Assembly (NCBI GenBank): GCA_003649205.1
Contig: QMRC01000004.1
Location: forward strand, 32,001 to 96,000
Direction: 5' to 3'
From: Thermoprotei archaeon
GTDB lineage: Archaea; Thermoproteota; Thermoprotei; Thermoproteales; B15-G16
Length of the DNA: 64,000 bases
The notes beneath the pieces were generated by a model that ran no database searches, was not told the DNA's origin, and saw only the letters and a list, made by a program, of their open reading frames with translations. Positions within the stretch are counted from its first letter, which is position 1. Each line of letters opens with the position of its first letter. A program made the position numbers and the translations under genes. Below are positions 1 to 64,000 of the stretch, piece by piece.

Positions 1-689
1 CACCTCCTAACAACTTCAATACCAATAACCTTACCATCACGAAGCTTAATCACCCTATCACAGAACCTAATTAGCTCAAGGTTGTGAGTAACCATGACAA
101 TGGTCTTACCGAGATCATCACACAACCTCCTAAACAACGAAACAACAATCTCAGTATTCTTAACATCGAGATTACCAGTAGGCTCATCAGCGAGAATAAT
201 GGGGGGATCATTCATGAGGGCTCTAGCAATAGCAACTCTCTGTTGCTCACCAGAAGACAATTCAGTAGCTCTCTTATGAGCCTTATCACCAAGACCAACG
301 ATCTCAAGAAGCTTGAGAGCACGTTCCCTCCTAATACGTCTAGGTACACCGGCAATAGCAGCAGGTAACTCGACATTCTCAACAACAGAGAGGTAAGGAA
401 CTAGGTTAAAGGTCTGAAATACAAAACCAATAGTCCTATTCCTAAACACACTCAACTCCTTAGAGCTAAGTCTAGGAACCTCAACACCAGCAACGTAAAC
501 AGTACCCTTCGTAGGCTTATCAAGACCACCAATGATATTCAGGAGAGTAGTCTTACCAGAACCGGAAGGGCCAACAACAGCAACAAACTCACCCTCATCA
601 ACCGAGAAACTAACACCCTTAAGAGCAGGGTACTCAAAGCGACCAGATCTATAGATCTTCCAAACATCCTCAACCACTATAATGGGCAT
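1..689 (-). CDS. ABC transporter ATP-binding protein (LolD/MacB-like), 3' end beyond window
   Basis: Minus-strand reading from ATG at 689: MPIIVVEDVWKIYRSG..., Walker [31 protein letters not shown]; open to window edge. Not in ORF track. Confidence 0.88.
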   Translation of the reverse strand, partial: MPIIVVEDVWKIYRSGRFEYPALKGVSFSVDEGEFVAVVGPSGSGKTTLLNIIGGLDKPTKGTVYVAGVEVPRLSSKELSVFRNRTIGFVFQTFNLVPYLSVVENVELPAAIAGVPRRIRRERALKLLEIVGLGDKAHKRATELSSGEQQRVAIARALMNDPPIILADEPTGNLDVKNTEIVVSLFRRLCDDLGKTIVMVTHNLELIRFCDRVIKLRDGKVIGIEVVRR

Positions 690-803
690 AGAGACCGAAG
701 TTAGTCAAGACTCGTGAGGAATTATAAGTTTTGCGAACCTCAGGTACATACACGTAACACAAAACCAGTATGTGCAATACACCACAGGTAAACTATTTAA
801 ATT

Positions 804-837
804 GTAGTACAGAATTCTGATGCAGACGTAGTACAGA
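804..837. promoter_or_regulatory. Putative antitoxin operator, direct repeats GTAGTACAGA
   Basis: Two exact 10-mers at 804-813 and 828-837 between a TATA-like TATTTAAA and the antitoxin start. Confidence 0.45.
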
Positions 838-838
838 G

Positions 839-1078
839 GTGATAAGTATCAGTACTACAGTATCCTTCCGTATACCTAGGGAGCTAAAGAGGAGAATGGA
901 CGCTCTAAGCAATGTAGTTAACTGGAGCGAGGAAGTTAGGAAGTTCTTGGAGAGACGTGTTAAGGAGTTAGAGCAGCTTAAAGCTATTGAAGAACTCGAG
1001 AACTTGATCAAGAGGCTACCGAAGTTACCGAAGGGTACTGCTACCAGATACGTGAGGGTGGATCGTGATAGTTATTGA
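839..1078 (+). CDS. vapB: Ribbon-helix-helix antitoxin (VapB-like)
   Basis: TVSFRIPRELKRRM...VNWSEEVRKFLE RHH pattern; overlaps the PIN gene. Confidence 0.8.
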   Translation: MISISTTVSFRIPRELKRRMDALSNVVNWSEEVRKFLERRVKELEQLKAIEELENLIKRLPKLPKGTATRYVRVDRDSY

Positions 1079-1475
1079 TGCATCAGCACTAGTTAAGTAC
1101 ATCCTACACGAAGAGCATTGGGAAGACATCAGCAAATTCATTAGAGAGAAGAGACCTCTCTACTCAGTTGATCACATAGCTAAGGAAGTTGGTAATGCAC
1201 TGTGGAAACACTACATTCGTGGCATTGTGAATAGAGGTATCGTACTCAAGTTGATGAAGTCCTTCATGAAGCTAGTTCAGACCGAGGTAATAATCCTGGA
1301 ACCTGAGTACAAGTACCTGTACACAGCACTTGAGATAGCTATCGAGCATAAACTTCCCCTCTACGACACACTGTACATAGCTCAAGCAAAGCACTACGGT
1401 GAACTACTTACAAGTGATAAAGAGCAGGCAGAAGTAGCTAAGGGACTAGGAATTGAGGTCTACCTCGTAACGTAG
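1065..1475 (+). CDS. vapC: PIN-domain toxin (VapC)
   Basis: MIVIDASALVK, EVGNALWK, YDTLYIAQA, LLTSD. Confidence 0.9.
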   Translation: MIVIDASALVKYILHEEHWEDISKFIREKRPLYSVDHIAKEVGNALWKHYIRGIVNRGIVLKLMKSFMKLVQTEVIILEPEYKYLYTALEIAIEHKLPLYDTLYIAQAKHYGELLTSDKEQAEVAKGLGIEVYLVT

Positions 1476-1611
1476 CATACATTTAATCAAATACATAAAC
1501 AATAACATTGCTGAGAGGTGTATTGCTCAATAGATAGTTGAATCACACAAATGAAATGATGGGGAAACCTTAAAATCACACCTAAGACTTGTGAGAACTC
1601 GGTGAACTTAC

Positions 1612-2406
1612 GTGAGAGAAGTACTCGAGATGTGGAAGTACTCGAGGATGATTGCTAGCTTCGTCCTAGCTGCTGCAGTCTACGCAGTAGTTCTCTGGGT
1701 CTTCGCACCACTGTGGATAATACCAGGTGTAACAGGTATCAGAATAGCAAACATACTGCCACCAGTCTTCAGCCTGCTCTTTGGACCAGCAGCTGCTTGG
1801 GGTATAGCCGTTGGTAACCTCATAGGTTACGATATTCTTGGTGGAGCACTTACCATAGGTAGCATAGGTGGCTTCATAGGTAACTTCCTACTTGGCTACA
1901 TGCCGTACAAGATATGGCACAGAATGTTCAGAGAACCACCACACTGCAGAACACTATCTAGCGTACTGAAGTTTGAGTTCGTAACGCTAATTCACGCAGC
2001 AGTATGCGCACACGTGATATCACTTTGGTGTGAAGCAGTTGGGTTCGTGCCATACACACCGCTAGCCTTCATAATATTCACGAACGACTTCTTAGCACCA
2101 GCCATAGCAGGTCCAATACTCATGGCACTGCTCTACGATAGAGTTAGGAGAGCAGGGTGGCTCTGGACTGACGTCATGAAGGGCTACGAGTACTTACCAA
2201 CAACGGTGAAGAAGAGGTGGGTCATCGGCACAATACTCGTAACCATAGGCTCAGTCATCGGTCTCGTAGCAACGATAGGTGTTGGTCTAGGACTAGGACA
2301 GCCACTATTCTTTGGACCTGGACTAAAGTTCATCGGTACACCACTGGTAGCAACAGGTCTAGTATTCCTCATCATATGGATCATAGGCGTTGCACTTCTC
2401 GAGTAA
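1612..2406 (+). CDS. ECF transporter substrate-specific S component (QueT-like)
   Basis: Multi-TM protein with LLFGPAAAWGIAVGNLI; precedes ECF ATPase and T genes. Confidence 0.75.
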   Translation: MREVLEMWKYSRMIASFVLAAAVYAVVLWVFAPLWIIPGVTGIRIANILPPVFSLLFGPAAAWGIAVGNLIGYDILGGALTIGSIGGFIGNFLLGYMPYKIWHRMFREPPHCRTLSSVLKFEFVTLIHAAVCAHVISLWCEAVGFVPYTPLAFIIFTNDFLAPAIAGPILMALLYDRVRRAGWLWTDVMKGYEYLPTTVKKRWVIGTILVTIGSVIGLVATIGVGLGLGQPLFFGPGLKFIGTPLVATGLVFLIIWIIGVALLE

Positions 2407-2478
2407 GGTGAAGTACTTTTCACTAACCTCACTACCTTTTTCTCCCCCACAAGCTCTGATTAACTACGTGAAGTAGCT

Positions 2479-4155
2479 ATGTCAACACTCATAGAGCTAG
2501 ATGATGTCTGGGTCAGGTACAGAATGGCTAGAGATTACGCACTTAGAGGTATATCGCTCAAGATTAGAGAAGGTGATGTAGTCGGTATCATAGGACCTAC
2601 AGGAGCAGGTAAGTCAACACTCGCTAAGGTCATGTGCGGTATAGTACCCAACCTAGAGCCCTGTGATGAATTTCGAGGCTACGTATCGGTCTGTGGCCTA
2701 GATACGAGAGAAGTCCCCGTAGGCATAATCTGCAGGAGGTGCGCAATGGTGTTTCAAGACTACGAAGCACAGCTCTTCAGGACATCTGTCGAGCTTGAGG
2801 TAGCCTTCGGGCCTGAGAACCTAGGACTTGAACCAAGTGAAATCGAGAGGAGGGTTAAGTGGGCTCTAGAGCTAACAGGTCTAGTAGGTCTCGAACGCAG
2901 GTACACCTACGCCTTAAGTGGTGGACAGAAGCAGAGACTCGCAATAGCATCAGTACTCAGCCTCCAACCAGATGTCCTGGTACTAGATGAAGCAACCAGC
3001 GACCTAGATCCGAGAGGTAAGCTAGAGCTATTTCAGGTGATCAAGAAGTTAATTGAAGCAAGAATAATTAAGGCAGCTGTGATAATAGACCATCACCTCG
3101 ATAAGCTAGCACAGCTAGCAAATAGAATAGTGGTTCTCAAAAATGGTGAGGTAATAGATGAGGGAACCCCAAGAGAAGTACTGACCAAGGTAGAGCTACT
3201 GAAATCACTTAAGTTAGAACCACCTCAAGTAACTGAACTCTTTCACAGACTAGGTCACACAAGAGATAAGCTACCACTCACCATAGATGAAGCTCTAGAG
3301 CATACCAAGAACCTCAGAGCTAGAAAACCAGAGAGGACAGAGGTGTCTAAAGTAGATAAGGTACTATCCCTAAGAGATATCTGGTTCTACTACGTACCAA
3401 GCGAATGGGTTCTCAAGGGAATCAACCTAGATGTGTACAGAGGTGAGTGCCTAGGCATAATAGGTCAAAACGGTAGCGGTAAGACCACACTAGCAAACAT
3501 CATAATGGGCATACTGAAGCCAATTAAGGGTAGAGTAACCCTACTAGATCAAGACGTAACAGAGAAAGGACCAACAGCAAGAATCGGTATAATAGGTTAC
3601 GTACTACAGAACCCTGACTACCAAATATTCAACAGAACAGTATACGAAGAACTCGCATTCGCACCAAAGCACATGAACTTACCACCAGACGAAGTCGATA
3701 GGAGGGTCAAGCACGTAGCTAAGCTCGTCGGTATAGAGCACTTACTAGATGAAGACCCATTCTTCCTCAGTAAAGCAGATAGACAGAGAGTAGCAGTAGC
3801 ATCAGTACTCACAATGTACCCAAAGATCTTACTACTCGACGAACCAACAACAGGATTAACACCAGGAGAAACTAGAGACCTCATGGACTTAGTAATGAAG
3901 TTAAATAGAGAACTAGGAATGACAGTCATAGTCATCACACACGACATGAACGTAGTTGCTAGGTACTGCACAAGAGTAGTACTCATGAAGAGTGGAGAAA
4001 TAGTAATCGACACAGACACCAGAACACTATTCAAAAACATCGAATTACTGAGACAAAACTACATAGAACCACCACAGATCATAGAGTACACGGTAAGAGC
4101 ACTCGGAGAACCATACCTAACAGTTGACGAACTCATACAGCACCTAGAGAGGTGA
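2479..4155 (+). CDS. ECF transporter fused double ATPase (A-A')
   Basis: Two ABC domains: GPTGAGKST/LSGGQKQR/LDE and GQNGSGKTT/LSKADRQR/LDEP. Confidence 0.9.
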   Translation: MSTLIELDDVWVRYRMARDYALRGISLKIREGDVVGIIGPTGAGKSTLAKVMCGIVPNLEPCDEFRGYVSVCGLDTREVPVGIICRRCAMVFQDYEAQLFRTSVELEVAFGPENLGLEPSEIERRVKWALELTGLVGLERRYTYALSGGQKQRLAIASVLSLQPDVLVLDEATSDLDPRGKLELFQVIKKLIEARIIKAAVIIDHHLDKLAQLANRIVVLKNGEVIDEGTPREVLTKVELLKSLKLEPPQVTELFHRLGHTRDKLPLTIDEALEHTKNLRARKPERTEVSKVDKVLSLRDIWFYYVPSEWVLKGINLDVYRGECLGIIGQNGSGKTTLANIIMGILKPIKGRVTLLDQDVTEKGPTARIGIIGYVLQNPDYQIFNRTVYEELAFAPKHMNLPPDEVDRRVKHVAKLVGIEHLLDEDPFFLSKADRQRVAVASVLTMYPKILLLDEPTTGLTPGETRDLMDLVMKLNRELGMTVIVITHDMNVVARYCTRVVLMKSGEIVIDTDTRTLFKNIELLRQNYIEPPQIIEYTVRALGEPYLTVDELIQHLER

Positions 4156-4159
4156 AGTA

Positions 4160-4954
4160 ATGAAGTTCGTACTGTACGTAGATGCCAACTCACCAATACA
4201 CAGACTAGACCCAAGAACAAAACTCTACTGGGTACTCTGCGTCTTCATATGGTCAATGACCTTCAACCACCCACTCTACACAGCAGCAATACTAGGAATC
4301 GTACTAGCAACACTACTGATGAGCAGAGCAATTAAAGGAGTGAAATTCGCAACAATACCACTGACAATACTCATAGCAATGTGCATCGTACTGTGGCCAC
4401 TCTTCAGAAGAGAAGGAACAACCGTACTACTCTCCCTAGGACCACTAAACATATACTACGAATCACTACTCTACGCAGTAGCTGTTGGATTTAGACTAAC
4501 AGCAATGGTCCTAGCAGGACTCACACTACTCGTAACAACCAGAATAGAGGAACTAGAAGCAGCACTAGTCAAGCTCAAGCTACCCTACCCAATAGCATTT
4601 GGAGTATCAGCAGTATTCAGATTCATACCAACACTCATGGGAGATGCACACATGGTAATAGCAGCACAGAGAGCAAGAGGAGTAGACCCCTTGAGAGGTA
4701 GCTTAGTAACCAAGATCAAGAACTCAGCATTGATAGTAGCGCCGATATTCATGACATCAATGAGAAGACTATCAACACTACCACTAGCAATGGAATCAAG
4801 AGGATACACACCAACAGCAAAGAGAACATACCTCATACAACTCAAGATGAGACCAGTAGACTACATCTACATAGCACTCTCCACAGCACTAACAGCAACC
4901 TTCATCTACATGAGACTAAACGGAATAGGAGTCATATACCCACACTACATCTAA
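4160..4954 (+). CDS. ECF transporter T component (CbiQ/EcfT)
   Basis: SPIHRLDPRTK, AQRARG and AMESRG motifs. Confidence 0.9.
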   Translation: MKFVLYVDANSPIHRLDPRTKLYWVLCVFIWSMTFNHPLYTAAILGIVLATLLMSRAIKGVKFATIPLTILIAMCIVLWPLFRREGTTVLLSLGPLNIYYESLLYAVAVGFRLTAMVLAGLTLLVTTRIEELEAALVKLKLPYPIAFGVSAVFRFIPTLMGDAHMVIAAQRARGVDPLRGSLVTKIKNSALIVAPIFMTSMRRLSTLPLAMESRGYTPTAKRTYLIQLKMRPVDYIYIALSTALTATFIYMRLNGIGVIYPHYI

Positions 4955-5275
4955 GAAAACACAAACAAACTCAAAACCTCCTCAACAACACACTCAATCC
5001 ACTACCAACTCCCCCTTCCCAAAAGACAACACATAGATAGATACCCCAACTACGTAGAGTATAGTGAACACGATAACCTACATAGAGCTACCACACACAT
5101 AACACATGTATAGAGAAGCGACGAAACAATAGAACTGTACACTGTATACACGTTAAACACCTCAAACCACAGTTCAAGACAGGCTGCAATGTAGAGTATA
5201 CGTAGTTAAATAATTTGAACTAATCAAATGTATATAAACCATTCACTCAATATAAAGACCACAGAGGTTGGGAAT

Positions 5276-5812
5276 ATGAGGAGAAGTAGGAAAGGTATGA
5301 CCGCAATACAAGCAATTGTAATCGCAGTAGTAGCAATCGTAATTGCAGGAGTAGCAGCATTCGTAATCTGGAGAATGACAGCAGCTGCAGCAGCGCAATT
5401 CAAGCCAGAGGTACTGGAGAGCAAGGCAGTATATGATGAAAGTGATGGATCACAGGCAATCTATATTGTGCTTAGAAATGGAGGTACGAAACGCGTAAGG
5501 CTCATAGCGGTTGATGTTGTGACATCTGGTGGTAAGAAAACTGCCCCACCATCTGGTGGAGCTGCAGCAATAGAACCGGGATTAACGTATGTGATAAAGA
5601 TAAATCCTGCTTCACTGGGCATTGCAATGACACCAGCAGAAACAGTAACTGTTAACTTAAGGTTTGATGACGGCACAACAGTACCAGTTAGTATAGAGAG
5701 CGAAAGTGGTTCTATAAGCGATACCGAATCGTACATAGCTTCGGCCTTCTACGGTCAGGACAGTATACCTACCAATTACCTAATTATAGTGGGTGGGACA
5801 ACTGGTGTATAG
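5276..5812 (+). CDS. Type IV pilin-like protein (probable major pilin)
   Basis: Class III signal MRRSRKG|MTAIQ plus hydrophobic helix. Start moved to ATG 5276, downstream of TATA-like TATATAAA (~5231). Confidence 0.8.
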   Translation: MRRSRKGMTAIQAIVIAVVAIVIAGVAAFVIWRMTAAAAAQFKPEVLESKAVYDESDGSQAIYIVLRNGGTKRVRLIAVDVVTSGGKKTAPPSGGAAAIEPGLTYVIKINPASLGIAMTPAETVTVNLRFDDGTTVPVSIESESGSISDTESYIASAFYGQDSIPTNYLIIVGGTTGV

Positions 5813-5835
5813 TATTATATAGTGGGGTAACAAAC

Positions 5836-7623
5836 TTGCTCCGTAGTAGTGTTTTTTTCAAAGTTCATCAATTTATATCTAACTTCCTAAACTCACATCC
5901 TGAAGTTAGCAGTAAACTTAATGATCTATTGCTTAGGGCTGGTATTCACATTCCTGCCGATGTCTATGTGTCCAATGCAGTTATTTCTTCAATGCTCACG
6001 TTCCTTGGATCTATGGCCCTTAGTATATTGCTTCTTACACTAATGAACTTACCTCCTAGCTTCACTATACTGTTCATATTTCCGGTACCTGTAATAACTT
6101 TCCTTTTCTTCCTATTCGTTATTCCACTTGTGAAAGCTAGTTCCATTAGGTCGAGACTTGATGTTGAGCTTCCTTTCTTTACTGCTTTTCTTTCTATGGT
6201 TGTTGCTAGTGGTGTTTCTATTGCTAGGGGTATTCACTATGTTGTTAAGAGACCTATCTTTGCTGAAACGAGTAGGTTCCTTAGGCAAATCTACATTAGG
6301 TTTATGTTCTATGGTAGGTCTGTTTTTGATGCTATTACTGAGGTTTGTAGGTTTATTCCTCATGAGAGGTTGAGGGCTATACTGAGTGGTTATGTTACGA
6401 CTGTTCTCACGGGTGGTGATGTTGTTCACTACATGGATCTCGTGACTAGGGATGTCATTAACTATAGATCGGCTACTGTTCGTTCAACGGTTAGCTTCGT
6501 TATTAACTTCATTACTGGTTTGACTGTTGGTGTTTTGATGATAATTGTCATGCTTGAGATTGTTGCTTATCTACCTGTCTTGGGTGTTGGTATTCAGGTT
6601 CTATCTCCTGAGGAGCTTGATGTGGTTTTCATGCTTCTCATGTTCTCTCCACTTCTCTTCATTGTCTTTGGGGCAACTACTCGTGGTATATACTCTGGAT
6701 CCATGAAGTATAGGGGGAGGCACTTCGTGTATGTAGCTGCGTTGTTTGGTATTGGTTGTCTCTGTGGTCTTGCTCTCTACCACTTACTACCTAGTGAGGT
6801 CGCTATTCAGCTTGGTTCTGTGTCTTCTGTTGTTAAGAAGGATCTATCTGTTCTCGTTATGTTGGTTATTCTCTGTGGTTGTCTTGCTGCTGGTGCTTGG
6901 TATGATCGTATTTATCGTGAGAGGATTAGTCTTGAGCGTGGTTTTGTAAGGTTTCTCGTGGATCTTGCTGAAGCTAGGAAGACTGGTCTCTCTGTTGAGA
7001 GGTGTTTTGAGTTGCTTGCTGAGAGGGATTACGGTGCTTTTACGAAGATTCTTCGTGATGCTGCTAGGCAGCTTAGGTTGGGTGTTTGGATTGGTAGGAT
7101 AGTGGATATGGTTGTGTCTAGGAGTACGTCGACTCTCGTGGATACCTACATGAGGTTGCTCATGTCTAGTATTGAGTTTGGTGGTGGTCATGTTAAGTCT
7201 CTTGAGTCGTTAGCTACCTTCGCAACTACTATGATGGGTATTGAGGATGAAGCTCGTAGGTCAGCTAAGCAGATTCTCATTATTGCGCTTATGGCTGTTG
7301 TCACCCTGCTCATTACTGTGATCTTCATGAATATCCTGTCTGTTGGTACTATTCAGTTCGTATCGTCTCCTGTCGCTGCTGGTGCTGGTGGTTACACATT
7401 TTCTGTCTCTAAGGAGCATCTAGCTATGTTGTCTGAGTTGAATTCACGTATCATCCTATTCGTCATACTGTGTTCAATTGCTCTCGGTTTCTTAGCTGGT
7501 AGGGTGTGTTACGGTGATGTTCTTCAGTCCTTTAGGGCTATTGCTCTGTTGTCTGCTGTCTCGCTTGTGCTGTATGTATTCTCTCCTGTTGTTCAGAGTA
7601 TTGTGCTTGGTATTGGTGGTTGA
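5836..7623 (+). CDS. Type IV pilus membrane platform protein (TadC/ArlJ-like)
   Basis: Multi-TM with two T2SSF-like repeats (LDVELPFF..., FLVDLAEARKTGLS...RDYG). Confidence 0.85.
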   Translation: MLRSSVFFKVHQFISNFLNSHPEVSSKLNDLLLRAGIHIPADVYVSNAVISSMLTFLGSMALSILLLTLMNLPPSFTILFIFPVPVITFLFFLFVIPLVKASSIRSRLDVELPFFTAFLSMVVASGVSIARGIHYVVKRPIFAETSRFLRQIYIRFMFYGRSVFDAITEVCRFIPHERLRAILSGYVTTVLTGGDVVHYMDLVTRDVINYRSATVRSTVSFVINFITGLTVGVLMIIVMLEIVAYLPVLGVGIQVLSPEELDVVFMLLMFSPLLFIVFGATTRGIYSGSMKYRGRHFVYVAALFGIGCLCGLALYHLLPSEVAIQLGSVSSVVKKDLSVLVMLVILCGCLAAGAWYDRIYRERISLERGFVRFLVDLAEARKTGLSVERCFELLAERDYGAFTKILRDAARQLRLGVWIGRIVDMVVSRSTSTLVDTYMRLLMSSIEFGGGHVKSLESLATFATTMMGIEDEARRSAKQILIIALMAVVTLLITVIFMNILSVGTIQFVSSPVAAGAGGYTFSVSKEHLAMLSELNSRIILFVILCSIALGFLAGRVCYGDVLQSFRAIALLSAVSLVLYVFSPVVQSIVLGIGG

Positions 7624-8036
7624 GAATGAGTATGGATGTTAGGTTTTTCTCGAGTTTTCAGGAAGCTTTGGAATTCTTTGAGCGTGAGCGTGAGAGGTTA
7701 CGGTCTAGGCTTGAGGAGCTTAGGGTTGTTGTTAAGGAGTTTGAGGAGCTTCGTAGTAATCCAATCTATGAGGAGGTTGAGGAGCGTGTTCAGGAGTTTG
7801 AGAGTGTCTTTGGTAAGATTCGTATAGTGATTTCTGAGCCATTGTCGAAGTTATTGGAGAGGCTTCACTCTATCTTAAGTGATCTCGAGGTTGCTGTTAA
7901 GAATCTCGATGAGACGATCAGTACTCTCCGTAAGGCTCTCGATCAAGATCCATCCCTTAAGAATGTTAAGGGGACAGTGATTGTTGTTCTTGAGAATTAC
8001 CTAGCTAAGAGGGTTATTGTCGTGCTTGCTCCTTAG
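7620..8036 (+). CDS. Coiled-coil protein of pilus locus
   Basis: Helix, short beta segment, helix; coupled to neighbours. Confidence 0.7.
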   Translation: MRMSMDVRFFSSFQEALEFFERERERLRSRLEELRVVVKEFEELRSNPIYEEVEERVQEFESVFGKIRIVISEPLSKLLERLHSILSDLEVAVKNLDETISTLRKALDQDPSLKNVKGTVIVVLENYLAKRVIVVLAP

Positions 8037-8046
8037 GGGTGAGTGC

Positions 8047-9033
8047 ATGCTGAGTACTCCGCTAGATGTCTCGTGGTTTATTAAGTTACTTGTCGTGTGC
8101 GTATCTGAGTACAGTCTGTACTTAACTCTCGCATCCTTAGTAGTGGGTGTAGTTCTTGTTGTTCTTGATAGGGTGTCTATTGGTGTTGCTATACCTACTT
8201 CACTTGTCGTGCTGGGAGCTACTCTACATCTACTGTATCCAGGTGATGTTCCTCTTAACTCACTTATCAACTATCTCTTTGCTCTTCTCTTGACGATTAC
8301 GGTGCTTGTTTGCTATGATCTCTTGAGGTTGATTATGGAATCTAGGTCTAGTGTCTCGGAAGAGGGTTCTAAGGAAGTACCTACGGAGAGACGTGGGTTT
8401 AAGGTACGTATTCTCGGTCGGAGAGTGAAGGAGGTTAAGCACGTAGTTCCTTCTGAGAAGCTTGATTCAGTGATTAAGGAGGTGTTACCTACTCTTAGGC
8501 CTCTAGCTTCGTCTCTTATACCTGTATCAACTTCATCGCTTGAGTCTTCAACTAGGAGCTTATCCGCTAGTGGGGATGTTAGGGGGAGATTGAGTAGGGT
8601 ATTGTCTCTTGTTAGGGGGAGGTGTATGTGTGTTATTCTTGGTCGTGGATTAGAGGATTTTGCTGAGAAGCTTCGTGAGTTTGAGACTTACCTCAAGTTC
8701 GAGATTTCACGTCTTAGGGCTAAGAGGTTGCAGGTAGAGAACTTGCTTAGGTTGGTGTCTCGTGGTGTTAAGGCTTCTCACGTGATCAAGAGGTTTAGTG
8801 TTGGTGGTTGTAGTTTTGAAGTTCTTGATTTCTACGATAAGTCTATTCTCGTACTTCTTGAGGATAAGGTACGTAGAGATGTCATCCTCCTTTCTCAGGT
8901 ACGTGAGATCCTCGATGAGCTTGAGAGGGGTTCGCTACAGAACATTATCTCTCGTGATGATTTGTTGATCCTACCAGTACTGTACTCATCGTGTGGTGAT
9001 GTACTTGTTCTACATAAGGTTTCCAGGAGGTGA
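8047..9033 (+). CDS. Membrane-anchored protein with C-terminal coiled-coil domain
   Basis: About 3 N-terminal TM segments; RBS GGGGTGA before ATG 8047. Confidence 0.65.
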   Translation: MLSTPLDVSWFIKLLVVCVSEYSLYLTLASLVVGVVLVVLDRVSIGVAIPTSLVVLGATLHLLYPGDVPLNSLINYLFALLLTITVLVCYDLLRLIMESRSSVSEEGSKEVPTERRGFKVRILGRRVKEVKHVVPSEKLDSVIKEVLPTLRPLASSLIPVSTSSLESSTRSLSASGDVRGRLSRVLSLVRGRCMCVILGRGLEDFAEKLREFETYLKFEISRLRAKRLQVENLLRLVSRGVKASHVIKRFSVGGCSFEVLDFYDKSILVLLEDKVRRDVILLSQVREILDELERGSLQNIISRDDLLILPVLYSSCGDVLVLHKVSRR

Positions 9034-9039
9034 TTATGG

Positions 9040-10623
9040 GTGAGGTTATTTAAGCTACGTCGTGGTGAGAAGGCGGTTCAGGAGCAAGTTTCAGAATCGG
9101 AGACTACGTACATTACGACGTACCCCGGTATTAGGATAATCCCATTTACTGAGGAGTACAGGGTTATTGAGAGGTATCCACTGATTGAGCCATTTGCGTA
9201 TGCTGTTATTGGTGAACACCTTGAGACAGGTAACTACCTGTACTTCGTTGATGAACCATCGCTCACAGGTAGAGCGTATAGAGTCTACAAGACGCTTCTA
9301 GACTACCTACTCATTGAGGTACCTGAGATCAAGGTGGAGGCTGTTAGTAGCTATAGGGAATTACTTGAGGAGATGTATGTCCATGTAGAGAACATAATTC
9401 GTAAGTACAAGCTAGTTATTGGTGAGTTATCTGACTGGGAGTGGGCTACGGTACTGTACTACATAATTCGCGACTTAATTGGTTACGGACCTATTGAGCC
9501 GGTTATGAGGGATGACAATATTGAGGATGTATCATGTGATGGTGTTGGTAAGCCAATATATGTATGGCATAGGAAGTACGAGTCACTACCTACGAACATA
9601 GTGTTTGAGAGTGAGGAAGCTCTAGACGAGTTCGTCACGAAGTTAGTCCATAAGAGTGGTAGGTCGGTATCGGTAGCTACACCAATTGTTGATGCTCAGT
9701 TACCGGATGGTTCACGACTCTGTGTTACGTATAAGAGGGAAGTATCTGTGGAAGGTTCTACCTTCACGATACGTAAGTTCAGGAGGAAGCCCTTTACATT
9801 TGTTGAGTTGATTCAGTATGGTTCAATCTCGCCAGAGATCGCTGCTTACTTCTGGCTCTTGCTGGAGCATAAGAGGTCTTTCTTAGTGATTGGTGTTACA
9901 GGTTCAGGTAAGACGACTCTACTAAATGCTCTAGCAACCTTCATACCACCCTACATGAAGATCATAACTGTTGAGGAGGTTCCTGAGATTAATTTACCTC
10001 ATGAGCACTGGGTTAGGTTGGTATCTAGATCTGCATTTGCTGCATCGGGTGAGAAGGTTGCTGAGATCACACTCTTTGACCTCGTTAAGGCTACATTACG
10101 AATGAGACCTGACTACATTATCGTAGGTGAGATTCGTGGTGAAGAAGCGTTCGTACTATTTCAAGCAACATCGACAGGACATGGAGGTATAAGCACGATG
10201 CACGCAGAGGACTTTCACAGTGCTGTTCGTAGGTTAGAGTCACCGCCAATGAACATACCACCACACTACATACCGACAATGAACGTCATGCTACATATAA
10301 AGAGAATTAAGCTAGGTGATAGAACAGTTAGGAGAGTTGTCGAGGTTGCTGAGGTCATTAGCGATAGAGAGTTCAACACCGTCTTCAAGTGGAACCCAAG
10401 AACTGATGAACATACGTCATTCATAGAGAAATCAAAATTACTGAGAGACATATGTGAGGAGACCGGATACGATTTCACTGAGTTACTGACTGAGGTATAC
10501 ACACGTAAAAGAATCATCGATTGGATGGTGAGGAATAACATATCTGACTTCAGTGATGTAGCTAAGGTCGTAACTCAGTTCTACCGTAGGAGAGAGAAAG
10601 TGCTTAAGTTGGTGAAGCTATGA
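9040..10623 (+). CDS. Type IV pilus assembly ATPase (VirB11/ArlI family)
   Basis: GVTGSGKTT, LRMRPDYIIVGEIRG, TGHGGISTMHA. Confidence 0.93.
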   Translation: MRLFKLRRGEKAVQEQVSESETTYITTYPGIRIIPFTEEYRVIERYPLIEPFAYAVIGEHLETGNYLYFVDEPSLTGRAYRVYKTLLDYLLIEVPEIKVEAVSSYRELLEEMYVHVENIIRKYKLVIGELSDWEWATVLYYIIRDLIGYGPIEPVMRDDNIEDVSCDGVGKPIYVWHRKYESLPTNIVFESEEALDEFVTKLVHKSGRSVSVATPIVDAQLPDGSRLCVTYKREVSVEGSTFTIRKFRRKPFTFVELIQYGSISPEIAAYFWLLLEHKRSFLVIGVTGSGKTTLLNALATFIPPYMKIITVEEVPEINLPHEHWVRLVSRSAFAASGEKVAEITLFDLVKATLRMRPDYIIVGEIRGEEAFVLFQATSTGHGGISTMHAEDFHSAVRRLESPPMNIPPHYIPTMNVMLHIKRIKLGDRTVRRVVEVAEVISDREFNTVFKWNPRTDEHTSFIEKSKLLRDICEETGYDFTELLTEVYTRKRIIDWMVRNNISDFSDVAKVVTQFYRRREKVLKLVKL

Positions 10624-11375
10624 AGTTGGTACTGAGAAGCGATAGCGTTGAAGTATTTCGTAGATCTCATCTTAAGCAACTCTATGTGGAAGCTTACTTC
10701 CTGAGAAAGGTAGTTATGAGTAAGTTACCTGAACTCAGTAGTGAAGGTTATAGGAGAATGGATGTGAATGGGTGTATATTCGAAGTAAATCCATCAAGTG
10801 AAGTAGTGCTTAAGCTCTTGAAGAGTAGGCTCGAGAAGATTACTAGATTCACATCGCTGTTCACTAGAGCACTTGACATTATTGAGAAGGAGTTGGGTAG
10901 TGCTCGATCTAGTTCCTACGTATTGTTTCTACGTGATGACTTACTGGAGATACTGCTCTACGTTCTGACTCAAATACCTAATGTAATACCGTGTGATCTA
11001 CAGCCAAATGATGTTGAGGCTTTGAAAGTTCTCTACGATACTTCTCCAGAGGCGTGTGAGAGTGAAGATGCTATTAAACCCATTACTGAGCACATCAAGG
11101 GAGCTGCGGTTGGGGTAGAGAGGAGGGGTGTGGAACCTACTCACTACCGTGAAGTACGTGACGTAGATAGGAGTGAGGTAATGAGGTTGGTGGTTTACCT
11201 TGCTTGCAAGAGGTCCACTACTTTGAGTGAGTTACGGAGTAAATTTGATCAATCCCTAATCGATGAGGTACTAGCTATTGGTAGGTCTCTTGGAGTTCTC
11301 GAGGTTGAGGGTGAGAAAATTCGTGTTCGTGATGTGAATGAGCTAAAGAAGCTGATAAAACATCTGCTGAGGTAG
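10620..11375 (+). CDS. Hypothetical protein of pilus locus (coiled coil plus possible C-terminal wHTH)
   Basis: ATGA overlap with ATPase; shares motifs with 8047-9033. Confidence 0.65.
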   Translation: MKLVLRSDSVEVFRRSHLKQLYVEAYFLRKVVMSKLPELSSEGYRRMDVNGCIFEVNPSSEVVLKLLKSRLEKITRFTSLFTRALDIIEKELGSARSSSYVLFLRDDLLEILLYVLTQIPNVIPCDLQPNDVEALKVLYDTSPEACESEDAIKPITEHIKGAAVGVERRGVEPTHYREVRDVDRSEVMRLVVYLACKRSTTLSELRSKFDQSLIDEVLAIGRSLGVLEVEGEKIRVRDVNELKKLIKHLLR

Positions 11376-11380
11376 GGGTA

Positions 11381-11974
11381 ATGGTGTCTAGACGCAGGGG
11401 TCAGTTATCGATTGAGGCTATACTGATTACACTAGCTGTGTTAGTAGCTGCGTCTGTAGGTGCGTATGTGTATCTTAGGTACGTATCGAGGGGATTATCG
11501 GAGATAAACTTTCAAGCAATTAAGTTTAGTATTCAGATGCACTACAGCTGTAAGTACGTTGCTCTCTCTCCAAAGTACTTAGCAGTTAAGCTAATACTAA
11601 ACAAGGTACCGACAACACCTAGTATTCAGGCTTTCGTATTTACGATCTATGTAGTGGATTTGGAAACAGACTCAATACTCTACATAATTGACCTAAATTC
11701 AACAAGCATAGTGGGTCCGTGTAAGCTCTATACCATTGAGGAAGACTTCACAATACACTTCCTAAACGGTACAACTAGGTCGAGACACATGAAGGTTTAT
11801 GTGCTTGTTCCCCAGATGTCACCTGAAACAATAGATATTGTTCTAGATCTTGAGGCCTTGAAACCTATTCTTACTTCAGCTAGTAATCCTGCTATAGTTA
11901 CTTCGTTTTGGGTTGTGAGGGGTGGTGATCTATATGAGGTGGGTAGGTATGAGTACCCGGTTAAGGTCGTGTAG
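11381..11974 (+). CDS. Minor type IV pilin-like protein
   Basis: RRRG|QLSIE plus hydrophobic helix (class III signal, +5 Glu). Confidence 0.8.
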   Translation: MVSRRRGQLSIEAILITLAVLVAASVGAYVYLRYVSRGLSEINFQAIKFSIQMHYSCKYVALSPKYLAVKLILNKVPTTPSIQAFVFTIYVVDLETDSILYIIDLNSTSIVGPCKLYTIEEDFTIHFLNGTTRSRHMKVYVLVPQMSPETIDIVLDLEALKPILTSASNPAIVTSFWVVRGGDLYEVGRYEYPVKVV

Positions 11975-13712
11975 TAGGGTTAAGAGGTATGGGCAAGCTG
12001 TAACGGCACTAATACTTATGATAGCTTTCATCGTGTCTATAGTGGCTTTGACAACCTACATGCTAACGTACATGAGGACTATACAGGGAGCTATTGAGGC
12101 TAGAGGTCAGGAGCAAATACTTGAGCAACAGGAAAAGCTAATTGTGAATGTGACTGCTGATGGTGTTATGGAGTTGTACACAAATTCAACACCTATACAC
12201 CTAGTCAGGATCTGGATTAAGAACAAGGATACAGGTGAAGTTAAGTCCTACACCTTAACTGTCGATAGCGACTTAACAGCTCTCTTCGACGAGGTGCTAG
12301 ATGAAGTAACGGTTAAGGCTGGAAGCGCATCCATAACCATAACATCAGGTAGCTGTGAAGAACTTAAGAAGTATGCACTACTCACGTTAGGTATCGTACT
12401 CGAGTTACACTTCAAGACGGATCTAGTGGGTAAGGTACAGGTAGCTTTTGAATCCTATAGAAAGTTCTATGGTTGGTACGATCTAGAGTACAGACCACTG
12501 ACTGGAGAGTACATGTTAACTACAACACCTGGTCTCGCAGGTAGTATACTTAGCATAACATTTAGCGACATAGTAGTACCCAAAGATCTGGACAAGTACT
12601 TTGAGATGTTAGATGAGAATGACGATCCAGAAGGTGGTCGGAAAGCATTTGAGGAGAGCGGTATTGAGGGTTGTGAGGGTTATGTTCTGGAGCAACAAGC
12701 ACTACTAGATGACCCTGGTACTGGAAAGTACTATCAAATTGAGGTCTACAGAGAGCATCAATATGCAGTTCCCTACTCAGTGCTAGCTATAGGTAATGAC
12801 TTGAGGTATGGTGGAAAGGTGATTGTGTTAGGTATTGGAACTGGACCATCCTCGTCCGGCCCAGCGCATATAACCAATGTTAAGGTATATGTAGTAGCAC
12901 CAGATGGAGCGCAGTACCTTTACACGCTTGAAACTGGTGAGAAGATCGTAATTCGTGGATTTAGAGGCACAATCAAGGTATTTCCATCAATGAATTACGA
13001 AGTTGATAAAGAGGGTAAGAACATAACGGCAGTATGCGCAATGTTCTTTTACAAATACTACAGAGATGAGAGCACTACCTATGACGAAGCGGCAATATGC
13101 ATCACAGGTAGAGCTAAGGTAATCGAGGTGTACAAGCATGTGTACAAGGAGTACACAGGTTATAGAAACTACATGTTTGTAGGTGACTTCGACGGTAATG
13201 GTCTCAATGAGATAGTCTTCAATACAATACATATCTGGTATGGTGGGAAGAGCACAAAGGGTAATGATTGGGATGCAAACATTCACAGAGACGAGAAGTC
13301 CGTAACTGAGTTGAAGTTGGTGCTGAAGGACTATGGCGGTAAACCGTACATTACAGGCGCTAAGTTCATTACCGTGTACATAAAGTTCTACTTCCTCGAT
13401 AATGCAGGTGATGACTGGGATGAGCTAGATGCTAATGAGTGGATATTCTTCGTAGCACTCTACGAGGTGACGTCTGATGGGAAGTACGTTGAGTACATGA
13501 GGAAGGAGTGGAAGTATCAGCAACTAATGACACTTGAAGATACTTACCCACCAAGTATGTCATCGATAACCGAATCAGCATCATTCCCATGCGATCCAAA
13601 TAAGAAGTATGTCGTTGTTGTAGGTATTCAAGATCCATATGGTAATGATAGTTTAGGTGATGCTGACATAGTCATAGGTATAGAGTACCTAGGTATAACG
13701 TACTACGTCTAG
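11922..13712 (+). CDS. Large pilin-like adhesin
   Basis: KRYG|QAVTALIL signal, long acidic beta-rich body, GDFDGNGLNE motif. True start probably ATG 11949. Confidence 0.7.
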   Translation: MVIYMRWVGMSTRLRSCSRVKRYGQAVTALILMIAFIVSIVALTTYMLTYMRTIQGAIEARGQEQILEQQEKLIVNVTADGVMELYTNSTPIHLVRIWIKNKDTGEVKSYTLTVDSDLTALFDEVLDEVTVKAGSASITITSGSCEELKKYALLTLGIVLELHFKTDLVGKVQVAFESYRKFYGWYDLEYRPLTGEYMLTTTPGLAGSILSITFSDIVVPKDLDKYFEMLDENDDPEGGRKAFEESGIEGCEGYVLEQQALLDDPGTGKYYQIEVYREHQYAVPYSVLAIGNDLRYGGKVIVLGIGTGPSSSGPAHITNVKVYVVAPDGAQYLYTLETGEKIVIRGFRGTIKVFPSMNYEVDKEGKNITAVCAMFFYKYYRDESTTYDEAAICITGRAKVIEVYKHVYKEYTGYRNYMFVGDFDGNGLNEIVFNTIHIWYGGKSTKGNDWDANIHRDEKSVTELKLVLKDYGGKPYITGAKFITVYIKFYFLDNAGDDWDELDANEWIFFVALYEVTSDGKYVEYMRKEWKYQQLMTLEDTYPPSMSSITESASFPCDPNKKYVVVVGIQDPYGNDSLGDADIVIGIEYLGITYYV

Positions 13713-13724
13713 AGCAGCATCTCG

Positions 13725-15410
13725 GTGATGTGGATGAGAGGGGTTGATAGCTCGAGAATAGCTAAATTGCTACTCATACTACTTCTACTCACGTTAACAA
13801 CATCGTTAACACCGGTACTACCACAGGAACGTAAGGAAGTAGCAAAACCTGAGAGTGAATGGAGTTGGAGGTCTGTAATCTACAACATAAACGGTACGTA
13901 TGTGGAGATCAGCCTAAAACTACCATATTACCTACACTACGGCTGTACTTACAAAGTACCTGTAAGGTTGAGAATACTTAAGATTCCTAAGCACGTAGCT
14001 GAGGTAAAGATACTAGGTATTGTACTCTGGATAAGTGAGCTAAGAATCGAGTATCCACTAAAGGAGCCAATAACAGCTAGTGAAGCTGGTAGTGAATACG
14101 AGTTCACAATAGACCTACCCATAATGTACCTAGTACTGAGTTACCCACCTGGAACAGTAGTCTTCGAGAAACTCTACGTAGTACCTCTCTTCGAGCTCAA
14201 GCTAGAGGAAGGTACGGAGGTTACTGAGCAAGAGATATCCGTTGAGCCGAAGTACATAAACATTGCGATAGCTACCCTACCAGCGAACCTAGTTGTTAAT
14301 GCATCAACGAAATTTATCTACTTAAGTGAGGAGAGGAAGTACTACTGCTACGTAACCCTAAACATATCGAATGTCAATGCTAGAGAACGCTTCGATAATG
14401 TCAGGGTAGTTGTAAATGAGAAAGAAGGTAAGTACAAGCTAGATATAGCAGCTAGAGAGCTAGTACTTGGGTCACTAGACGTGAATGAAAGTAAGTCAAT
14501 AGCGTTTCTCATAAACCTAACATTGGTACCAAGTGATTACCTAGGGAAGGAGATCTACATAACGATAGATGTACAGGCAAGACACATGAGTGGTTACGTA
14601 ATGCACTACTACTTCGACTTACCTATCAAGATAAAGAAGAGACGTGAAGTAAGTGTTGCGCTACCTGCAACGAATCTCGTGCTAGGTATGCCGTATAGTG
14701 TAACGATATCGACAACACCACTAGAGAAAGGTGAGAGAGTACAGCTACAGATTAGGGAGAATGGTAAGGTAGTAGCATCGTACACCATCACGTCAACTAC
14801 ACAGGCAATTACCTACATCCCTAGAACTACAGGTGAAGTTAGACTAGACTTCGTACTATCTGAAACACCTGAGTACGCGAGTGCCCTGTGGACGACAAAG
14901 ATCTACGTAGCTGAGATACCACCTAAGGTAACTACGTACGTAGCGGTAAGCGATAACACTGTAACAGTACATGGATCAGCAACGCCGTACTACGGTGGTG
15001 GTTTCAGCGTGAAAGTAGTAGACAGCAGGACAGGTACAGTAGTCTACAGCAAGTTCATACCAGATACAGAGGTCCGTAAGGTAACTAAGACCATTGAGTT
15101 CGCTGAGAAGAAGTTCCTCTGCACCTCTGGATCATTTACACATACATTCACACTCAATAGAGGTACCTACATACTGGAGGTAACTCATAGAGGCGTTACA
15201 GCTAGATACACATTCACCGTAGTGAAAGCACGTGGACTACTACCGTTCAAGATACCAATTATTAGCGAACTAGGACCAGAGTATGAGCTACTGTTCCTAC
15301 TAGTAATTGCCATTACAGTAATACTGCTGATCTACGTACTAGTGGTGCTAAGAGCTAAAAAGAGAGGGAGACCTGGTACAGAGGCTGGGTATGGCGTAGC
15401 TACGCTCTAG
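13725..15410 (+). CDS. Secreted surface protein with C-terminal membrane anchor
   Basis: N-terminal signal peptide, beta-rich body, C-terminal TM followed by RAKKRGR. Confidence 0.7.
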   Translation: MMWMRGVDSSRIAKLLLILLLLTLTTSLTPVLPQERKEVAKPESEWSWRSVIYNINGTYVEISLKLPYYLHYGCTYKVPVRLRILKIPKHVAEVKILGIVLWISELRIEYPLKEPITASEAGSEYEFTIDLPIMYLVLSYPPGTVVFEKLYVVPLFELKLEEGTEVTEQEISVEPKYINIAIATLPANLVVNASTKFIYLSEERKYYCYVTLNISNVNARERFDNVRVVVNEKEGKYKLDIAARELVLGSLDVNESKSIAFLINLTLVPSDYLGKEIYITIDVQARHMSGYVMHYYFDLPIKIKKRREVSVALPATNLVLGMPYSVTISTTPLEKGERVQLQIRENGKVVASYTITSTTQAITYIPRTTGEVRLDFVLSETPEYASALWTTKIYVAEIPPKVTTYVAVSDNTVTVHGSATPYYGGGFSVKVVDSRTGTVVYSKFIPDTEVRKVTKTIEFAEKKFLCTSGSFTHTFTLNRGTYILEVTHRGVTARYTFTVVKARGLLPFKIPIISELGPEYELLFLLVIAITVILLIYVLVVLRAKKRGRPGTEAGYGVATL

Positions 15411-15417
15411 TATACAC

Positions 15418-16830
15418 CTACTCAATGAAGGGTTCTAATTTCGCTGGTACATACTTTATCAATGGTATTAGATCTCTTGGTATTGGCTTGTAACCCCATA
15501 GATCTAGTGCTTCCTTGAGTTCAGGTACCTGCTTAGCGTACTCCCTCAAGTCTATACCCTTTAGTATAGCCTCTAGTGCTGCTCTAGCGGCTACTGCACC
15601 TGCTCTCGTACCTCTTGGATGACCGTGAATTCCACCACCCATATTACACACTACGTCAGGTCCTAGCAGTAGTACGTTCCAGTGCAGATTACCTGGGTGT
15701 ATCCCACCTGATGCTACTGGCATGGTGCTCTTCAGGTGTAACCAAGGCTTTGTTAATGATAGGTTTATTCTCTGGATCTCGGTTATGACACCGTGCATCT
15801 TACCTGCTGCAGTGCCTGTATGTAGTTGGTCACCACCTGCTAACCTAACTAACTTAGCTATTACCATCATTGTTATTCCATGTTTTGGATTTCTCGTAAA
15901 TGCTGCGTGCCCTGCTCTATGACAGTGTATTACTACCTTTCCTCTAACTGATGGGTCTTCAGCTACCATTCTGAGCGTGTCTAGTCCAGCCCATATGAAG
16001 TCAATCATTATGCAGTTAGCTCCGTGCTGAATTGCCCTATCAGCTAGCTCAAGTATCTTGTCAGGTCTAGCTGTTACATTTATTGCATAGAGTACTCTCC
16101 TTCCTGTTTCCGACTTCACTCTATCAAGTGCCTCAGCTGCTAATGAAGCTCTCTCCTCAATTCTACTGTATGGTGGATTTACAAGTAGCTCATCGTCCTT
16201 CACGAAGTCAACTCCACCAATAGCTGCATTGTACACCACATCTATATGTTCCTTAGCTGGTAAGCCGTAGTCAGGTTTCACGATGGTACCTAAGTGTGGT
16301 CTCCTGCTCTTCTCAGTACCTACGAACTTCCTAACACCTTCAACACCAAATGCCGGTCCCTTGAACGACTTGACAAATTCCTTAGGTAAGTACACATCGA
16401 GTAGCCTTACGTTTGCTAGATCACCTATGCCGAAGAGATTTCCAGCTATGTGGACCATTAGCTGTGTTAGACCGAGGGTGTCTGGATCAAACGTATCTAC
16501 AGGCCAAGCTATGTCAACAATCCCTGCATTGAGGTCAGGTATCTTGAGTACGGTTATTACTTTAGCTGCGTACTTCTTTCTGACTTCAGGGGTTTCCTTC
16601 TCAACAGGTGTCCAAGTGCCTGTACTCTGCTCAGCCGCTATGTGCTCAGCTGCTAGGTCGAGAGCTATACCCTCTTTCGGCTCTACGTAGTACCTAGCAA
16701 TTACGTACTTATCTGGATCAACGAGTATTGTGCTTTCCCAAGTTTCTCTAAGTCTCATTTCATCGGTAAAGTACATCCACATTGCATGTTGGTCAAAGTG
16801 CTCGATTACTCCCTTCTTAGTGATGGTCAT
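15418..16830 (-). CDS. rbcL: Form III-like RuBisCO large subunit (Lys177 site is Asp)
   Basis: AAEQSTGTW, AGNLFG, GTIVKPDYG, DFVKDDE, HCHRAGH, HTGTAAGKM, PVASGG, GGGIHGHP. Confidence 0.88.
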   Translation of the reverse strand: MTITKKGVIEHFDQHAMWMYFTDEMRLRETWESTILVDPDKYVIARYYVEPKEGIALDLAAEHIAAEQSTGTWTPVEKETPEVRKKYAAKVITVLKIPDLNAGIVDIAWPVDTFDPDTLGLTQLMVHIAGNLFGIGDLANVRLLDVYLPKEFVKSFKGPAFGVEGVRKFVGTEKSRRPHLGTIVKPDYGLPAKEHIDVVYNAAIGGVDFVKDDELLVNPPYSRIEERASLAAEALDRVKSETGRRVLYAINVTARPDKILELADRAIQHGANCIMIDFIWAGLDTLRMVAEDPSVRGKVVIHCHRAGHAAFTRNPKHGITMMVIAKLVRLAGGDQLHTGTAAGKMHGVITEIQRINLSLTKPWLHLKSTMPVASGGIHPGNLHWNVLLLGPDVVCNMGGGIHGHPRGTRAGAVAARAALEAILKGIDLREYAKQVPELKEALDLWGYKPIPRDLIPLIKYVPAKLEPFIE

Positions 16831-16885
16831 ATGCTTGACCCTCAGTACCTAGTCTTACCTCTAAAAGACTCAAGAATTTTTCTCT

Positions 16886-17893
16886 CTATTCCCTATCGTC
16901 TTCTAGCTCCTTACTCAACTTCATTACCTTCTCCTGTATTGCCCAACCGTAGTGCTCTCTGAGAATTAGTATTGCTGCTTGTGGCGGTATTACTCCGTAC
17001 TCGGTGATTATTGCTGTTATGTATTCTGGTGGTGTGACGTCAAACGATGGATTTCTAACGGTAATCCTCGGGTTTCTCTTCAGGTAGTCTTCTGGTACTA
17101 CCTCTGTCGGGTCTCTCTCCTCGATGATAACTAGCTCACCTGTTACGGTTGCTGGGCTGAACTTATAGGTTTCTGCAGCTACGTAGAAGGGTACACCTGC
17201 TTCCTTAGCTGCTAGTGCTATCAGCGATGTACCTACCTTATTTATCACAGCTCCGTTAGCTGCTACAGTATCGGCACCTACAACAACTTTCGTTATCTTC
17301 TTCATGAAGTACCTAACAGCTGAGTCAGGTATCAGGTGAACTCTCAATCCAGCTTCTATCAACCACTGTGTTGTTATGTAGCCTTGAAACTTAGGTCTTG
17401 TCTCAGTTGCGTAGACTCCAATTCTCTTACCCTCTCTATGAGCTTGAACTATGACTGCAACAGCTGCTGCGGAGTTGCAATGTGTAAGCACTACATCACC
17501 ATCCTCAATCAACTTAGCACCTATCTCACCTATCTTCTTTGTTGCCTCTTCACTATACTTAATGAACTCGGTTGCTGCCTTGATAACCACATCAATTAGC
17601 TCGCTCGTGGATTTACCCTGTTCATATGCTGTCTTGAGTCTATACATGACGTAGGCTATTGCGTTTGGTAGTGAGACAGCTGTTGGTCTAGTACTGAGCA
17701 GTATGTTGCTGCAGTACTCCATGTACTTCATGAGCTCGTTCCTGTCACTGATACTGCACTTCTCAGCTGCGATCATGAGTGCTCTCGCAGCTGCTCTAGC
17801 AATTCTACCTGCACCACGTACTCTCATCGACCTTATGTCATCCGCTATCTTTAGAACCTCACTCGGTACCTCAAACCTTCTCTCAACACCCAT
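16886..17893 (-). CDS. Ribose-1,5-bisphosphate isomerase (eIF2B-like family)
   Basis: VRGAGRIA, TRPTAVSL, LTHCNS (catalytic Cys), VGAD (catalytic Asp), NKVGT; next to RuBisCO. Confidence 0.88.
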   Translation of the reverse strand: MGVERRFEVPSEVLKIADDIRSMRVRGAGRIARAAARALMIAAEKCSISDRNELMKYMEYCSNILLSTRPTAVSLPNAIAYVMYRLKTAYEQGKSTSELIDVVIKAATEFIKYSEEATKKIGEIGAKLIEDGDVVLTHCNSAAAVAVIVQAHREGKRIGVYATETRPKFQGYITTQWLIEAGLRVHLIPDSAVRYFMKKITKVVVGADTVAANGAVINKVGTSLIALAAKEAGVPFYVAAETYKFSPATVTGELVIIEERDPTEVVPEDYLKRNPRITVRNPSFDVTPPEYITAIITEYGVIPPQAAILILREHYGWAIQEKVMKLSKELEDDRE

Positions 17894-18860
17894 ACTTCCT
17901 CAACTCCTCAAGCAATGTGAAGATCTCCTCAAATCTCCTAGGTGGCCAACCATATAGTTCACGAACAATGAATATTATGGCTTGTGGTGCAACTAGTCCT
18001 CTCTCGGTAATTATCGCGTCGATGTACTCCGGTGGTGTGACGTCGTACAGTGGTGCATGTACCTCAACCTTACCTGCCCACATACTCAACTTCTCAGGAG
18101 GTATGAATGACTCTGGTCTCTTCTCAGCAATTTTCACTAATTCACCAAATACAGTTTCTGGACTTATCTTCCAGGTAATAGCTGCTACGAAGACTCTAAC
18201 TCTTGCTTCGTGTGCAGCTAGCGCGATCTGTGAGGTACCTACCTTATTTATCACAGCACCATTAGCGGCAACGGCTTCACTACCAATAAGGACCTTATCT
18301 ACCTCCTTCATGAAGTACCTAGCCGCTGAGTCAACTATGAGCACGGTCTCGATACCTAGTGACGCTATGTCCTCAGCCATCTTATGACCTTCATTCCCTG
18401 GTCTAGACTCAGTGACTATGACTCTAATTCTCTTACCTTCAGACACTATGTACTTCATTGCCTCGAGGACAACCCTGCTGTATGAGTGAGTCATTATCGT
18501 ATCTCCATCCTCAACCCTCTTAGCCATGAATTGAGCTACTAAGGTATTCGCATTCTCTATGTTGTTGATGAGGTTCTGCACCGTACTCAGTATGGTATTC
18601 CTGACTTCACTTAACCCCCTACCCTCTCTGAGGGTAGTTAGCGTAGCTCTAACAACTTCCCTAATACCGTTTAGTAGTAGTGCTGATGTTGGTCTTGCCT
18701 CAATAGCTAACTTCGAGAATGTATAGAGTTCACGTACAAGATCCGTGATCTCTCTAGCCTTCATCGCAATTTCTCTAGTAACATTCATTACTGTGTGAAA
18801 CGCATCAGTAGCGCTGTAGATATTGAGCTTTAAGTCTTCGATAATCCTCCCGTACGACAT
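17883..18860 (-). CDS. eIF2B/R15P-isomerase paralogue with altered catalytic residues
   Basis: Clear homologue of neighbour (RPTS, ESRP, AANGAVINKVGTS, DVTPPEYI) but THSYS and GSE. Confidence 0.8.
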   Translation of the reverse strand: MSYGRIIEDLKLNIYSATDAFHTVMNVTREIAMKAREITDLVRELYTFSKLAIEARPTSALLLNGIREVVRATLTTLREGRGLSEVRNTILSTVQNLINNIENANTLVAQFMAKRVEDGDTIMTHSYSRVVLEAMKYIVSEGKRIRVIVTESRPGNEGHKMAEDIASLGIETVLIVDSAARYFMKEVDKVLIGSEAVAANGAVINKVGTSQIALAAHEARVRVFVAAITWKISPETVFGELVKIAEKRPESFIPPEKLSMWAGKVEVHAPLYDVTPPEYIDAIITERGLVAPQAIIFIVRELYGWPPRRFEEIFTLLEELRKYGC

Positions 18861-18928
18861 AGGTCTCCACTATACATGGGTTGTATTTAAGTTTGGGTTC
18901 GTCGTATCTAATTATAAGGGTCTTACCC

Positions 18929-19651
18929 ATGAAGCGGATCAAGATAGTGCTCGAGAACCTACCTGAAAGTGATGATCTAATCTTCATAACTGGTTTTCAC
19001 GGTATAGGTTACGTTGGGTTTCTAGCAACTAGGTACTTAGTGACTACGCTTAAGGCTAAGAAAATAGGGTACGTTGAGACTAGTATAGAACCGCTCTTCA
19101 CTTCATCAACTCAAAGTGGTGGTGTGTATGTACCTTTCGAGATATATTGTTTTGAGAATATGGTGTTCTTCTGTGCTAATTATGGATTCACTAGTAGAGT
19201 TGAGTTGAGGGTTCTTGATTACATTGCTAAGTGGGTTTCATCAATGCCCTTTACCTGTGCTATAATGTTTGGTGGTTTAGATAGTCGATTGAGGAAGTCT
19301 CAAGATGTTGATCTTAGGTTAGCTGCGACAAGTGAATTCATTAGGAGATTTAGGGATTGGATTAGAGCACCACTTCTTGAGGAGGGTCTATGGATTGTGG
19401 GTCCACTTGCTCGTTTACTTGTTAGATTTGAGGAGTACTTGTTCCCTGCTGTAGCTATACTACCGTACGCAGAGATTATGAGACCGGATCCCTATGCAGC
19501 TTCAGTAGGTATAAGTTACCTGAAGGATATACTGAAGATAGAGGTCGATCTATCTAAGCTACTTGAGTCCGCTGAGGCTATTGAGCGTGAAATTGAGGAG
19601 CTTAAGAAGCGTTGGGAGAGATTGCAGACGGAGAAGATGACGTACATGTAG
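18929..19651 (+). CDS. PAC2-family proteasome assembly chaperone-like protein
   Basis: TGFHGIGYVGFLA, GGLD, IVGPLA, PDPYAA. Confidence 0.85.
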   Translation: MKRIKIVLENLPESDDLIFITGFHGIGYVGFLATRYLVTTLKAKKIGYVETSIEPLFTSSTQSGGVYVPFEIYCFENMVFFCANYGFTSRVELRVLDYIAKWVSSMPFTCAIMFGGLDSRLRKSQDVDLRLAATSEFIRRFRDWIRAPLLEEGLWIVGPLARLLVRFEEYLFPAVAILPYAEIMRPDPYAASVGISYLKDILKIEVDLSKLLESAEAIEREIEELKKRWERLQTEKMTYM

Positions 19652-21274
19652 CTATCTAGTGCTAGTGGAGATCTCCTTCAAATACTTCCTAACTCTCTCA
19701 GCAAGCAACCTAGGGTCTAGATCATGAACTTCGATATCCAACATACTAAGCTTCTTTGTTAGTGCATCACCTAAATACCTATGAGTTACCTTTCCAACAA
19801 CTAGTACCTTCCTATACCTCTGACAGAACTTACGTAGGTACCTAGCTAGTGTATCAATAGCTCTTTTGGTGTCAGGTGACACTATGGATACATAGCTCTC
19901 ATTTTGAGAGAGTGGATATACGTCATCTACCTCAAGCGGTATCGGTCCAAAGGGTGGGTAGAATACAAGTACATGTACTCTATTGAGAGCACCTACCCTA
20001 CTTAGTTCACTTAGTATCTTCCTAACTGAGGGATCTATGTGGAAGGGCTTCTTCTCTACGTCAGTTACTACGATGAGGACATCTCTAGCTGGTGGTTCGT
20101 AGAGGTTTAATACTCTATAGCGATGTCTCTCAACCTCTGGTCTAAAGTAGCTAGTTCCCTCGTAGAGAAAAATCCCTCTAATTTCCCCACCAGTTACTGG
20201 ATCTAATTCTTCAATGTACTTACGGTACTTACGCAACTTCTTCAACGCTCTATAGAGGCCGGGGTGTGACCTACATCGAACCTCTAGTAACTCCCACAAC
20301 CTACCCTCATATATTGCCTGCTTTATGCTATCTAGCTCGTACTTCAGTACGTAGAGATTGTGCTTTGCTAATTCTCTCTCCCTCTCATGTGAAGGTAGCT
20401 CCAGGAGGTCTTCTACTGTGTACTTCCTGCACACTGGACAATTACAGGGTAGTACCTTCAACTCACTTAACCTATACGTTCCATGAGGTGTCATGTACCT
20501 ACCATCACGTGCATAGAGTATGTAGGAAGCTGAGTCAAAGAGGTCGCAACCAAGAGCTACGGCTAGTGCTAACATGATTGGGTGCCCTGCACCGAAGAGG
20601 TGAACTGGTTTACTTAGAGGTACTTCGCTCTTGACAGTCACTATCATGTCGACAACCTTACTGAACTCGTACTCAGCTAGTAACCTTGTTGGACTACCTA
20701 CAGCATATATGTCGAAAGGTAGCTTACTCATCTTCCTAGCTGAGTACCTCAGTATATCTAGGTGAGTACCACCCTGTATGGGACCAACTAGTAGTGTGTC
20801 ACTACCAACACTACTCTTTACTGCTAGTGCTCTCATAGCTCTTCTAATTGTCTCCTCAACTTCTAACCAAACTGCTCTCCTACTGCTCTCTGGTCTCGTA
20901 GGTATATCGAGGATAACAGCTATGTCACTACCGATATCTAGCTGATACAGCAGTATCTGATCTGGTGAAACATCAATGTAACCGTACTCCATTAACTGAT
21001 ATGCACCTGAGTCAGTCATGATCACGACATCACTACTAGTACCGAGTATACTATCTAGCTTAAGCTCCTTACCTAGCTCACCGTACCTCCTCCATATGAT
21101 GTAGGCATTCGTTATTACGAACTTGAAACCAATTTCCTCAATTTCCTTAATGGAAATAGTTGATTTGAAGGGATTGACCACGGGTGCGAGTGCTGGAGTC
21201 TCCAGAGTACCCTTACGAGTTCTTAATCTACCTACTCTACCAGCTAAGTCCTTAGCTACTACCTCGAAGCTCAT
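19652..21274 (-). CDS. tgtA: Archaeosine tRNA-guanine(15) transglycosylase
   Basis: MTDSGAYQ, HLFGAGHP, DLFDSASY, CNCPVC zinc site. Confidence 0.93.
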   Translation of the reverse strand: MSFEVVAKDLAGRVGRLRTRKGTLETPALAPVVNPFKSTISIKEIEEIGFKFVITNAYIIWRRYGELGKELKLDSILGTSSDVVIMTDSGAYQLMEYGYIDVSPDQILLYQLDIGSDIAVILDIPTRPESSRRAVWLEVEETIRRAMRALAVKSSVGSDTLLVGPIQGGTHLDILRYSARKMSKLPFDIYAVGSPTRLLAEYEFSKVVDMIVTVKSEVPLSKPVHLFGAGHPIMLALAVALGCDLFDSASYILYARDGRYMTPHGTYRLSELKVLPCNCPVCRKYTVEDLLELPSHERERELAKHNLYVLKYELDSIKQAIYEGRLWELLEVRCRSHPGLYRALKKLRKYRKYIEELDPVTGGEIRGIFLYEGTSYFRPEVERHRYRVLNLYEPPARDVLIVVTDVEKKPFHIDPSVRKILSELSRVGALNRVHVLVFYPPFGPIPLEVDDVYPLSQNESYVSIVSPDTKRAIDTLARYLRKFCQRYRKVLVVGKVTHRYLGDALTKKLSMLDIEVHDLDPRLLAERVRKYLKEISTSTR

Positions 21275-21280
21275 GTAGCT

Positions 21281-21715
21281 TTACTTCGCTCTTCTCTCCC
21301 TCAAATATTCTTCAAATATCCTCCTCACTCTCTCAGCAACAGGACCTGTACCCTCAACACCCTTCTCAGTAACCTTTATCCTATCCATGATCACGATGAC
21401 TCTAGCATCCTCAATGTACTTAACCATCTGTGGGAAGTGCCTCTCCAGAATTGACGCTAGCTCTCTTAGGTCTATAATCTCCTCCTTCGTTGTTATCTCA
21501 ATAATTGCGTGACCATAGATGAAAACCCTCGTGTACTTCTCACCCTTATCATCAACAGCATCCGCTAGACATATGCTCTGTGAATTTGGGTCGTAACCAA
21601 ATAGCTTACCTTCGTACCTCTTACCAGCGCTGGTCACTACACTTACAGTCTTATCAAGTAGCGACATTATTTCCGACTGATACCTCCTAGCTGGTAGCAG
21701 TAATGAACCAGCCAC
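21281..21715 (-). CDS. Sm-like protein SmAP3
   Basis: Sm fold (YEGKLFGYD...SICLADA) plus C-terminal extension typical of crenarchaeal SmAP3. Confidence 0.8.
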   Translation of the reverse strand: MAGSLLLPARRYQSEIMSLLDKTVSVVTSAGKRYEGKLFGYDPNSQSICLADAVDDKGEKYTRVFIYGHAIIEITTKEEIIDLRELASILERHFPQMVKYIEDARVIVIMDRIKVTEKGVEGTGPVAERVRRIFEEYLRERRAK

Positions 21716-21792
21716 TTCTACCCCCCTACTCTATTGGGGGTAAAACGTTAATACGCTTTTACGAGCCTAGCCTATGCTAGAGGTAGGTATGT

Positions 21793-22158
21793 ATGGAGTT
21801 TGAGGTCACTGTGAAGAACATATCGGAAACACCAATTAAAGGTGTTGTTCTTATTGAGTGTGAGAGCAAGGATGGTAGGTTTTCAATATCGTTTGAGTAC
21901 CCAAGACACGTACTTGGTAAGTACGTAGACTTCAGTGTCGGTGATGAGCTACTACTTGCTCTGCATAAGGAGAAGACTAGTGAGCTAGATAAGTGGGATG
22001 TGTACATGCATGGTATGGTATACCACGTGAGGGATATAGGTGAGGGTCGTAAGGTGTTCTACATCTCGATATGGGGGTATCAAGTTAGGCTCTGTGCACC
22101 AGAGCAACTACTAAACCTCTACGATAAGGTGTATATCGGCATTAAGAAGCTTAAGTAG
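21793..22158 (+). CDS. rpo8: RNA polymerase subunit Rpo8 (RpoG)
   Basis: 121 aa OB-fold-like with YMHGMVY and ISIWGY (Rpb8-like). Confidence 0.75.
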   Translation: MEFEVTVKNISETPIKGVVLIECESKDGRFSISFEYPRHVLGKYVDFSVGDELLLALHKEKTSELDKWDVYMHGMVYHVRDIGEGRKVFYISIWGYQVRLCAPEQLLNLYDKVYIGIKKLK

Positions 22159-23197
22159 CTGTGAGGTACGGTAGTAACTCCGTAAGCAGTAACTTAGGTA
22201 GCCCCCTCTTCGATAGCTCAGTATTGAGTACATGATCCTCATTAACGAGTACTTCAGCAAATGGGTGAACTACGTGTACAACCACATTACACCCATTACA
22301 CTCAAAGGGAATACCGTGTAACCTCAGGAACCATGTACATCGCCTAACATCCTCTTCACAACTGAAATCAAGCTTTACCACTCTACTAGGTACCTCGTGT
22401 CTGCAGGTAGAACTCCTCTCCAAACCACGTAACAACAACAACGAGACATGGCTAGCAACCTCAATTACACCACCCCTATCATCACTCCCAATAGGTAACT
22501 CCACAGCAATCGTCGGTACATCCTCCAATGTGAAGTGCGTTAAGTAATCACTGGGGACCTTCACTAAATTAACCTCCTTCCTAAGCTCTATAGGTAGCTC
22601 AAGTACATCACATACATTACCGAGAAAACTCATGACATCGTTAAGGAACTCAACAACCCAATCACGACACCCCACTACACACCGAGCAGTAACACGAACA
22701 GCATCTACATGAGACGGAATCAAGAAGACAAGAGCTAGTGGTCTCAAGTCATTAACCACACGGTGAATGACTTGAGTCTCTAACTGAGTTAGGAACAAAA
22801 AGTCATGAACTAAATCAACACCAGCAGCATTCCTACTACAGTACTGTCTCTCACTAACCACATAACCCTCAGGATTAGCTACAGGAATTACAGCTATCTC
22901 ACCACAACCAAGTAAGTTACCCACAAAAAGAGGATACCTACTGTATACTGGATACCGAAGCAGGTACACCGCATAGAGTAAGGTAGCAACAGATAGGGCA
23001 TCACCAAAAATACCACCAACATAGACGACCTTCTCCCTACCTGAGCCAAGCCTAGCAAGTAAGATCTCCCTACCCAACCTAGTCCTTCCAACAACCTCAA
23101 GTCCATCTGAGAGAAATTGAAGAACATTGCTAACCAACTTCAGAGGTACATCACAGCTAAGGAGAACCCTACGAAGCACAGACCTCGAGAGGCTCAT
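22151..23197 (-). CDS. M14 carboxypeptidase-like protein, zinc motif degenerate
   Basis: VGRTRLGREI, IPVANPEG, RNAAGVDL; HxxE replaced by IFGDA. Confidence 0.6.
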   Translation of the reverse strand: MSLSRSVLRRVLLSCDVPLKLVSNVLQFLSDGLEVVGRTRLGREILLARLGSGREKVVYVGGIFGDALSVATLLYAVYLLRYPVYSRYPLFVGNLLGCGEIAVIPVANPEGYVVSERQYCSRNAAGVDLVHDFLFLTQLETQVIHRVVNDLRPLALVFLIPSHVDAVRVTARCVVGCRDWVVEFLNDVMSFLGNVCDVLELPIELRKEVNLVKVPSDYLTHFTLEDVPTIAVELPIGSDDRGGVIEVASHVSLLLLRGLERSSTCRHEVPSRVVKLDFSCEEDVRRCTWFLRLHGIPFECNGCNVVVHVVHPFAEVLVNEDHVLNTELSKRGLPKLLLTELLPYLTAT

Positions 23198-23246
23198 CAA
23201 ACACCGCCTTCCTCACCTATTCGGACGTGTCACCACCAATCATCGC
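23197..23246 (-). ncRNA. Box C/D sRNA candidate
   Basis: GCGATGA-ttggtggtgacacgt-CCGA-atag-GTGAGGA-aggcggtgt-TTGA; D guide complements 16S ACACCGCC over 8 nt. Confidence 0.5.
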
Positions 23247-23314
23247 CAATATATGGGGTGTACGATCCCCCTAAAATAGACACTGCACAATTAAGAGCGA
23301 AAACCTTAAATAAA

Positions 23315-23333
23315 TACCCCCCATAGGGGGGTA
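23315..23333. promoter_or_regulatory. Perfect palindrome TACCCCCC-ATA-GGGGGGTA just downstream of TATA box
   Basis: Follows AAAACCTTAAATAAA BRE/TATA, upstream of speD. Confidence 0.5.
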
Positions 23334-23362
23334 CGACAAGAATCCCGTCTCCTTGGGGAGGG

Positions 23363-23773
23363 ATGGCGGGGAAAGCTAAGATCAAAACTCATGTTCGAAC
23401 AGCAGCAAAAGTAGTTGGAAAGCACGTATACGGAAATCTATATGGTTGCAACCCCCTTCTCCTATCCGATGAAGAGTACCTGAAGAAGGTTGTTGTAGAG
23501 GCTGCAGTCATCGGGAACATGACTCTATTGAATGTAATCTCGTGGAAGTTCGGTGGTGGCGGAGGAGTCAGCGTAGTAGCTATAGTTGCTGAGAGCCACA
23601 TATCAATACACACCTGGCCAGAGTACTCATACGCTACAGTCGACGTATATACTTGCGGCGAGAAGTGCGATCCGGAAAGAGCCTTCCACTACATAGTTAG
23701 CTGCCTTCGACCAAAGAAATACACGTATCACTTCGTAGATAGGTCATTGAAACCTGAAGATGAAGAGTATTGA
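23363..23773 (+). CDS. speD: Pyruvoyl-dependent SAM (or arginine) decarboxylase proenzyme
   Basis: GKHVYGNLY, AESHISIHTWPE, DVYTCG. Confidence 0.88.
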   Translation: MAGKAKIKTHVRTAAKVVGKHVYGNLYGCNPLLLSDEEYLKKVVVEAAVIGNMTLLNVISWKFGGGGGVSVVAIVAESHISIHTWPEYSYATVDVYTCGEKCDPERAFHYIVSCLRPKKYTYHFVDRSLKPEDEEY

Positions 23774-23825
23774 CTTATAACCTATAACCTAACTACTTAG
23801 TATTTTTCCCCTCCTCACCTACTCA

Positions 23826-23874
23826 TCAGCATATGGGACTCACATCACCTCTCAGTGGATAGGCGCATCATCAC
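23826..23874 (-). ncRNA. Box C/D sRNA
   Basis: GTGATGA-tgcgcctatcca-CTGA-gag-GTGATGT-gagtcccatatg-CTGA; two 12-nt guides. Confidence 0.85.
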
Positions 23875-23999
23875 TAATACACACCAGAGGGGTAGTACCT
23901 AAATGCGTTCCTAATGTACTTAGGAGTAGCATCTCTTAGCAGTGATGTAGCCACTTAGTAGCGTCCACACGACCTATTATCTCACCTACTATGTTGCCA

Positions 24000-24998
24000 T
24001 TACTCTAGCAATCTGGCTACTAGCTCAGCAAAGGTATCTGGTGGACCCTTAACTAGGTACCATTCTGTTCGATCAAGCAATGACCTTAGTAGCTCATTCT
24101 GCCTTTCTTCTAGCTCCGTAACGTCTATGAATGGTCTATGGAAGAAGTATAGGAGTAACGGTGTGTCGTAGTGAGTTCTATGCATTTTAGCTGTTGTCAC
24201 TAACTTCCTCCACATAATAGTCTCATCCCTAACTCTTTCAACTCTCCTCATTTGACTAAGCTCCAGAAACACCAGCTTAGAAACCCTACATTCCTTAGCA
24301 AAATAGTGTTGAGGAAATATCACTTCTGGCGGCACTTCCTGACATGAGGACAGCAACTTCCCTAGTAGAAGCTTACTCAAGTACTTTCGTACCCTAAGTG
24401 ATAGACTAAGTCTAGAGGAGAATAATCCCTTCAGTACTTGAGTATGCTTGTAATGAATTGTCAATGGAATAGGGTATGAGAGTGCTCTAGCATTAGGCCC
24501 CAATACACACATGTCATCCGCTAAGAATAGTAGCTTCTTCTCAAGCACTAACCACAGTACTGTCAAGGTCTTTCCGGTATTAGGTGGTGCTAGTAGCATC
24601 ACTCCTTCATCTCCATGCGCGATACATCCTGCATGTACGAAGGTAAAACCTTTCTGAAGCAACTTAACCTCCAAAATCTCGAAGAGGAGCCTCAAAATCT
24701 TAGGCCTTAACTTCCTCACTACTCTATACCGAAGACTAGCTAGGTACACCCTAGCTCTACCCTCTAGATTCTCAACCATGAGTCCAGAACCTAGGAATCC
24801 TCTAGAGAGGACTACAGCCCCCTCGACTTCACTAGGTATTCGAGGTAGTCGAGATAGGGAGTGTATGCTGAGATCAGTACACTTCTCAGCACTAGCTCCA
24901 CTAGTAATGAAGTATGGCGGTAGCACCTTAGACAAAGTCTCTGGTGGATACTCACTACGTACTGTGAGTATGCTGTGTATGTCGTAGTAAACAGGCAT
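24000..24998 (-). CDS. HPr-kinase-related P-loop protein
   Basis: FVHAGC, APPNTGKT, FLADD. Confidence 0.6.
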   Translation of the reverse strand: MPVYYDIHSILTVRSEYPPETLSKVLPPYFITSGASAEKCTDLSIHSLSRLPRIPSEVEGAVVLSRGFLGSGLMVENLEGRARVYLASLRYRVVRKLRPKILRLLFEILEVKLLQKGFTFVHAGCIAHGDEGVMLLAPPNTGKTLTVLWLVLEKKLLFLADDMCVLGPNARALSYPIPLTIHYKHTQVLKGLFSSRLSLSLRVRKYLSKLLLGKLLSSCQEVPPEVIFPQHYFAKECRVSKLVFLELSQMRRVERVRDETIMWRKLVTTAKMHRTHYDTPLLLYFFHRPFIDVTELEERQNELLRSLLDRTEWYLVKGPPDTFAELVARLLE

Positions 24999-25411
24999 TC
25001 AGCCCCCCAAGTAATAACTACCCAAGGGTTAAAAGTGTAGTATGATAGCGCACTACCAACACGATACCCCACAGACCTTACGTTAACTAAAAAGTGGTCA
25101 ATTCCATTAAAGCAGGTAACAGTAAGGTAGAGCTATCAATGTGCTAGGATCTAAGTTCAAGAATCAACATCCATAGATCCTTAAGGTACTCTCATCAATC
25201 CCCTCGTATTCAACCACGTTGATCGCTCACTACAGCATGTAATCCTCCAACCTTAGTCACGTACTTAGTGAGCTTAACCACATAAGCCTCATCGAGGAAC
25301 TCAAGATTAATGAGGTTAGGACTCGAGTACACTCCTAGCAAAGCTAATGTATACACCATGCGTGGAACTACATAGGTACAGTAACGTAGGAGCGTTGTGG
25401 ATATGTTTGTG

Positions 25412-25488
<77 letters not shown>

Positions 25489-25555
25489 TTAACCTCGACA
25501 TTCACTCTCTATGTTGATTTTTTAAAGGTTTACTTCATAATTCATGTAACCTCTC

Positions 25556-26197
25556 CTACGTTATCTCCACTCCAAGAATTTCCTTAATTTGCTCCCGTTT
25601 TATTGGCCCTTCTCTGACTACTCTCGGTGGTTGTGTTGTGAGGTCTATGACTGTTGATGGTATTCCTCCAGGGCAGGGTCCTGCATCGATTACTACGTCT
25701 ACTTCCATCCCTATTTCTCTCATTGCTTCTTCTGCAGTTCTGGGTGCTGGGTGACCTGATATGTTTGCACTTGTACCGATGAGGTACCCTCCACAGTACT
25801 CGATCAGCTTGATTGTTAGCTCCATGTTTGGCTGTCTTACTCCTAGTGAGTTTCTACCTGCTGTCAAGGTACTTGGTACGTGTTCTCTCTTCCTGAGTAC
25901 TATCGTGAGTGGACCTGGCCAGAAAGCTCTCATTAGCTTCTCAGCTTCTGGTGTTACGTAGACTAGCTCTCTTGCTCTCTCTATGCTCGATACTAGTACT
26001 GGTAGTGGTTTCTGTTCTCTTCTCTTGACTGCGTATACTCTTCTTATTGCCTGTTCATTTAGTGGATCTGCACCCAGTCCATACACTGTATCTGTTGGGT
26101 ATATGATTAATCCACCTGACTTAACTACTTGAGCTACTTCCCTAAGTACTTCGTCACTCAGTATACCTGCAGCAACCTTAATTACTCGTGGTTTCAC
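25556..26197 (-). CDS. Threonylcarbamoyl-AMP synthase (TsaC/YrdC domain only)
   Basis: YPTDTVYGLG, KRR, FWPGPLT, GTSANISG. Confidence 0.92.
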   Translation of the reverse strand: MKPRVIKVAAGILSDEVLREVAQVVKSGGLIIYPTDTVYGLGADPLNEQAIRRVYAVKRREQKPLPVLVSSIERARELVYVTPEAEKLMRAFWPGPLTIVLRKREHVPSTLTAGRNSLGVRQPNMELTIKLIEYCGGYLIGTSANISGHPAPRTAEEAMREIGMEVDVVIDAGPCPGGIPSTVIDLTTQPPRVVREGPIKREQIKEILGVEIT

Positions 26198-26233
26198 GTG
26201 TAGTGATTCACGAGTGGTTTAGGTTTAAGTATT

Positions 26234-26284
26234 GTGATGATTCGGCGCTTAGCTGATTTCAGTGATGTGTCAATTCCGAGCTGA
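26234..26284 (+). ncRNA. Box C/D sRNA
   Basis: GTGATGA-ttcggcgcttag-CTGA-tttca-GTGATGT-gtcaattccgag-CTGA. Confidence 0.85.
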
Positions 26285-27169
26285 TCAAGGTATTAGGTGT
26301 GAGCCATCGCAGGTAGGTGCTTTGAAGTAGGTTTCTGATGTTAGTCCCTCTCTACACACAGCATAGGTAATTCCTCTGGCGCTAGCTACCTCAACTACAG
26401 GTTTTAGGAGTTTCTTCCTTAATTCAGGACTTAGGTACCAGTAACCGTGTATCCAGGAACCTCCCTCTACGTATAGTCTCTTCCATCTCTGTGCTAGGTC
26501 TGGGTATGCTTGACACATTCTAGCTAGGTTATCTGGTTTTGCCTTGTAGGTTGAGGTTACTACGTGTCTTGCACCTAGGTCAATTACTGTCTTCACTAAT
26601 TCACGTAGTTCATCTGGTTCATCGTTTAGGTACGGTATTATTGGATCTATCCTAACACCTACCGGTATACCTCGTTTCGCTAATTCCTCAATAGCATGTA
26701 GTCTCTCTCCTGGTGATGGCGCTCCTGGCTCTAGTACTCTAGCTAGGTTACTATCTAGTGTTGTCACGGTTATCATGACTGCCACTCTACCTCTAGCTAT
26801 TACCTCGAGATCTCTCGTGACTAAGCTACTCTTCGTCGTTATCAGTACCCTACACCCTGCATTGATCAGCATCCTAAGTACCTCTCTCGTTAATTTGTAT
26901 TCAAGTTCTTCAGGTGGGTAGGGATCGCTACTTGTTGAGAGATTTATGTGGTACTTCTTGTCTATGTACTTTAGGTCGTGTAGTAGGTTTCTCAGTAAGT
27001 TCTTCTTTGGTGTGCTTCTACCTCTCCCAATGTATGAGGTTGCGTAGCAGTATAGGCATTGGTGACTACAGCGTGTGTAGGGTTGTAGACTGTACTTAGG
27101 TGGGCAGGTACATAGTGGACTCTTCCATGGATCAAATACTCTAATAACTCTTAGATCTCTTGTCTTCAC
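26285..27169 (-). CDS. Radical SAM protein (SplB-related)
   Basis: CSHQCLYC, SSDPY, ITTKS, LEPGAPS. Confidence 0.85.
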   Translation of the reverse strand: MKTRDLRVIRVFDPWKSPLCTCPPKYSLQPYTRCSHQCLYCYATSYIGRGRSTPKKNLLRNLLHDLKYIDKKYHINLSTSSDPYPPEELEYKLTREVLRMLINAGCRVLITTKSSLVTRDLEVIARGRVAVMITVTTLDSNLARVLEPGAPSPGERLHAIEELAKRGIPVGVRIDPIIPYLNDEPDELRELVKTVIDLGARHVVTSTYKAKPDNLARMCQAYPDLAQRWKRLYVEGGSWIHGYWYLSPELRKKLLKPVVEVASARGITYAVCREGLTSETYFKAPTCDGSHLIP

Positions 27170-27870
27170 TTCCTCATGGACCTAAGTAGCTTCTCAGCTT
27201 CCTCTATGTCCTTAACCGTATCTATTGACTTCCACATGACGTTCCTGTACTTAACTGCTTTGAGTTTCTTCTCCTCAGCTAGCTTTGGGAATGCAGTTAC
27301 CTCTATATCGCCTCTAGCTGGTAGATACTCGAAGATCTCTGGCTTGAAGCAGTAGACACCAGCATTTATCCAGTAGTTCACTAGCTCTGGCTTCTCTCTG
27401 AATTTAATTATGAATCCCGCTTCATCTATGTCCAGTATACCGTATGGAGATCTAAGAGGTACTGCTGCTATAGCTCCTATAGCATCACTTTCCTTTATTG
27501 CTTCGACCAATAGTCTTGGATCGAGGTTTGTGATGATATCTCCGTTAAGTACTAGGAATGAATCTTCATTCTTCAGTAGGTGTTCTGCGTTCTTAAGTGC
27601 ACCACCTGTACCTAGAGGCTCTGGCTCAACTACGTAAGCTACCTTTATACCGTACTTCTCACCATTACCAATTTCCTCAATTATCTTCTCCTTAAGGTAC
27701 CCAACGCATAGTATTATACAGTTAATACCATAGCTCTTCAACCACTCAAACTGATGTACTAGAATGGGCTTACCACTTATTGGGATTAGTGGTTTTGGTC
27801 TCTCAAGGGTTAGAGGTCTCAATCTCTTTCCATAACCACCACAGAGTACAACAGCTTTCATTCGGATCAC
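27166..27870 (-). CDS. Sugar-phosphate nucleotidyltransferase
   Basis: GGYGKRLRPLT..PKPL, EPLGTGGA, NGD. Confidence 0.9.
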   Translation of the reverse strand: MIRMKAVVLCGGYGKRLRPLTLERPKPLIPISGKPILVHQFEWLKSYGINCIILCVGYLKEKIIEEIGNGEKYGIKVAYVVEPEPLGTGGALKNAEHLLKNEDSFLVLNGDIITNLDPRLLVEAIKESDAIGAIAAVPLRSPYGILDIDEAGFIIKFREKPELVNYWINAGVYCFKPEIFEYLPARGDIEVTAFPKLAEEKKLKAVKYRNVMWKSIDTVKDIEEAEKLLRSMRK

Positions 27871-27994
27871 CTCATGTTTTAAACTCCGTATTCTGTTAGG
27901 TACCTAATTCTGTTAGTTACCTGTCCAAGTAAATAAAGTTGGGTCATGTTTCATTGAGTGAGTACTCGATCACTACGTACCTACATCTACGTAC

Positions 27995-28375
27995 TCACTT
28001 ATCTTCCCTACATTGAAGGTACTTAACTACTTCACTAACTACAGCTTCTACACTACACCCCTGAATAACATTAATGCCTAGTCTAGTTAGTAGTTCTCTC
28101 GCCTCTTCCTCAACACTATTCGCAACAACTATATACTCACTTTCCGTATCCATTCTAGCTGCAAGTATGTTAAATACGTCACTAGAGCTAACACTATCTT
28201 TAAAGAGTAGAGCTATTATCCTACTACCTCTCCTACATATAGCTACATCACATATGAAGTCACTACCGGATAGTCCTCTAATAGGTGCTCTACACCTAAT
28301 TTCATACCCTAGAGGTTGTAGGTACTTCTTCAACTTCTCAATTAGCTCACGGAGTGCTGTGTTGTTGATTTTCAT
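27995..28375 (-). CDS. Small PD-(D/E)xK-fold-like hypothetical protein
   Basis: IRGLSG...CDVAI; coupled to KaiC-like gene by ATGA overlap. Confidence 0.55.
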   Translation of the reverse strand: MKINNTALRELIEKLKKYLQPLGYEIRCRAPIRGLSGSDFICDVAICRRGSRIIALLFKDSVSSSDVFNILAARMDTESEYIVVANSVEEEARELLTRLGINVIQGCSVEAVVSEVVKYLQCREDK

Positions 28376-29745
28376 ACCTCGAGCTTCCTCAAGTGTAGTT
28401 TTCTATCACTGAAATATAATAGATACTCAATGGGGTCGGACCACCTTAGCTTGTTCTTCAATACCATCAATGTTCTTACTAGTCCTCTCTTCACTTTTCT
28501 AAATCTCAACCATATGATGTTATCAGCTATTGCTGATACTGCTGGGTCCTTACCTGGTTTCTCATCTGTTGTAAATATCGTGGTTATTCCGTAGGCCTTC
28601 AGTATCTTACATAGGTCACGTATTGTGTGTACGTACAGTTCTCTACCTATTACTCTCCTTATGGATGATATACCGTCGAATATCACTAGGTCAGGTAGTG
28701 TATCTCTTCTAACGAACTTACTCACTATAGCACTTGGTGTTATGGACTTAGGATCTACGAACAGTATCTGTAGGTATGGTCTTAGCTTGTCTACTGGGTA
28801 CGATAGGGTTTCTAGTGTTTGCTGAAGTTGTTCAGTAGGTTCTTCAAAACTTATGTACAGTACCTTCTTTCCCCTCATTGCGTTTTCAGCAGCTATTATT
28901 AGTGATAGTAATGTCTTTCCTGTCCCTACATGTCCCTGAAGTAGTGTTACAGAGCCCCTGTAGAGTCCACCACCGAGGACTTCATCTAGCTCGCTTATGT
29001 ACGTTTTAAGCAATTCCCTATAATCTACGTTTGCTCTAACTTCAAGAGGTACTGGATTGAGTACAGTAAATCCTTCAGGTGGTCCAATTACGAATTGATA
29101 CACAACTTGCTCTACTGGTCTACCTCTCATCTTCCTAATCTCCAAGTACCTTACTGGTATTGTCCAAGCTTTACCTCTTCTCTGGTATAGTACTACTACG
29201 GCATCAACCATGAATTCCTCTATTCCAAGACCTATGACCTGTGCTCCATAGGGTAGCTCAGCTATTAGCAGTGTTACAGCACCTAAACCCTTCGATATCG
29301 TCTTAAGTACATTCCTTATCAGTGTTCTTGCTTTTGCCTCACCTAATTCCCTAATGAATGGTGTTATCGAATCTATGACAACTCTCTTCGCATTGAGAGA
29401 TACAACTGCTTTAACTAGTTTATCAGCTAGAACATCAATTGATTCAGTACCCAGTGGTGGTAGTAGCTCTATGTACTTAAACACTCTTCTCTCCTCTAGC
29501 TCTCTGAAGTCCATTCCTAGATCCTTCATGTACATGTAGAACTCTTCTCTTGGCTCATGGAGACTGATGTACACTCCTGGCTCACCAAATCTCTTCGCAC
29601 CTTCATACACGAACTTAGCTGCAAACGTAGTCTTTCCAGAACCTGGATTACCCGCTACGAGAACTACTGTTCCCGGTGTAAATCCTCCACCAATAGCTTC
29701 ATCAAATCCGGGAATTCCCGTTGGTACTTTCTCCATCTTTCCCAT
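28372..29745 (-). CDS. Two-domain KaiC-like ATPase
   Basis: GNPGSGKT and GHVGTGKT, VIDS, KMRG. Start moved to 29745 because the longer ORF runs into an sRNA. Confidence 0.88.
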   Translation of the reverse strand: MGKMEKVPTGIPGFDEAIGGGFTPGTVVLVAGNPGSGKTTFAAKFVYEGAKRFGEPGVYISLHEPREEFYMYMKDLGMDFRELEERRVFKYIELLPPLGTESIDVLADKLVKAVVSLNAKRVVIDSITPFIRELGEAKARTLIRNVLKTISKGLGAVTLLIAELPYGAQVIGLGIEEFMVDAVVVLYQRRGKAWTIPVRYLEIRKMRGRPVEQVVYQFVIGPPEGFTVLNPVPLEVRANVDYRELLKTYISELDEVLGGGLYRGSVTLLQGHVGTGKTLLSLIIAAENAMRGKKVLYISFEEPTEQLQQTLETLSYPVDKLRPYLQILFVDPKSITPSAIVSKFVRRDTLPDLVIFDGISSIRRVIGRELYVHTIRDLCKILKAYGITTIFTTDEKPGKDPAVSAIADNIIWLRFRKVKRGLVRTLMVLKNKLRWSDPIEYLLYFSDRKLHLRKLEV

Positions 29746-29764
29746 AGTCGATACCTCACATGCA

Positions 29765-29812
29765 TCAGCCGGTGTTGGCCTCTTCATCAATCGTTCGTGA
29801 GACAGTCATCAT
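29765..29812 (-). ncRNA. Box C/D sRNA, 23S peptidyl-transferase-region guide
   Basis: ATGATGA-ctgtctcacga-ACGA-TTGATGA-agaggccaacaccgg-CTGA; D' guide complements universal UCGUGAGACAG. Confidence 0.85.
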
Positions 29813-29870
29813 CCTTGCCTAACCGTTTCCATACCCCAATACTTATACCTTTCTCGTTACCACAATAGAA

Positions 29871-31472
29871 CTAGCTCTGTCTTCTCTCTAGGTACTCAAT
29901 TACTACTGTTCCATAGCTACTTGTGCTAGGTACCTCAAACAATCTGAATACTCTCGGAATGTACTTCAGTAGATCTGTTGCAGTTATCCTACCTCCCATC
30001 TCTCTAACTGCTAAGTCACCTGCAAGTCCATTTATAAACGCCGCAACCGCTGCAGCTCTTACTGGTGTACTCCAGCACAGGAGTGCTGCTACTAGACCTG
30101 TAAGTACGTCACCTGTACCACCAACTGCCATTGCTTGATTACCCGTTGCGTTTATCTTCAATACCTTACCGTCTGTGACTATGTCCTGTGGTCCCTTGAT
30201 GAGTAGCGTACATCCTAGCTTTCTTGCCCACTCAATAGCTACTTCACATCTCTCCTCTAGCTTATCTGGTGGAGGTAGTTCTTGACCTGTAAGTATTCGG
30301 AATTCTCCAGCATGTGGGGTCACCACAGCTTTTTCATAGAGTAGATCATGTCTTTCTCTAAGCACTTTAATGCCATCTGCATCGATAACCACACTTTTTC
30401 CCGATTCCTTTAAGTACTTCATCAGTTCTGTAACCGCATCGCGTACATCATCCACCGTAGTTAGTCCTGGACCTATAGCTACCACATCAGCCCTGTTTAC
30501 TAGCTCTAGAAGTGTGGGTATGTGTCTTGGTGATACGTAGTCACCGGGTAGTGCTTTAACTATGAGATTTGGTGAGTAAGACCTCACAACACTTGCTACG
30601 GTTGATGGTGTAGCTACTATGACTAAGTCGACTCCAGCACTTAATGCTGCTAGAGCTGTTAGCGCTGGTGCACCACTGTACTCAACTGAACCACCAATAA
30701 CCAGTACCCTTCCTCTATCACCCTTCTTTACATAAGGACTCCACTTCGGTAGTGTATACCTCGCATCACCGGGACCTACGAGTAATTCAGCTTCCGGTGG
30801 TATACCTATGTCAACTACAATCACGTCACCACTGTACTCCTTAGCTTTCAGTAGACCTTCCTTAACCTTGTGAAAGGTAACGGTTACAGTAGCTTTGATA
30901 GCTTGTCCAAGTACTTCACCTGTATCTGCACTTAATCCACTAGGTACATCAACAGATACGATAGGTATCTTCCTCTCCTCTCGAATGCTATTGATTAACT
31001 CAATGCATTTAGCGTAGATACCACGTACAGTACCTCTCACACCTATACCGAGAATAGCATCTACCACGCAGTCAGTACTCATCAGGAGAGACCTCAGCAC
31101 CTGTAGATCATCCACCTCCTTGATAACTACCTTTTCGATACAGTTCATTAGCTGGAGAGTAGACCAATTTCTCCTAGCTTCGTCAGTCCTTATGTCCTTT
31201 GGATCTCCAAGAAGAGCAACTGAGACATCATACCCTCTACAGCTGAGGTACCTTGCAGCTACAAACCCATCACCACCATTATTACCTAAGCCGCACACAA
31301 CAACTACCCTCTTTCCACACCCAACGTACTTAGTAACTACATCAGCTACAGACCTACCAGCTACCTCCATCATCTGTAGACTGGATATCCCAAGTGCTCT
31401 AGCATTTTCCTCAGCAATGTACATGTCACGAACTTTAATGACTTGAGGAAGGTACTTCAGGAGCTTTCTCAC
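29871..31472 (-). CDS. nnr: Bifunctional NAD(P)HX epimerase/dehydratase
   Basis: GLGNNGGDG, VDVPSG, GGSVEYSGA, TPHAGEF, GGTGDVL; GTG 31472 with GGAGGTGA RBS. Confidence 0.92.
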   Translation of the reverse strand: MRKLLKYLPQVIKVRDMYIAEENARALGISSLQMMEVAGRSVADVVTKYVGCGKRVVVVCGLGNNGGDGFVAARYLSCRGYDVSVALLGDPKDIRTDEARRNWSTLQLMNCIEKVVIKEVDDLQVLRSLLMSTDCVVDAILGIGVRGTVRGIYAKCIELINSIREERKIPIVSVDVPSGLSADTGEVLGQAIKATVTVTFHKVKEGLLKAKEYSGDVIVVDIGIPPEAELLVGPGDARYTLPKWSPYVKKGDRGRVLVIGGSVEYSGAPALTALAALSAGVDLVIVATPSTVASVVRSYSPNLIVKALPGDYVSPRHIPTLLELVNRADVVAIGPGLTTVDDVRDAVTELMKYLKESGKSVVIDADGIKVLRERHDLLYEKAVVTPHAGEFRILTGQELPPPDKLEERCEVAIEWARKLGCTLLIKGPQDIVTDGKVLKINATGNQAMAVGGTGDVLTGLVAALLCWSTPVRAAAVAAFINGLAGDLAVREMGGRITATDLLKYIPRVFRLFEVPSTSSYGTVVIEYLERRQS

Positions 31473-31562
31473 GTACTCACCTCCGTAGAGCGCATGGAGG
31501 TACCTCAAGCTCTAAGGTACTTAGGTAAGTTTTTAAGTTGTATTAACGGACTCTACTCCTGG

Positions 31563-31611
31563 ATGATGTAGGAGGTGATCTCGGATAGGTGAAGAGGATA
31601 GCAGATGCTGA
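31563..31611 (+). ncRNA. Box C/D sRNA with guide complementary to the 16S 3' tail
   Basis: ATGATGT-aggaggtgatct-CGGA-tag-GTGAAGA-ggatagcagatg-CTGA. Confidence 0.7.
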
Positions 31612-31630
31612 CTCTCAACTACTGGTAGCG

Positions 31631-31680
31631 ATGAGGAGGAGGCCAGTGGGCTGATCTCTGATGAACGGCAAAAGCTCTGA
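31631..31680 (+). ncRNA. Box C/D sRNA
   Basis: ATGAGGA-ggaggccagtggg-CTGA-tct-CTGATGA-acggcaaaagct-CTGA. Confidence 0.78.
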
Positions 31681-31799
31681 GCTATGATCTCTCTCGAGTA
31701 TACCTGGATGAAATACATGGGATATTCAGATAGGTGAAGAAGCTCGGGCAATATCAATTGATTAATTCCGAGCTATTTTCGAGGAAAAATAAGGGGTTT

Positions 31800-32750
31800 T
31801 TACTTAACCTCCTCCAGTACCTTCTTCAGCTCTCCTAGACTCTTCTCTAGCTTAGAGACGTAGCTCCTCAACTTATCCAGCTCATTTTTAAGTGAGTCAT
31901 TTTCCTTAGTTAATTCCTCAACTCTTCTCCTAAGTTCATCTCTTTCCTCTGTTACTTTCTTCAGCTCCTCTCTCAATCTCTCTGCTTCTGATCTAGCTTC
32001 TTCAAGTTGCTTACTCAATTCATCCATCTTCGTCTTTAGCTCACTTGCTTCTGCACCTCTAGCTATGTAGTCGGCTAATTGACTTCGAAGCTCAGAGTTC
32101 TCTCTCATCAACTCCTCAATCTTCCTCTTCAACTCGCTGTTCTCTGCTTCAAGCTCCCTAACTCTAGTACTTAGCTCCTCTACCTTCCTACGTAGCTCCC
32201 CTACTTCTGTAGGTGGTGCAGCGCCTTTCTTCAACTCTTCGAGAACTTCCTGTAGCTTATCACTTCTAATCCAGTAAATTACCTCGCTCCTATCTCTAAA
32301 CCACGTTAACTTACCTGTTGTGAGATCCAGCTCTAGGTCTGTCACTATGACGAATATGTCACCTGGCTCAATCTTGTACTTAGGTACTATCTCGTTGAAG
32401 AACCAGCTCTTCATCTCATCAAATACCTGTCTAACTGAGGTCTTGTACTCTGGCTTATCCCTTAGCTCAGAGAATATCTTCTCACTCTCTTCAGGACCGA
32501 AATGCTCTCTCAAGCTACCAGCTATAGCACCGAAGAGCAATCTGAAGAAGTCTGGTCTACCCTCTCTACCATACCTACCGAAGAACCTACCAGCTGAGGT
32601 CTTACCCGTTACCCACCTAATTCTCAAGATCTTCCTACCATCTTCAGTCACAGTTAGTATGGATCTCGTGATACCTGCTTCAACAGCTCTCTCCTTCTCC
32701 TCCTCGGGAATACCTAGTCTCCTCTCAATCTCTTCCCTCCTCTTCGACAT
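31800..32750 (-). CDS. ThermoDBP-type single-stranded DNA-binding protein with long C-terminal coiled coil
   Basis: IRWVTGKTSAGRFFGRYGREGRPDFFRLLFGAIAGSLRE...IYWIR matches the Thermoproteus ThermoDBP sequence as recalled. Confidence 0.85.
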   Translation of the reverse strand: MSKRREEIERRLGIPEEEKERAVEAGITRSILTVTEDGRKILRIRWVTGKTSAGRFFGRYGREGRPDFFRLLFGAIAGSLREHFGPEESEKIFSELRDKPEYKTSVRQVFDEMKSWFFNEIVPKYKIEPGDIFVIVTDLELDLTTGKLTWFRDRSEVIYWIRSDKLQEVLEELKKGAAPPTEVGELRRKVEELSTRVRELEAENSELKRKIEELMRENSELRSQLADYIARGAEASELKTKMDELSKQLEEARSEAERLREELKKVTEERDELRRRVEELTKENDSLKNELDKLRSYVSKLEKSLGELKKVLEEVK

Positions 32751-32826
32751 GAGTGCAACCTCAGTAGTAACACCGTAGCACTACGTAATAAAGCTTGTTA
32801 TTATAATCAAGGTCTACCTAGCTAAG

Positions 32827-32874
32827 TCAGCTAACAGCTCACTCATCACCAATCAAGGGCCGTAGGTTCATCAC
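32827..32874 (-). ncRNA. Box C/D sRNA, 23S GTPase-centre guide
   Basis: GTGATGA-acctacggccc-TTGA-ttg-GTGATGA-gtgagctgttag-CTGA; D guide complements UAACAGCUCAC. Confidence 0.88.
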
Positions 32875-32904
32875 CTAGAGTAGGTACAGTTGACTAGACC
32901 CTAA

Positions 32905-33372
32905 TTAAGTTCCTGACTTACTCCTCGATGTTGGTACAGGTACTTGCTTCGGTATCCTGAATACACGTCCTCTATCATCTAGCTTCTCTCCACCCAACTT
33001 CTTGGTTAGTAACCACGCGATGTACTTATAGTACTCAGGATCTAGTGAACTAGTTATCTCAACCCTATACGTACTACCCTCATCCCTAAAACTTAGAACA
33101 GTGAGTAAGCTAGCAGCTCTATCACTACCAAACCTCCTCTCTAAGCTACGGAACACGACCTTCTTCGAATCAACAAGCTTTTGCTTCACTGCCTGAGGAG
33201 TTTCAGTAGGTTTTGCTGTAGCAGTAACTTCAGGTTGTACCTGCTGAGGTACTTGTACATGGACGTGAATTACGATCTGTATATTCTCAATGGACACCGT
33301 TCTACCACAATACGGGCAAGTAAATACGATGTACGCCTCTGCTGGTTTCTCCTTCTCACTTCCAGAACTCAC
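32905..33372 (-). CDS. Hypothetical protein with CPYC motif
   Basis: ORF with RBS GAGGTGA; CxxC, Q/P/T linker, small C-terminal domain. Confidence 0.6.
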   Translation of the reverse strand: MSSGSEKEKPAEAYIVFTCPYCGRTVSIENIQIVIHVHVQVPQQVQPEVTATAKPTETPQAVKQKLVDSKKVVFRSLERRFGSDRAASLLTVLSFRDEGSTYRVEITSSLDPEYYKYIAWLLTKKLGGEKLDDRGRVFRIPKQVPVPTSRSKSGT

Positions 33373-33456
33373 GTAATCACCTCTACTGGAAGTAACCTAT
33401 GTACTTAGGAGTACTTAAACAATGCCCCTCCACCTGACTATCTAATGGTACGGGGG

Positions 33457-33502
33457 TCAGAGCCTGGAGTCATCCTCACTCAATCGGTCTCAAGTTCGTC
33501 AA
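33457..33502 (-). ncRNA. Box C/D sRNA
   Basis: TTGACGA-acttgagaccga-TTGA-GTGAGGA-tgactccaggct-CTGA, starting right after the NfeD stop. Confidence 0.65.
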
Positions 33503-33883
33503 TCATCCCCTAACCTTAACAAGCAACTTATTACCGGATACACCTGTAACAACGATCTCTGTACCCTCCTTAATGAGACCACTTATAGATATCGCTCTCC
33601 ATAGAACACCCTCAATGGACACTAAACCTTCAGGAGAGAGATCTGTAATTGCTCTACCGATCTTACCAATCATGGCTTCAGGGCCAAACTTCGTAGGTCC
33701 TTTTTGGGATCTGTACATCAGATAGCTCATTACACCAGAGATAAGCCATAGAAAGGTTGATAGCAGGATTATGGCGTTTAAATTGAGGATGTTTGTGAAG
33801 TATAGATAGGTCATTACTAGCGTAGGTACGAGAGCAATCAATAGAATGATGCAGATGATACCGACTAATACCTCATGCCTCAA
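33503..33883 (-). CDS. NfeD-like membrane protein
   Basis: 2 TM plus GPEAMIGKIG...LSPEGLVSIEGVLWRA OB fold. Confidence 0.85.
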   Translation of the reverse strand: MRHEVLVGIICIILLIALVPTLVMTYLYFTNILNLNAIILLSTFLWLISGVMSYLMYRSQKGPTKFGPEAMIGKIGRAITDLSPEGLVSIEGVLWRAISISGLIKEGTEIVVTGVSGNKLLVKVRG

Positions 33884-33947
33884 CTACACCACCGATAACT
33901 TTAGAGAGTAGCGGGTACCTAAGTACTTTAGTTCATACATTCTACCA

Positions 33948-34586
33948 CTACGCCCAGCTAACAATTATCGTAGGTACATCCCTCATCACAACATGTGATC
34001 TCGTAGGTTCTCTTCCAAGTAGTTGAAGTGATATACCTGTAATAAACCCACGAACAAAGTGAGTAAGGACACCATTTGCACCAGTGAACCTAATTATGAC
34101 CTCACGATCACTAAGAGTGATATCCATTGAACCAAAACCCTGTGCACTAAGGTACTTCAGACAGAGAGAAACTACATCCTGTATCCTACCAAGTACTAAC
34201 GATACCTTTTTCCTAAGGTACTCACCGAGAGAGATACCGTACTCAAGACCTATGTAGTACAGAATAGCATCTGCTCCAGTACCCGCTCTCCTCCTCAACC
34301 TATGAAAAGCATTAATCAGTACCTTAGCAGGAAATCTAATGACTCGAGACCTAGTAACTCTCCTACCAGATAGGTACCTATAGCAACCCCTCAAGGACCT
34401 CTCAACAGCATCTGGATGTGAGAGTACAGAGACGATGTAGTAGTTCCTCTCCTTTTCAATACAGAGGTAAGGTAGTTCAGACACACTAGTGAGCAAGTTA
34501 ATGATGAAGGTACGTACATCAGAGAAGCTACTGAAGAACAGGGTCACACACCTAAGATTACTCTCCAAGGTACTCACCAATACCAA
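33948..34586 (-). CDS. V4R-like ligand-binding domain protein
   Basis: ILYYIGLEYG, AQGFG, HFVRGFITG resemble the V4R core. Confidence 0.55.
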   Translation of the reverse strand: MVLVSTLESNLRCVTLFFSSFSDVRTFIINLLTSVSELPYLCIEKERNYYIVSVLSHPDAVERSLRGCYRYLSGRRVTRSRVIRFPAKVLINAFHRLRRRAGTGADAILYYIGLEYGISLGEYLRKKVSLVLGRIQDVVSLCLKYLSAQGFGSMDITLSDREVIIRFTGANGVLTHFVRGFITGISLQLLGREPTRSHVVMRDVPTIIVSWA

Positions 34587-34836
34587 GCATCTTCACTAAC
34601 TTCCTGAACTCACTTAGGAAAGCAAGACCACGTTCAGTAGGTCTAAAGATCCTAAGTCTACCACTATCAATCTCCCTAAGAAGACCTAGCTTCAGCAGGT
34701 AATTCACGTACTCTCTAGTCCTCGAAAATGGTAAACCAACATAGTACTGAATTCGAGTAATCGTTGGCTTATCGAGAACAGCAGCCGCCTCAACTACCTT
34801 AGCCATTATAACTAAGGAATCACGCCTCTGCCTCAT
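34558..34836 (-). CDS. Winged-helix DNA-binding protein
   Basis: TITRIQYYVGL...YVNYLLKLGLL...FRPTERG. Confidence 0.8.
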   Translation of the reverse strand: MRQRRDSLVIMAKVVEAAAVLDKPTITRIQYYVGLPFSRTREYVNYLLKLGLLREIDSGRLRIFRPTERGLAFLSEFRKLVKMLGIGEYLGE

Positions 34837-35435
34837 AAACCCTCAACACCTCCAATAACGACGTATGCTCTCCACCATGGTATAGTGCTTTCATATTTGA
34901 CACCTAGCAGACGGTAGCCAAGTATTGAAAATACTTGGTGTTCAACTACGAATTCGAGGTCTTCTAATCTAATGCCCCCTCTACCGTAGCACCTTAGTCT
35001 AGGGAGTAGAACCTTGGCTTTCTCCTTAATGTGATCGTATACGTTCTGTGTCATTTCAACAAATTTACTAATCTCTTCCTCAAGTTCTAGCTCGATCATC
35101 TTCACTTCATCGCTCGTTATGAATGGTATTGCTAAATCGTACTTTTTCTCAACTCTAAAGCTACTGAGCTGTGTTACTAATTCTCTTACAACACCATGTT
35201 CCTTCAACACCTTGAGGTGCTTGTACACGGTAGGTGGTGTGAGGTTAAGTGTATCAGCTATCTCCCTTAAGGTTAATGGCCCATAGAGAGCCAGGAGCGC
35301 AATTATTGCCTTCTTAGTTCCCAGAGTGAAGTCATGCCTAAACGGTGTTTTGTGTTCTGGTGTAAATGAGCCTGTACCACGTATTGATACTAGTACCTTG
35401 TTGAAATCAATAGGTATTCGAGACCTCGAAACCAT
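34833..35435 (-). CDS. ArsR-type HTH transcriptional regulator
   Basis: GPLTLREIADTLNLTPPTVYKHLKVLKEHGVV. Confidence 0.8.
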   Translation of the reverse strand: MVSRSRIPIDFNKVLVSIRGTGSFTPEHKTPFRHDFTLGTKKAIIALLALYGPLTLREIADTLNLTPPTVYKHLKVLKEHGVVRELVTQLSSFRVEKKYDLAIPFITSDEVKMIELELEEEISKFVEMTQNVYDHIKEKAKVLLPRLRCYGRGGIRLEDLEFVVEHQVFSILGYRLLGVKYESTIPWWRAYVVIGGVEGL

Positions 35436-35445
35436 ACGAATCCCC

Positions 35446-35485
35446 AGTTAACCTCCAAGTTAACAAAGTTAGCCTTTAAGTTAAT
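35446..35485. promoter_or_regulatory. Four AGTTAR repeats around the regulator TATA box
   Basis: AGTTAAC 35446, AGTTAAC 35458, AGTTAGC 35467, AGTTAAT 35479; minus-strand CTTAAAGG at 35473-35480. Confidence 0.5.
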
Positions 35486-35604
35486 AACTTTTTCTGAATA
35501 TTCCTAAATACTATACTTACATTATATTCGCATCCATTTGCTCTATGTCCCTACCTGTGATCCTGTTTCAATTGAGTGATCTAGTGTCTTAGTGGGTGTA
35601 GTAC

Positions 35605-35679
35605 ATGAAGGTGAGGGTTCGTAAGGTGAAGAAGTACAGGTCCTGTGCAAACATATTCTGCACAATAGTCTGGGTATAA
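35605..35679 (+). CDS. Putative RiPP precursor peptide MKVRVRKVKKYRSCANIFCTIVWV
   Basis: ATG..TAA ORF with GGGTG RBS-like upstream; ends 14 nt before the rSAM/SPASM gene. Confidence 0.7.
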   Translation: MKVRVRKVKKYRSCANIFCTIVWV

Positions 35680-35693
35680 GCTAGGGTGACTGC

Positions 35694-36929
35694 GTGATGC
35701 ATGTCGCTCCTTGGTGTTTAACTACTTCTCTTTCTTCATCCATGGTCATCATCTATAATATGTTGAGTGGTGATTATGCTCTTGTTGAGGGGGATTTTCT
35801 TGAGAAGGTCCTTTGTGATGAGGTTTCTCCTGATGATAGCGATCTGAGGATGTTGATTGATGGTGGTTTTGTTGTTTCTGATTTCTCTTCCTCACCGCCT
35901 AGAGGTGTTCGTGAGTTCTCTGTGTTTGTTTCTGTTACTTCGCGATGTAATTTGAGGTGTGTGTACTGCTATGAGTCTTTTAGGTCTGGTGTTGATATGT
36001 CTCTTGATGTTGCTTCTAAGGTACTTGATTGGTTGTCCAGTGTGCTCTCTGGAGGTGGTTATGAGAGGTTAGTCTTTGTTCACTATGGTGGTGAACCTCT
36101 TTTAAATCCTGGTGTCATTACTTACCTTGGTCGTGAAGTTAGGAAATTGTGCTCTAGATTAGGTGTTGAGTGTGTTGAGTGTTTAGTTACCAATGGTACT
36201 CTACTTAGTGGGTTCTCTAGTACTGCTCGTGAGTTTATTGATTTTGTTCAGGTAACTATTGATGGTGTTGGTTTGGTACACGATGTTAGGAGACCGTATG
36301 TCGATGGTAGGGGGAGTTTTTGTGATGTTATTAGTGGTCTCTTGTCTGCTCTTGATCATGGATTGAGGGGATGCATTAGGGTTAATGTCGATAGAGGGAA
36401 TGTAGATCGTGTACCTGAGCTACTTCACTACCTAAGAGATCTGGGTGTTTACAGGAAGATCAACTACATTGGTTTCTCCCCGGTATATCCTCCTCAAGCT
36501 ACTTCCACGTACTCTCAAGCGTTATCGCTTGATGAGTGGTGTACTCACTTCCTAAAGCTACTGAGATGCGCTGTTGATCTTGGTTTTCGTATTCAGCCTC
36601 CACCTGCAGGTGGTGGTTGTACATTTGGTTCAGGTGCGGCTATTGATGAGAGAGGTAGTGTCTATCCATGTCCTGGATTCCTTGGTATTGAAGCTATGTG
36701 CTTGGGTAGGATTAGTGGTTATTGGTGTCTTCCCAGAGTTGAAGTTAAGGCTTGTGAAGACTGTAGGTTTAAGTGGATTTGTGAAGGTGGTTGTAGGTAC
36801 CTAGCATATGTCACTGGTCGTGGTTTGAATGAGAGGTACTGCCTAAAGCCATATTACGAGCGAGTTTTGGAGGAGCATGTTAGGTTATTCGTTAAGTCTG
36901 TTGAGGGGTCTGAAGGTGGGAGTTGTTAA
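35694..36929 (+). CDS. Radical SAM/SPASM peptide-maturase-like enzyme
   Basis: CNLRCVYC, YGGEPLL, TNG, IDG; SPASM GCTF...VYPC...CEDCRFKWICEGGC...YC; RRE-like N-terminus. Confidence 0.9.
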   Translation: MMHVAPWCLTTSLSSSMVIIYNMLSGDYALVEGDFLEKVLCDEVSPDDSDLRMLIDGGFVVSDFSSSPPRGVREFSVFVSVTSRCNLRCVYCYESFRSGVDMSLDVASKVLDWLSSVLSGGGYERLVFVHYGGEPLLNPGVITYLGREVRKLCSRLGVECVECLVTNGTLLSGFSSTAREFIDFVQVTIDGVGLVHDVRRPYVDGRGSFCDVISGLLSALDHGLRGCIRVNVDRGNVDRVPELLHYLRDLGVYRKINYIGFSPVYPPQATSTYSQALSLDEWCTHFLKLLRCAVDLGFRIQPPPAGGGCTFGSGAAIDERGSVYPCPGFLGIEAMCLGRISGYWCLPRVEVKACEDCRFKWICEGGCRYLAYVTGRGLNERYCLKPYYERVLEEHVRLFVKSVEGSEGGSC

Positions 36930-37000
36930 CGCGCCCGACGGAGATCCCCTCATCGCTGGGAACAATGCCCCTCTCAGGGATCTCTACTTGGTGTCTAGCT
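36921..37000 (-). ncRNA. K-turn hairpin with ACA box, H/ACA-like sRNA candidate
   Basis: gagatccC-TGA...GATGA-ggggatctc stem with ACA 14 nt after the stem base; lower stem weak. Confidence 0.5.
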
Positions 37001-37016
37001 GCCGTGTTTAATACCT

Positions 37017-37739
37017 TTACTCAATTCCTAGGGTTTTCTTAATGAACTTTCTCATAGCTTCCTTCCCCTCAGTTGTTAGTACCTCAAGTAGCTTAGCTAT
37101 AGGTACTTCGTTCAGTACCTTGAAGAATGTCTTTGTGGCTAGGTACCTACCATCTGTCTCTACCTCTATGTCTCGACAGACGTTCCATAGCTTATCCTGT
37201 ATGCTTGACATGAAGTTTGCATCTATGCTGTCAGCTAGGTGAACTATCTCTGATTCAATCATTGTGAAGGGTACTGTACCGTGTACTTCAGCTAGACACC
37301 TAACTAATCTCTCTGGTGCACCTCTGTGTGCTAGTTCAGCAATTATGGTGAATTCATGGCTTAGGTACCAGTCATCTCTTGGTCTGTAACCACCTGTGAC
37401 TGGGTCTCTCTCATATTGGTAGTACTTGAAGATGTCGTGTAGTATTGCTGTTGCTATTGTTAGGTCTAGGTCAACACTTATTGAGTACACATTGCGGTAT
37501 ATCTTCGCTATGGATTCGCTGATTAGGACTACGCTTAGTGTGTGGTCGATTAGTCCACCAGGGTATGCGTGGTGTTTTCTTGGTGCTGCTGGTGATTCCT
37601 CGAGTGTTATCTTTGGTTGTACGTTGCAGAATGTTATTCTCGGGTTTGTTAGTATGCTTATGACTACGTCTCTTATAGCTGGATCTCGTACTTCATGAGC
37701 TTTCTCGAGTAGGTGCTTGAGCTTACTCCTCGTGTCCAT
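37017..37739 (-). CDS. HD-domain phosphohydrolase
   Basis: HHAYPGGLIDHT, ILHDIFK, HLAD. Confidence 0.85.
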   Translation of the reverse strand: MDTRSKLKHLLEKAHEVRDPAIRDVVISILTNPRITFCNVQPKITLEESPAAPRKHHAYPGGLIDHTLSVVLISESIAKIYRNVYSISVDLDLTIATAILHDIFKYYQYERDPVTGGYRPRDDWYLSHEFTIIAELAHRGAPERLVRCLAEVHGTVPFTMIESEIVHLADSIDANFMSSIQDKLWNVCRDIEVETDGRYLATKTFFKVLNEVPIAKLLEVLTTEGKEAMRKFIKKTLGIE

Positions 37740-37791
37740 GGTCTCGATTTACCTTAGTCTTAATACTGTGTGGTAATTAGGTTTTTGGTGT

Positions 37792-38613
37792 ATGTGTTGT
37801 GTGATGGTTGATGTTGTTTTGCTTACGAAGAATTCTCTATCTAGTGTTGGTGAGCGTATTCTGAAGCTTTGTTTACGTTCTCTGTACCTAAATGTTCCTG
37901 TTCATAGGTTAATTGTTGTTGATGGTGGATCTACTGATGGTACTGTTGAGTTCGTATCTAGGTACCCTAGGGTTGAGGTTGTCTATGACTACGGTACTAG
38001 GGCTACAGCTAGGTGCTTGGGTCTAAGGTTGTGTGATTGTGAGTACGTTCTTTTTCTTGACTGCGATGTGGTGTTGTGTAGGGATTGGTTTCGTAGAGCT
38101 TTTCGCTACTTCTCTAATTCTCGTGTTGGTGCTGTTGAGGGTTATCCACTACACATCGTTTCGAGTGGTGAGTATAGATTTGCTGTTGCTAGGTCTAGGT
38201 TCAGAGGTATTTTCCGTAGTGAGTTGGTAGAGGGTAAGAGGGCGTTTACAGGGGATACCCTGATTAGGAAGGTTGCTGTTGAGGGTATCTCTATTCCGAG
38301 CTATCTCCACGTATATGAGGATGAGTACATTAGGTGCTGGGTTGAGTCGAGAGGCTTCCTCTGGTTGAAGGTTCGTGACCCATATTGCTACCACTTTACA
38401 CAGTACTATCGACCCATAGATGGCTACTACTCAGGTTACGTACTAGCTAAGAGACGTGGGGTAAGTGCGATATCACTTTTAAGAAGTACTGTACTCGACA
38501 TACTACTCTCACCAGCAGCTCTTAGTCTAAGGGATATGAGTAGGATTCTACGGTACGATATTGAGAAGCTTCGTGGCGTTCTCTACGCTAAACTTAAAGA
38601 GCGTAGTAGCTAG
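37792..38613 (+). CDS. Glycosyltransferase family 2
   Basis: VVDGGSTDGT, FLDCD, YED. Confidence 0.88.
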   Translation: MCCVMVDVVLLTKNSLSSVGERILKLCLRSLYLNVPVHRLIVVDGGSTDGTVEFVSRYPRVEVVYDYGTRATARCLGLRLCDCEYVLFLDCDVVLCRDWFRRAFRYFSNSRVGAVEGYPLHIVSSGEYRFAVARSRFRGIFRSELVEGKRAFTGDTLIRKVAVEGISIPSYLHVYEDEYIRCWVESRGFLWLKVRDPYCYHFTQYYRPIDGYYSGYVLAKRRGVSAISLLRSTVLDILLSPAALSLRDMSRILRYDIEKLRGVLYAKLKERSS

Positions 38614-38622
38614 GTTCTCTCA

Positions 38623-38676
38623 GTGATGAGAAGAGGGTCAACAGATGAGGTAAGTGAAGAGAACTTACCAGACTGA
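38623..38676 (+). ncRNA. Box C/D sRNA, 23S helix 69/71 double guide
   Basis: GTGATGA-gaagagggtcaa-CAGA-tgaggtaa-GTGAAGA-gaacttaccaga-CTGA; complements UGACCCUCUU and GGUAAGUUC. Confidence 0.88.
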
Positions 38677-39840
38677 TTACAGCTCAGTAACCTCCATCTC
38701 TCGTACGAGAAGCTCAACCAAGTTCTCAATACCAAAGTCCTCAAGTACTTTACGATCCTTCTCCTTAGCGTGTGTAATGGGGTACTTAGGAACAAGCTTA
38801 CAAGCAATCACATCCCTAGCGGCTATATCGTAGACACCAATCCTACGTGCCAGTGCGCCAATCTCATTCTTATCCATAGCCACTACAGGTCTTATAACTG
38901 GCATTCGTATACTTGTAGATAGGAAGTAAAGGTTATCGAGGGTTTGTGAAGCTACTTGACCAATGCTCTCTCCGGTAACGATAGCTTTAGCTCTCTCACG
39001 TCTAGCTACTTCCTCAGCTACTCTATACATGAGTACCTTACACAGTAAGCACCTGTACCTACCTGCATTCGGTACTTTCTCATGTGCTCTACCCAGAGGA
39101 ACTACGTAGAGTCTCCACCTATCTTGAGGAACCCATTCACGCAACCACTGAAGCACTCTCCTCGCTCGCTCTCTAGCTTCTTCACTAGTGTATGGAGTGA
39201 GATCACAGTAGATAGGTATAACCTCACAACCTCTCTTCATGACTAACCACGTTGCAACTGCACTATCGACACCACCTGAAATCAATGACACAACCCTACC
39301 CTCAACACCATACGGTAAACCACCGGGCCCCTCATGGAAGTCCTTAAATACATAGGCATACCTATCCCTGATCTCGACATAAATCGTGACATCAGGTCTC
39401 TCTAGATCAACCTTAAGACCCTTAACGTAGCTGAGTACATCACTACCCAAGATCTTCTTCAACTCAAGACTAGTGTACGGAAACCTCTTATTAGCTCTAT
39501 TCACCTCAATAGCAAATCTCATACCAGGAGCTAAAACTGTCTGAGCTAACTTGATGACGGTATCACGTATGCTATCTAGAGACAGATCAGTTCTCACAGC
39601 GGGACTAACCGAAGTCACACCAAAACATCTACATGCAACCCTACAAACATCATCTACATGAGGTGTATAGATGATAATTCTCCCCCACTCACGATCTAGG
39701 ACAGTACTCCCAATACCACACCTCTTGAGCATATGCAGTAGGTTGTCAATTAGCTTATCTTCCATCCTCCTCCTAACTACAGGTGACTTAACTGCAATTT
39801 CACCAAATCTCACTAAAACAGTATCGAACCTAAGAGTCAC
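38677..39840 (-). CDS. thiI: tRNA 4-thiouridine synthase
   Basis: RFGEIAVKS, THUMP domain, SGGVDS PP-loop, CLLCK, GQVASQT. Confidence 0.93.
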   Translation of the reverse strand: MTLRFDTVLVRFGEIAVKSPVVRRRMEDKLIDNLLHMLKRCGIGSTVLDREWGRIIIYTPHVDDVCRVACRCFGVTSVSPAVRTDLSLDSIRDTVIKLAQTVLAPGMRFAIEVNRANKRFPYTSLELKKILGSDVLSYVKGLKVDLERPDVTIYVEIRDRYAYVFKDFHEGPGGLPYGVEGRVVSLISGGVDSAVATWLVMKRGCEVIPIYCDLTPYTSEEARERARRVLQWLREWVPQDRWRLYVVPLGRAHEKVPNAGRYRCLLCKVLMYRVAEEVARRERAKAIVTGESIGQVASQTLDNLYFLSTSIRMPVIRPVVAMDKNEIGALARRIGVYDIAARDVIACKLVPKYPITHAKEKDRKVLEDFGIENLVELLVREMEVTEL

Positions 39841-39877
39841 AGAAAAACACCATCCACGAACTTAGGTATTTTTCAAA

Positions 39878-40681
39878 TCACTTCCTACTCTGTAGATCCT
39901 CTATAATTACCTCAGCTACCTTCCTACCTGATAGCAGCATACCACCGAATATCGGCCCCATCCTAGGTAAGCCATATAGCGTCGCAACAGCCATACCAGT
40001 TACGTAGAGACCAGGACACACTCTACCAGTGTACTCTACAACGAGCTTCTCAGCAACAGGTACATTCATTGATGAAAAGCCTTTTAACTCTAGCCTTAGC
40101 TTTGGTAACTTCTTCTTCGCTATAGCAATTACCTCAGCATCGTGACCAGTAGCATCTACGACAGCACTTGATACTATACCAATTGGATCTACATGAAGAC
40201 CTGATAGCTGTACAGCAGACCACTGGGCAACAACACCACACACCTTAATCTCATCGCCCTCCTCCCTATACACGAGATCCTCAACAGATACACCGAGTAT
40301 GATCCTAGCTCCTGCATCTATAGCTGAAGCAGCTAGCTTAGCGATCATCTCAGCTGGATCAACTACGTAAACTCCATCCTCAACCTCACTCAATCTACAC
40401 CCAATCTCTCTCAAGATGCTGTCAGCAGGTGACTCAACAACGATCCTTGGGAACAGCATACCTCCCCCACCAATACCACCGCCAAAGCTTAATCTCCTCT
40501 CAAACACTACAGTCTTTAGACCAGCCTTAGCTAGGTACCTAGCAGCGGTCAATCCTGAAGGTCCTGCACCAACTATAACAACGTCAACATCACTACACTC
40601 ATAAAGAAGCTCTAGAGCTGACTTCAGTATGTGTCTAGTTACAGCTAACTCACTTACCTCCCTAATACTCATACCCAGCAC
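39878..40681 (-). CDS. thi4: Sulfide-dependent thiazole synthase
   Basis: [33 protein letters not shown]. Confidence 0.93.
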
Positions 40682-40752
40682 CTCTCGTAAAAATGTAGGG
40701 GAAACTTTATAAGTTTTCTACAAATTGTTGAGTAAGACGTGAGTGAGAAATC

Positions 40753-41304
40753 ATGCACAGAAAGCTAGTGCTAGATGACATCGATGAAGCACTAATCTCC
40801 GAACTCCAAAAAGATGGTAGACTGAGCCTTGTTGACCTTGGTCGTAGAGTTGGCCTTAGACACTCAAGCGTTAGATCCAGGTTAATTAAGTTAGTTAAGG
40901 AGAACCTCATAAAGGTAACAGCACTTCTCAACTACAAGAAGCTAGACCTCAAGCTAGCTCTTGTAGGTCTCTCTGTGAGAAATCTTGAGAAGAACATGAG
41001 TAAGCTACGTAATCTCTGCCAGTGTCATCACGTTGTTTACCTCTTTCAACTCGTTGGTGGCAAGTACAACGTACTTCTTCTCTTCGTGTACAGGAATGAG
41101 AGCAAGCTCAGAGCATTTATCGAGAAGAGAATTCGAACAATTCCTGATATTGATGATATAGAGGTTACTCTAGTTGATACAGCAGTACCGATATTCCTAC
41201 CAATTAGGTTGGGTGCACTAAAGGAAGCACCTATCTGTAGTCAGGAGTGCACTACCTGTGGTTTAAGAGAGGTTATCTGTACTGGCTGTGATGTAGGTAG
41301 GTGA
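40753..41304 (+). CDS. Lrp/AsnC regulator with C-terminal Cys cluster
   Basis: LDDIDEALISELQKDGR HTH; CSQECTTC...CTGC tail. Confidence 0.85.
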   Translation: MHRKLVLDDIDEALISELQKDGRLSLVDLGRRVGLRHSSVRSRLIKLVKENLIKVTALLNYKKLDLKLALVGLSVRNLEKNMSKLRNLCQCHHVVYLFQLVGGKYNVLLLFVYRNESKLRAFIEKRIRTIPDIDDIEVTLVDTAVPIFLPIRLGALKEAPICSQECTTCGLREVICTGCDVGR

Positions 41305-42032
41305 TTACCTTGTTACTTGAGCTACGTAGAGTAACCGTTAGTGTGGCAGGTAGGGTAGTACTCAAGGAGATTAACATGGAGATTGGTAGAAGGGAAGTTC
41401 ACGTACTGCTTGGTCCTAACGGTGCAGGTAAGTCAACTCTTCTGAAGGCTATCATGGGTTTACCTGATTATGATGTTGTTGAAGGGGAAATGTACTTTGA
41501 GGATGTAAATCTCCTCAATCTAAAACCCTATGAGAGAGCTAAGCTCGGTATTGCTCTATCCCATCAGAATCCTCCAAAGCTAAGTATACGAACAAGCTAC
41601 TTCTTCACTAAATTAATTGAGAAGTACGGTGGTAATTTCAAGGAGTTCATTGACTACTGCAGGAAGCTTAATATAGAGCACTTAATTGATAGAGAGCTCT
41701 TCAGGGGCTTTAGTGGTGGTGAGATTAAGAGAGTTGAGTTATTGACGGTGCTCAGTCAGAGACCTAAGTTAGCTCTTCTTGATGAACCAGATAGCGGAGT
41801 CGATATCGATAGTATTGTTCTCGTAGGTTCTCTAATAAACGACTTAGTTGATAGAGGAGCTAGCATCCTCCTCGTAACTCATACAGGTACCATACTCAAG
41901 TATCTCAGGAAAATCGATGTTGTTCACGTACTAATTGGTGGGAAGTTGATATACAGTGGTGATCCAGGTATACTACCTAAGCTCTTTGCTCTAGGTTATG
42001 AGAGGTTCCTCAATTACATAAGTACCTGCTAA
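41301..42032 (+). CDS. sufC: SufC-like Fe-S assembly ATPase
   Basis: GPNGAGKST, ERAKLGI, GFSGGEIKR, LDEPDSGVD. Confidence 0.85.
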   Translation: MITLLLELRRVTVSVAGRVVLKEINMEIGRREVHVLLGPNGAGKSTLLKAIMGLPDYDVVEGEMYFEDVNLLNLKPYERAKLGIALSHQNPPKLSIRTSYFFTKLIEKYGGNFKEFIDYCRKLNIEHLIDRELFRGFSGGEIKRVELLTVLSQRPKLALLDEPDSGVDIDSIVLVGSLINDLVDRGASILLVTHTGTILKYLRKIDVVHVLIGGKLIYSGDPGILPKLFALGYERFLNYISTC

Positions 42033-42199
42033 GTTCGTTGAAAGAGATGACCAAATGCGAGAACTAGCGAGCCCCCACAGGTACTGTACCTGTACAGCGA
42101 TCAATTATCAATCTAAAATGGTTAGTACGGTCATACCTAACTAGATCGTATCGGTACTAGATGATGTCTAATTCATTAGCTGTAGATGCGACAACTATC

Positions 42200-42775
42200 T
42201 TAGGAAACTTCACTTGCTCTGGAGGTACCTAGCTCGAGAATCTTCAGAAGCTCGTGGATACGCCTAGCAAGCTTCTCGAGATCTCTCATACCCTCAACAT
42301 CATTTAGGACCTCTCCACTCTCAAATGCGTATAGGCAGACCCCTCTGAAACCAACTATCATCTCGTGCTTTAGGAAGAATGAGATTACGGTGTTCACAGC
42401 TTGTTCATGTCCATACCTTCTACCTATAGCAACGACACCACCTACCTTATTCCTCAGCCTCCCTCTCAAACACCATGTCCTATCGATGAACGCTTTAAGG
42501 ATAGAGGGTACGCTATTGAAGTACACTGGAGTAGCTATGACTATCGCTTTAGTGCGAAGGAGGTAATCTACGAGGATCCTCATATCGTCCTCAATGATAC
42601 AGAACTCCTTCCTCAAACACTCTCTACATCCCCTACATGGCTGTATCCTGAAGCTCCTCAACATAACTGTAACAGGGTTCAGACCTAGTTCGCTAAACCT
42701 CTTCGTAAGGTATTCACATACGAGATCTGTATTCCCTCCAGGTCTAGGACTTGCACCTACTACGAGTACGTCCAT
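42200..42775 (-). CDS. Iron-sulfur flavoprotein (flavodoxin family)
   Basis: SPRPGGNT, CRGCREC-x5-C, TPVYF, KAFIDR. Confidence 0.88.
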   Translation of the reverse strand: MDVLVVGASPRPGGNTDLVCEYLTKRFSELGLNPVTVMLRSFRIQPCRGCRECLRKEFCIIEDDMRILVDYLLRTKAIVIATPVYFNSVPSILKAFIDRTWCLRGRLRNKVGGVVAIGRRYGHEQAVNTVISFFLKHEMIVGFRGVCLYAFESGEVLNDVEGMRDLEKLARRIHELLKILELGTSRASEVS

Positions 42776-43118
42776 AGCCTATCACCAGTAAGACATAGAT
42801 GTTACTTGGTGGAAACGTTTAACGGTTGAAGCTAAGCTCTTCTCAGCTAGGTGTAGTGTATGTAGAGCTTGCCACGCATGGAAAATGTATTATTGAGGGA
42901 TCACTTACGATGCTGATGAGAATTCACCTGTCTTCACTACGTAGCTATAGACTTGTTCAATACTGTTGTTGCATCGTATAGCTGTGCTCTATCGGATGGG
43001 TGGAGAGGATATTGTTGTTAGGCTTGAGAACTACATAAAGCTTTTAGAAGGAAAAGGGGTCTAGCTAAGTTTGTGAGTTTTTATTACTGGGCTCTCTAAT
43101 TCTAATTCCTTGATCTAG

Positions 43119-43169
43119 GTGATGAGCTAGGGGTGTAACCGATCTGGTGATGTGAGGTAGTCTCGCTGA
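43119..43169 (+). ncRNA. Box C/D sRNA
   Basis: GTGATGA-gctaggggtgtaa-CCGA-tctg-GTGATGT-gaggtagtctcg-CTGA. Confidence 0.82.
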
Positions 43170-43179
43170 GGTATTGACC

Positions 43180-44346
43180 ATGGGTAGGGTAGCTGTTGTA
43201 CACCATAGATTGCAGGCACGTGGTGGAGGTGAGTTCCTAGCTGTAGCAACAATAAATGCACTCAAGAAGGCAGGTCATGAAGTATGGTTAATCAGTAACG
43301 ATAGGTCTATCGATGAGGTAAATAGGTCTATTCAGGTAGCGTACGGTAGGAGTATTGAAGTTGATAGACATATCAAACCTCTCTACGGTCTCTTGAGCAG
43401 AGTGAAGAAGTTCTCACTATATCAGAGGATTCCTGTTCTCATAACAGCGAGAAACCTTCTTAAGAAAGGCCTTGTTGACCTAGTGATTAATGTTCATGGC
43501 GACATGGTACCCATATCCATGCCAGGTAAGTACATACTGTACTGTCACTACCCAACAATAGTTGCTATACACGAGAGTCCAAGGTATCGGAGATTCCCTC
43601 TAAACATCTACGTGAAACCGTACCTATACCTACTCAAGAAGTGGAAACCAAGAAATGAGGTGGTGCTCTGCAATTCGAACTTCAGTAAGAAGGTCATAAA
43701 GCAGATTTGGGGTATTGATGCTAAGGTACTTTACCCACCTGTTCCCATAGATGACTTCTCGAGAGCTAGCTCACGTACTGATAGAGAACCCCTAGTGTGT
43801 TCACTTGGGAGATTTACTCGTGAGAAGAGGTATGAGGTAGTAATCAAGGCCTTGCCTAAGGTGATTAGCGAGGTACCAGAAGCTAGGTTGGTGCTCATTG
43901 GATCGGCACAAGCTGTTGACTCTCGTAGGTACTTAGCTGAACTTCGTCACCTAGCTGAGAAACTTGGTGTCAGTAAATTTGTTGAGTTCAGAGTAGATGC
44001 TCCATTTCGCGAAGTAGTTGATTTACTGGGTAGGTCTATGGTGTATGTACACGCTATGGTGAATGAGCACTTCGGTATATCAATTGTCGAGGCTATGGCT
44101 GCTGGTTGTGTACCTGTTGTTCACGCATCTGGTGGTCCTTACGAGGATATTGTGGAGTACGGTAAGTGGGGTCTCTACTTCAGGAATGTTGATGAGTTGT
44201 CTGAACAGATTATCAAGCTCTTAACCAATAGAGATCTGTGGTTGAAGTATCACAATCTAGCTATAGAGCGTAGTAAGTGCTTCAGTGAAGAAAAGTTCAT
44301 GACCGCTATTGTCGAGATTTCTGAGCAGCTACTCTACGGGGCTTGA
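43180..44346 (+). CDS. Glycosyltransferase family 4 (ALG11-like)
   Basis: GGGE, YCHYP, LYPP, GRF..EK, EHFGISIVEAMAAG. Confidence 0.9.
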   Translation: MGRVAVVHHRLQARGGGEFLAVATINALKKAGHEVWLISNDRSIDEVNRSIQVAYGRSIEVDRHIKPLYGLLSRVKKFSLYQRIPVLITARNLLKKGLVDLVINVHGDMVPISMPGKYILYCHYPTIVAIHESPRYRRFPLNIYVKPYLYLLKKWKPRNEVVLCNSNFSKKVIKQIWGIDAKVLYPPVPIDDFSRASSRTDREPLVCSLGRFTREKRYEVVIKALPKVISEVPEARLVLIGSAQAVDSRRYLAELRHLAEKLGVSKFVEFRVDAPFREVVDLLGRSMVYVHAMVNEHFGISIVEAMAAGCVPVVHASGGPYEDIVEYGKWGLYFRNVDELSEQIIKLLTNRDLWLKYHNLAIERSKCFSEEKFMTAIVEISEQLLYGA

Positions 44347-45241
44347 GTAGTGTACTGGTTAGTAAGCTACATAATCTACGTTGAACTGTAGGGAAGGGAT
44401 CTAAGGTCTCAAGGACATAAGCTCCAAGAAGTTTACTAAGTCTAAGGTATTCTCTTCTAGCTAACTTGTAGTACCATAGAGGATGCTCCTTCCTCCTCTC
44501 GTATGATACCTCTGGAGGCACGTCGAATACGATGACTAGACTTGGCTTAGGAACTACGTAGTAGTATAGGTACTCTAGGAATTTTGGTACAGGGTAACCA
44601 AGGCACTTGAACCTAATGAAGTAGTCGTAGAAGTACCTATCAGCTATTACCCATCTACCTCTAAGGAAGTTGAGTATGAGCTTACTACATATGTAGAGTA
44701 CTAGGTCTACGTACTGAATGAATGGTCTTAATCTAGGTAATATGTGTCTCCTAATGTGTTGACGGAATTCAGGTGTATAGGTCATTACTTCACTTGGTCT
44801 TACCTCGACGACCTTACTCTTTAATTTTGAGAGTAGGGTTGTGAGTGGGTGTCTGAAGAAGTGTATGTGAATAGCGTCTATACCTAACTCCCTTAACCAT
44901 TTAGCTGTCTCAATAGCGTGTGTAGATTTTCCAGAACCATCACATCCTGTGAATACGATGAATCTCCATCTCCATATCTTCCTCAGGTACTCATCATTTA
45001 GCAAGATAGCAACGACAGCTAGTATGAGAGCGTATGCCATCTCTAGCAGTGGTATGGGTACTAGCAATGATATGCGAAAGGTATTTGCTCTATCTCTAGT
45101 CACATAGTAGAATACCGCTACTACCCCAGTGGCGATTACTAAGGTGACAATAGGTCCAAGTACTAGTCTCAGAAGTAGGTAAAGTGCGGTGAGTGTAAGT
45201 AGCAGTATCTTCATCTTCATGTAGCTCAACTCACTATACAC
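44306..45241 (-). CDS. Thymidylate-kinase-like P-loop kinase with N-terminal TM segments
   Basis: GCDGSGKST, ADRYFYD, FDVPPEVSYERR after about 85 hydrophobic residues. Confidence 0.75.
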   Translation of the reverse strand: MYSELSYMKMKILLLTLTALYLLLRLVLGPIVTLVIATGVVAVFYYVTRDRANTFRISLLVPIPLLEMAYALILAVVAILLNDEYLRKIWRWRFIVFTGCDGSGKSTHAIETAKWLRELGIDAIHIHFFRHPLTTLLSKLKSKVVEVRPSEVMTYTPEFRQHIRRHILPRLRPFIQYVDLVLYICSKLILNFLRGRWVIADRYFYDYFIRFKCLGYPVPKFLEYLYYYVVPKPSLVIVFDVPPEVSYERRKEHPLWYYKLARREYLRLSKLLGAYVLETLDPFPTVQRRLCSLLTSTLLKPRRVAAQKSRQ

Positions 45242-45352
45242 TACGACAGGTAACTAGCTAAATCAATTCCTCCAATCCTCACCTAACTCGAGCTACTTGG
45301 TACTGAAGTAAATGAAGAGTAAGAGCTAAAGTCACTGATTGAGTTTTACTAG

Positions 45353-46117
45353 GTGGGATTGTACTTGTCCCTACTTGAGTACCTTGGTGGTGCTGAGAGG
45401 ATTAAGAAGTACGAGGTGTATACTGAGCCAGAGCTAGAGTTTGTAGCTAAGTTCCTGAATACCTACAGGAGTACATACGTGATAGTTCTGTTTCTAGCAT
45501 GTGAGGTGAATTACGAAGGTAGAGCAAGGGCATCACTCTCCTATGGTGATAGGTTGCTGATAACCAAGCCAGATGGTACATTACTCATCCATGAGAATAG
45601 AAAGAGAGAACCAACTATATGGAACCCACCAGGTTCAACACTTTACGCTACGGTTGATAACAATATATTGGTGATCAAGAGTATACGTAGGAACCCACCA
45701 GAGACTGTAGTTGTTGAGTCACCCTGTGTGTACCTACTGCTTGGTGCTAGGTGTGTAGCGGGTGAGTTTAAGCTGTGGGGTTCTGAGAAGGATATGGTTG
45801 AGTACGTGTTTAGAAATCCATCTCTCATAGAGGAGGGGTTCAGACCACTTCACCGTGAGTTAAAGACCTTAGTTGGTGAGATAGATCTCGTAGGTGTGGA
45901 TGCGAGAGGTAATCTAGTTGTGCTAGAGTTCAAGAGGAGTACAGCAGGACCTGAAGCAGCACACCAACTTCAACGCTATGTTGAGTACATTAAGCACGAA
46001 CGTGGGGTAGAGAATGTGAGGGGTATTCTCGTTGCACCATCGATAACTCCTTCAGCATACAGACTACTGACTAAGTACGGTCTAGAGTACAGGAAATTGG
46101 AACCACCTAGGCACTAG
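45353..46117 (+). CDS. nucS: Endonuclease NucS/EndoMS
   Basis: YEGRA, KPDGTLLIH, WNPPG, IDLVG, EFKR, QLQRY. Confidence 0.92.
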   Translation: MGLYLSLLEYLGGAERIKKYEVYTEPELEFVAKFLNTYRSTYVIVLFLACEVNYEGRARASLSYGDRLLITKPDGTLLIHENRKREPTIWNPPGSTLYATVDNNILVIKSIRRNPPETVVVESPCVYLLLGARCVAGEFKLWGSEKDMVEYVFRNPSLIEEGFRPLHRELKTLVGEIDLVGVDARGNLVVLEFKRSTAGPEAAHQLQRYVEYIKHERGVENVRGILVAPSITPSAYRLLTKYGLEYRKLEPPRH

Positions 46118-46175
46118 CTAGCAAACCAGAGAAATCCTTATTTAATCAGTGATGTATCTGTGTGCGGTGCAGTAA

Positions 46176-47546
46176 ATGTCACAAGAGATATACGACGTAA
46201 TCATAGTTGGTGCTGGTCTCTCCGGTTGCTACTTAGGTAAGTTAGTTGCTGAGAAGGGGTTCAACGTACTAATTATTGAGAGGCTTTCACGTGAGAGAAT
46301 TGGGGATAAGGTCTGTGGTGATGGTATTGGTCTCCATCACTTCAAGAGATTAGGTATACCTGAACCTACAGGTCCTGAACTCTGTATGAAGATAACTAAG
46401 TCAAGGGTCTATGCACCAGATGAGAAGTCGTTTATAGATGTTGAGGGTGAGGGGTTCACAGTAAATCGCCTTTACCTTGGTCAGCGATTTCTGAGGGAAG
46501 CTGAGAAAGCGGGTGCTAAGTTACTCGATCAGCATCAAGCATATGCGCCGATTATTGAGGGTGACCAAGTAGTTGGCGTTAAGGTTCTCGACCTGAGAAC
46601 AGGTTCTAGACGTGAGTTCAGGTGTCGTGTACTCGTTGATGCTAGTGGTGTCATTCCTGCAATTAGGTTAAAGCTACCACGTGAATGGTGGGTTGCTGAG
46701 GTACCTCATAGAGAGGACTACTGTATAGCATACCGTGAAATACGTGAGCTAGATGTGGAAGTAGATGACCCCTCAACCATAAGGATATACCTCAGTAGTG
46801 TGATTGCTCCTGGTGGTTACTGGTGGTTCTTCCCTAAGGGTAAGAACGTAGCTAACATAGGTCTAGGTCTTCAGTGGAAGAGAGGTGCTCCTAATCCACT
46901 TCACCAATTCAGGAAGTATATTGAACCTAGATTTCCTGGAAGGGTAGTACATGGTGGTGGAGGAATAGTACCTACTAGGAGACCAATATGGTCATTTGTG
47001 TGGAATGGTTTTGTAGCTATTGGAGATGCTGCGTGTACAGCAAATCCAATTCACGGCGGTGGTATAGGTCCATCACTACTCTCGGCCTACTACGCAGCAG
47101 AAGCTATAGAGAAGGCTCTTGTTGAGAGACCATCAGTAGATGTCCTATGGATTCTCAATGTTAGGTACATGAAGGACTACGGTGCCAAGCAAGCGTCATT
47201 GGATTTGCTCAGGAAATTCCTTCAGAAGCTAAGTGATGAGGAGCTAAACTTCTTGATTAAGAGTGGCGTGGTTACAGGAGCTGAAGTCTACGGTATGAGT
47301 TCAACCGGTACACTTACCGTGACACTAGTTAGCAGGATAATAAGCATTGTACGAGCACTCAGGAAACCTAGCTTACTACTGAAGCTCAAGGTACTAGCTG
47401 ACTACATGAGTAAGGTAAGGGAGCTGTACCTTAGATTCCCACTATCACCACGAGAATTCCCCAAGTGGAAGAGCGAGGTAGAACACATACTACTTCAAGC
47501 ACACCATGACTTAGAACTTGAAACAGGCACCACACCACTAAGCTAA
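46176..47546 (+). CDS. Geranylgeranyl reductase family (DGGGPL reductase-like)
   Basis: GAGLSG, KVCGD, PGGYWWFFP, GDAA..NPIHGGG. Confidence 0.88.
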   Translation: MSQEIYDVIIVGAGLSGCYLGKLVAEKGFNVLIIERLSRERIGDKVCGDGIGLHHFKRLGIPEPTGPELCMKITKSRVYAPDEKSFIDVEGEGFTVNRLYLGQRFLREAEKAGAKLLDQHQAYAPIIEGDQVVGVKVLDLRTGSRREFRCRVLVDASGVIPAIRLKLPREWWVAEVPHREDYCIAYREIRELDVEVDDPSTIRIYLSSVIAPGGYWWFFPKGKNVANIGLGLQWKRGAPNPLHQFRKYIEPRFPGRVVHGGGGIVPTRRPIWSFVWNGFVAIGDAACTANPIHGGGIGPSLLSAYYAAEAIEKALVERPSVDVLWILNVRYMKDYGAKQASLDLLRKFLQKLSDEELNFLIKSGVVTGAEVYGMSSTGTLTVTLVSRIISIVRALRKPSLLLKLKVLADYMSKVRELYLRFPLSPREFPKWKSEVEHILLQAHHDLELETGTTPLS

Positions 47547-47598
47547 GTACACTCACGTAGCAAGGATTTTTTCTCACTCCTCTAAGTGAGTGTCTTGA

Positions 47599-47653
47599 GT
47601 GATGAAGGTGCCGCAGCCACCGAGCTTGTGAGGAGCAGGCGAGGGCTAACTGA
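47599..47653 (+). ncRNA. Box C/D sRNA
   Basis: GTGATGA-aggtgccgcagcca-CCGA-gctt-GTGAGGA-gcaggcgagggctaa-CTGA. Confidence 0.8.
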
Positions 47654-47698
47654 CAACTATAGCAACTCAACAGCTTGGAAGCAGCTTGCTTCACTCAA

Positions 47699-47748
47699 TC
47701 AGCAACGCGCACCGATCATCACTACTCAAGTGAGAGGAGGTTCATCAT
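47699..47748 (-). ncRNA. Box C/D sRNA, 16S guide
   Basis: ATGATGA-acctcctctcac-TTGA-gta-GTGATGA-tcggtgcgcgttg-CTGA; D' guide complements archaeal 16S GAGAGGAGGU. Confidence 0.88.
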
Positions 47749-47766
47749 CTTGAGAATACGCTACGG

Positions 47767-48198
47767 TTACACTATCATCGTCGCTATGTTAGCTATCTTA
47801 GGCCACCTCTCAGCAGCTTCCTTAGCTACAGGTCCAAAGATCTCCGATGCCTTTGGATCACCTTCCGGTGTACAGAGGACAACAGCATTATCCTCAAAGC
47901 AAATCCATTCACCTGTTGGTCTTCTATAGGGCTTTCTCTGCCTAATCACTATGGCTCTCATGATTTGCTTACGTAGCTCAGGTTTACCCTCTCTAACGGA
48001 TACAACAACCATATCACCAACACTTGCTCCAGGTATTCTCCTCCAAACAGTCTTAGCTCCCTGACCAACAACACCTATAACTCTAACTAACCTAGCACCA
48101 CTGTTATCGGCTACAGGAACTAATGAGTTTATGAATATTGCTGGTGGTATGTGGAACTTGTAACCTACACCGGTAACCTTAGCTCCTCTCTTAGCCAT
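47767..48198 (-). CDS. rpl14: 50S ribosomal protein uL14
   Basis: [29 protein letters not shown]. Confidence 0.96.
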
Positions 48199-48218
48199 AG
48201 TGATCGCCTAGGTAGGTG

Positions 48219-48809
48219 CTACATTGTGTCTAAATAAGATTTTCCTTCATCACTCTTACTTTGTAAATTGTCTCTCCGTAGCTTCCTTAACACGTTATTA
48301 ATTTCTTCACCATTCATGAGTAGTAGGTCGGGGTTCACTAGGTAGCAGAATAGTACCTCATAAGGTCTAGGAGGTACGTGAATTAGTACTCCAGTTCTGA
48401 ACCACTGCTCAATAACCTTAATGAAGCACCTACCCGCTTGGTATACAAGTCTAGAGTATAGGTAAGGTCTACAGCTCCTATAGTCGAGATCTGTTATTTC
48501 CTTGAGGAAGGTATTCACAACTTTACTCTTTGGAAAGTACTTCAACAACTTTCTACATAGCTTTGCTAGTGTTGACGTATCAGCACTTACATGATTATTA
48601 ACTTCCTCACCTAGGGTAATTAGTACAGCACTCAACCCTACACATGCTAAGCTCAGAACGTTTAAGTACTCAATGCTGTTTTTCAGGAATCTATATAGCG
48701 AATCTAACTCAATTCTCCATACCTTATCCCTGTGTTGCTCTAGGTACTCAATACCTCTCTTTAGGTGTCTTTCATTGATTTTAGCTATGTACACCAATTC
48801 AGTGATCAA
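48219..48809 (-). CDS. Hypothetical protein
   Basis: 196-aa ORF with GAGGGTGA RBS, co-oriented with rpl14. Confidence 0.55.
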   Translation of the reverse strand: MITELVYIAKINERHLKRGIEYLEQHRDKVWRIELDSLYRFLKNSIEYLNVLSLACVGLSAVLITLGEEVNNHVSADTSTLAKLCRKLLKYFPKSKVVNTFLKEITDLDYRSCRPYLYSRLVYQAGRCFIKVIEQWFRTGVLIHVPPRPYEVLFCYLVNPDLLLMNGEEINNVLRKLRRDNLQSKSDEGKSYLDTM

Positions 48810-48840
48810 GAAATCACCCTCAGGTACCTATTTGAGGTGA

Positions 48841-48892
48841 TCAGTAAGGGGGTCAAAGGTCATCGAATTCCCTCGGGGAGTTATGTCATCAT
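48841..48892 (-). ncRNA. Box C/D sRNA, possible tRNA D-loop guide
   Basis: ATGATGA-cataactcc-CCGA-gggaat-TCGATGA-cctttgaccccctta-CTGA. Confidence 0.7.
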
Positions 48893-48945
48893 CGTGTATG
48901 TGCTACATGGAAATACCTAAAAACTCTACTCTCGAGACTGAGTTT

Positions 48946-48994
48946 GTGATGAGGCTAGACCATTCAGAGAGGTGAAGAAAAAGGCCGCCGCTGA
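48946..48994 (+). ncRNA. Box C/D sRNA, probable tRNA guide
   Basis: GTGATGA-ggctagaccatt-CAGA-gag-GTGAAGA-aaaaggccgccg-CTGA; complements tRNA-like UGGUCUAGCC. Confidence 0.85.
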
Positions 48995-49002
48995 ATTAGT
49001 TA

Positions 49003-50148
49003 ATGCAGGTAATTTCTATGACATGCATTAGGAAGCTGATTGGTGGTTCCATCCTCTATGGTGATGACCTACCTACTGGGTGTAGGTTATGTCTTAGAGG
49101 TAGGAAGTCTGTCATCTTCATCACGGGTCTCTGTAATGTTAAGTGCTTTTACTGTCCTATTGACGAGTCTAGGTTTGGTGTTGATGTAGTTGCTGTGAAT
49201 GATGTTCCTGTTCCTCTCGGTAATGAAGATGAGATGTTGGAGTGCATTGCTCGTGAATGTGAGGTGTGTTGTAGTTATGGTGTTGGTATTACTGGTGGTG
49301 AGCCATCTCTAGTAATTGATCGAGTTGCTAAGGTAGTTACGTACCTGAGAAATTGCTTTGGTGAAGATTTTCACGTACATATATACGTTCACGCAAGAGG
49401 AATTGATTCTGAAGTTGCGAAGCACCTAGTTACTCTATGTGATGAGGTTAGAGTGCACTCACTCTCTTGTGATGAGATTCGTAGAGCATTGAGATATCTT
49501 GAAGTTGTGCGTAAGGCTGAAGCCTCGCGAGCAGTGTTAGGGATTGAGGTCCCTGTGATCCCAGGTCAGGTTCAGCATTATGTTGACCTGGTACGTGTAG
49601 CTCGTGAGTGTGGTGCCTCGTTCGTTAACCTAAATGAGTTAGAGATGACTGGTGTTGGTGAGCTTAAGCTTCGTGAGCTAGGTTACAGGATTAGAGCTAA
49701 CTCACTTACAGCTGTGTTAGGGAGCTATGAGACAGGTGTCAGAGTTATTGAGGAGATTTCCCGTAGAGGTCTCGACATTACCGTACATCTGTGTACAGCT
49801 GAAGCTAAGGATAGTGTTCAGTTGAGGACTAGACTCTACATGAAGTCCACGGTAACTACGATGCCCCATGAAGAGGTTACGGATGAAGGTACTATCAGGA
49901 AGGTATTGATTTCCTCCAACCCTAATCATATTGACGAGTTGATTGAAGTAATTACGAAATTCATACCGAGCAACCTCATTGTACGAGTTAATGAGCAAAC
50001 ACTTGAGGTACCTGTATTCGTGCTCAAGATACCTCAGCTTAGTAAGGTACTCAAGGAGAGAGCTAGCTACCTAGCTATTGTCGAAGAAGTTATTCGTGGT
50101 AGTGAACGAGTTGTAGTGAGTAGGCTCAGCTTAGGGGGTTCTCAGTAA
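49003..50148 (+). CDS. Archaeal radical SAM protein (COG2108-like)
   Basis: GCRLCLRGRK, CNVKCFYC, GITGGEP, NLNELE. Confidence 0.85.
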   Translation: MQVISMTCIRKLIGGSILYGDDLPTGCRLCLRGRKSVIFITGLCNVKCFYCPIDESRFGVDVVAVNDVPVPLGNEDEMLECIARECEVCCSYGVGITGGEPSLVIDRVAKVVTYLRNCFGEDFHVHIYVHARGIDSEVAKHLVTLCDEVRVHSLSCDEIRRALRYLEVVRKAEASRAVLGIEVPVIPGQVQHYVDLVRVARECGASFVNLNELEMTGVGELKLRELGYRIRANSLTAVLGSYETGVRVIEEISRRGLDITVHLCTAEAKDSVQLRTRLYMKSTVTTMPHEEVTDEGTIRKVLISSNPNHIDELIEVITKFIPSNLIVRVNEQTLEVPVFVLKIPQLSKVLKERASYLAIVEEVIRGSERVVVSRLSLGGSQ

Positions 50149-50178
50149 GAGAGTTTAAGGTGTCTACCTTGTGATGTA

Positions 50179-51429
50179 TTGGGGATTACTGTGATCAGAA
50201 GGAGTAAGGTAGCACTTGAACCATATCAGTTAGAGTCTGGTCCTGTTCCTGAAGAGATATACCACGGAATTCACCTTCCCGAAACATTTCACGAGAAGGA
50301 GTATCGACTTGTCGATCTCTCATACATACTCTATGCTGCACAAGGTGTTAGAGAGAAGAGATGGGGGATAAGATTTCGAACAGTTCCCTCTGCTGGTGCT
50401 ACCTATCCACTGGAGGTGTACGTGGTTGCTCGAGCTGTTGAGGGTTTAAGTCCTGGTATCTACCACTACGTTGCTGAAAGTGTGACAGAGCACTATCTAG
50501 AGCGAGTATCTGACCTCGATGCGGTACCCGAGCTAGAAAAACTCATGGGTAAGGTACCCTGTTCACTGATCATTTCATCCATATATGAGAGGACTACAGC
50601 TAGGTACGGTCATAGGGGGATTAGATACGTTCACCTAGAGGTTGGTCATTTACTACAGAATGTGTGGCTTATGGCTACCCTCCTTATGTCTGACATAGAG
50701 CCTATCCCTATTCCACAGGAACTAGAGGAGAGATTGAGGAATATTGTGAGTGGGAGACCTCATATGCTAATTCACGTAGGTTATGGTAGTGGTGTTAGGA
50801 GTATCGCTCCTAAAGATGAGTTTACAGAAATCCCAATTCTTAAAGAGGTTGAAGTTCTTGAGTTTGAAAGGAGTTCCCTACCTCTTGCTATCGCTGTTAG
50901 AGAGCGGAGATCCGTTAGAGAGTTCAGTAAGGGTGAAGTGCTGAAGTTTAGTTCGTTATGTAGGTTGTTAGTTGCTGGTTCAGGTTACGGTAAGTATGGT
51001 TACAGGACATATATACCGCTGAACTTCAGTGAGTATACTTGCGAACTATTTGTAGTTGTGAGGTCTGTTAATGGTATTGAGCCTGGTGTCTACCGCTACA
51101 ATCCTCTACGCGGTGTACTGGAGCTAGTTAGGAAAGGAGCTGTCTATGCTGAGTTAGCTGATGCGTGTCTAGGTCAGGAATGGGTTGAGAATGCTCAAGT
51201 AAACTTCGTGATCCTCGCACGTAAGACATCACTTAAGAGAGTAGGTACGTACGTAGCAGAGATTGAGGCTGGTCAAATGTGTCAGAACATTTGTCTACAA
51301 GCTACAGCACTTGAGCTAGGTAGTGTACCCATCGGTGCATTCTATGATTTTGAGGTACTGAGAGTTCTAGGTGTACCGCTTGAGGTGTATGAACCTCTGT
51401 ACGTGTGCTCGGTAGGTGTTAGGTGGTGA
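50179..51429 (+). CDS. SagB-type nitroreductase-fold protein, two domains
   Basis: RTVPSAGATYP, RYGHRGIRY, RRSVREF, IGAFYD. Confidence 0.85.
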   Translation: MGITVIRRSKVALEPYQLESGPVPEEIYHGIHLPETFHEKEYRLVDLSYILYAAQGVREKRWGIRFRTVPSAGATYPLEVYVVARAVEGLSPGIYHYVAESVTEHYLERVSDLDAVPELEKLMGKVPCSLIISSIYERTTARYGHRGIRYVHLEVGHLLQNVWLMATLLMSDIEPIPIPQELEERLRNIVSGRPHMLIHVGYGSGVRSIAPKDEFTEIPILKEVEVLEFERSSLPLAIAVRERRSVREFSKGEVLKFSSLCRLLVAGSGYGKYGYRTYIPLNFSEYTCELFVVVRSVNGIEPGVYRYNPLRGVLELVRKGAVYAELADACLGQEWVENAQVNFVILARKTSLKRVGTYVAEIEAGQMCQNICLQATALELGSVPIGAFYDFEVLRVLGVPLEVYEPLYVCSVGVRW

Positions 51430-51432
51430 GAT

Positions 51433-51756
51433 GTGGTGAAGAGATCTAATGAGCTAGATGTTGTAGATAAGGTACTTAGCAAGGCTGAGCGCCTAATCAA
51501 TGAGGGTAGAGTAGTTAGAGTTAGCGATCGCTTATTCTATGTCATTGGTGATCACATGAAGTACTTCGTCCGTGTAGGACCTGAAGGACCTCACTGTATG
51601 TGTGAGGGCTTTAAGAAGAGAGGTTTTTGTTCGCACTCTATAGCTGTTATGATGGTTCTACTAGGTAGGTATGATGTTAAGGTACTTGAGGAGAAGGTTA
51701 GGGAGAGGTTACTGAGAGATAGGCAATTATTAGGTAGGGGCAGGAAAATGAGGTAA
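51433..51756 (+). CDS. SWIM zinc-finger protein
   Basis: CMC...CSH. Confidence 0.8.
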   Translation: MVKRSNELDVVDKVLSKAERLINEGRVVRVSDRLFYVIGDHMKYFVRVGPEGPHCMCEGFKKRGFCSHSIAVMMVLLGRYDVKVLEEKVRERLLRDRQLLGRGRKMR

Positions 51757-51765
51757 CTTAGAGTA

Positions 51766-52482
51766 TTGGTGAAAAATCAAATTACTCTCCACTACTCACT
51801 TGTGAGCACGGTGAACTACTTGGATGTCAAGAGTACTCTAGTGTTTCTCGTTAAGTCCTATGGATTACTAGGTATATTCCTCATATCATTTATTGGTAAC
51901 GCTATACCATACATCACAATACCCTACCTAGTCGTAGTAATGACGTACGTTGGTACGGTTAAGGTAAATCCTCTAGTAGTTGGTATTATTAGTGGTATTG
52001 GTGCAGCCTTGGGAAAGGTTGTAGTTTACCTTCTAGGTAGATTAGCTGGTAAGTTTGTCTCAGAGGAGAGGAAGGAGCATTTAATTAAGTTCGTGCTAAA
52101 GTTCGAGAAGGAAATTTTCCTAGCTATCCTAATTCTTGCTGCCACACCATCCCCAGACGATGTAATTTACATACCTGTTGGAGCATCTAGGTACCCACTT
52201 TTGAAGTTCTTTATAGCGTGTGCACTGGGTAAGGTTGTGATATCATCATTAACAGCGTCTTTCGGCTGGTTCCTTGGATCAGGTCTTGAACTACTTGGTA
52301 TACCTTGGTACCTACAGTTTATAGCACTACTAGCTCTTTCGCTCTACCTACTATACCTAGCTCTAGCCATTAAGTGGGACCTAGTTCTGAGTGCCTTCGA
52401 AGAGAACTGGATTAAGGGCTTACTCACACTACTCAAGGAGGTAAGGTCTAAAGCTCTTCCAAGACCTAGAGTTAGTAGGTGA
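51766..52482 (+). CDS. DedA/VTT-domain membrane protein
   Basis: GAALGKVVVYLLGR, ATPSPDD. Confidence 0.85.
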   Translation: MVKNQITLHYSLVSTVNYLDVKSTLVFLVKSYGLLGIFLISFIGNAIPYITIPYLVVVMTYVGTVKVNPLVVGIISGIGAALGKVVVYLLGRLAGKFVSEERKEHLIKFVLKFEKEIFLAILILAATPSPDDVIYIPVGASRYPLLKFFIACALGKVVISSLTASFGWFLGSGLELLGIPWYLQFIALLALSLYLLYLALAIKWDLVLSAFEENWIKGLLTLLKEVRSKALPRPRVSR

Positions 52483-52533
52483 TGAGGGCACTCGGGACTG
52501 AGATGTGTTGTGATGTATTTTCCGCATTGCTGA
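52479..52533 (+). ncRNA. Box C/D sRNA, 16S double guide; box C overlaps the upstream stop codon
   Basis: GTGATGA-gggcactcggga-CTGA-gatgtgtt-GTGATGT-attttccgcattg-CTGA; complements CCCGAGUGCC and CAAUGCGG. Confidence 0.85.
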
Positions 52534-52581
52534 TGATGTACTAGGAAAACTTATTACTAATACATCGATTCCCTACTCTGG

Positions 52582-52634
52582 ATGAAGAAGACCTCGGATT
52601 CTGAATTAGTGATGATGCTTCCCCACGTTTCAGA
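52582..52634 (+). ncRNA. Box C/D sRNA
   Basis: ATGAAGA-agacctcggatt-CTGA-atta-GTGATGA-tgcttccccacgttt-CAGA. Confidence 0.75.
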
Positions 52635-52637
52635 TAT

Positions 52638-52684
52638 TCAGCTAGTAGCGGCTTCCTCACCTATCAGAACCCCTCCTTCATCAC
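52638..52684 (-). ncRNA. Box C/D sRNA
   Basis: GTGATGA-aggaggggtt-CTGA-tag-GTGAGGA-agccgctactag-CTGA. Confidence 0.85.
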
Positions 52685-52699
52685 CAGGTTAATAGAGAT

Positions 52700-53761
52700 G
52701 TGAGAGTTTATATACCTCAGATTTTAAGCTTGTATCCGTTAGTCATGAGAGGTAGATCAGTTAGACAGAGGAGAGTAATTCATCCAGTAATTGCCTTACT
52801 CGAGGAGTACGGTAGGGGTATAGAGGATCTACTCTACGCTAATTTACCGAAGGACTTGATCACCGCGAAGGAAGGTGTTAGGTATAGGTACAGTCTATTG
52901 AGTACAAGTGAATCCCTACGTAAGTTCATTGATGAGTACCGTAGTGTTGCTCATGTTGATGAGCTATATAGGTATGTACTCTTCATGGCAACTACCTTGT
53001 CTGCTGTTGGTAGAGGTCACGTAGTTATGGAGCCTCTTTACAGATCAATTAGGGATCTGTACGATAGTGGTGAGTTTAGGGATGTAGTGACTGGTTCTGT
53101 ACGTGAGTTCACTAAAGTTAGGGATGTAGCTGAGGAGTTCATTAGGATGTATGGTGAGTACTCTGGTCGTTCACTATCAGTATCGGTTGAGGAGCTAACT
53201 AAGGTTTGGATAAGGACTGCACGGAGGATTGAGTGGATCTGTAGGGTTAAAGCTGATGACTTAATCTCGTACCTAGCGCGTTTCACATCAGTTCGTAGAT
53301 TCATGGTGGAATTGATGCGAGATTTCGTCTACTATGTGGTGAAGGGAGGTAAGGTATCAAAGAGTATAAGATTACTGACTAAGTGGTCTTGTCACCCGAA
53401 GATAACTGCTCCACTAGCTATCGAAATATGTAGAAGAGGGAAGTACGTTGAGTACGTTGCTCCAATAGACATGTACACAGCTACCGTTGTCTTTAGGTCA
53501 GGTCTCTTCACGTTAATTAGCGGTGAGAAGGTCAATGTATTACTAGCTAAGTTGGAGAGAGCTAAGGAAAGAGGTAGTACTGTCATCTTAAAACTGAGTA
53601 AGTGGGATGATGTTGTTCAGAAGCTTCTCCACATAGGTCAAGACCCTATAGCTCTTGAAAATGCTCTATTTAACATAGGGTACAGATTCTGTCGTACATC
53701 TACGTGCGATAAGTGTCCTCTAGCTAACTACTGTAGGAACTACCCGGTAAAGGTGAAATAG
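52700..53761 (+). CDS. Hypothetical protein with C-terminal EndoIII-like Fe-S loop
   Basis: APIDMY...VFRSG and FCRTSTCDKCPLANYC. Confidence 0.65.
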   Translation: MRVYIPQILSLYPLVMRGRSVRQRRVIHPVIALLEEYGRGIEDLLYANLPKDLITAKEGVRYRYSLLSTSESLRKFIDEYRSVAHVDELYRYVLFMATTLSAVGRGHVVMEPLYRSIRDLYDSGEFRDVVTGSVREFTKVRDVAEEFIRMYGEYSGRSLSVSVEELTKVWIRTARRIEWICRVKADDLISYLARFTSVRRFMVELMRDFVYYVVKGGKVSKSIRLLTKWSCHPKITAPLAIEICRRGKYVEYVAPIDMYTATVVFRSGLFTLISGEKVNVLLAKLERAKERGSTVILKLSKWDDVVQKLLHIGQDPIALENALFNIGYRFCRTSTCDKCPLANYCRNYPVKVK

Positions 53762-53791
53762 CTTTAAATCAGTTAAGTAAGCAACATAGTG

Positions 53792-53840
53792 GTGATGAGC
53801 TCTTGCCCGTCTGAGCTATGACGATAAACTGCGGGACTGA
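53792..53840 (+). ncRNA. Box C/D sRNA with own promoter
   Basis: GTGATGA-gctcttgcccgt-CTGA-gct-ATGACGA-taaactgcggga-CTGA; CTTTAAAT at 53762. Confidence 0.88.
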
Positions 53841-53912
53841 GCTCAGTGCACATCACCAATGCGAGTAATTTAAGGTGGAATTAATCAATAACAAATAGAT
53901 GTCTTCTCTGGG

Positions 53913-53963
53913 ATGAGGAATCTTCGGCGGCGATTGAGAGGTGACGAGTGAGGGAGTCACCGA
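53913..53963 (+). ncRNA. Box C/D sRNA
   Basis: ATGAGGA-atcttcggcggcga-TTGA-gag-GTGACGA-gtgagggagtca-CCGA. Confidence 0.68.
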
Positions 53964-54568
53964 CCGCAATCTACTACCTTCTCTAACCTATGAACCTTTA
54001 GACCGCACCCTGTACACATGAGCATCCTCGTGTAGGCTAGTGAGTCCAGTATTGCCGAGTACACAACTCTCTCACGAACTAACCATAGGGTTGATGAGCA
54101 TCGAGGACAGGAACCCATTTGTCTCAGTAATCTAGGTCTTACCCCCACGATCTCTACGAAGTAGTCCCTAATCAACCTCCTACACACAACACCCTCTAGA
54201 TTAGCTAGTGTAGTCGGTAGTGAGTGTACGTGGAGTACGGAAGGTATTATGTCAGGTAACCTCCATAGTTCGCCACTATCTTTCAACCACCTCACAACTC
54301 TAATGTAGATAGTTGTCGAATAGGGTGCTAGAAGTAGAGTAGGTTCCTTAGGTCTAATCACACCATTGAGTACAAACCGCAGGAATCTATAGGGTGCTTC
54401 CTTGTATTCAGGTACAGGGTACACCCACACCTTAAATTTCAGTGAACCCCATGTACACGTGAGAAGACCATACTCACCCTCAAGTTCAACAATACCATCT
54501 ACCCAATACTTCAAATACTGCTTAACAGCCCTAACCCAATTCCTCAGCTCAGTACCCAAAGAAGTCAC
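53957..54568 (-). CDS. Hypothetical protein with C-terminal zinc ribbon
   Basis: CPRC...CTGC. Confidence 0.6.
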   Translation of the reverse strand: MTSLGTELRNWVRAVKQYLKYWVDGIVELEGEYGLLTCTWGSLKFKVWVYPVPEYKEAPYRFLRFVLNGVIRPKEPTLLLAPYSTTIYIRVVRWLKDSGELWRLPDIIPSVLHVHSLPTTLANLEGVVCRRLIRDYFVEIVGVRPRLLRQMGSCPRCSSTLWLVRERVVYSAILDSLAYTRMLMCTGCGLKVHRLEKVVDCGR

Positions 54569-54611
54569 CTAACGAAGTACTTATTAGGGGAGACACAGTA
54601 CGGTATCTACG

Positions 54612-54665
54612 GTGATGAAGCACCTCGGCAATGTGATGAGTTGTGATTAGGCGGGCAGCAACTGA
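54612..54665 (+). ncRNA. Box C/D sRNA
   Basis: GTGATGA-agcacctcggcaat-GTGA-tgagtt-GTGATTA-ggcgggcagcaa-CTGA. Confidence 0.78.
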
Positions 54666-54697
54666 CTCTCTCACTTCAATAGCTCTCCGATGAGGCT

Positions 54698-54749
54698 GTG
54701 ATGAGTGTTGGGGCCGAGACAGATTAGTGAAGAGACCCCCAATCGCTGA
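54698..54749 (+). ncRNA. Box C/D sRNA
   Basis: GTGATGA-gtgttggggccgaga-CAGA-tta-GTGAAGA-gacccccaatcg-CTGA. Confidence 0.85.
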
Positions 54750-54754
54750 GTTCA

Positions 54755-55408
54755 TCACACCTTAACTACCTCCCTAATGGCTTCTGGAGGTACGTAATCA
54801 GTAACATATATGTGATCCGTAGCTCTGTACACTCTATGACCTAACCTCCTCAGCAACTCAACATCTATAACCAGAACTGCAGGTCTACCCTTCCTCTTAC
54901 CAACTACAACAGCGTCCTCAAATCTATCGGTTAGGTGAACCCACATCCTCTTCATAGGCTTTAGCCCCTCCTTCAGTATCCTAGGTACATTCTCAACAGC
55001 TGTACCGTGGTACAGTATTTTCACTTCCCGATCCTCAATATAGCTTATCTTGACCCTGATGCTATGTCCGTACCTAGCTCTTATCTTGTTACCAATAATC
55101 TCGAACCTACCCTTGGGATCTAGCTGAGCTACAGCAATTACGTGCTCTTTAGTAACCCACTGGTAGAGATGTCTATTACGCCACTTCTTACGAATAGCTT
55201 CAACCAGTTCATCAATATCAACAAACCCTTCATCATCTAATTTCAACCCTACAACCTGAGGAAAGTGCCTGAGTAATCCTGACATGAGTTTACTCAACAT
55301 CTCACGTCTACTACCCGATAAGAATATCCTAGTAGGTTTCCCACAGTGTACCTCGTCTTCAGTAAAGGCACCACAGACAGTACACCTACGTATATCTGGC
55401 ATCACCAT
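54755..55408 (-). CDS. kptA: RNA 2'-phosphotransferase (KptA/Tpt1)
   Basis: LLRH, KGRFE, RARYGHS, LYHGT, MKRMWVHL. Confidence 0.93.
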   Translation of the reverse strand: MVMPDIRRCTVCGAFTEDEVHCGKPTRIFLSGSRREMLSKLMSGLLRHFPQVVGLKLDDEGFVDIDELVEAIRKKWRNRHLYQWVTKEHVIAVAQLDPKGRFEIIGNKIRARYGHSIRVKISYIEDREVKILYHGTAVENVPRILKEGLKPMKRMWVHLTDRFEDAVVVGKRKGRPAVLVIDVELLRRLGHRVYRATDHIYVTDYVPPEAIREVVKV

Positions 55409-55432
55409 GATCTCACCAATAGCGCTATAGCC

Positions 55433-55484
55433 TCAGTCTGCCCAAGCTCGATCACTGATCTCACGCTGGCGTAAGGCACATCAT
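55433..55484 (-). ncRNA. Box C/D sRNA overlapping the DHH gene stop
   Basis: ATGATGT-gccttacgccagc-GTGA-gatca-GTGATCG-agcttgggcaga-CTGA. Confidence 0.65.
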
Positions 55485-56704
55485 CGGCTAAGTAGGGCAT
55501 CATCTACCCTACTGATGAACTCCTCCTCACGTCCACGCAAGATAACACCAGAAGCAGCAAATGCATGACCATCACCGACACCACCAAACTCAGAGCATAA
55601 CCTAATTACCTCTGATAGAGGTTTAGCTTTACCCTCACTAACTAACTTCTCGAGTAGATTAGTAACTCGGAACGACACCTTAGTGTAGTCGTGCTCTAAC
55701 TCACCAAGTCCCGGTACTTCTCTCCTCATGTACATCATACCTGCGATGTACTTATCCTCCTTAATCAAGTCCTTCCTTCTATACCTAAGGTAAGACGTGA
55801 AAAGACCAATAACCTTAACACCAAGACCATCAAAGAGATTACCTACATGAAACCATTGAACAGATCTAAGTACCCTAAGCTCCTTCTCAACAAGTTCCTG
55901 TGCTTCTCTAAACTTAGTGTCTCTTAGCTTCTGCAGCTTCTCAACCATATCGAGAGCAAGATCGTGAAGGCCATGGATGCAGATGTCAATAGCCATCTCT
56001 GGTCCTCGCTGGTAGTAGCCAATAGCTGCTAAGGTAGTTAACTTAGCTGAGAGCGACCTGTAGCTATCTCTATATCCGTGAAAATCAATGAAGTAATCCT
56101 CCCTACCTCTGTACTTCCTAACAACAACGGTCCTCCTATTGAAGCACTCACGCAAGATCTCTCTACCCAAAGCACTCAACCAAAGGTTACCAGTTATCTC
56201 AGCTGCACCGACTACAGGTAGGTACGAGAACGCAGAGACTTCACTACTTATAGCACGAGCTAGGTAGTACGTAACTATGGAAGCAGAAGCATCCTTCTCA
56301 CCAGAGAACTCAAATAGCTCTGGATTTAGGTGAAGAACGTGACCAAGCTCAGCAACTCTACACTCTTCAGGAAAATCGTGGTGATCAACTACAACAACTA
56401 AGTTATCTCGACCAATTCTCCTAGAAACCTCGTGGATCTTCACTAAGTGAGGTGAACCAAGATCAACATACATGACAAAACCCTTACTCACGCTATGTAC
56501 CTTCTCAATAATTTCAGGAAGGACCTTCTCAACACAAATAGTCTTAACCCTAAACCCTCTTGTCTCAAGTGCTAACTTCATTAACGCAGCCGATACGACA
56601 CCATCTGCATCATCGTGGTGAATTAACAAGCAATCACTAACACCTACCTTAAGTATTGTTGAAGCTATCTTCTCGACATGCTCCTTGAAACGCTCAAGAG
56701 ACAA
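55481..56704 (-). CDS. DHH-family phosphoesterase (RecJ-like)
   Basis: HDDADG, VDLGS, VDHH, NPELF, GDGHAFAAS. Confidence 0.88.
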   Translation of the reverse strand: MSLERFKEHVEKIASTILKVGVSDCLLIHHDDADGVVSAALMKLALETRGFRVKTICVEKVLPEIIEKVHSVSKGFVMYVDLGSPHLVKIHEVSRRIGRDNLVVVVDHHDFPEECRVAELGHVLHLNPELFEFSGEKDASASIVTYYLARAISSEVSAFSYLPVVGAAEITGNLWLSALGREILRECFNRRTVVVRKYRGREDYFIDFHGYRDSYRSLSAKLTTLAAIGYYQRGPEMAIDICIHGLHDLALDMVEKLQKLRDTKFREAQELVEKELRVLRSVQWFHVGNLFDGLGVKVIGLFTSYLRYRRKDLIKEDKYIAGMMYMRREVPGLGELEHDYTKVSFRVTNLLEKLVSEGKAKPLSEVIRLCSEFGGVGDGHAFAASGVILRGREEEFISRVDDALLSR

Positions 56705-56807
56705 AATATCTACACCTCACAGTACTTACTAGAGCTCTACAACTAAGGCTCCCTAAGTAGTTAATTAATTACTCTGTCATCGTAAACATGAACTTAGGTG
56801 TTTTCTC

Positions 56808-57215
56808 ATGAAGTGTGAGATCTGTGGTGAGAGAGAAGCTACGTACGTATGTTCTAGGTGTAGGAGGTTAGTGTGTAGTCAGTGCTTCAATGAGATGAAT
56901 TACCTCTGTAATCACTGTAGTAGGTACCTCGATACCCTTAGACAGGACTACGTGGTGTACCTAAGTCATGTGCAGAAGCTATGTAATGAACTCAAAGTAC
57001 GTATGTCAACTCCACAGTGTAGGCTATGTCCGATAGCTCTTGAGCTAGCTCTAACATTGCTGAAGGGTGTTCGTGATGTGAAGAGAGCCTCAGAAGTACA
57101 TAGGTTTGATGATGTGACTAAGATAGCTGATACTGTGGAGAAGGAATTGACTACAATAGCTATGTATTTTCTGGTTTCTCGCAACCTAAGGAGCCTAAGG
57201 GAGAGAGTTGAGTGA
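56808..57215 (+). CDS. Zinc-finger protein
   Basis: CEIC..CSRC..CSQC..CNHC. Confidence 0.75.
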   Translation: MKCEICGEREATYVCSRCRRLVCSQCFNEMNYLCNHCSRYLDTLRQDYVVYLSHVQKLCNELKVRMSTPQCRLCPIALELALTLLKGVRDVKRASEVHRFDDVTKIADTVEKELTTIAMYFLVSRNLRSLRERVE

Positions 57216-57259
57216 AAGTGTCACCCCCTTAAAAACACATTAAGGTACTTTACTAGTGG

Positions 57260-57607
57260 GTGTTGTCTCTGCTAGCTAGAGAACTACTTGAAGAGCTTAG
57301 TGTCGAGGTACTTGATGTAGAGCTTGAGGAAACCCGTGGTTACTTAGCTATAACGTACCTACTCGAGCTATCGGAGGGTGTTGCAGTACCTATTTCTGAA
57401 TTTCACACAACTGACTTCTGGGTGTTGATTGTTCCACTGAATTTACTTGGTTTAGTAGCATCGTACTTAGTGCTTAGATCGAGATTGAGCGAGATCAGTG
57501 ATTTCTCCTTAATTGCTATTGTTGTGAGTGGTCTCTATGTGGAGTTCATCTTCGTTCGCTGTAGTGGTTTTGCTGTGTATCCAGCGAAATCTTTACTATC
57601 TCTCTAA
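57260..57607 (+). CDS. Hypothetical protein
   Basis: ORF fills the gap after a TATA-like CCTTAAAA; no motif recognised. Confidence 0.45.
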   Translation: MLSLLARELLEELSVEVLDVELEETRGYLAITYLLELSEGVAVPISEFHTTDFWVLIVPLNLLGLVASYLVLRSRLSEISDFSLIAIVVSGLYVEFIFVRCSGFAVYPAKSLLSL

Positions 57608-57626
57608 ACCTTAGTTATGCACTGTT

Positions 57627-58358
57627 ATGGGTATTAGGGTTCTCGTAACTGATGTTGATGGTGTTTTAACGGATTCGAAGGGAAGACTTGATTTGAGAGC
57701 TATTTCTCTTCTCCGTACTCTCGAGGAGAAAGGTATCTCGGTAATCCTTGCATCTGGTGCTTCTCTTCCAACTCTTCTCTCTCTACGTAGGTACCTAGGT
57801 ACTTCAGGTCCTGTAATTGCTGAGAACGGTGGAGTCATCTACATTAACGGTATGGTTGAGGTATTAGCTAAGAGAGATCCCGTTCTTGAGGCATGGAGTG
57901 AATTACGTAATGTACTACGTGACCTAGTTATCGAGAGTGCGACTTCTTTTGCTCGGTTAACAGATGTTGTGTTTAGACCTAGATCTAAGTCCTTAGTCGA
58001 TTATGTATTACTTAGGTCGAGGAGTGTCCTCGAGAAGTACCCAGATCTCGAGCTGGTTTACTCAGGTTTCTCCTTTCACCTCAAACCAAGGTCTACTAGT
58101 AAGTACAGGGCGCTTCTCCTCGTGTTGGAGAGACTTGGTCTACACCTAGATGATGTTCTTGCAGTTGGTGATAGCGAAGTGGATTTAGAAATGCTAAGGT
58201 ATAGTCCGTACAGTGGTGTGCCTGCTCATGCACCGGAATGCGTTAAGAGCGTTGCTAAGTACGTATCTCAGCATCCCTACGCTATGGGTTTCATAGATGT
58301 GGTGCTTCACTACCTCGGTAAGGAACTAGCTCCTTCTTCACCTACATTCTCACCATAG
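57627..58358 (+). CDS. HAD IIB phosphatase (phosphoglycolate phosphatase-like)
   Basis: DVDGVLT, LASG, AENGG, SK, GDSEVD. Confidence 0.88.
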   Translation: MGIRVLVTDVDGVLTDSKGRLDLRAISLLRTLEEKGISVILASGASLPTLLSLRRYLGTSGPVIAENGGVIYINGMVEVLAKRDPVLEAWSELRNVLRDLVIESATSFARLTDVVFRPRSKSLVDYVLLRSRSVLEKYPDLELVYSGFSFHLKPRSTSKYRALLLVLERLGLHLDDVLAVGDSEVDLEMLRYSPYSGVPAHAPECVKSVAKYVSQHPYAMGFIDVVLHYLGKELAPSSPTFSP

Positions 58359-58816
58359 TACCTCCCTCTATAGAGCTTATGTGGTTTCTCAACTAGCTTA
58401 ATCAACACTAACTGAGCTACTCTAGCACCTACCTCAATCTCGATACCATTCGGATTCAGTACCAGTAGCATCGCTTCTCCTCTACCTACGTAACCTGGAT
58501 CCCAAACAGCTAAGTTGATAGAAGCACCCATACGAAGTAAACTAGACCTCGGAAAGGCAATACCAACACAGTCCTCAGGGATAGACACAACCTCTCTAAA
58601 CCTAATCTTGTACACTCCTGGCTCAAGTACGTAGATACCTCCTCTAGGCTCAACCTCCTCACAATGAGGTAGCTCTACACCACTCCTCCGAATAGCTCCT
58701 CTACCACAAAATACAAAGACTCTCTCGAGAGTTAAGTCAATACCAGCAGGCTGTATCTGCTCCACAGATACTGACTCGATAAACTTAGACACCAAGATCC
58801 CAGGTAGAGCACACAT
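58310..58816 (-). CDS. Trimeric dUTPase/dCTP deaminase family
   Basis: QPAGIDL, PRSSLLR, WDPGYVG, RVAQL. Confidence 0.9.
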   Translation of the reverse strand: MCALPGILVSKFIESVSVEQIQPAGIDLTLERVFVFCGRGAIRRSGVELPHCEEVEPRGGIYVLEPGVYKIRFREVVSIPEDCVGIAFPRSSLLRMGASINLAVWDPGYVGRGEAMLLVLNPNGIEIEVGARVAQLVLIKLVEKPHKLYRGRYYGENVGEEGASSLPR

Positions 58817-58817
58817 A

Positions 58818-59552
58818 CTAATCCACCTTCTCTACAACCACTATCATTCTCCAACACCTACAATCTCTAGATAACCTACACGAAGTATCGTAATCACCAA
58901 AGCACTCAAATACCTTAAATCCGAGTAACTCCAGTATAGTGAGTAATTCCTGTGGAAAGAATACCCTAAGCTTTAGAGTACCAACATCAACCCACGAACT
59001 ACCATACCTAACCCTTAACCTCCAGACCTCAAGTTGATTCACGTAATCGACATCAAGAAGCTCAAGATCATAGCGATCACATACAGATTCTGGAATTGTG
59101 TAGGTATCTAGGAAGTAACCCCTAGGATTCGCTACATCGATAATGTAGAGACCACCAACCCTCAACACCCTCCAAACCTCCCTTAAATGGGACACAACAT
59201 CGTACCTAGAGACTAAGTGTCTAAAGGTATCGAAGAGACAGGTACACACATCAAAAAAGTCCGCCCTAAACGGCAGACACCTCATATCACCACAAATACC
59301 AGAACCAAGAGCCAACCTCCCTCTATTCCTCGCATAGTACAGCATATCCCTACTCAAGTCAATACCATAAACCTCATACCCACACCTGGCAAGCTTGTGG
59401 ACATGAGTACAGGTACCACAACCCAAGTCAAGAACTCTACGAACACGAACACCAGCTAGCTCAAAGACATCAATCAAGAACTCTACCTCCCTATCAACAT
59501 CAAGACGTGAAAAAGCAACCTCATACAGTTCAGGTCTAAGGTATATACTCAA
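58818..59552 (-). CDS. Class I SAM-dependent methyltransferase
   Basis: VLDLGCGT, GIDLS, GDMR, LRVGG. Confidence 0.88.
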   Translation of the reverse strand: MSIYLRPELYEVAFSRLDVDREVEFLIDVFELAGVRVRRVLDLGCGTCTHVHKLARCGYEVYGIDLSRDMLYYARNRGRLALGSGICGDMRCLPFRADFFDVCTCLFDTFRHLVSRYDVVSHLREVWRVLRVGGLYIIDVANPRGYFLDTYTIPESVCDRYDLELLDVDYVNQLEVWRLRVRYGSSWVDVGTLKLRVFFPQELLTILELLGFKVFECFGDYDTSCRLSRDCRCWRMIVVVEKVD

Positions 59553-59563
59553 GGAACTTCACC

Positions 59564-59611
59564 TCAGCTTAGGTCCAGTTCATCATTTCTCAGAAGGCGG
59601 TAGTTCATCAC
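59564..59611 (-). ncRNA. Box C/D sRNA
   Basis: GTGATGA-actaccgcctt-CTGA-gaa-ATGATGA-actggacctaag-CTGA; all four boxes consensus. Confidence 0.92.
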
Positions 59612-59685
59612 AGAGAGAAAACCCTAACACATAGAGAAGAAAAGTATTGAGAAAACATTAACTTACTCTCTACACAATCTCTAAC

Positions 59686-60300
59686 TCACCTCACTAATCC
59701 CCAATCTCTTAATCCACTGTAAATCATCTCAGCAGCAAAAGCAGCTATGACAATAGAGGTCAACCTACTCACAGCAACAACACCACTTCTACCAAGTAAC
59801 TTCATGAGTGATCGAGAGAATCTCAGGACTAGGTAGGTCACTAAGGTAGCAAGTACAATAGCTATCAACGTAGCAGCAAAACCATACCTATACGGTAGAA
59901 CAAGTAGGAGAGTTATGGTTCCAGGACCTACCAGTAGTGGTGTGGCTATGGGGACAACAGGTACATCCTCACGATACGCAACCTTAGTCCTAGGTAAACC
60001 ACTGAGAGCATCGATAGCTATAGCCATGAGCAAAACACCACCACCAACCTTGAGAGCAGCAACCGAAACACCTAGTAGGAGTAACCAGAGTCTACCACCG
60101 AGACTTATAGCTAGTGAGAGAATAAAGACAAAGAGCGCTATTGTCCTCGTTACCCTACTAAAAACCTCTCGAGAGTAGGAACCAACGTACGTTAGGTATA
60201 TTGGTACAACAGCTACAGGATCTAGGATAGCAACTAACTGCACAGTACATGAAATCACTGCGAAGATCAAGTCCTCAATGGCCATGAGTATAGTATCCAC
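59686..60300 (-). CDS. MarC-family membrane protein
   Basis: ILDP, VGGGVLL, VPIATPLLVGPGTI. Confidence 0.88.
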   Translation of the reverse strand: MDTILMAIEDLIFAVISCTVQLVAILDPVAVVPIYLTYVGSYSREVFSRVTRTIALFVFILSLAISLGGRLWLLLLGVSVAALKVGGGVLLMAIAIDALSGLPRTKVAYREDVPVVPIATPLLVGPGTITLLLVLPYRYGFAATLIAIVLATLVTYLVLRFSRSLMKLLGRSGVVAVSRLTSIVIAAFAAEMIYSGLRDWGLVR

Positions 60301-60324
60301 AACCTAGAAAATAAGATTACTTCG

Positions 60325-61302
60325 TTACCTCTTCACATATAGCCAACACTTCACGTAGTGACTTGGAGCTATTTCAACAACAGGTGGTTCCTCTCTCTTA
60401 CACCTATCATTTGCGTATGGACATCTTGGATGGAATCTACAGCCAGGTGGTGGGTTAATGAGACTAGGTGGTTCTCCAGGTATCACCTTCCTCTCACTAA
60501 ACCTATTCCTAGGGTCAGGATCCGGTATCGCCTCCATGAGTGCACAGGTATAGGGATGCTGTGGATTCTTAACGACATCTAGGAATGGCCCTAGCTCGAC
60601 TATCTTACCAGCGTACATGACGGCTACTCTATGAGCGAAGTACTTTGCTGTTGCCATGTCGTGAGTTATGTAGAGGAACGCGATGTTCTCCCTCTCTTGA
60701 AGCTCTCTAAGAAGCATCAGTATTTCAACCCTAACCGAAGCATCTAGCATTGATACAGGTTCATCAGCGACAATGAACTCAGGTTCTAGGATCAATGCTC
60801 TAGCTATGGCAACTCTCTGTCTCTGACCACCGCTCAACATGTGTGGATACTTACCTAGGAAGTCTTCAGGTGGTGTCAACTTAACCTTCTCAAGTACCTT
60901 ACAAACTCTCTCTAATCTCTCCCGCTTATCACCAATACCGTGGACTATGAGTGGCTCCTCCAGGATGTACCTAATGGGATGAACAGGACTAAGGCTAGAG
61001 TACGGATCCTGGAAGATTATCTGAGCTCTACGTCTAAACCACTTAAGCTTCTTCTCAGGTAGATCCGTAATATCAACACCATCAAAGATTATCCTACCTG
61101 ACGTGGGTTTAATTAACCTCAGTACTGTCCTACCAAGTGTTGTCTTACCACACCCTGACTCACCGACTACAGCTAGAGTCTCACCACAATCAATAGTGAA
61201 TGAAACACCATCAACAGCCTTAACGTAGTATGTCTTGCTCCTGAATAGACCAACCTTCACAGGAAACCAAGTCCTTAAATCCTTAACCTCTAGAAGCGCC
61301 AT
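60325..61302 (-). CDS. Oligopeptide/dipeptide ABC ATPase (OppF/DppF)
   Basis: [32 protein letters not shown]. Confidence 0.92.
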
Positions 61303-61508
61303 CGCTACAGTCTGCACAAATCACTAAATAAAGTTTTCCTCACAGAATTGTCTCAGAGGTACGTGATACTTACCATATGTCAACTCGTCCATGACACAGT
61401 GACCTACCCACTATAGACACTAGGTAAAATCGATACTGTATCTTAAGCTAACTTTTATATTTTGGTACTATGTCACATCTCAAGTACAGATACCCATCAG
61501 GTGATATT

Positions 61509-64000
61509 ATGAGTAGTAGGTACCTCGCCCTCACGCTAGTCATAGCAATACTCCTCGCATCAGTAATCTACCTCACAGTACCCATATCAGCTGAGGAAGT
61601 ACCCTACGGACCATGGCTAGACGAAGTAGTGTTCATGGAGGAGAGATCAACAGCAAAAGCTGTTGAGATGCTAGATAAGGGAGACATACAGATGTACTTA
61701 TGGTACCTAACAGGTGAGAACCTAGAGAAGGCACTTAAGTCACCAAATATCGAGGTAGTACCATCCTATGCAGGTATGTTCGATCTCTTCGTAAATCCAA
61801 TCGATACGAGGAACTACACAGGTGAATTCAACCCATTCTGTATTAGAGAGGTGAGAGAAGCACTCAACTACATAATTGATAGAGAGTACATCGTTAGAGA
61901 GATACTGAAGGGTAGAGGAGTACCGATGGTAACAGTATTTAGACCAAACACACCAGACTACGTTAGAAATATAGAGTTCATGAAGGCAATGGAATCTAAG
62001 TACAAGTACGACTTCGATAAGGGTAAGGCAATAATCTTCGACGCACTTTACAAGGCAGGTTGCGAGTTTAAGGAAGGTAAGTGGTACTATAAGGGTAAGC
62101 CAATCAAGATCAGGATATTCATAAGGATTGAAGACGAGAGGAAGCTCATTGGTGAGTACGTAGCATCAGTCCTAGAGAAGCTAGGATTTGAAGTCGAGAG
62201 GATCTACGGCCCCGCAATGAAGGCTTGGGAAGTAGTCTACGGTGGAGATCCAAGAAAGGGTCAATGGCACTTATATACAGAGGGTTGGTCATTCACAGCA
62301 ATAACAGCCTACGATGATGACCTACCATACTACATGTACTGCTCAGAGTGGACAGGTACAGTCTTCGAGTACTACAAGCCATCACCAGTACTAGTAGACT
62401 TAGCAACGAAGCTACTAAACGCCAAGTACAAGTCAATGGAGGAGAGAAATGAGTGGGTAAGGAAGCTAACTGAGCTATGTCTAAAGGACTCAACAAGAGT
62501 ATGGCTAGCTCTACAGGAAACACCATTCCCATACTCAGCAAAGTTAAGGGCACCAGCATATGACCTAATAGGTGGCTTCTACACGATATTCAGCATAAGA
62601 ACAGCTAAGTACAAGGAGAAGGTCGGTGGTAGCATTAAGGTAGCACAGAGGAGAATGTTCGTAAGCGCCTTTAACCCAGTAGGTGGAATAAAGTGGATCT
62701 ATGAGTCCGTAATATGGGTACAGGTAGTGGATCCAGGAGTATACCCACATCCACACACAGGTGAGTACATACCAGTTAGAGCAAAGTTCACGGTGGAGAC
62801 AGCTGGTCCAGAAGGTAAGCTACCAGTACCACCAGACGCACTCAAGTTCGATCCAGCAACCAAGAAGTGGGTTAAGGTAGGTCCAGGTGTAAACGCCACA
62901 AGCAAGGTAACGTTCGAATACGTCATGGGCAAGTGGCACCACGGACAACCAATAACAATTGCTGATGTAATGATGGCTATTGCAGAAGCCTTTAGAATAA
63001 CCTACGAGAAGGACCCACTCTACGATCCAGCATCAATAACGCCAGCAATGCAGACATTTGTTAAGACGTTCAAGGGATTAAGGATTCTTGGTCCAAACAA
63101 GATAGAGATTTACCTGGACTACTGGCATGTCGATGACACCTATATAGCGTACATGGCTGATGTATGGCCATCAGTACCATGGGAGGTCTACACATTGATG
63201 AACAAGGCTGTTGAGGATAGGAAGCTAGCATTCTCAGATTCAAGAGCAGGGGATTGGGGTGTTGAGTGGTTAGATCTATGGAAGGGACCAAGCATACCAA
63301 TACTCAAGGAGTACCTAGACAAGCTAAAGGCAGAGAACTACATACCTGAGGAGATTAAGGAGTGGGTAAAGCCTGAAGAGGCTAAGGCGAGATGGGAAGC
63401 ACTTGCTAAGTGGTACGAGAAGTACGGTCACTTCCTAGTAAGTAATGGACCATTCATAGCGTACAAGGCAGATCCAGCAGCTAAGATGGCAGTACTGAAG
63501 GCATTTAGAGAGTACCCATTCAAGGCAGATTACTGGGATTGGTTGCTAAAGCCAAGAGTACCAGAGGTTAAGGTTGCTAAGATGCCAGATATCGTACCAG
63601 GTATGGAGGCGAGGATAGAGCTAACATCGACTTTCGAAGGTAAGCCATACGACAAGGTGAAGATCAAGGTATCACTAGTAGGTCCAGCAGGTGTAGCAGT
63701 GCTTACAAAGGATGCTAAGAGAGTAGGTCCAGGTAAGTTCGAGGTACTACTCACACCAGAGGATACGGGTAAGTTAACACCAGGCGTTTACACGGTTGAG
63801 GTAATTGCTGTTGGTGAGGAAGCAGCGTTACCGAAGATAGTATCGACATCAGCTAAGGTAATTCCACAGATCATGTACTTCGAGACCAGAGTTAAGGAGC
63901 TTGAGACGAGATTAGGCGGTGAAATCGAGGATATCAGAGGATCCATATCAAAGCTAGAGGACACAATATCTGACCTAAGTGCATCAATATCAGGTATATC
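61509..64000 (+). CDS. Family 5 peptide ABC substrate-binding protein, runs off window
   Basis: ATG 61509, signal peptide MSSRYLALTLVIAILLA..., NPFCIREVREALNYIIDR, SNGPF. Absent from ORF track because no stop lies in the window. Confidence 0.88.
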   Translation, partial: MSSRYLALTLVIAILLASVIYLTVPISAEEVPYGPWLDEVVFMEERSTAKAVEMLDKGDIQMYLWYLTGENLEKALKSPNIEVVPSYAGMFDLFVNPIDTRNYTGEFNPFCIREVREALNYIIDREYIVREILKGRGVPMVTVFRPNTPDYVRNIEFMKAMESKYKYDFDKGKAIIFDALYKAGCEFKEGKWYYKGKPIKIRIFIRIEDERKLIGEYVASVLEKLGFEVERIYGPAMKAWEVVYGGDPRKGQWHLYTEGWSFTAITAYDDDLPYYMYCSEWTGTVFEYYKPSPVLVDLATKLLNAKYKSMEERNEWVRKLTELCLKDSTRVWLALQETPFPYSAKLRAPAYDLIGGFYTIFSIRTAKYKEKVGGSIKVAQRRMFVSAFNPVGGIKWIYESVIWVQVVDPGVYPHPHTGEYIPVRAKFTVETAGPEGKLPVPPDALKFDPATKKWVKVGPGVNATSKVTFEYVMGKWHHGQPITIADVMMAIAEAFRITYEKDPLYDPASITPAMQTFVKTFKGLRILGPNKIEIYLDYWHVDDTYIAYMADVWPSVPWEVYTLMNKAVEDRKLAFSDSRAGDWGVEWLDLWKGPSIPILKEYLDKLKAENYIPEEIKEWVKPEEAKARWEALAKWYEKYGHFLVSNGPFIAYKADPAAKMAVLKAFREYPFKADYWDWLLKPRVPEVKVAKMPDIVPGMEARIELTSTFEGKPYDKVKIKVSLVGPAGVAVLTKDAKRVGPGKFEVLLTPEDTGKLTPGVYTVEVIAVGEEAALPKIVSTSAKVIPQIMYFETRVKELETRLGGEIEDIRGSISKLEDTISDLSASISGI

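Follow-up and report, generated by a model that had tools for sequence, protein, structure and literature searches.

Box C/D sRNA genes in the window

Between 23.2 and 59.6 kb of the window (the whole 64,000-nucleotide stretch of Thermoprotei archaeon DNA analysed here), gap-by-gap reading by eye combined with conservation identified 24 candidate units, 15 of them strong, 6 moderate and 3 weak. The weak candidates are 23197, 31708 and 48841 (units are denoted by their first coordinate), and the remaining 21 are well supported, in line with the original prediction of about 23 box C/D sRNAs in this region. The units span 45-54 nt from box to box and share the layout C, ~12-nt guide, D', short loop, C', ~12-nt guide, D; all 21 strong and moderate units contain a C box (RUGAUGA) and a D box (CUGA) about 45-55 nt apart. 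Judged by sequence, they are very probably genes for archaeal box C/D guide sRNAs.

A four-box regular expression that tolerates at most three box mismatches in total produced 16 matches in the window, all within 23826-59610 and one inside an ORF. A log-odds scanner trained on the genome's own strict matches yielded, at a threshold of at least 22 bits, 21 matches in 23001-60000, three of which lie inside ORFs and are doubtful, and no matches in 1-23000 or in 60001-64000. The previously claimed absence of sRNAs from the first 23 kb was therefore reproduced, and is unremarkable because this part contains only 1071 non-coding bases. At gathering scores, Rfam models recognized a tRNA-Ala alone in the window; in E-value mode, 60 matches were listed, and those to C/D sRNA models were sub-threshold and fell at 17 separate loci, every one within 23192-59615. 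Because none of these 17 loci reaches any gathering score, the C/D calls rest on models trained on the same genome.

The first candidate, 23197..23247 (minus strand), is weak or degenerate, with less than 12 bits in the log-odds scan (the source of all scores below unless indicated otherwise) and a sub-threshold 22.7 bits for Rfam sR1; its C box is the variant CGATGA, D' is CCGA and C' is TGAGGA, its variant D box overlaps the start codon of the gene at 22151-23200, and one of its two differences from the congener genome G001 makes D' CTGA. Unit 23826..23873 (minus, 38.3 bits) is strong, with 12/4/12 geometry, is identical in the congener, and carries a D' guide matching 23S rRNA of three relatives at 10/11 positions. 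Likewise identical in the congener, 26235..26284 (plus, 34.7 bits) is antisense to both neighbouring genes and has a D' guide with a 10/11 match to 23S rRNA, and the 3' part of 29765..29811 (minus, 30.0 bits, two changes relative to the congener) overlaps the annotated start of a KaiC-like gene.

A single 291-nt gap holds a group of two or three units. The first, 31564..31611 (plus, 33.4 bits), is identical in the congener and is preceded by a TATA-like motif at -33. The second, 31632..31680 (plus, 33.8 bits, and a sub-threshold 33.8 bits for Rfam sR14), has a D' guide matching 23S rRNA near position 500 at 10-11 of 11 positions in three relatives (11/11 in one of them, the fourth guide with such a match) and a D guide matching at 10/11 at 23S position 474 in a fourth relative. 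The weak 31708..31757 (plus), with degenerate D' and D boxes, was found by eye and missed by the log-odds scanner; its body is more conserved in the congener than its own 5' flank, and it is possibly a decaying or nascent unit.

Further along, both guides of 32827..32873 (minus, 32.8 bits) match the 23S rRNA of one relative, 40 nt apart, and the moderate 33457..33501 (minus, 22.5 bits, three changes relative to the congener), directly downstream of an NfeD-like gene, has guides for which no site was found in the relatives' rRNA. Unit 38624..38676 (plus, 36.7 bits), with an ortholog in the congener, fills a 63-nt gap between convergent genes, and its two guides match 23S rRNA 30 nt apart in four of the five relatives. 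Unit 43120..43169 (plus, 30.4 bits, identical in the congener) lies 4 nt upstream of a glycosyltransferase gene. The moderate 47600..47653 (plus, 23.2 bits), with unusual spacings and a D guide matching 23S rRNA at 10/11, falls outside the congener fragments compared. Downstream of the ribosomal protein L14 gene, 47699..47747 (minus, 33.8 bits) is the best Rfam C/D match (snoPyro_CD, 36.5 bits against a gathering score of 45). It is followed by the weak 48841..48894 (minus, 17.8 bits), the D guide of which matches 23S rRNA at 10/11 in three relatives, and by 48947..48994 (plus, 39.9 bits, 12/4/12 geometry), with no site found for its guides in the relatives' rRNA and a D guide matching at 11/12 a tRNA call with an odd 4-base anticodon.

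The C box of 52480..52533 (plus, 32.8 bits) overlaps the stop codon of the upstream gene; both guides match 16S rRNA ~30 nt apart in two relatives, and differences from the congener, including a 5-nt deletion, are confined to the loop. The moderate 52583..52634 (plus, 21.5 bits), with the D-box variant CAGA, a D guide matching 23S rRNA at 10/11 and one change, in the loop, is abutted in convergent orientation by 52638..52683 (minus, 35.8 bits, one change), which has TATA-like motifs near -30. Unit 53793..53840 (plus, 39.4 bits, 12/4/12 geometry) has an ortholog in the congener and a TATA-like motif at -30, and the moderate 53914..53963 (plus, 21.4 bits, D-box variant CCGA) overlaps the 3' end of a convergent gene, its D' guide matching 23S rRNA at 10/11 in all five relatives. 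Antisense to both neighbouring genes, 54613..54665 (plus, 24.5 bits) has 23S sites for both guides; in the congener the loop is variable and the guides are unchanged except at the D guide's first base. Unit 54699..54749 (plus, 27.3 bits) is identical in the congener and scores a sub-threshold 30.9 bits for Rfam sR28. The moderate 55433..55483 (minus), with the C' variant TGATCG, attains only 14.7 bits, yet has full geometry; its C box shares bases with the upstream gene's stop codon, and one of its 51 nt differs in the congener. The last unit, 59564..59610 (minus, 37.7 bits), has four perfect boxes, without mismatches, and a single change, in the loop.

Conservation in a congener

Eighteen window units could be compared with the congener, at an overall identity of 92.2%. 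The boxes are 99.1% (C), 100% (D), 97.2% (D') and 97.2% (C') identical and the two guides 98.6% and 96.3%, compared with 82.9% for the D'-C' loop, 89.5% for other intergenic DNA and 84.6% for third codon positions. Judging by these identities, purifying selection acts on the boxes and guides, and not on the loop. Outside the genus, no sRNA orthology was detectable at the DNA level with the six candidates scored per genome. As a separate observation, D' boxes flip between CCGA and CTGA, and loops drift while guides are frozen.

Genome-wide repertoire

After removal of the duplicated half of a palindromic contig, 217 unique matches remained at 22 bits or more (~15 expected to be false) and 191 at 24 bits or more (~6 false). 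The genome is accordingly predicted to encode about 190-220 C/D sRNA genes, ~1.1 per 10 kb, or perhaps nearer 180, because part of the matches inside ORFs may be false. The original prediction had inferred that the density of the zone might hold genome-wide, which is not supported: the zone contains 5.7 units per 10 kb and the genome 1.1, and the zone rate would extrapolate to more than 1000 genes. The total does lie outside the usual range given there, on the order of a hundred for the richest genomes.

The largest published sets are those of Ignicoccus hospitalis (128) and Methanopyrus kandleri (127) (PMC7994747). Both are hyperthermophiles with small genomes and, like the genome analysed here, have more than 100 C/D sRNA genes; the present count is larger, but the numbers are not strictly comparable because ours comes from computation only and theirs are based on RNA-seq. 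In a crude count with the same pattern, the genome ranks highest among 98 genomes of the class, with one related genus near, and at least three lineages of the class (the genus studied here, genus g8 and genome G034) have 130-200 net C and D matches. This suggests that the actual range is wider than indicated by the published maxima, all obtained from cultured model species.

Guide targets and predicted mode of action

The organism's own rRNA was not found in the assembly, so targets were deduced from rRNAs of other families of the same order. Of 382 guides, 145 have a complement of at least 10/11 in the relatives' rRNA (shuffling the guides gave 40-49, reversing them 56), so that at least ~100 of the 382 map to the relatives' rRNA above background. 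Both guides fall within 120 nt on one rRNA in 22 of 191 sRNAs, compared with none in five controls. Within the window, 18 of the 22 intergenic units have an rRNA-complementary guide, versus none of five look-alikes inside ORFs; for the other four, no site was found in the relatives' rRNA. The exact complements of conserved rRNA reported earlier could be recovered in the relatives: three D' guides match at 11/11 in four or all of them, those of 29765 (23S, four of five relatives), 31564 (3' end of 16S, four of four) and 47699 (16S, four of four). Guide complementarity to rRNA and tRNA, as expected of the class, is thus present as far as the relatives' rRNA can tell.

About 60% of all guides lack a site of at least 10/11 in the relatives' rRNA, and tRNA matches are few (three perfect 11-mers). 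A sizeable share of the guides might therefore act beyond rRNA and tRNA, or be orphan or nascent, the repertoire reflecting turnover and not heavier rRNA methylation; the figure of 28% orphan guides given for Pyrobaculum (PMC7994747) points in the same direction. We consider this possible but on the whole unlikely: with reference rRNAs from other families, targets in variable regions are invisible, and the guides without rRNA sites are conserved in the congener as well as those with sites.

Action of the guides on rRNA is compatible with the gene content of the genome, in which the Nop5 and fibrillarin genes are adjacent and L7Ae is encoded as well. The organism, a crenarchaeon represented only in metagenomes of sediments and vents, is probably hyperthermophilic because the genome bears reverse gyrase (1372.8 bits). 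Box C/D guides are the main route by which hyperthermophilic archaea decorate and fold their rRNA. By analogy with the family, the C/D kink-turn and the C'/D' kink-loop of each ~50-nt RNA would bind L7Ae, and the L7Ae-bound kinks would bring in a dimer of Nop5 together with two copies of fibrillarin; each ~12-nt guide would pair with rRNA, or in a few cases tRNA, and direct 2'-O-methylation of the nucleotide paired with the fifth position of the guide, counted upstream from D or D'. Two-guide RNAs with nearby targets may also act as folding chaperones. The elements of this scheme supported by the present analysis are the box architecture, the spacing, the selective conservation, the rRNA complementarity and the protein genes.

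Uneven distribution of the genes

The genes are unevenly spread, and the 23-60 kb region is an sRNA-rich chromosomal zone, enriched ~3-fold per intergenic gap and 5-6-fold per kb, as the fallback claim of the original prediction held. With crude automatic gene calls and the 22-bit cut-off, 13 of 28 gaps in the zone are occupied (46%), compared with 148 of 950 genome-wide (16%); by hand count, 16 of the 27 zone gaps of at least 50 nt contain a unit, so that the earlier statement that most gaps longer than 50 nt are occupied is barely true. A second zone, on contig C2, comprises nine units in 3 kb, and in the two zones about half of the intergenic gaps are occupied.

The zone could simply follow from the way genes are laid out and from sampling: a region with numerous short monocistronic genes offers numerous gaps without being special in itself. 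The emptiness of the first 23 kb is indeed accounted for by its scarce non-coding DNA, the genome is in 31 contigs, in which large-scale structure is not visible, and under a per-base null model, where long non-coding stretches may take many units, the zone is marginal (P = 0.031). However, the non-coding share of the zone (4868 of 37,000 bases, 13%) is no higher than the 15% of the genome, the per-gap occupancy is far above the genome value, the per-gap null model gives P = 0.0005 for a maximum of at least 17 in any 37 kb, and there is the second zone, which together make this explanation improbable.

Still less credible is recent local amplification, by tandem duplication or through a MITE-like element resembling C/D sRNAs. 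There are tight groups (22 neighbour distances of 100 nt or less, against 3.8 expected), 31564 and 31708 have box and loop features in common, and MITE-like elements have been classed as sRNAs in Pyrobaculum, according to Lui et al. 2018 (PMC6009581). Yet near-identical guide pairs (at least 10/11) number only seven among 434 guides, none within the window zone; neither exact duplicates nor the multiple near-identical copies that would mark a MITE-like look-alike occur, the palindromic contig aside, and units occupy orthologous positions in the congener.

As to why the zone exists, we can only infer that guide genes may have accumulated and been retained in spacers that lie between short housekeeping genes and are transcriptionally active. 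Some zone units would have their own promoters, and others would be carried on transcripts of their neighbours. Across 170 units, A+T content peaks at 66-76% in the stretch from -34 to -27 ahead of the C box.

Discrimination from chance matches

Genome-wide, 152 strict matches were obtained, against 1, 2, 2, 3 and 3 in five dinucleotide-preserving shuffles, so the comparison with shuffled genomes came out in favour of the prediction. The log-odds scan gave 233 matches versus 15.8 in shuffled sequence at 22 bits or more, and 204 versus 6.5 at 24 bits or more; a reversed-pattern control gave 0, compared with 76 for the true four-box pattern. A sequence-only covariance model built from 16 window units, with which 150 of 1009 first-look candidates were scored, matched 148 of the 150 at E<=1. 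Among the 152 strict matches, the C box is TGATGA in 143, 86 have CTGA as their D' box and 36 have CAGA, and most C' boxes read TGA(A/G/T/C)GA (TGANGA in 101); guide 1 is 12 nt long in 106 and guide 2 in 90, nearly all others being 11-13 nt, the D'-C' loop is 4 nt in 85, and the modal unit length is 48 nt. G or A precedes the C box in 98% of 170 units. At 22 bits or more, 178 of the 217 matches lie mostly outside ORFs, though non-coding DNA makes up 15% of the genome, and 39 lie inside, against ~16 expected from shuffles.

TGATGA and CTGA include stop codons and are common at gene ends. That short GA-rich words matching by chance, and not genes, account for the motifs is nonetheless extremely improbable: the boxes are short, shuffles give 42 matches at 20 bits or more, the five window candidates inside ORFs all lack an rRNA site and one of them, 35831, has altered boxes in the congener, but the strict and reversed-pattern controls, the conservation of boxes and guides while loops drift, and the perfect antisense 10-mers to rRNA (85 of 408, versus 5 sense and 1-8 shuffled) refute this reading for the strong units. 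Individually, the weak units 23197, 31708 and 48841 and the hits inside ORFs are possible chance matches.

Comparison with known systems

Pyrobaculum and Thermoproteus, which belong to the same order by the grouping of the genome collection, have 110 C/D sRNA families across six species, with dual guides within 100 nt in 237 of 526 (about 45%), according to Lui et al. 2018 (PMC6009581). The present units resemble these in the four-box architecture, the ~12-nt guides, the dual guides on nearby rRNA sites and the location of genes in short spacers or overlapping gene ends; the count is about twice theirs. The boxes are also far more canonical, with 76 matches to the strict four-box pattern against 0-6 in nine genomes of family f3, taken to be Pyrobaculum-like. 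Rfam snoPyro_CD (RF00095) and the Sulfolobus and Pyrococcus sR families provided the best sub-threshold matches at the 17 loci, full-length over the models, without reaching a gathering score. The window units thus fall outside these families, though within the same RNA class; it is mostly the guides that define each family, and those of the window units are different.

Small archaeal C/D sRNA clusters have been described (Tripp et al. [quoted passage not shown] In contrast to these, clustering is also apparent here at the 30-40 kb scale, with 21-24 genes in 37 kb, for which we found no description in the portions of the literature on archaeal C/D sRNA gene clusters available to us.

Implications

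The units belong to an already known RNA class, the accepted role of which is unchanged by these results; the unusual richness is the new part. We tentatively suggest, with rather less than even confidence, that this uncultured vent and sediment genus has the largest archaeal C/D repertoire yet seen: ~200 genes with ~400 almost all distinct guides, ~1 gene per 10 kb, including guide-rich zones in which about half of the spacers encode a guide. If most of the guides are functional, 2'-O-methylation of rRNA would reach several hundred sites, and the zones would represent a chromosome domain that either is specialised for the emergence and keeping of guide genes or permits it. These numbers bear on how far the C/D guide system can scale and on how new guides arise, and ~200 highly canonical genes with a 92%-identical sister genome form a clean natural data set in which the birth, drift and loss of guides can be followed. 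Should a closed genome confirm the regional concentration, it would add a new aspect to the organisation of archaeal chromosomes.

Box C/D guide RNA genes in the window

By combining scans, examination of every gap on both strands and conservation in the congener G001, we compiled 24 candidate units in the window, each named by its start coordinate. These include 15 strong units, with scores of at least 27 bits from a log-odds scanner trained on strict hits of the source genome (G000), six moderate ones (33457, 47600, 52583, 53914, 54613, and 55433) and three weak ones (23197, 31708, and 48841). A strict regular expression requiring all four boxes recovers 16 units in the window; the scanner, at 22 bits or more, finds 21, all of them in 23001-60000. 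The original prediction of about 23 units of 46-55 nt is upheld by this inventory, and both sizes and coordinates are confirmed by the scans and the gap-by-gap examination. The claim that most gaps between 23 and 60 kb are occupied also stands, with at least one unit in 16 of the 27 hand-defined gaps of at least 50 nt. The lack of units in the first 23 kb is borne out by the scanner at 22 bits or more, yet is uninformative because that segment contains only 1071 non-coding bases.

At the Rfam gathering thresholds, no C/D sRNA is detected in the whole window, the single match being a tRNA-Ala (25415-25488). In E-value mode, 17 distinct loci, all within 23192-59615, match C/D families of Pyrococcus and Sulfolobus over the full length of the models, with scores below the thresholds. 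Five more hits in the window that lie inside ORFs (10526, 34502, 35831, 49470, and 57079) are probably spurious: an rRNA site was found for none of the five, and the boxes of 35831 are altered in G001. A half-unit on the plus strand at 45302-45338 (CTGA-6 nt-TGAAGA-16 nt-CTGA), which is located in a divergent promoter gap, lacks a C box upstream, and is well preserved in G001 (3 changes over 73 nt), was left out of the unit count. Between convergent genes at 36941-36989, on the minus strand, the arms of a 9-bp inverted repeat flank the words CUGA ... GAUGA, the reverse of the C/D order, with the D-like word first. This element, possibly a terminator or a hairpin resembling a kink-turn, is largely kept in G001, and the folding energy of 36935-36995 is no better than that of shuffles (z = -0.44).

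Genome-wide abundance and guide-rich zones

The G000 assembly comprises 2.07 Mb in 31 contigs, with 43% G+C and an estimated completeness of 93.8%; the window corresponds to positions 32001-96000 of contig C4. As the original prediction proposed, the whole genome was searched against a shuffled control, and real hits far exceed chance: the strict regular expression yields 152 hits, whereas five shuffles that preserve dinucleotides block by block give 1, 2, 2, 3, and 3. The scanner produces 281, 233, 204, and 153 hits at 20, 22, 24, and 30 bits or more, respectively, against means of 42, 15.8, 6.5, and 1 in four shuffles. A covariance model derived from the sequences alone of 16 window units retrieved 148 of the 150 candidates scored, out of 1009 first-look candidates, at E<=1, a count that is a lower bound.

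Contig C3 (291,428 bases) is the exact reverse complement of itself over its full length, almost certainly a fold-back assembly artefact that doubles 146 kb and the feature counts there. With one half of C3 removed, 263, 217, 191, and 143 unique hits remain at the same four thresholds; 178 of the 217 lie mostly outside ORFs of at least 100 aa, non-coding DNA accounting for 15% of the genome. Net of the shuffle expectation, the total is about 190-220 predicted genes in 1.92 Mb, or approximately 1.1 per 10 kb, against 5.7 units per 10 kb between 23 and 60 kb of the window. The local density thus does not hold genome-wide, and the extrapolation to several hundred guide genes is unsupported. Contigs C8 (84 kb), C16 (36 kb, 39.9% G+C), C17, and C20, some of them lower in G+C, carry 0-1 guide-gene hits against about 2-9 expected; possible reasons are a mobile or foreign origin, or wrong binning.

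The zone is real, and its enrichment is moderate. Units occupy 13 of its 28 gaps of at least 50 nt, compared with 148 of 950 genome-wide, and the probability that any 37-kb window contains at least 17 intergenic units is 0.0005 if the null distributes units over gaps and 0.031 if it distributes them over non-coding bases. It is one of two guide-rich zones in this genome; the second, at 250-310 kb of contig C2, includes a still denser group of nine high-scoring C/D units within about 3 kb (C2:283118-286157), on both strands and several abutting. Recent amplification as the origin of the zones can be rejected because almost all guides differ, with only seven near-identical pairs among 434. Our working view is that guide genes may instead have been retained in actively transcribed spacers within a stable region of housekeeping genes.

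Conservation in a congener

The alignment of the same-genus genome G001 covers 33,138 positions of the window, with 92.2% identity, and region identities were computed over the 18 units covered. The boxes are nearly invariant (C, 99.1%; D, 100%; D' and C', 97.2% each), as are the D' guide (98.6%) and the D guide (96.3%), compared with 82.9% in the D'-C' loop, 89.5% in other intergenic DNA and 84.6% at third codon positions. Such frozen boxes and guides beside a freely drifting loop are what functional guide RNAs should show, and indicate that these units are under selection as C/D sRNAs. The weak unit 23197-23247, with a D' box CCGA in G000 and the canonical CTGA in G001, illustrates how a box can drift between closely related genomes. 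When an 8-kb piece was compared by BLAST with 49 genomes of the order, a cross-genus comparison that rests on six scored candidates per genome, the matches listed outside the genus were, in essence, confined to protein-coding segments, such as L14 and Tpt1.

Genomic setting

Adjacent Nop5 and fibrillarin genes are present on contig C1, and L7Ae is also encoded in G000. In 170 units, A+T content reaches a maximum of 66-76% at positions -34 to -27 relative to the C box, which would fit the presence of TATA boxes in front of some of the putative genes. About half of the window units closely follow a gene on the same strand, several are 4-11 nt upstream of a same-strand gene or overlap its start, and at least five run antisense to both flanking genes, the same mixture of contexts as reported for other archaea in PMC7994747 (section 9).

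The window genes are ordinary housekeeping ones, among them ABC transporters, a pilus/secretion operon, archaeosine TGT, Sua5, ThiI, ribosomal protein L14, Tpt1, NucS, and, at 15418-18860 on the minus strand, a RuBisCO large-subunit gene followed by two IF-2B-family genes, an arrangement that resembles the gene set of the archaeal AMP/ribose-1,5-bisphosphate pathway. Reverse gyrase is encoded in the genome (1372.8 bits, over the cut-off), which makes hyperthermophily likely. Six public runs contain window positions 47001-57000, all of them DNA-type, from sediment or hydrothermal-vent metagenomes, one being the probable source; no RNA run was found among the public runs listed.

Predicted targets

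Because neither SSU nor LSU rRNA was found in the G000 assembly (G001 likewise lacks SSU), guide targets were mapped on the 16S and 23S rRNAs of five or six genomes from other families of the same order, the one into which the relatives in our collection fall. Several relatives have SSU matches that are either fragmented or lengthened to about 2.2 kb, which we take to be typical of the intron-bearing 16S genes of Thermoproteales-type crenarchaea.

Of 408 guides, 85 have a perfect 10-mer complement in rRNA; the corresponding figures are 5 for the sense orientation, 15 for reversed guides, and 1-8 for shuffled ones. Once duplicates were removed, an rRNA site matching at 10 of 11 positions or better was present for 145 of 382 guides, whereas shuffled guides gave 40-49 and reversed ones 56. 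Sites in the relatives' rRNA were identified for 18 of the 22 intergenic units of the window. The D' guide of 29765 matches 23S at 11/11 in four of five relatives, that of 47699 matches 16S at 11/11 in four of four, and that of 31564 (31564-31611, plus strand) is an 11/11 complement, again in four of four, of the very 3' end of 16S, which we assume to be the anti-Shine-Dalgarno region. The two guides of a single sRNA fall within 120 nt of each other on one rRNA for 22 of 191 sRNAs, compared with 0 in five controls; the window examples are 32827, 38624, and 52480. Dual guides aimed at neighbouring sites of one rRNA are likewise described for Pyrobaculum in PMC6009581.

Predicted tRNA targets are few: at 10/11 or better, they do not exceed background (12 versus 2-10), and three perfect 11-mers stand against 0 in background. 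ARAGORN reports 40 tRNAs in the whole genome. A few of these calls carry anticodons of four bases, which are impossible, (ggta) and (ttta) among them; the probable reason is that the program mis-parsed tRNA genes with introns or other peculiarities.

Comparison with other archaea

A strict four-box pattern favours the box variants of G000 itself, and for comparison across genomes it was replaced with exact C and D boxes only, subtracting a reversed-pattern control. Observed minus control counts are 252 − 50 for G000 (including the C3 duplication) and 193 − 45 for G001 (1.4 Mb, 71% complete). Net counts reach 127-187 in the six genomes of genus g8 and 149 in G034, all of the same class and 1.4-2.1 Mb in size, and at most about 90 in the rest of the 98 genomes of the class. 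These net counts provide a rough ranking only, because the sensitivity of the pattern varies by lineage: family f3 (25 genomes, taken as Pyrobaculum-like) has about 1-49 net matches per genome, whereas about 80-90 sRNAs are reported for Pyrobaculum spp. (83 in the abstract of PMC3558965 and 88 in PMC7994747). Very large predicted repertoires would, on this ranking, extend beyond the genus of G000, and other uncultured relatives come close to its total.

The largest published repertoires that we found, in PMC7994747 (section 5), are those of I. hospitalis (128) and M. kandleri (127); no larger one was found in the literature searched by title and abstract listing. The predicted G000 total is about 1.5-1.7 times these maxima. 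In kind, the units are ordinary predicted archaeal box C/D methylation guides; what sets them apart is their number and how densely they lie locally. The very heavy RNA methylation that the original prediction envisaged would be supported if the approximately 400 guides proved to have more than 250 distinct predicted rRNA sites, and a share of orphan guides well over the ~28% reported in Pyrobaculum would point to non-rRNA targets or guide turnover.

Follow-up and report, generated by a model that had tools for sequence, protein, structure and literature searches.

Radical SAM enzymes that modify RiPPs are well studied in bacteria, and their archaeal counterparts are mostly genome-mining predictions. 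Leader peptides are bound by the RRE, a PqqD-like winged-helix fold. The sactipeptide/ranthipeptide class is defined by a thioether that the enzyme installs from Cys S to a C-alpha, C-beta or C-gamma; enzymes of the streptide, darobactin and cyclophane types make carbon-carbon or ether cross-links on aromatic residues. The maturase CteB of the SCIFF (thermocellin) system (PDB 5WGG/5WHY) is built from an N-terminal RRE, a radical SAM barrel and a SPASM region with two auxiliary clusters, and the title of its PDB entry refers to thioether bonds made in a Cys-containing peptide. In streptococci, NxxcB, a radical SAM enzyme with an auxiliary cluster, forms a beta-thioether between the Cys and the Asn of NxxC peptides, according to the available part of the report (PMC9389541). 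For the archaeal CrpC/CrpA pair of Methanococcus voltae, the accessible part of the publication describes an RRE radical SAM-SPASM enzyme that installs thioether (ranthionine) links on an adjoining Cys-rich substrate (PMC13692751). Excerpts of two further papers describe archaeal clusters for radical SAM-modified RiPPs as widespread yet uncharacterised (PMC12144867) and ranthipeptides as "only recently reported in archaea" (PMC13635244).

We analysed a small ORF and the radical SAM gene that follows it in a 64,000-nucleotide stretch of archaeal DNA (the window), which the original prediction had singled out as a candidate peptide-modification system. The features on which the argument turns are the following, with enzyme residues numbered from ATG 35697:

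34833..35435, minus strand: divergent ArsR/HTH_20-type winged-helix regulator, 200 aa (Pfam HTH_20, 3.6e-10; HTH_5, 8.6e-10)
35594..35598, plus strand: GGGTG, resembling a Shine-Dalgarno sequence, ahead of the small ORF (GGTG from -10 relative to the ATG; six bases before the ATG; same in the sister species)
35605..35679, plus strand: candidate precursor peptide, 24 aa, MKVRVRKVKKYRSCANIFCTIVWV (ATG start; TAA ends at 35679)
35684..35689, plus strand: GGGTGA, resembling a Shine-Dalgarno sequence, ahead of the radical SAM gene (GGTG at -12 from ATG 35697, -9 from GTG 35694)
35697..36929, plus strand: predicted RRE-radical SAM-SPASM peptide maturase, 410 aa (411 aa from GTG 35694), from Pfam, NCBIfam, an AlphaFold model, and structure and sequence matches
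35697..35882, plus strand: predicted leader-recognition (RRE-like) domain, residues 1-62, three strands then two helices, net charge -9
35946..35969, plus strand: CxxxCxxC radical SAM cluster motif (C84, C88, C91), invariant in 78 aligned homologues
36618..36842, plus strand: SPASM region, seven-Cys motif (C308, C325, C353, C356, C362, C366, C382), found by regular expression on the protein

The small ORF cannot extend further 5', because an in-frame TAG (35599-35601) lies one codon upstream. Its stop codon is followed by the radical SAM gene after 14 nt if the latter starts at GTG 35694 and after 17 nt if it starts at ATG 35697; a start at ATG 35743 (MVIIYNM...) is excluded, because this codon reads ACG in the sister species, so that the enzyme gene starts at 35694/35697. 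The encoded peptide is polybasic in its N-terminal part, with seven K/R and no acidic residue among residues 1-13, and hydrophobic in its C-terminal part, which carries C14, N16-x-x-C19 and W23. The layout originally described, that is, a 75-nt ORF with its own GGGTG ending 14 nt before the radical SAM gene and encoding a basic stretch followed by a hydrophobic core with C-x4-C and a penultimate Trp, is thus borne out. Among ATG ORFs of 15-60 aa in the 2.07-Mb genome, only MKVRVRKVKKYRSCANIFCTIVWV combines at least five K/R in the first 12 residues with CxxxxC, by criteria picked after this peptide had been seen. No other peptide similar to it was found in the genome (best other blastp-short E = 3.4), an NCBIfam scan at E up to 10 matched no family, and the interval 35300-35800 contained no match to a known RNA element at E up to 1. 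The same GGTG-type motif precedes both the small ORF and the radical SAM gene. Genome-wide, GGTG falls within -14 to -4 of the start in 314 of 1304 long ORFs, against 41 of 1304 in a control interval at -44 to -34, an approximately eight-fold enrichment; the SSU rRNA, sought for its 16S 3' end (anti-Shine-Dalgarno), was not found in this 94%-complete assembly.

The downstream gene encodes a radical SAM protein by its match to Pfam Radical_SAM (PF04055; 41.8 bits, above the gathering cut-off of 29.5), and Fer4_12 was also matched. The Pfam SPASM model gave no match at E 0.01 or better; the assignment to SPASM is made on the seven-Cys motif C-x9-15-G-x4-C ... C-x2-C-x5-C-x3-C ... C, present here as C308-x11-G-x4-C325, C353xxC356x5C362x3C366 and C382, in columns that are invariant or at least 90% conserved in the 78 homologues. 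Both the CxxxCxxC and the full SPASM Cys set of the original prediction therefore stand. The AlphaFold model of the whole enzyme (pLDDT 93, pTM 0.91) aligns with anSME (Z 27.8) up to residue 405, and its best structural match is CteB (5why_A; Z 29.0, 375 residues aligned, rmsd 5.9, model residues 4..400 against chain residues 1..448), which is also the best PDB match by sequence (E 3.4e-16), at an identity of only 22-24%. The best NCBIfam models are all RiPP maturases and all score under their curated cut-offs: geopeptide maturase TIGR04280 (2.9e-44, 151.7 bits; cut-off 400), CefB NF038107 (3.7e-36, 124.9 bits; cut-off 600), and PapB NF047865 (1.1e-30, 107 bits; cut-off 340). The SCIFF maturase model TIGR03974 also stays short of its own threshold (57.2 bits; cut-off 425). 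The enzyme lies under the cut-off of every named NCBIfam family. In a quick, unfinished tree it sits on a long branch, in a clade with archaeal relatives that has only 80% SH-aLRT support.

The extra N-terminus that had been noticed in the enzyme is real, with 83 residues ahead of CxxxCxxC against a median of 97.5 in the 78 homologues, relative to which it has no linker after the GFVV strand. Modelled alone, this domain reached a pLDDT of 89.9, and an unbiased search of 48,161 PDB chains returned RRE domains as its top four matches: the TigE N-terminus (Z 6.4), lasso TbiB1 with its leader (Z 6.3), lasso B1 (Z 5.6) and the PbtF RRE (Z 4.4). Only three of these chains, all of them RREs, gave a Z of at least 5, and PqqD gave 3.7. 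The check for an RRE fold that accompanied the original prediction thus came out in its favour: the modelled N-terminal domain has an RRE fold, with predicted leader binding. The net charge of -9 compares with a median of -2 for the homologues. Peptide and recognition domain carry opposite charges (+7 vs -9), and over ten peptide/enzyme pairs the two charges correlate at r = -0.81 (when the window pair is left out, r = -0.66, p 0.07, n = 8), in an analysis devised after the data had been seen and treating the pairs as unrelated.

The sole other species with the gene pair is an uncultured Thermoproteales archaeon (the sister species), whose locus has ~90% identity. Of the host's description as a "hyperthermophilic crenarchaeote", this relative upholds the part that concerns lineage. 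This locus, the only close homologue, keeps the upstream small ORF intact, as MKVKVRKVKKYRSCANIFCDIVWV. Seven of the 75 nt differ (1, 2 and 4 at codon positions 1, 2 and 3), changing five codons, three of them synonymously and the other two giving R4K and T20D; simple binomial arithmetic on these counts puts at least three synonymous changes out of five at p ~0.1. Cys14, Asn16, Phe18, Cys19 and Trp23 are all retained, and the 14-nt spacer (35680-35693) is 100% identical. Nucleotide identity over the ORF (90.7%) equals the local average (90.8%). At the other end of the enzyme gene, identity to the sister species is 83.5%, with four gap columns, across the stretch that contains two small ORFs (36877-37011 and 36923-37042). 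Matches were found in two of 62 genomes scanned at the level of the order and in seven of 401 at the level of the phylum, none of them above 38% identity outside the genus, and searches of 5.8 billion proteins and 1.84 billion representatives returned no enzyme between ~90% and 38%. A metagenome contig search gave one locus, of the same haplotype as L001, and contigs from four sequencing runs gave only the two known haplotypes (X3 and X4 covering parts only); everything searched holds just two independent haplotypes of the locus.

The pair is not isolated and belongs to a sparse Thermoproteota set. The nearest enzymes outside the genus are 30-38% identical, that of locus L102 being the closest (38%). 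In nine of the ten distant homologue loci from Thermoproteota, the enzyme gene directly follows a short Cys-containing ORF, whose end lies anywhere from 67 nt ahead of the enzyme start codon to an overlap of 1 nt with it; one of these loci, at G000:C1:91813-94945, is another cluster of the genome studied here (the second cluster). The upstream ORFs of L102, L103 and L104 are preceded by GGGTG, GGAGGTG and AGGTGG, respectively, and the precursors of L106/L107, at 23 aa, are comparably short to the window peptide. A profile built from four distant upstream ORFs ranked that of the second cluster first among 27,682 small ORFs (E 0.002), and such upstream ORFs are therefore real genes in the Thermoproteota clade. 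The distant precursors share the leader pattern K/R-V/I-V/I-x-L-E-K/R and recognise one another (E 0.002), whereas the window peptide is not recognised: it ranked 1727 with the same profile (0.3 bits), and blastp-short with five distant precursors missed it in four cases and matched four residues only in the fifth. Homology of its MKVRV... start to the MKVVVAPKV... and ...VVVLER... leaders was considered and dropped, as profile and blastp-short show no link. Neither the sister-species peptide nor any of 11 candidate precursors taken from bacterial loci matched an NCBIfam family at E up to 1. The NxxC motif also occurs in the precursors of L102 (NGIC) and the second cluster (NFFC). The expectation of a small ORF upstream of homologues thus holds for its position but not for the pattern of a basic leader with CxxxxC/W, which is not common to them.

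The distant loci also speak to the size of the unit. In L102 the gene order is that of the window, HTH(-)/peptide/rSAM, and its divergent HTH protein is 36% identical to the window regulator over 99 aa (pairwise E 8e-20); L103 and L104 have divergent ORFs of 182-190 aa that resemble the regulator in position and size, and in all three related loci appear to share it. The divergent ArsR-type regulator is a conserved companion of the peptide/enzyme pair, and the unit has three genes instead of the two of the minimal system first proposed. That no protease or exporter is adjacent was correctly noted, as a Pfam scan of six ORFs in 33948-38613 (the radical SAM gene and five neighbours) found no protease or transporter domain.

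Taken as a whole, the computed tests that we ran, above all the RRE fold and the upstream small ORFs, favour a RiPP peptide-modification system, and three other explanations have to be weighed against it. One is that the small ORF is open only by chance and belongs to the 5' untranslated leader of the radical SAM mRNA; the gene downstream would still encode a peptide or protein maturase, but one whose substrate is encoded elsewhere, such as the second-cluster precursor or a Cys-containing protein. Short upstream ORFs are indeed common, as 147 of 1297 ORFs of at least 200 aa in this genome have an upstream ATG ORF of 20-60 aa ending at most 40 nt away; moreover, the peptide resembles none of the related precursors, its identity to the sister species is no different from the local average, and action of an archaeal radical SAM-SPASM enzyme on a larger Cys-rich protein is known from the accessible part of one report (PMC13692751). 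However, demanding GGTG at Shine-Dalgarno distance lowers this background to 6/1297, and at least two Cys in addition to 5/1297, the ORF at 35605-35679 being one of these five. The ORF has also been kept open through changes that are mostly synonymous or conservative, nine of the ten related loci have a precursor in exactly this position, the enzyme retains an RRE whose extreme acidity matches the charge of the peptide, and the genome contains no other similar peptide. We consider a chance frame unlikely, if still a serious contender. That the ORF is translated and yet serves as a regulatory upstream ORF, or encodes an independent small basic protein that is not the enzyme's substrate, would agree with the Shine-Dalgarno motif, with a gap of only 14-17 nt across which translation could be coupled, and with the lack of a leader protease or exporter nearby; the dedicated leader-recognition domain of the enzyme, the precursors at this position in related loci and the retention of Cys14, Asn16, Cys19 and Trp23 together in the sister species make it very improbable.

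A further alternative accepts the peptide as substrate but has the enzyme cross-link an aromatic residue (Trp23, Phe18 or Tyr11) through a carbon-carbon or ether bond instead of forming a thioether. F18 and W23 of the core are both conserved in the sister species, and the models for DynA (1.2e-21), DarW (3.1e-17) and cyclophane YhhB (6.8e-16) also match the enzyme, but much more weakly than those for geopeptide maturase, CefB and PapB. The best match in both structure and sequence is the thioether synthase CteB, with SuiB reaching a Z of only ~20.5, and every related archaeal precursor contains Cys, whereas not all contain Trp. An aromatic link accordingly seems to us quite improbable.

Our preferred reading is that peptide and enzyme are probably a RiPP precursor/maturase pair, as sequence and structural models suggest, with thioether links at Cys as the likeliest modification. 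The 24-aa peptide is most likely the substrate of the adjoining enzyme, and would represent an uncharacterised archaeal example of a route to cross-linked peptides that is well known from bacteria. The proposed module would comprise the divergent ArsR-type regulator, the precursor gene and a co-transcribed RRE-radical SAM-SPASM maturase. The leader would be MKVRVRKVKKYRS (+7), the polybasic N-terminal half, docked as a strand on the unusually acidic recognition domain (net -9); the hydrophobic C-terminal half, CANIFCTIVWV, would enter the active site. There, a 5'-deoxyadenosyl radical generated at the radical SAM cluster would abstract a hydrogen from the acceptor residue, and a Cys thiol held on the auxiliary SPASM cluster would close the thioether ring, with a change of -2 Da per link. 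By analogy with NxxC peptides, the likeliest specific link would be Asn16-Cys19, and Cys14 could make a second one. That the ORF is translated and its leader bound, what chemistry follows and what the product does are all inferred from these computations, and for the thioether chemistry of the enzyme it is family resemblance that points the way.

A more far-reaching version of this reading, which we regard as doubtful, is that the pair may have split off, and evolved fast, from a family of minimal RiPPs (precursors of 23-43 aa) that spans Thermoproteota; in this offshoot, leader and RRE would have co-evolved to a purely electrostatic code (+7/-9). Its very small, heat-stable, thioether-cyclised product would be made without a dedicated protease or exporter, and might work intracellularly or serve as a signal that the conserved divergent ArsR-type regulator senses.

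The locus offers a compact test case in Thermoproteota, with a 24-aa substrate, one 410-aa enzyme and the sister variant (R4K, T20D) as a natural control, and the genome itself provides a comparison in its second, more conventional cluster. If the peptide is modified, the locus would yield a maturase that is adapted to heat and works with a very short leader, perhaps a rule for recognition by charge, and a way into the role of such peptides in archaea; if it is not, the case would show how far arguments from gene order can mislead for tiny ORFs.

Compared with the known systems, the window enzyme is like CteB in its predicted build, and differs from that system in a peptide of 24 residues with two Cys and in a shorter N-terminal part of the enzyme. 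In the quick tree it falls outside the clade made up of sequences annotated as geopeptide maturases, and the term "geopeptide" was not found in the literature searched. C14 and C19 lie five residues apart, the spacing in the title of the CefB "Cys-every-fifth" model. Closest in arrangement are the Thermoproteota loci L102, L103, L104 and L106/L107 and the second cluster, which share the gene order of the window and carry no NCBIfam name; five of these loci and the second cluster have ABC-transporter-like genes beside or after the enzyme (recognised by eye from Walker-type motifs), and none was found among the six ORFs scanned at the window pair. CrpC/CrpA, likened here by description, acts according to the accessible part of its report on a Cys-rich protein rather than a 24-aa peptide, and in a methanogen rather than in Thermoproteota (PMC13692751). 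With NxxcB the likeness lies in the four-residue motif alone, N16-I-F-C19 of the peptide core being an NxxC. The NxxC systems have bacterial hosts and are tied to quorum sensing, whereas the window host is archaeal; should the doubtful offshoot reading be true, the regulator-linked radical SAM peptides known from streptococci would have an archaeal counterpart in this locus.

The original prediction placed a short peptide gene immediately upstream of a radical SAM gene, and an ORF is indeed present there (35605-35679, plus strand), which starts with ATG, encodes MKVRVRKVKKYRSCANIFCTIVWV and cannot be extended in the 5′ direction because of an in-frame TAG one codon upstream. The GGGTG that had been described lies 5′ of it (35594-35598), with GGTG at −10 from the ATG. 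Its stop codon is followed after 14 nt by GTG 35694 and after 17 nt by ATG 35697 of the enzyme ORF, which is preceded by GGGTGA (35684-35689; GGTG at −12) and runs for 411 or 410 aa to position 36929. The window peptide has seven K/R and no acidic residues in its first 13 positions, and a calculated pI of 10.6. In this genome, 314 of 1304 long ORFs have GGTG within −14 to −4 of the start, and 41 of them have it in a control window; 147 of 1297 long ORFs have an upstream ATG ORF of 20-60 aa ending at most 40 nt away. Only six of those 147 have GGTG as well, and five combine it with at least two cysteines, the small ORF being one of these five; two of the other four resemble zinc-ribbon proteins by eye. 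We found no similar peptide elsewhere in the genome and no match to the window peptide among the NCBIfam peptide families. The translation signal, the background rate, conservation and the position in relatives favor the small ORF as a gene, the last being the strongest of the four arguments.

The enzyme is rare: a homolog is present in 2 of the 62 genomes of its order and, at E 1e-30 or better, in 7 of 401 sampled genomes of the phylum, the window's own included, and two very large protein collections contained none between ~90 and 38% identity. At nine of ten distant Thermoproteota loci a short, cysteine-containing ORF lies upstream of the enzyme on the same strand, ending anywhere from a 1-nt overlap with the enzyme start codon to 67 nt before it.

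ORFs upstream of the enzyme at the nine distant loci
L102, 1323-1421, reverse strand: MKSKVVVLERAAVDPNGICWTLCKIFCWLQVF
L103, 1335-1454, reverse strand: 39 aa, ...KIIILEKASLKVKESNFCGPYCSLVCGPFFTVPD
L104, 1275-1403: 42 aa, ...KIIILEREIIRIEEPNFIPPCKLFCGPIIASKKP
L105: 51 aa
L106, 1375-1446, reverse strand, and L107, 1360-1446: 23 aa, MQRKVVKLERKIGRCGYSPSWGE
L096: 38 aa, Cys-rich
L098: 55 aa, Cys-rich
Second locus of the window's genome, G000:C1 91813-91944: ends in MRSRVLVLERAKSTMLTEPNFFCGSFISPVRT

At the tenth, high-GC locus (L099) we looked for an upstream candidate and found none that was convincing. When the L102, L103, L104 and L106 peptides were combined into a profile, the second-locus ORF ranked first among the 27,682 small ORFs of the window's genome (E 0.002), so the upstream ORFs are a real gene family. 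Those of L102, L103 and L104 are preceded by GGGTG, GGAGGTG, and AGGTGG, respectively. The precursors of L102, L103, L104, L106, and L107 (23-42 aa), each immediately preceding a radical SAM/SPASM enzyme, have a common K/R-V/I-V/I-x-L-E-K/R leader and N-F/G-x-C cores; some of these loci carry a divergent ArsR-type HTH gene, and in some ABC ATPase-like genes follow.

The expectation that homologs would carry a similar small ORF was thus borne out in position at these nine loci, but not in the peptide itself. The profile of related precursors placed the window peptide at rank 1727 (0.3 bits), and in blastp-short searches with five queries it was missing from the results of four and shared a four-residue match with the fifth. 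At the level of sequence, then, the window peptide bears no recognizable relationship to the related precursors, and the support from relatives consists of gene order and composition, not peptide homology. In the sister species, the only other one with the pair, the enzyme is ~90% identical and the ORF is intact and of the same length, MKVKVRKVKKYRSCANIFCDIVWV (locus L001, identical to L042 and L043). Seven nucleotides differ, one, two, and four of them at codon positions 1, 2, and 3; three changed codons are synonymous, one exchanges R for K and another differs completely (T to D). Our own arithmetic gives p ~0.1 for at least three synonymous changes among five events, and the identity of the small ORF (90.7%) equals the 4-kb average (90.8%). 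This comparison of two sequences therefore lends weak support to its being a gene; across all data searched there were only two haplotypes of the locus, and no RNA data set contained it. The 40 nt just 5′ of the conserved SD region (35536-35575) are 70% identical between the two species, against 86-90% in the flanks, which would fit either a lack of constraint in this part of the 5′ leader or divergence close to the promoter.

The enzyme scores 41.8 bits against Pfam Radical_SAM, above the cut-off of 29.5, and also matches Fer4_12. In NCBIfam, its top matches are without exception models of radical SAM/SPASM peptide maturases, led by geopeptide maturase (2.9e-44), CefB (3.7e-36), and PapB (1.1e-30) and followed by TIGR04463, Clo7bot, nif11-type, FlmE/OhkG, DynA, QhpD, and others. 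It falls far below the curated cut-off of every matching model, and we therefore assign it to no named family. Both cysteine sets claimed for it, the cluster motif C84xxxC88xxC91 and the complete SPASM set (C308-x11-G-x4-C325, C353xxC356x5C362x3C366, C382), are present, in columns that vary little or not at all when 78 homologs are aligned. The extra N-terminus also holds up, as the internal ATG 35743 reads ACG in the sister species. At position 36370 the window has G where all four sequencing runs compared, including a possible source run, have T; T would turn Gly225 into Val, the sister-species residue, and the discrepancy could stem from assembly or polishing. A quick tree, which is unfinished, places the window and sister enzymes on a long branch (1.53) and groups them, with weak support (SH-aLRT 80), with the genome's second enzyme and the L102-L104 clade; sequences annotated as geopeptide maturases form a clade of their own, as do bacterial enzymes with downstream precursors.

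Enzyme residues 1-62 are predicted to form three strands and two helices. We folded residues 1-72 alone (pLDDT 89.9) and compared the model with 48,161 PDB representatives without a pre-filter. Its four best matches are all leader-peptide recognition domains (RREs), as expected if the N-terminus has this fold: the TigE N-terminus (Z 6.4), lasso-peptide TbiB1 (6.3), lasso B1 (5.6), and the PbtF RRE (4.4), the TbiB1 and lasso B1 chains being leader-bound. Only three chains, all RREs, reach Z 5, and PqqD, NisB, MibB, MccB, LynD, and CteB rank lower. The Z values of this predicted model are modest in absolute terms, as expected at 60 residues, and the ranking is clear. Relative to homologs, the enzyme lacks ~14 residues of linker after the GFVV strand; its cluster motif is preceded by 83 residues, compared with a homolog median of 97.5. 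The domain has a net charge of −9 (2 K/R and 11 D/E in 62 residues), among the three most acidic of the 78 homologs (median −2), and that of the sister species −7; the respective peptides carry +7 and +6. In a set of ten peptide/enzyme pairs, the charge of the peptide correlates with that of the domain (r = −0.81, p 0.005, uncorrected for relatedness); leaving out the window and sister pairs gives r = −0.66 (p 0.07, n = 8). Since we devised this test after seeing the data, the correlation is no more than suggestive; it would fit docking of the window peptide on the window enzyme in particular.

As in the window, a divergent ArsR-type HTH gene is found at L102, L103, and L104, and the HTH proteins of the window and L102 share 36% identity across a 99-residue stretch (E 8e-20). 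In the window, the region that separates the regulator gene from the small ORF contains two copies of AGTTAAC (35446-35452, 35458-35464), both including the palindrome GTTAAC, followed by AGTTAGC (35467-35473), all identical in the sister species; these repeats could be an operator for the regulator. Consistent with the original prediction, no protease or exporter adjoins the pair. On the minus strand, a 212-aa ORF (33948-34586; no Pfam match at E 0.01 or better; 93.7% nucleotide identity to the sister species) shares 29 nt with the end of a 92-aa HTH_45 gene (34558-34836), for which the identity to the sister species is 98.2%.

Outside the window, the genome carries a second RiPP-like cluster (G000:C1:91813-94945; loci L038, L095, and L108). 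Its 43-aa upstream ORF, in which an internal Met gives MRSRVLVLERAKSTMLTEPNFFCGSFISPVRT, precedes a radical SAM/SPASM enzyme with its real start at ~91955, which is 34% identical to the window enzyme and scores 246.9 bits with CefB and 231.8 bits with the geopeptide model, both under the cut-off; overlapping ABC ATPase-like and permease-like ORFs, named by eye, follow. In the bacterial clade, conserved short ORFs lie just downstream of the enzyme (L003 and L004 4230-4337, L016 4094-4210, L019 4244-4351, L020 4124-4231, L061 1813-1920; in pairs at L005, 4263-4343 and 4495-4575, and L071, 4132-4224 and 4296-4388; also at L007, L009, L062, L063, L067, and L076). Those of Bacteroidota read MK[VI][VI]VAPKV...NC.GCN..[FL]CVP[DE], and others end in N..C motifs, at times in two copies; 11 of these ORFs were compared with the NCBIfam models, and none had a match at E up to 1.

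The best-supported reading of the pair is standard RRE-guided radical SAM/SPASM maturation, in which the basic half of the window peptide would bind the acidic RRE and the enzyme would cross-link the C-terminal CANIFCTIVWV. All of the available computational tests favor this reading, as originally proposed, with the caveats that peptide homology to related precursors failed and that there are just two independent sequences; on balance, we think it fairly probable that the small ORF product is the substrate of the window enzyme. By analogy, the predicted chemistry is most likely thioether formation by Cys14 and/or Cys19, because the closest structural and sequence match of the enzyme is a thioether synthase, its strongest family models are Cys-peptide maturases, and Cys occurs in all of the related archaeal precursors; a possible alternative is a cross-link to the aromatic Trp23. 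The AlphaFold model, built from the 78-homolog alignment (pLDDT 93.0, pTM 0.91), has the thioether synthase CteB as its top PDB match (Foldseek E 7.9e-22; VIA Z 29.0; 375 residues aligned, rmsd 5.9, model 4..400 with chain 1..448), ahead of anSME (Z 27.8, model 72..405), ChlB (26.5), and TigE (24.0, model 1..403), and CteB is also the only strong PDB match by sequence (E 3.4e-16). An NxxC motif recurs as N16-I-F-C19 in the window peptide, NGIC in that of L102 and NFFC in that of the second locus; NxxcB is reported to join the Cys of NxxC to the Asn beta-carbon (PMC9389541), and an Asn16-Cys19 link would be an analogy to it, not a result. We found no paper on this enzyme family or on "geopeptide", and none of the papers retrieved on archaeal RiPPs and radical SAM/SPASM enzymes deals with Thermoproteota peptides, to judge from titles and opening abstract lines, although supplementary tables might list the locus. 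As a kind, the pairing of an RRE-radical SAM-SPASM enzyme and a short Cys peptide is already known: genome mining is reported to have yielded bulk predictions of such archaeal clusters (PMC12144867), the first reports of ranthipeptides in archaea are described as recent (PMC13635244), and one enzyme from a methanogen, whose substrate is a Cys-rich protein, is reported as characterized (PMC13692751).
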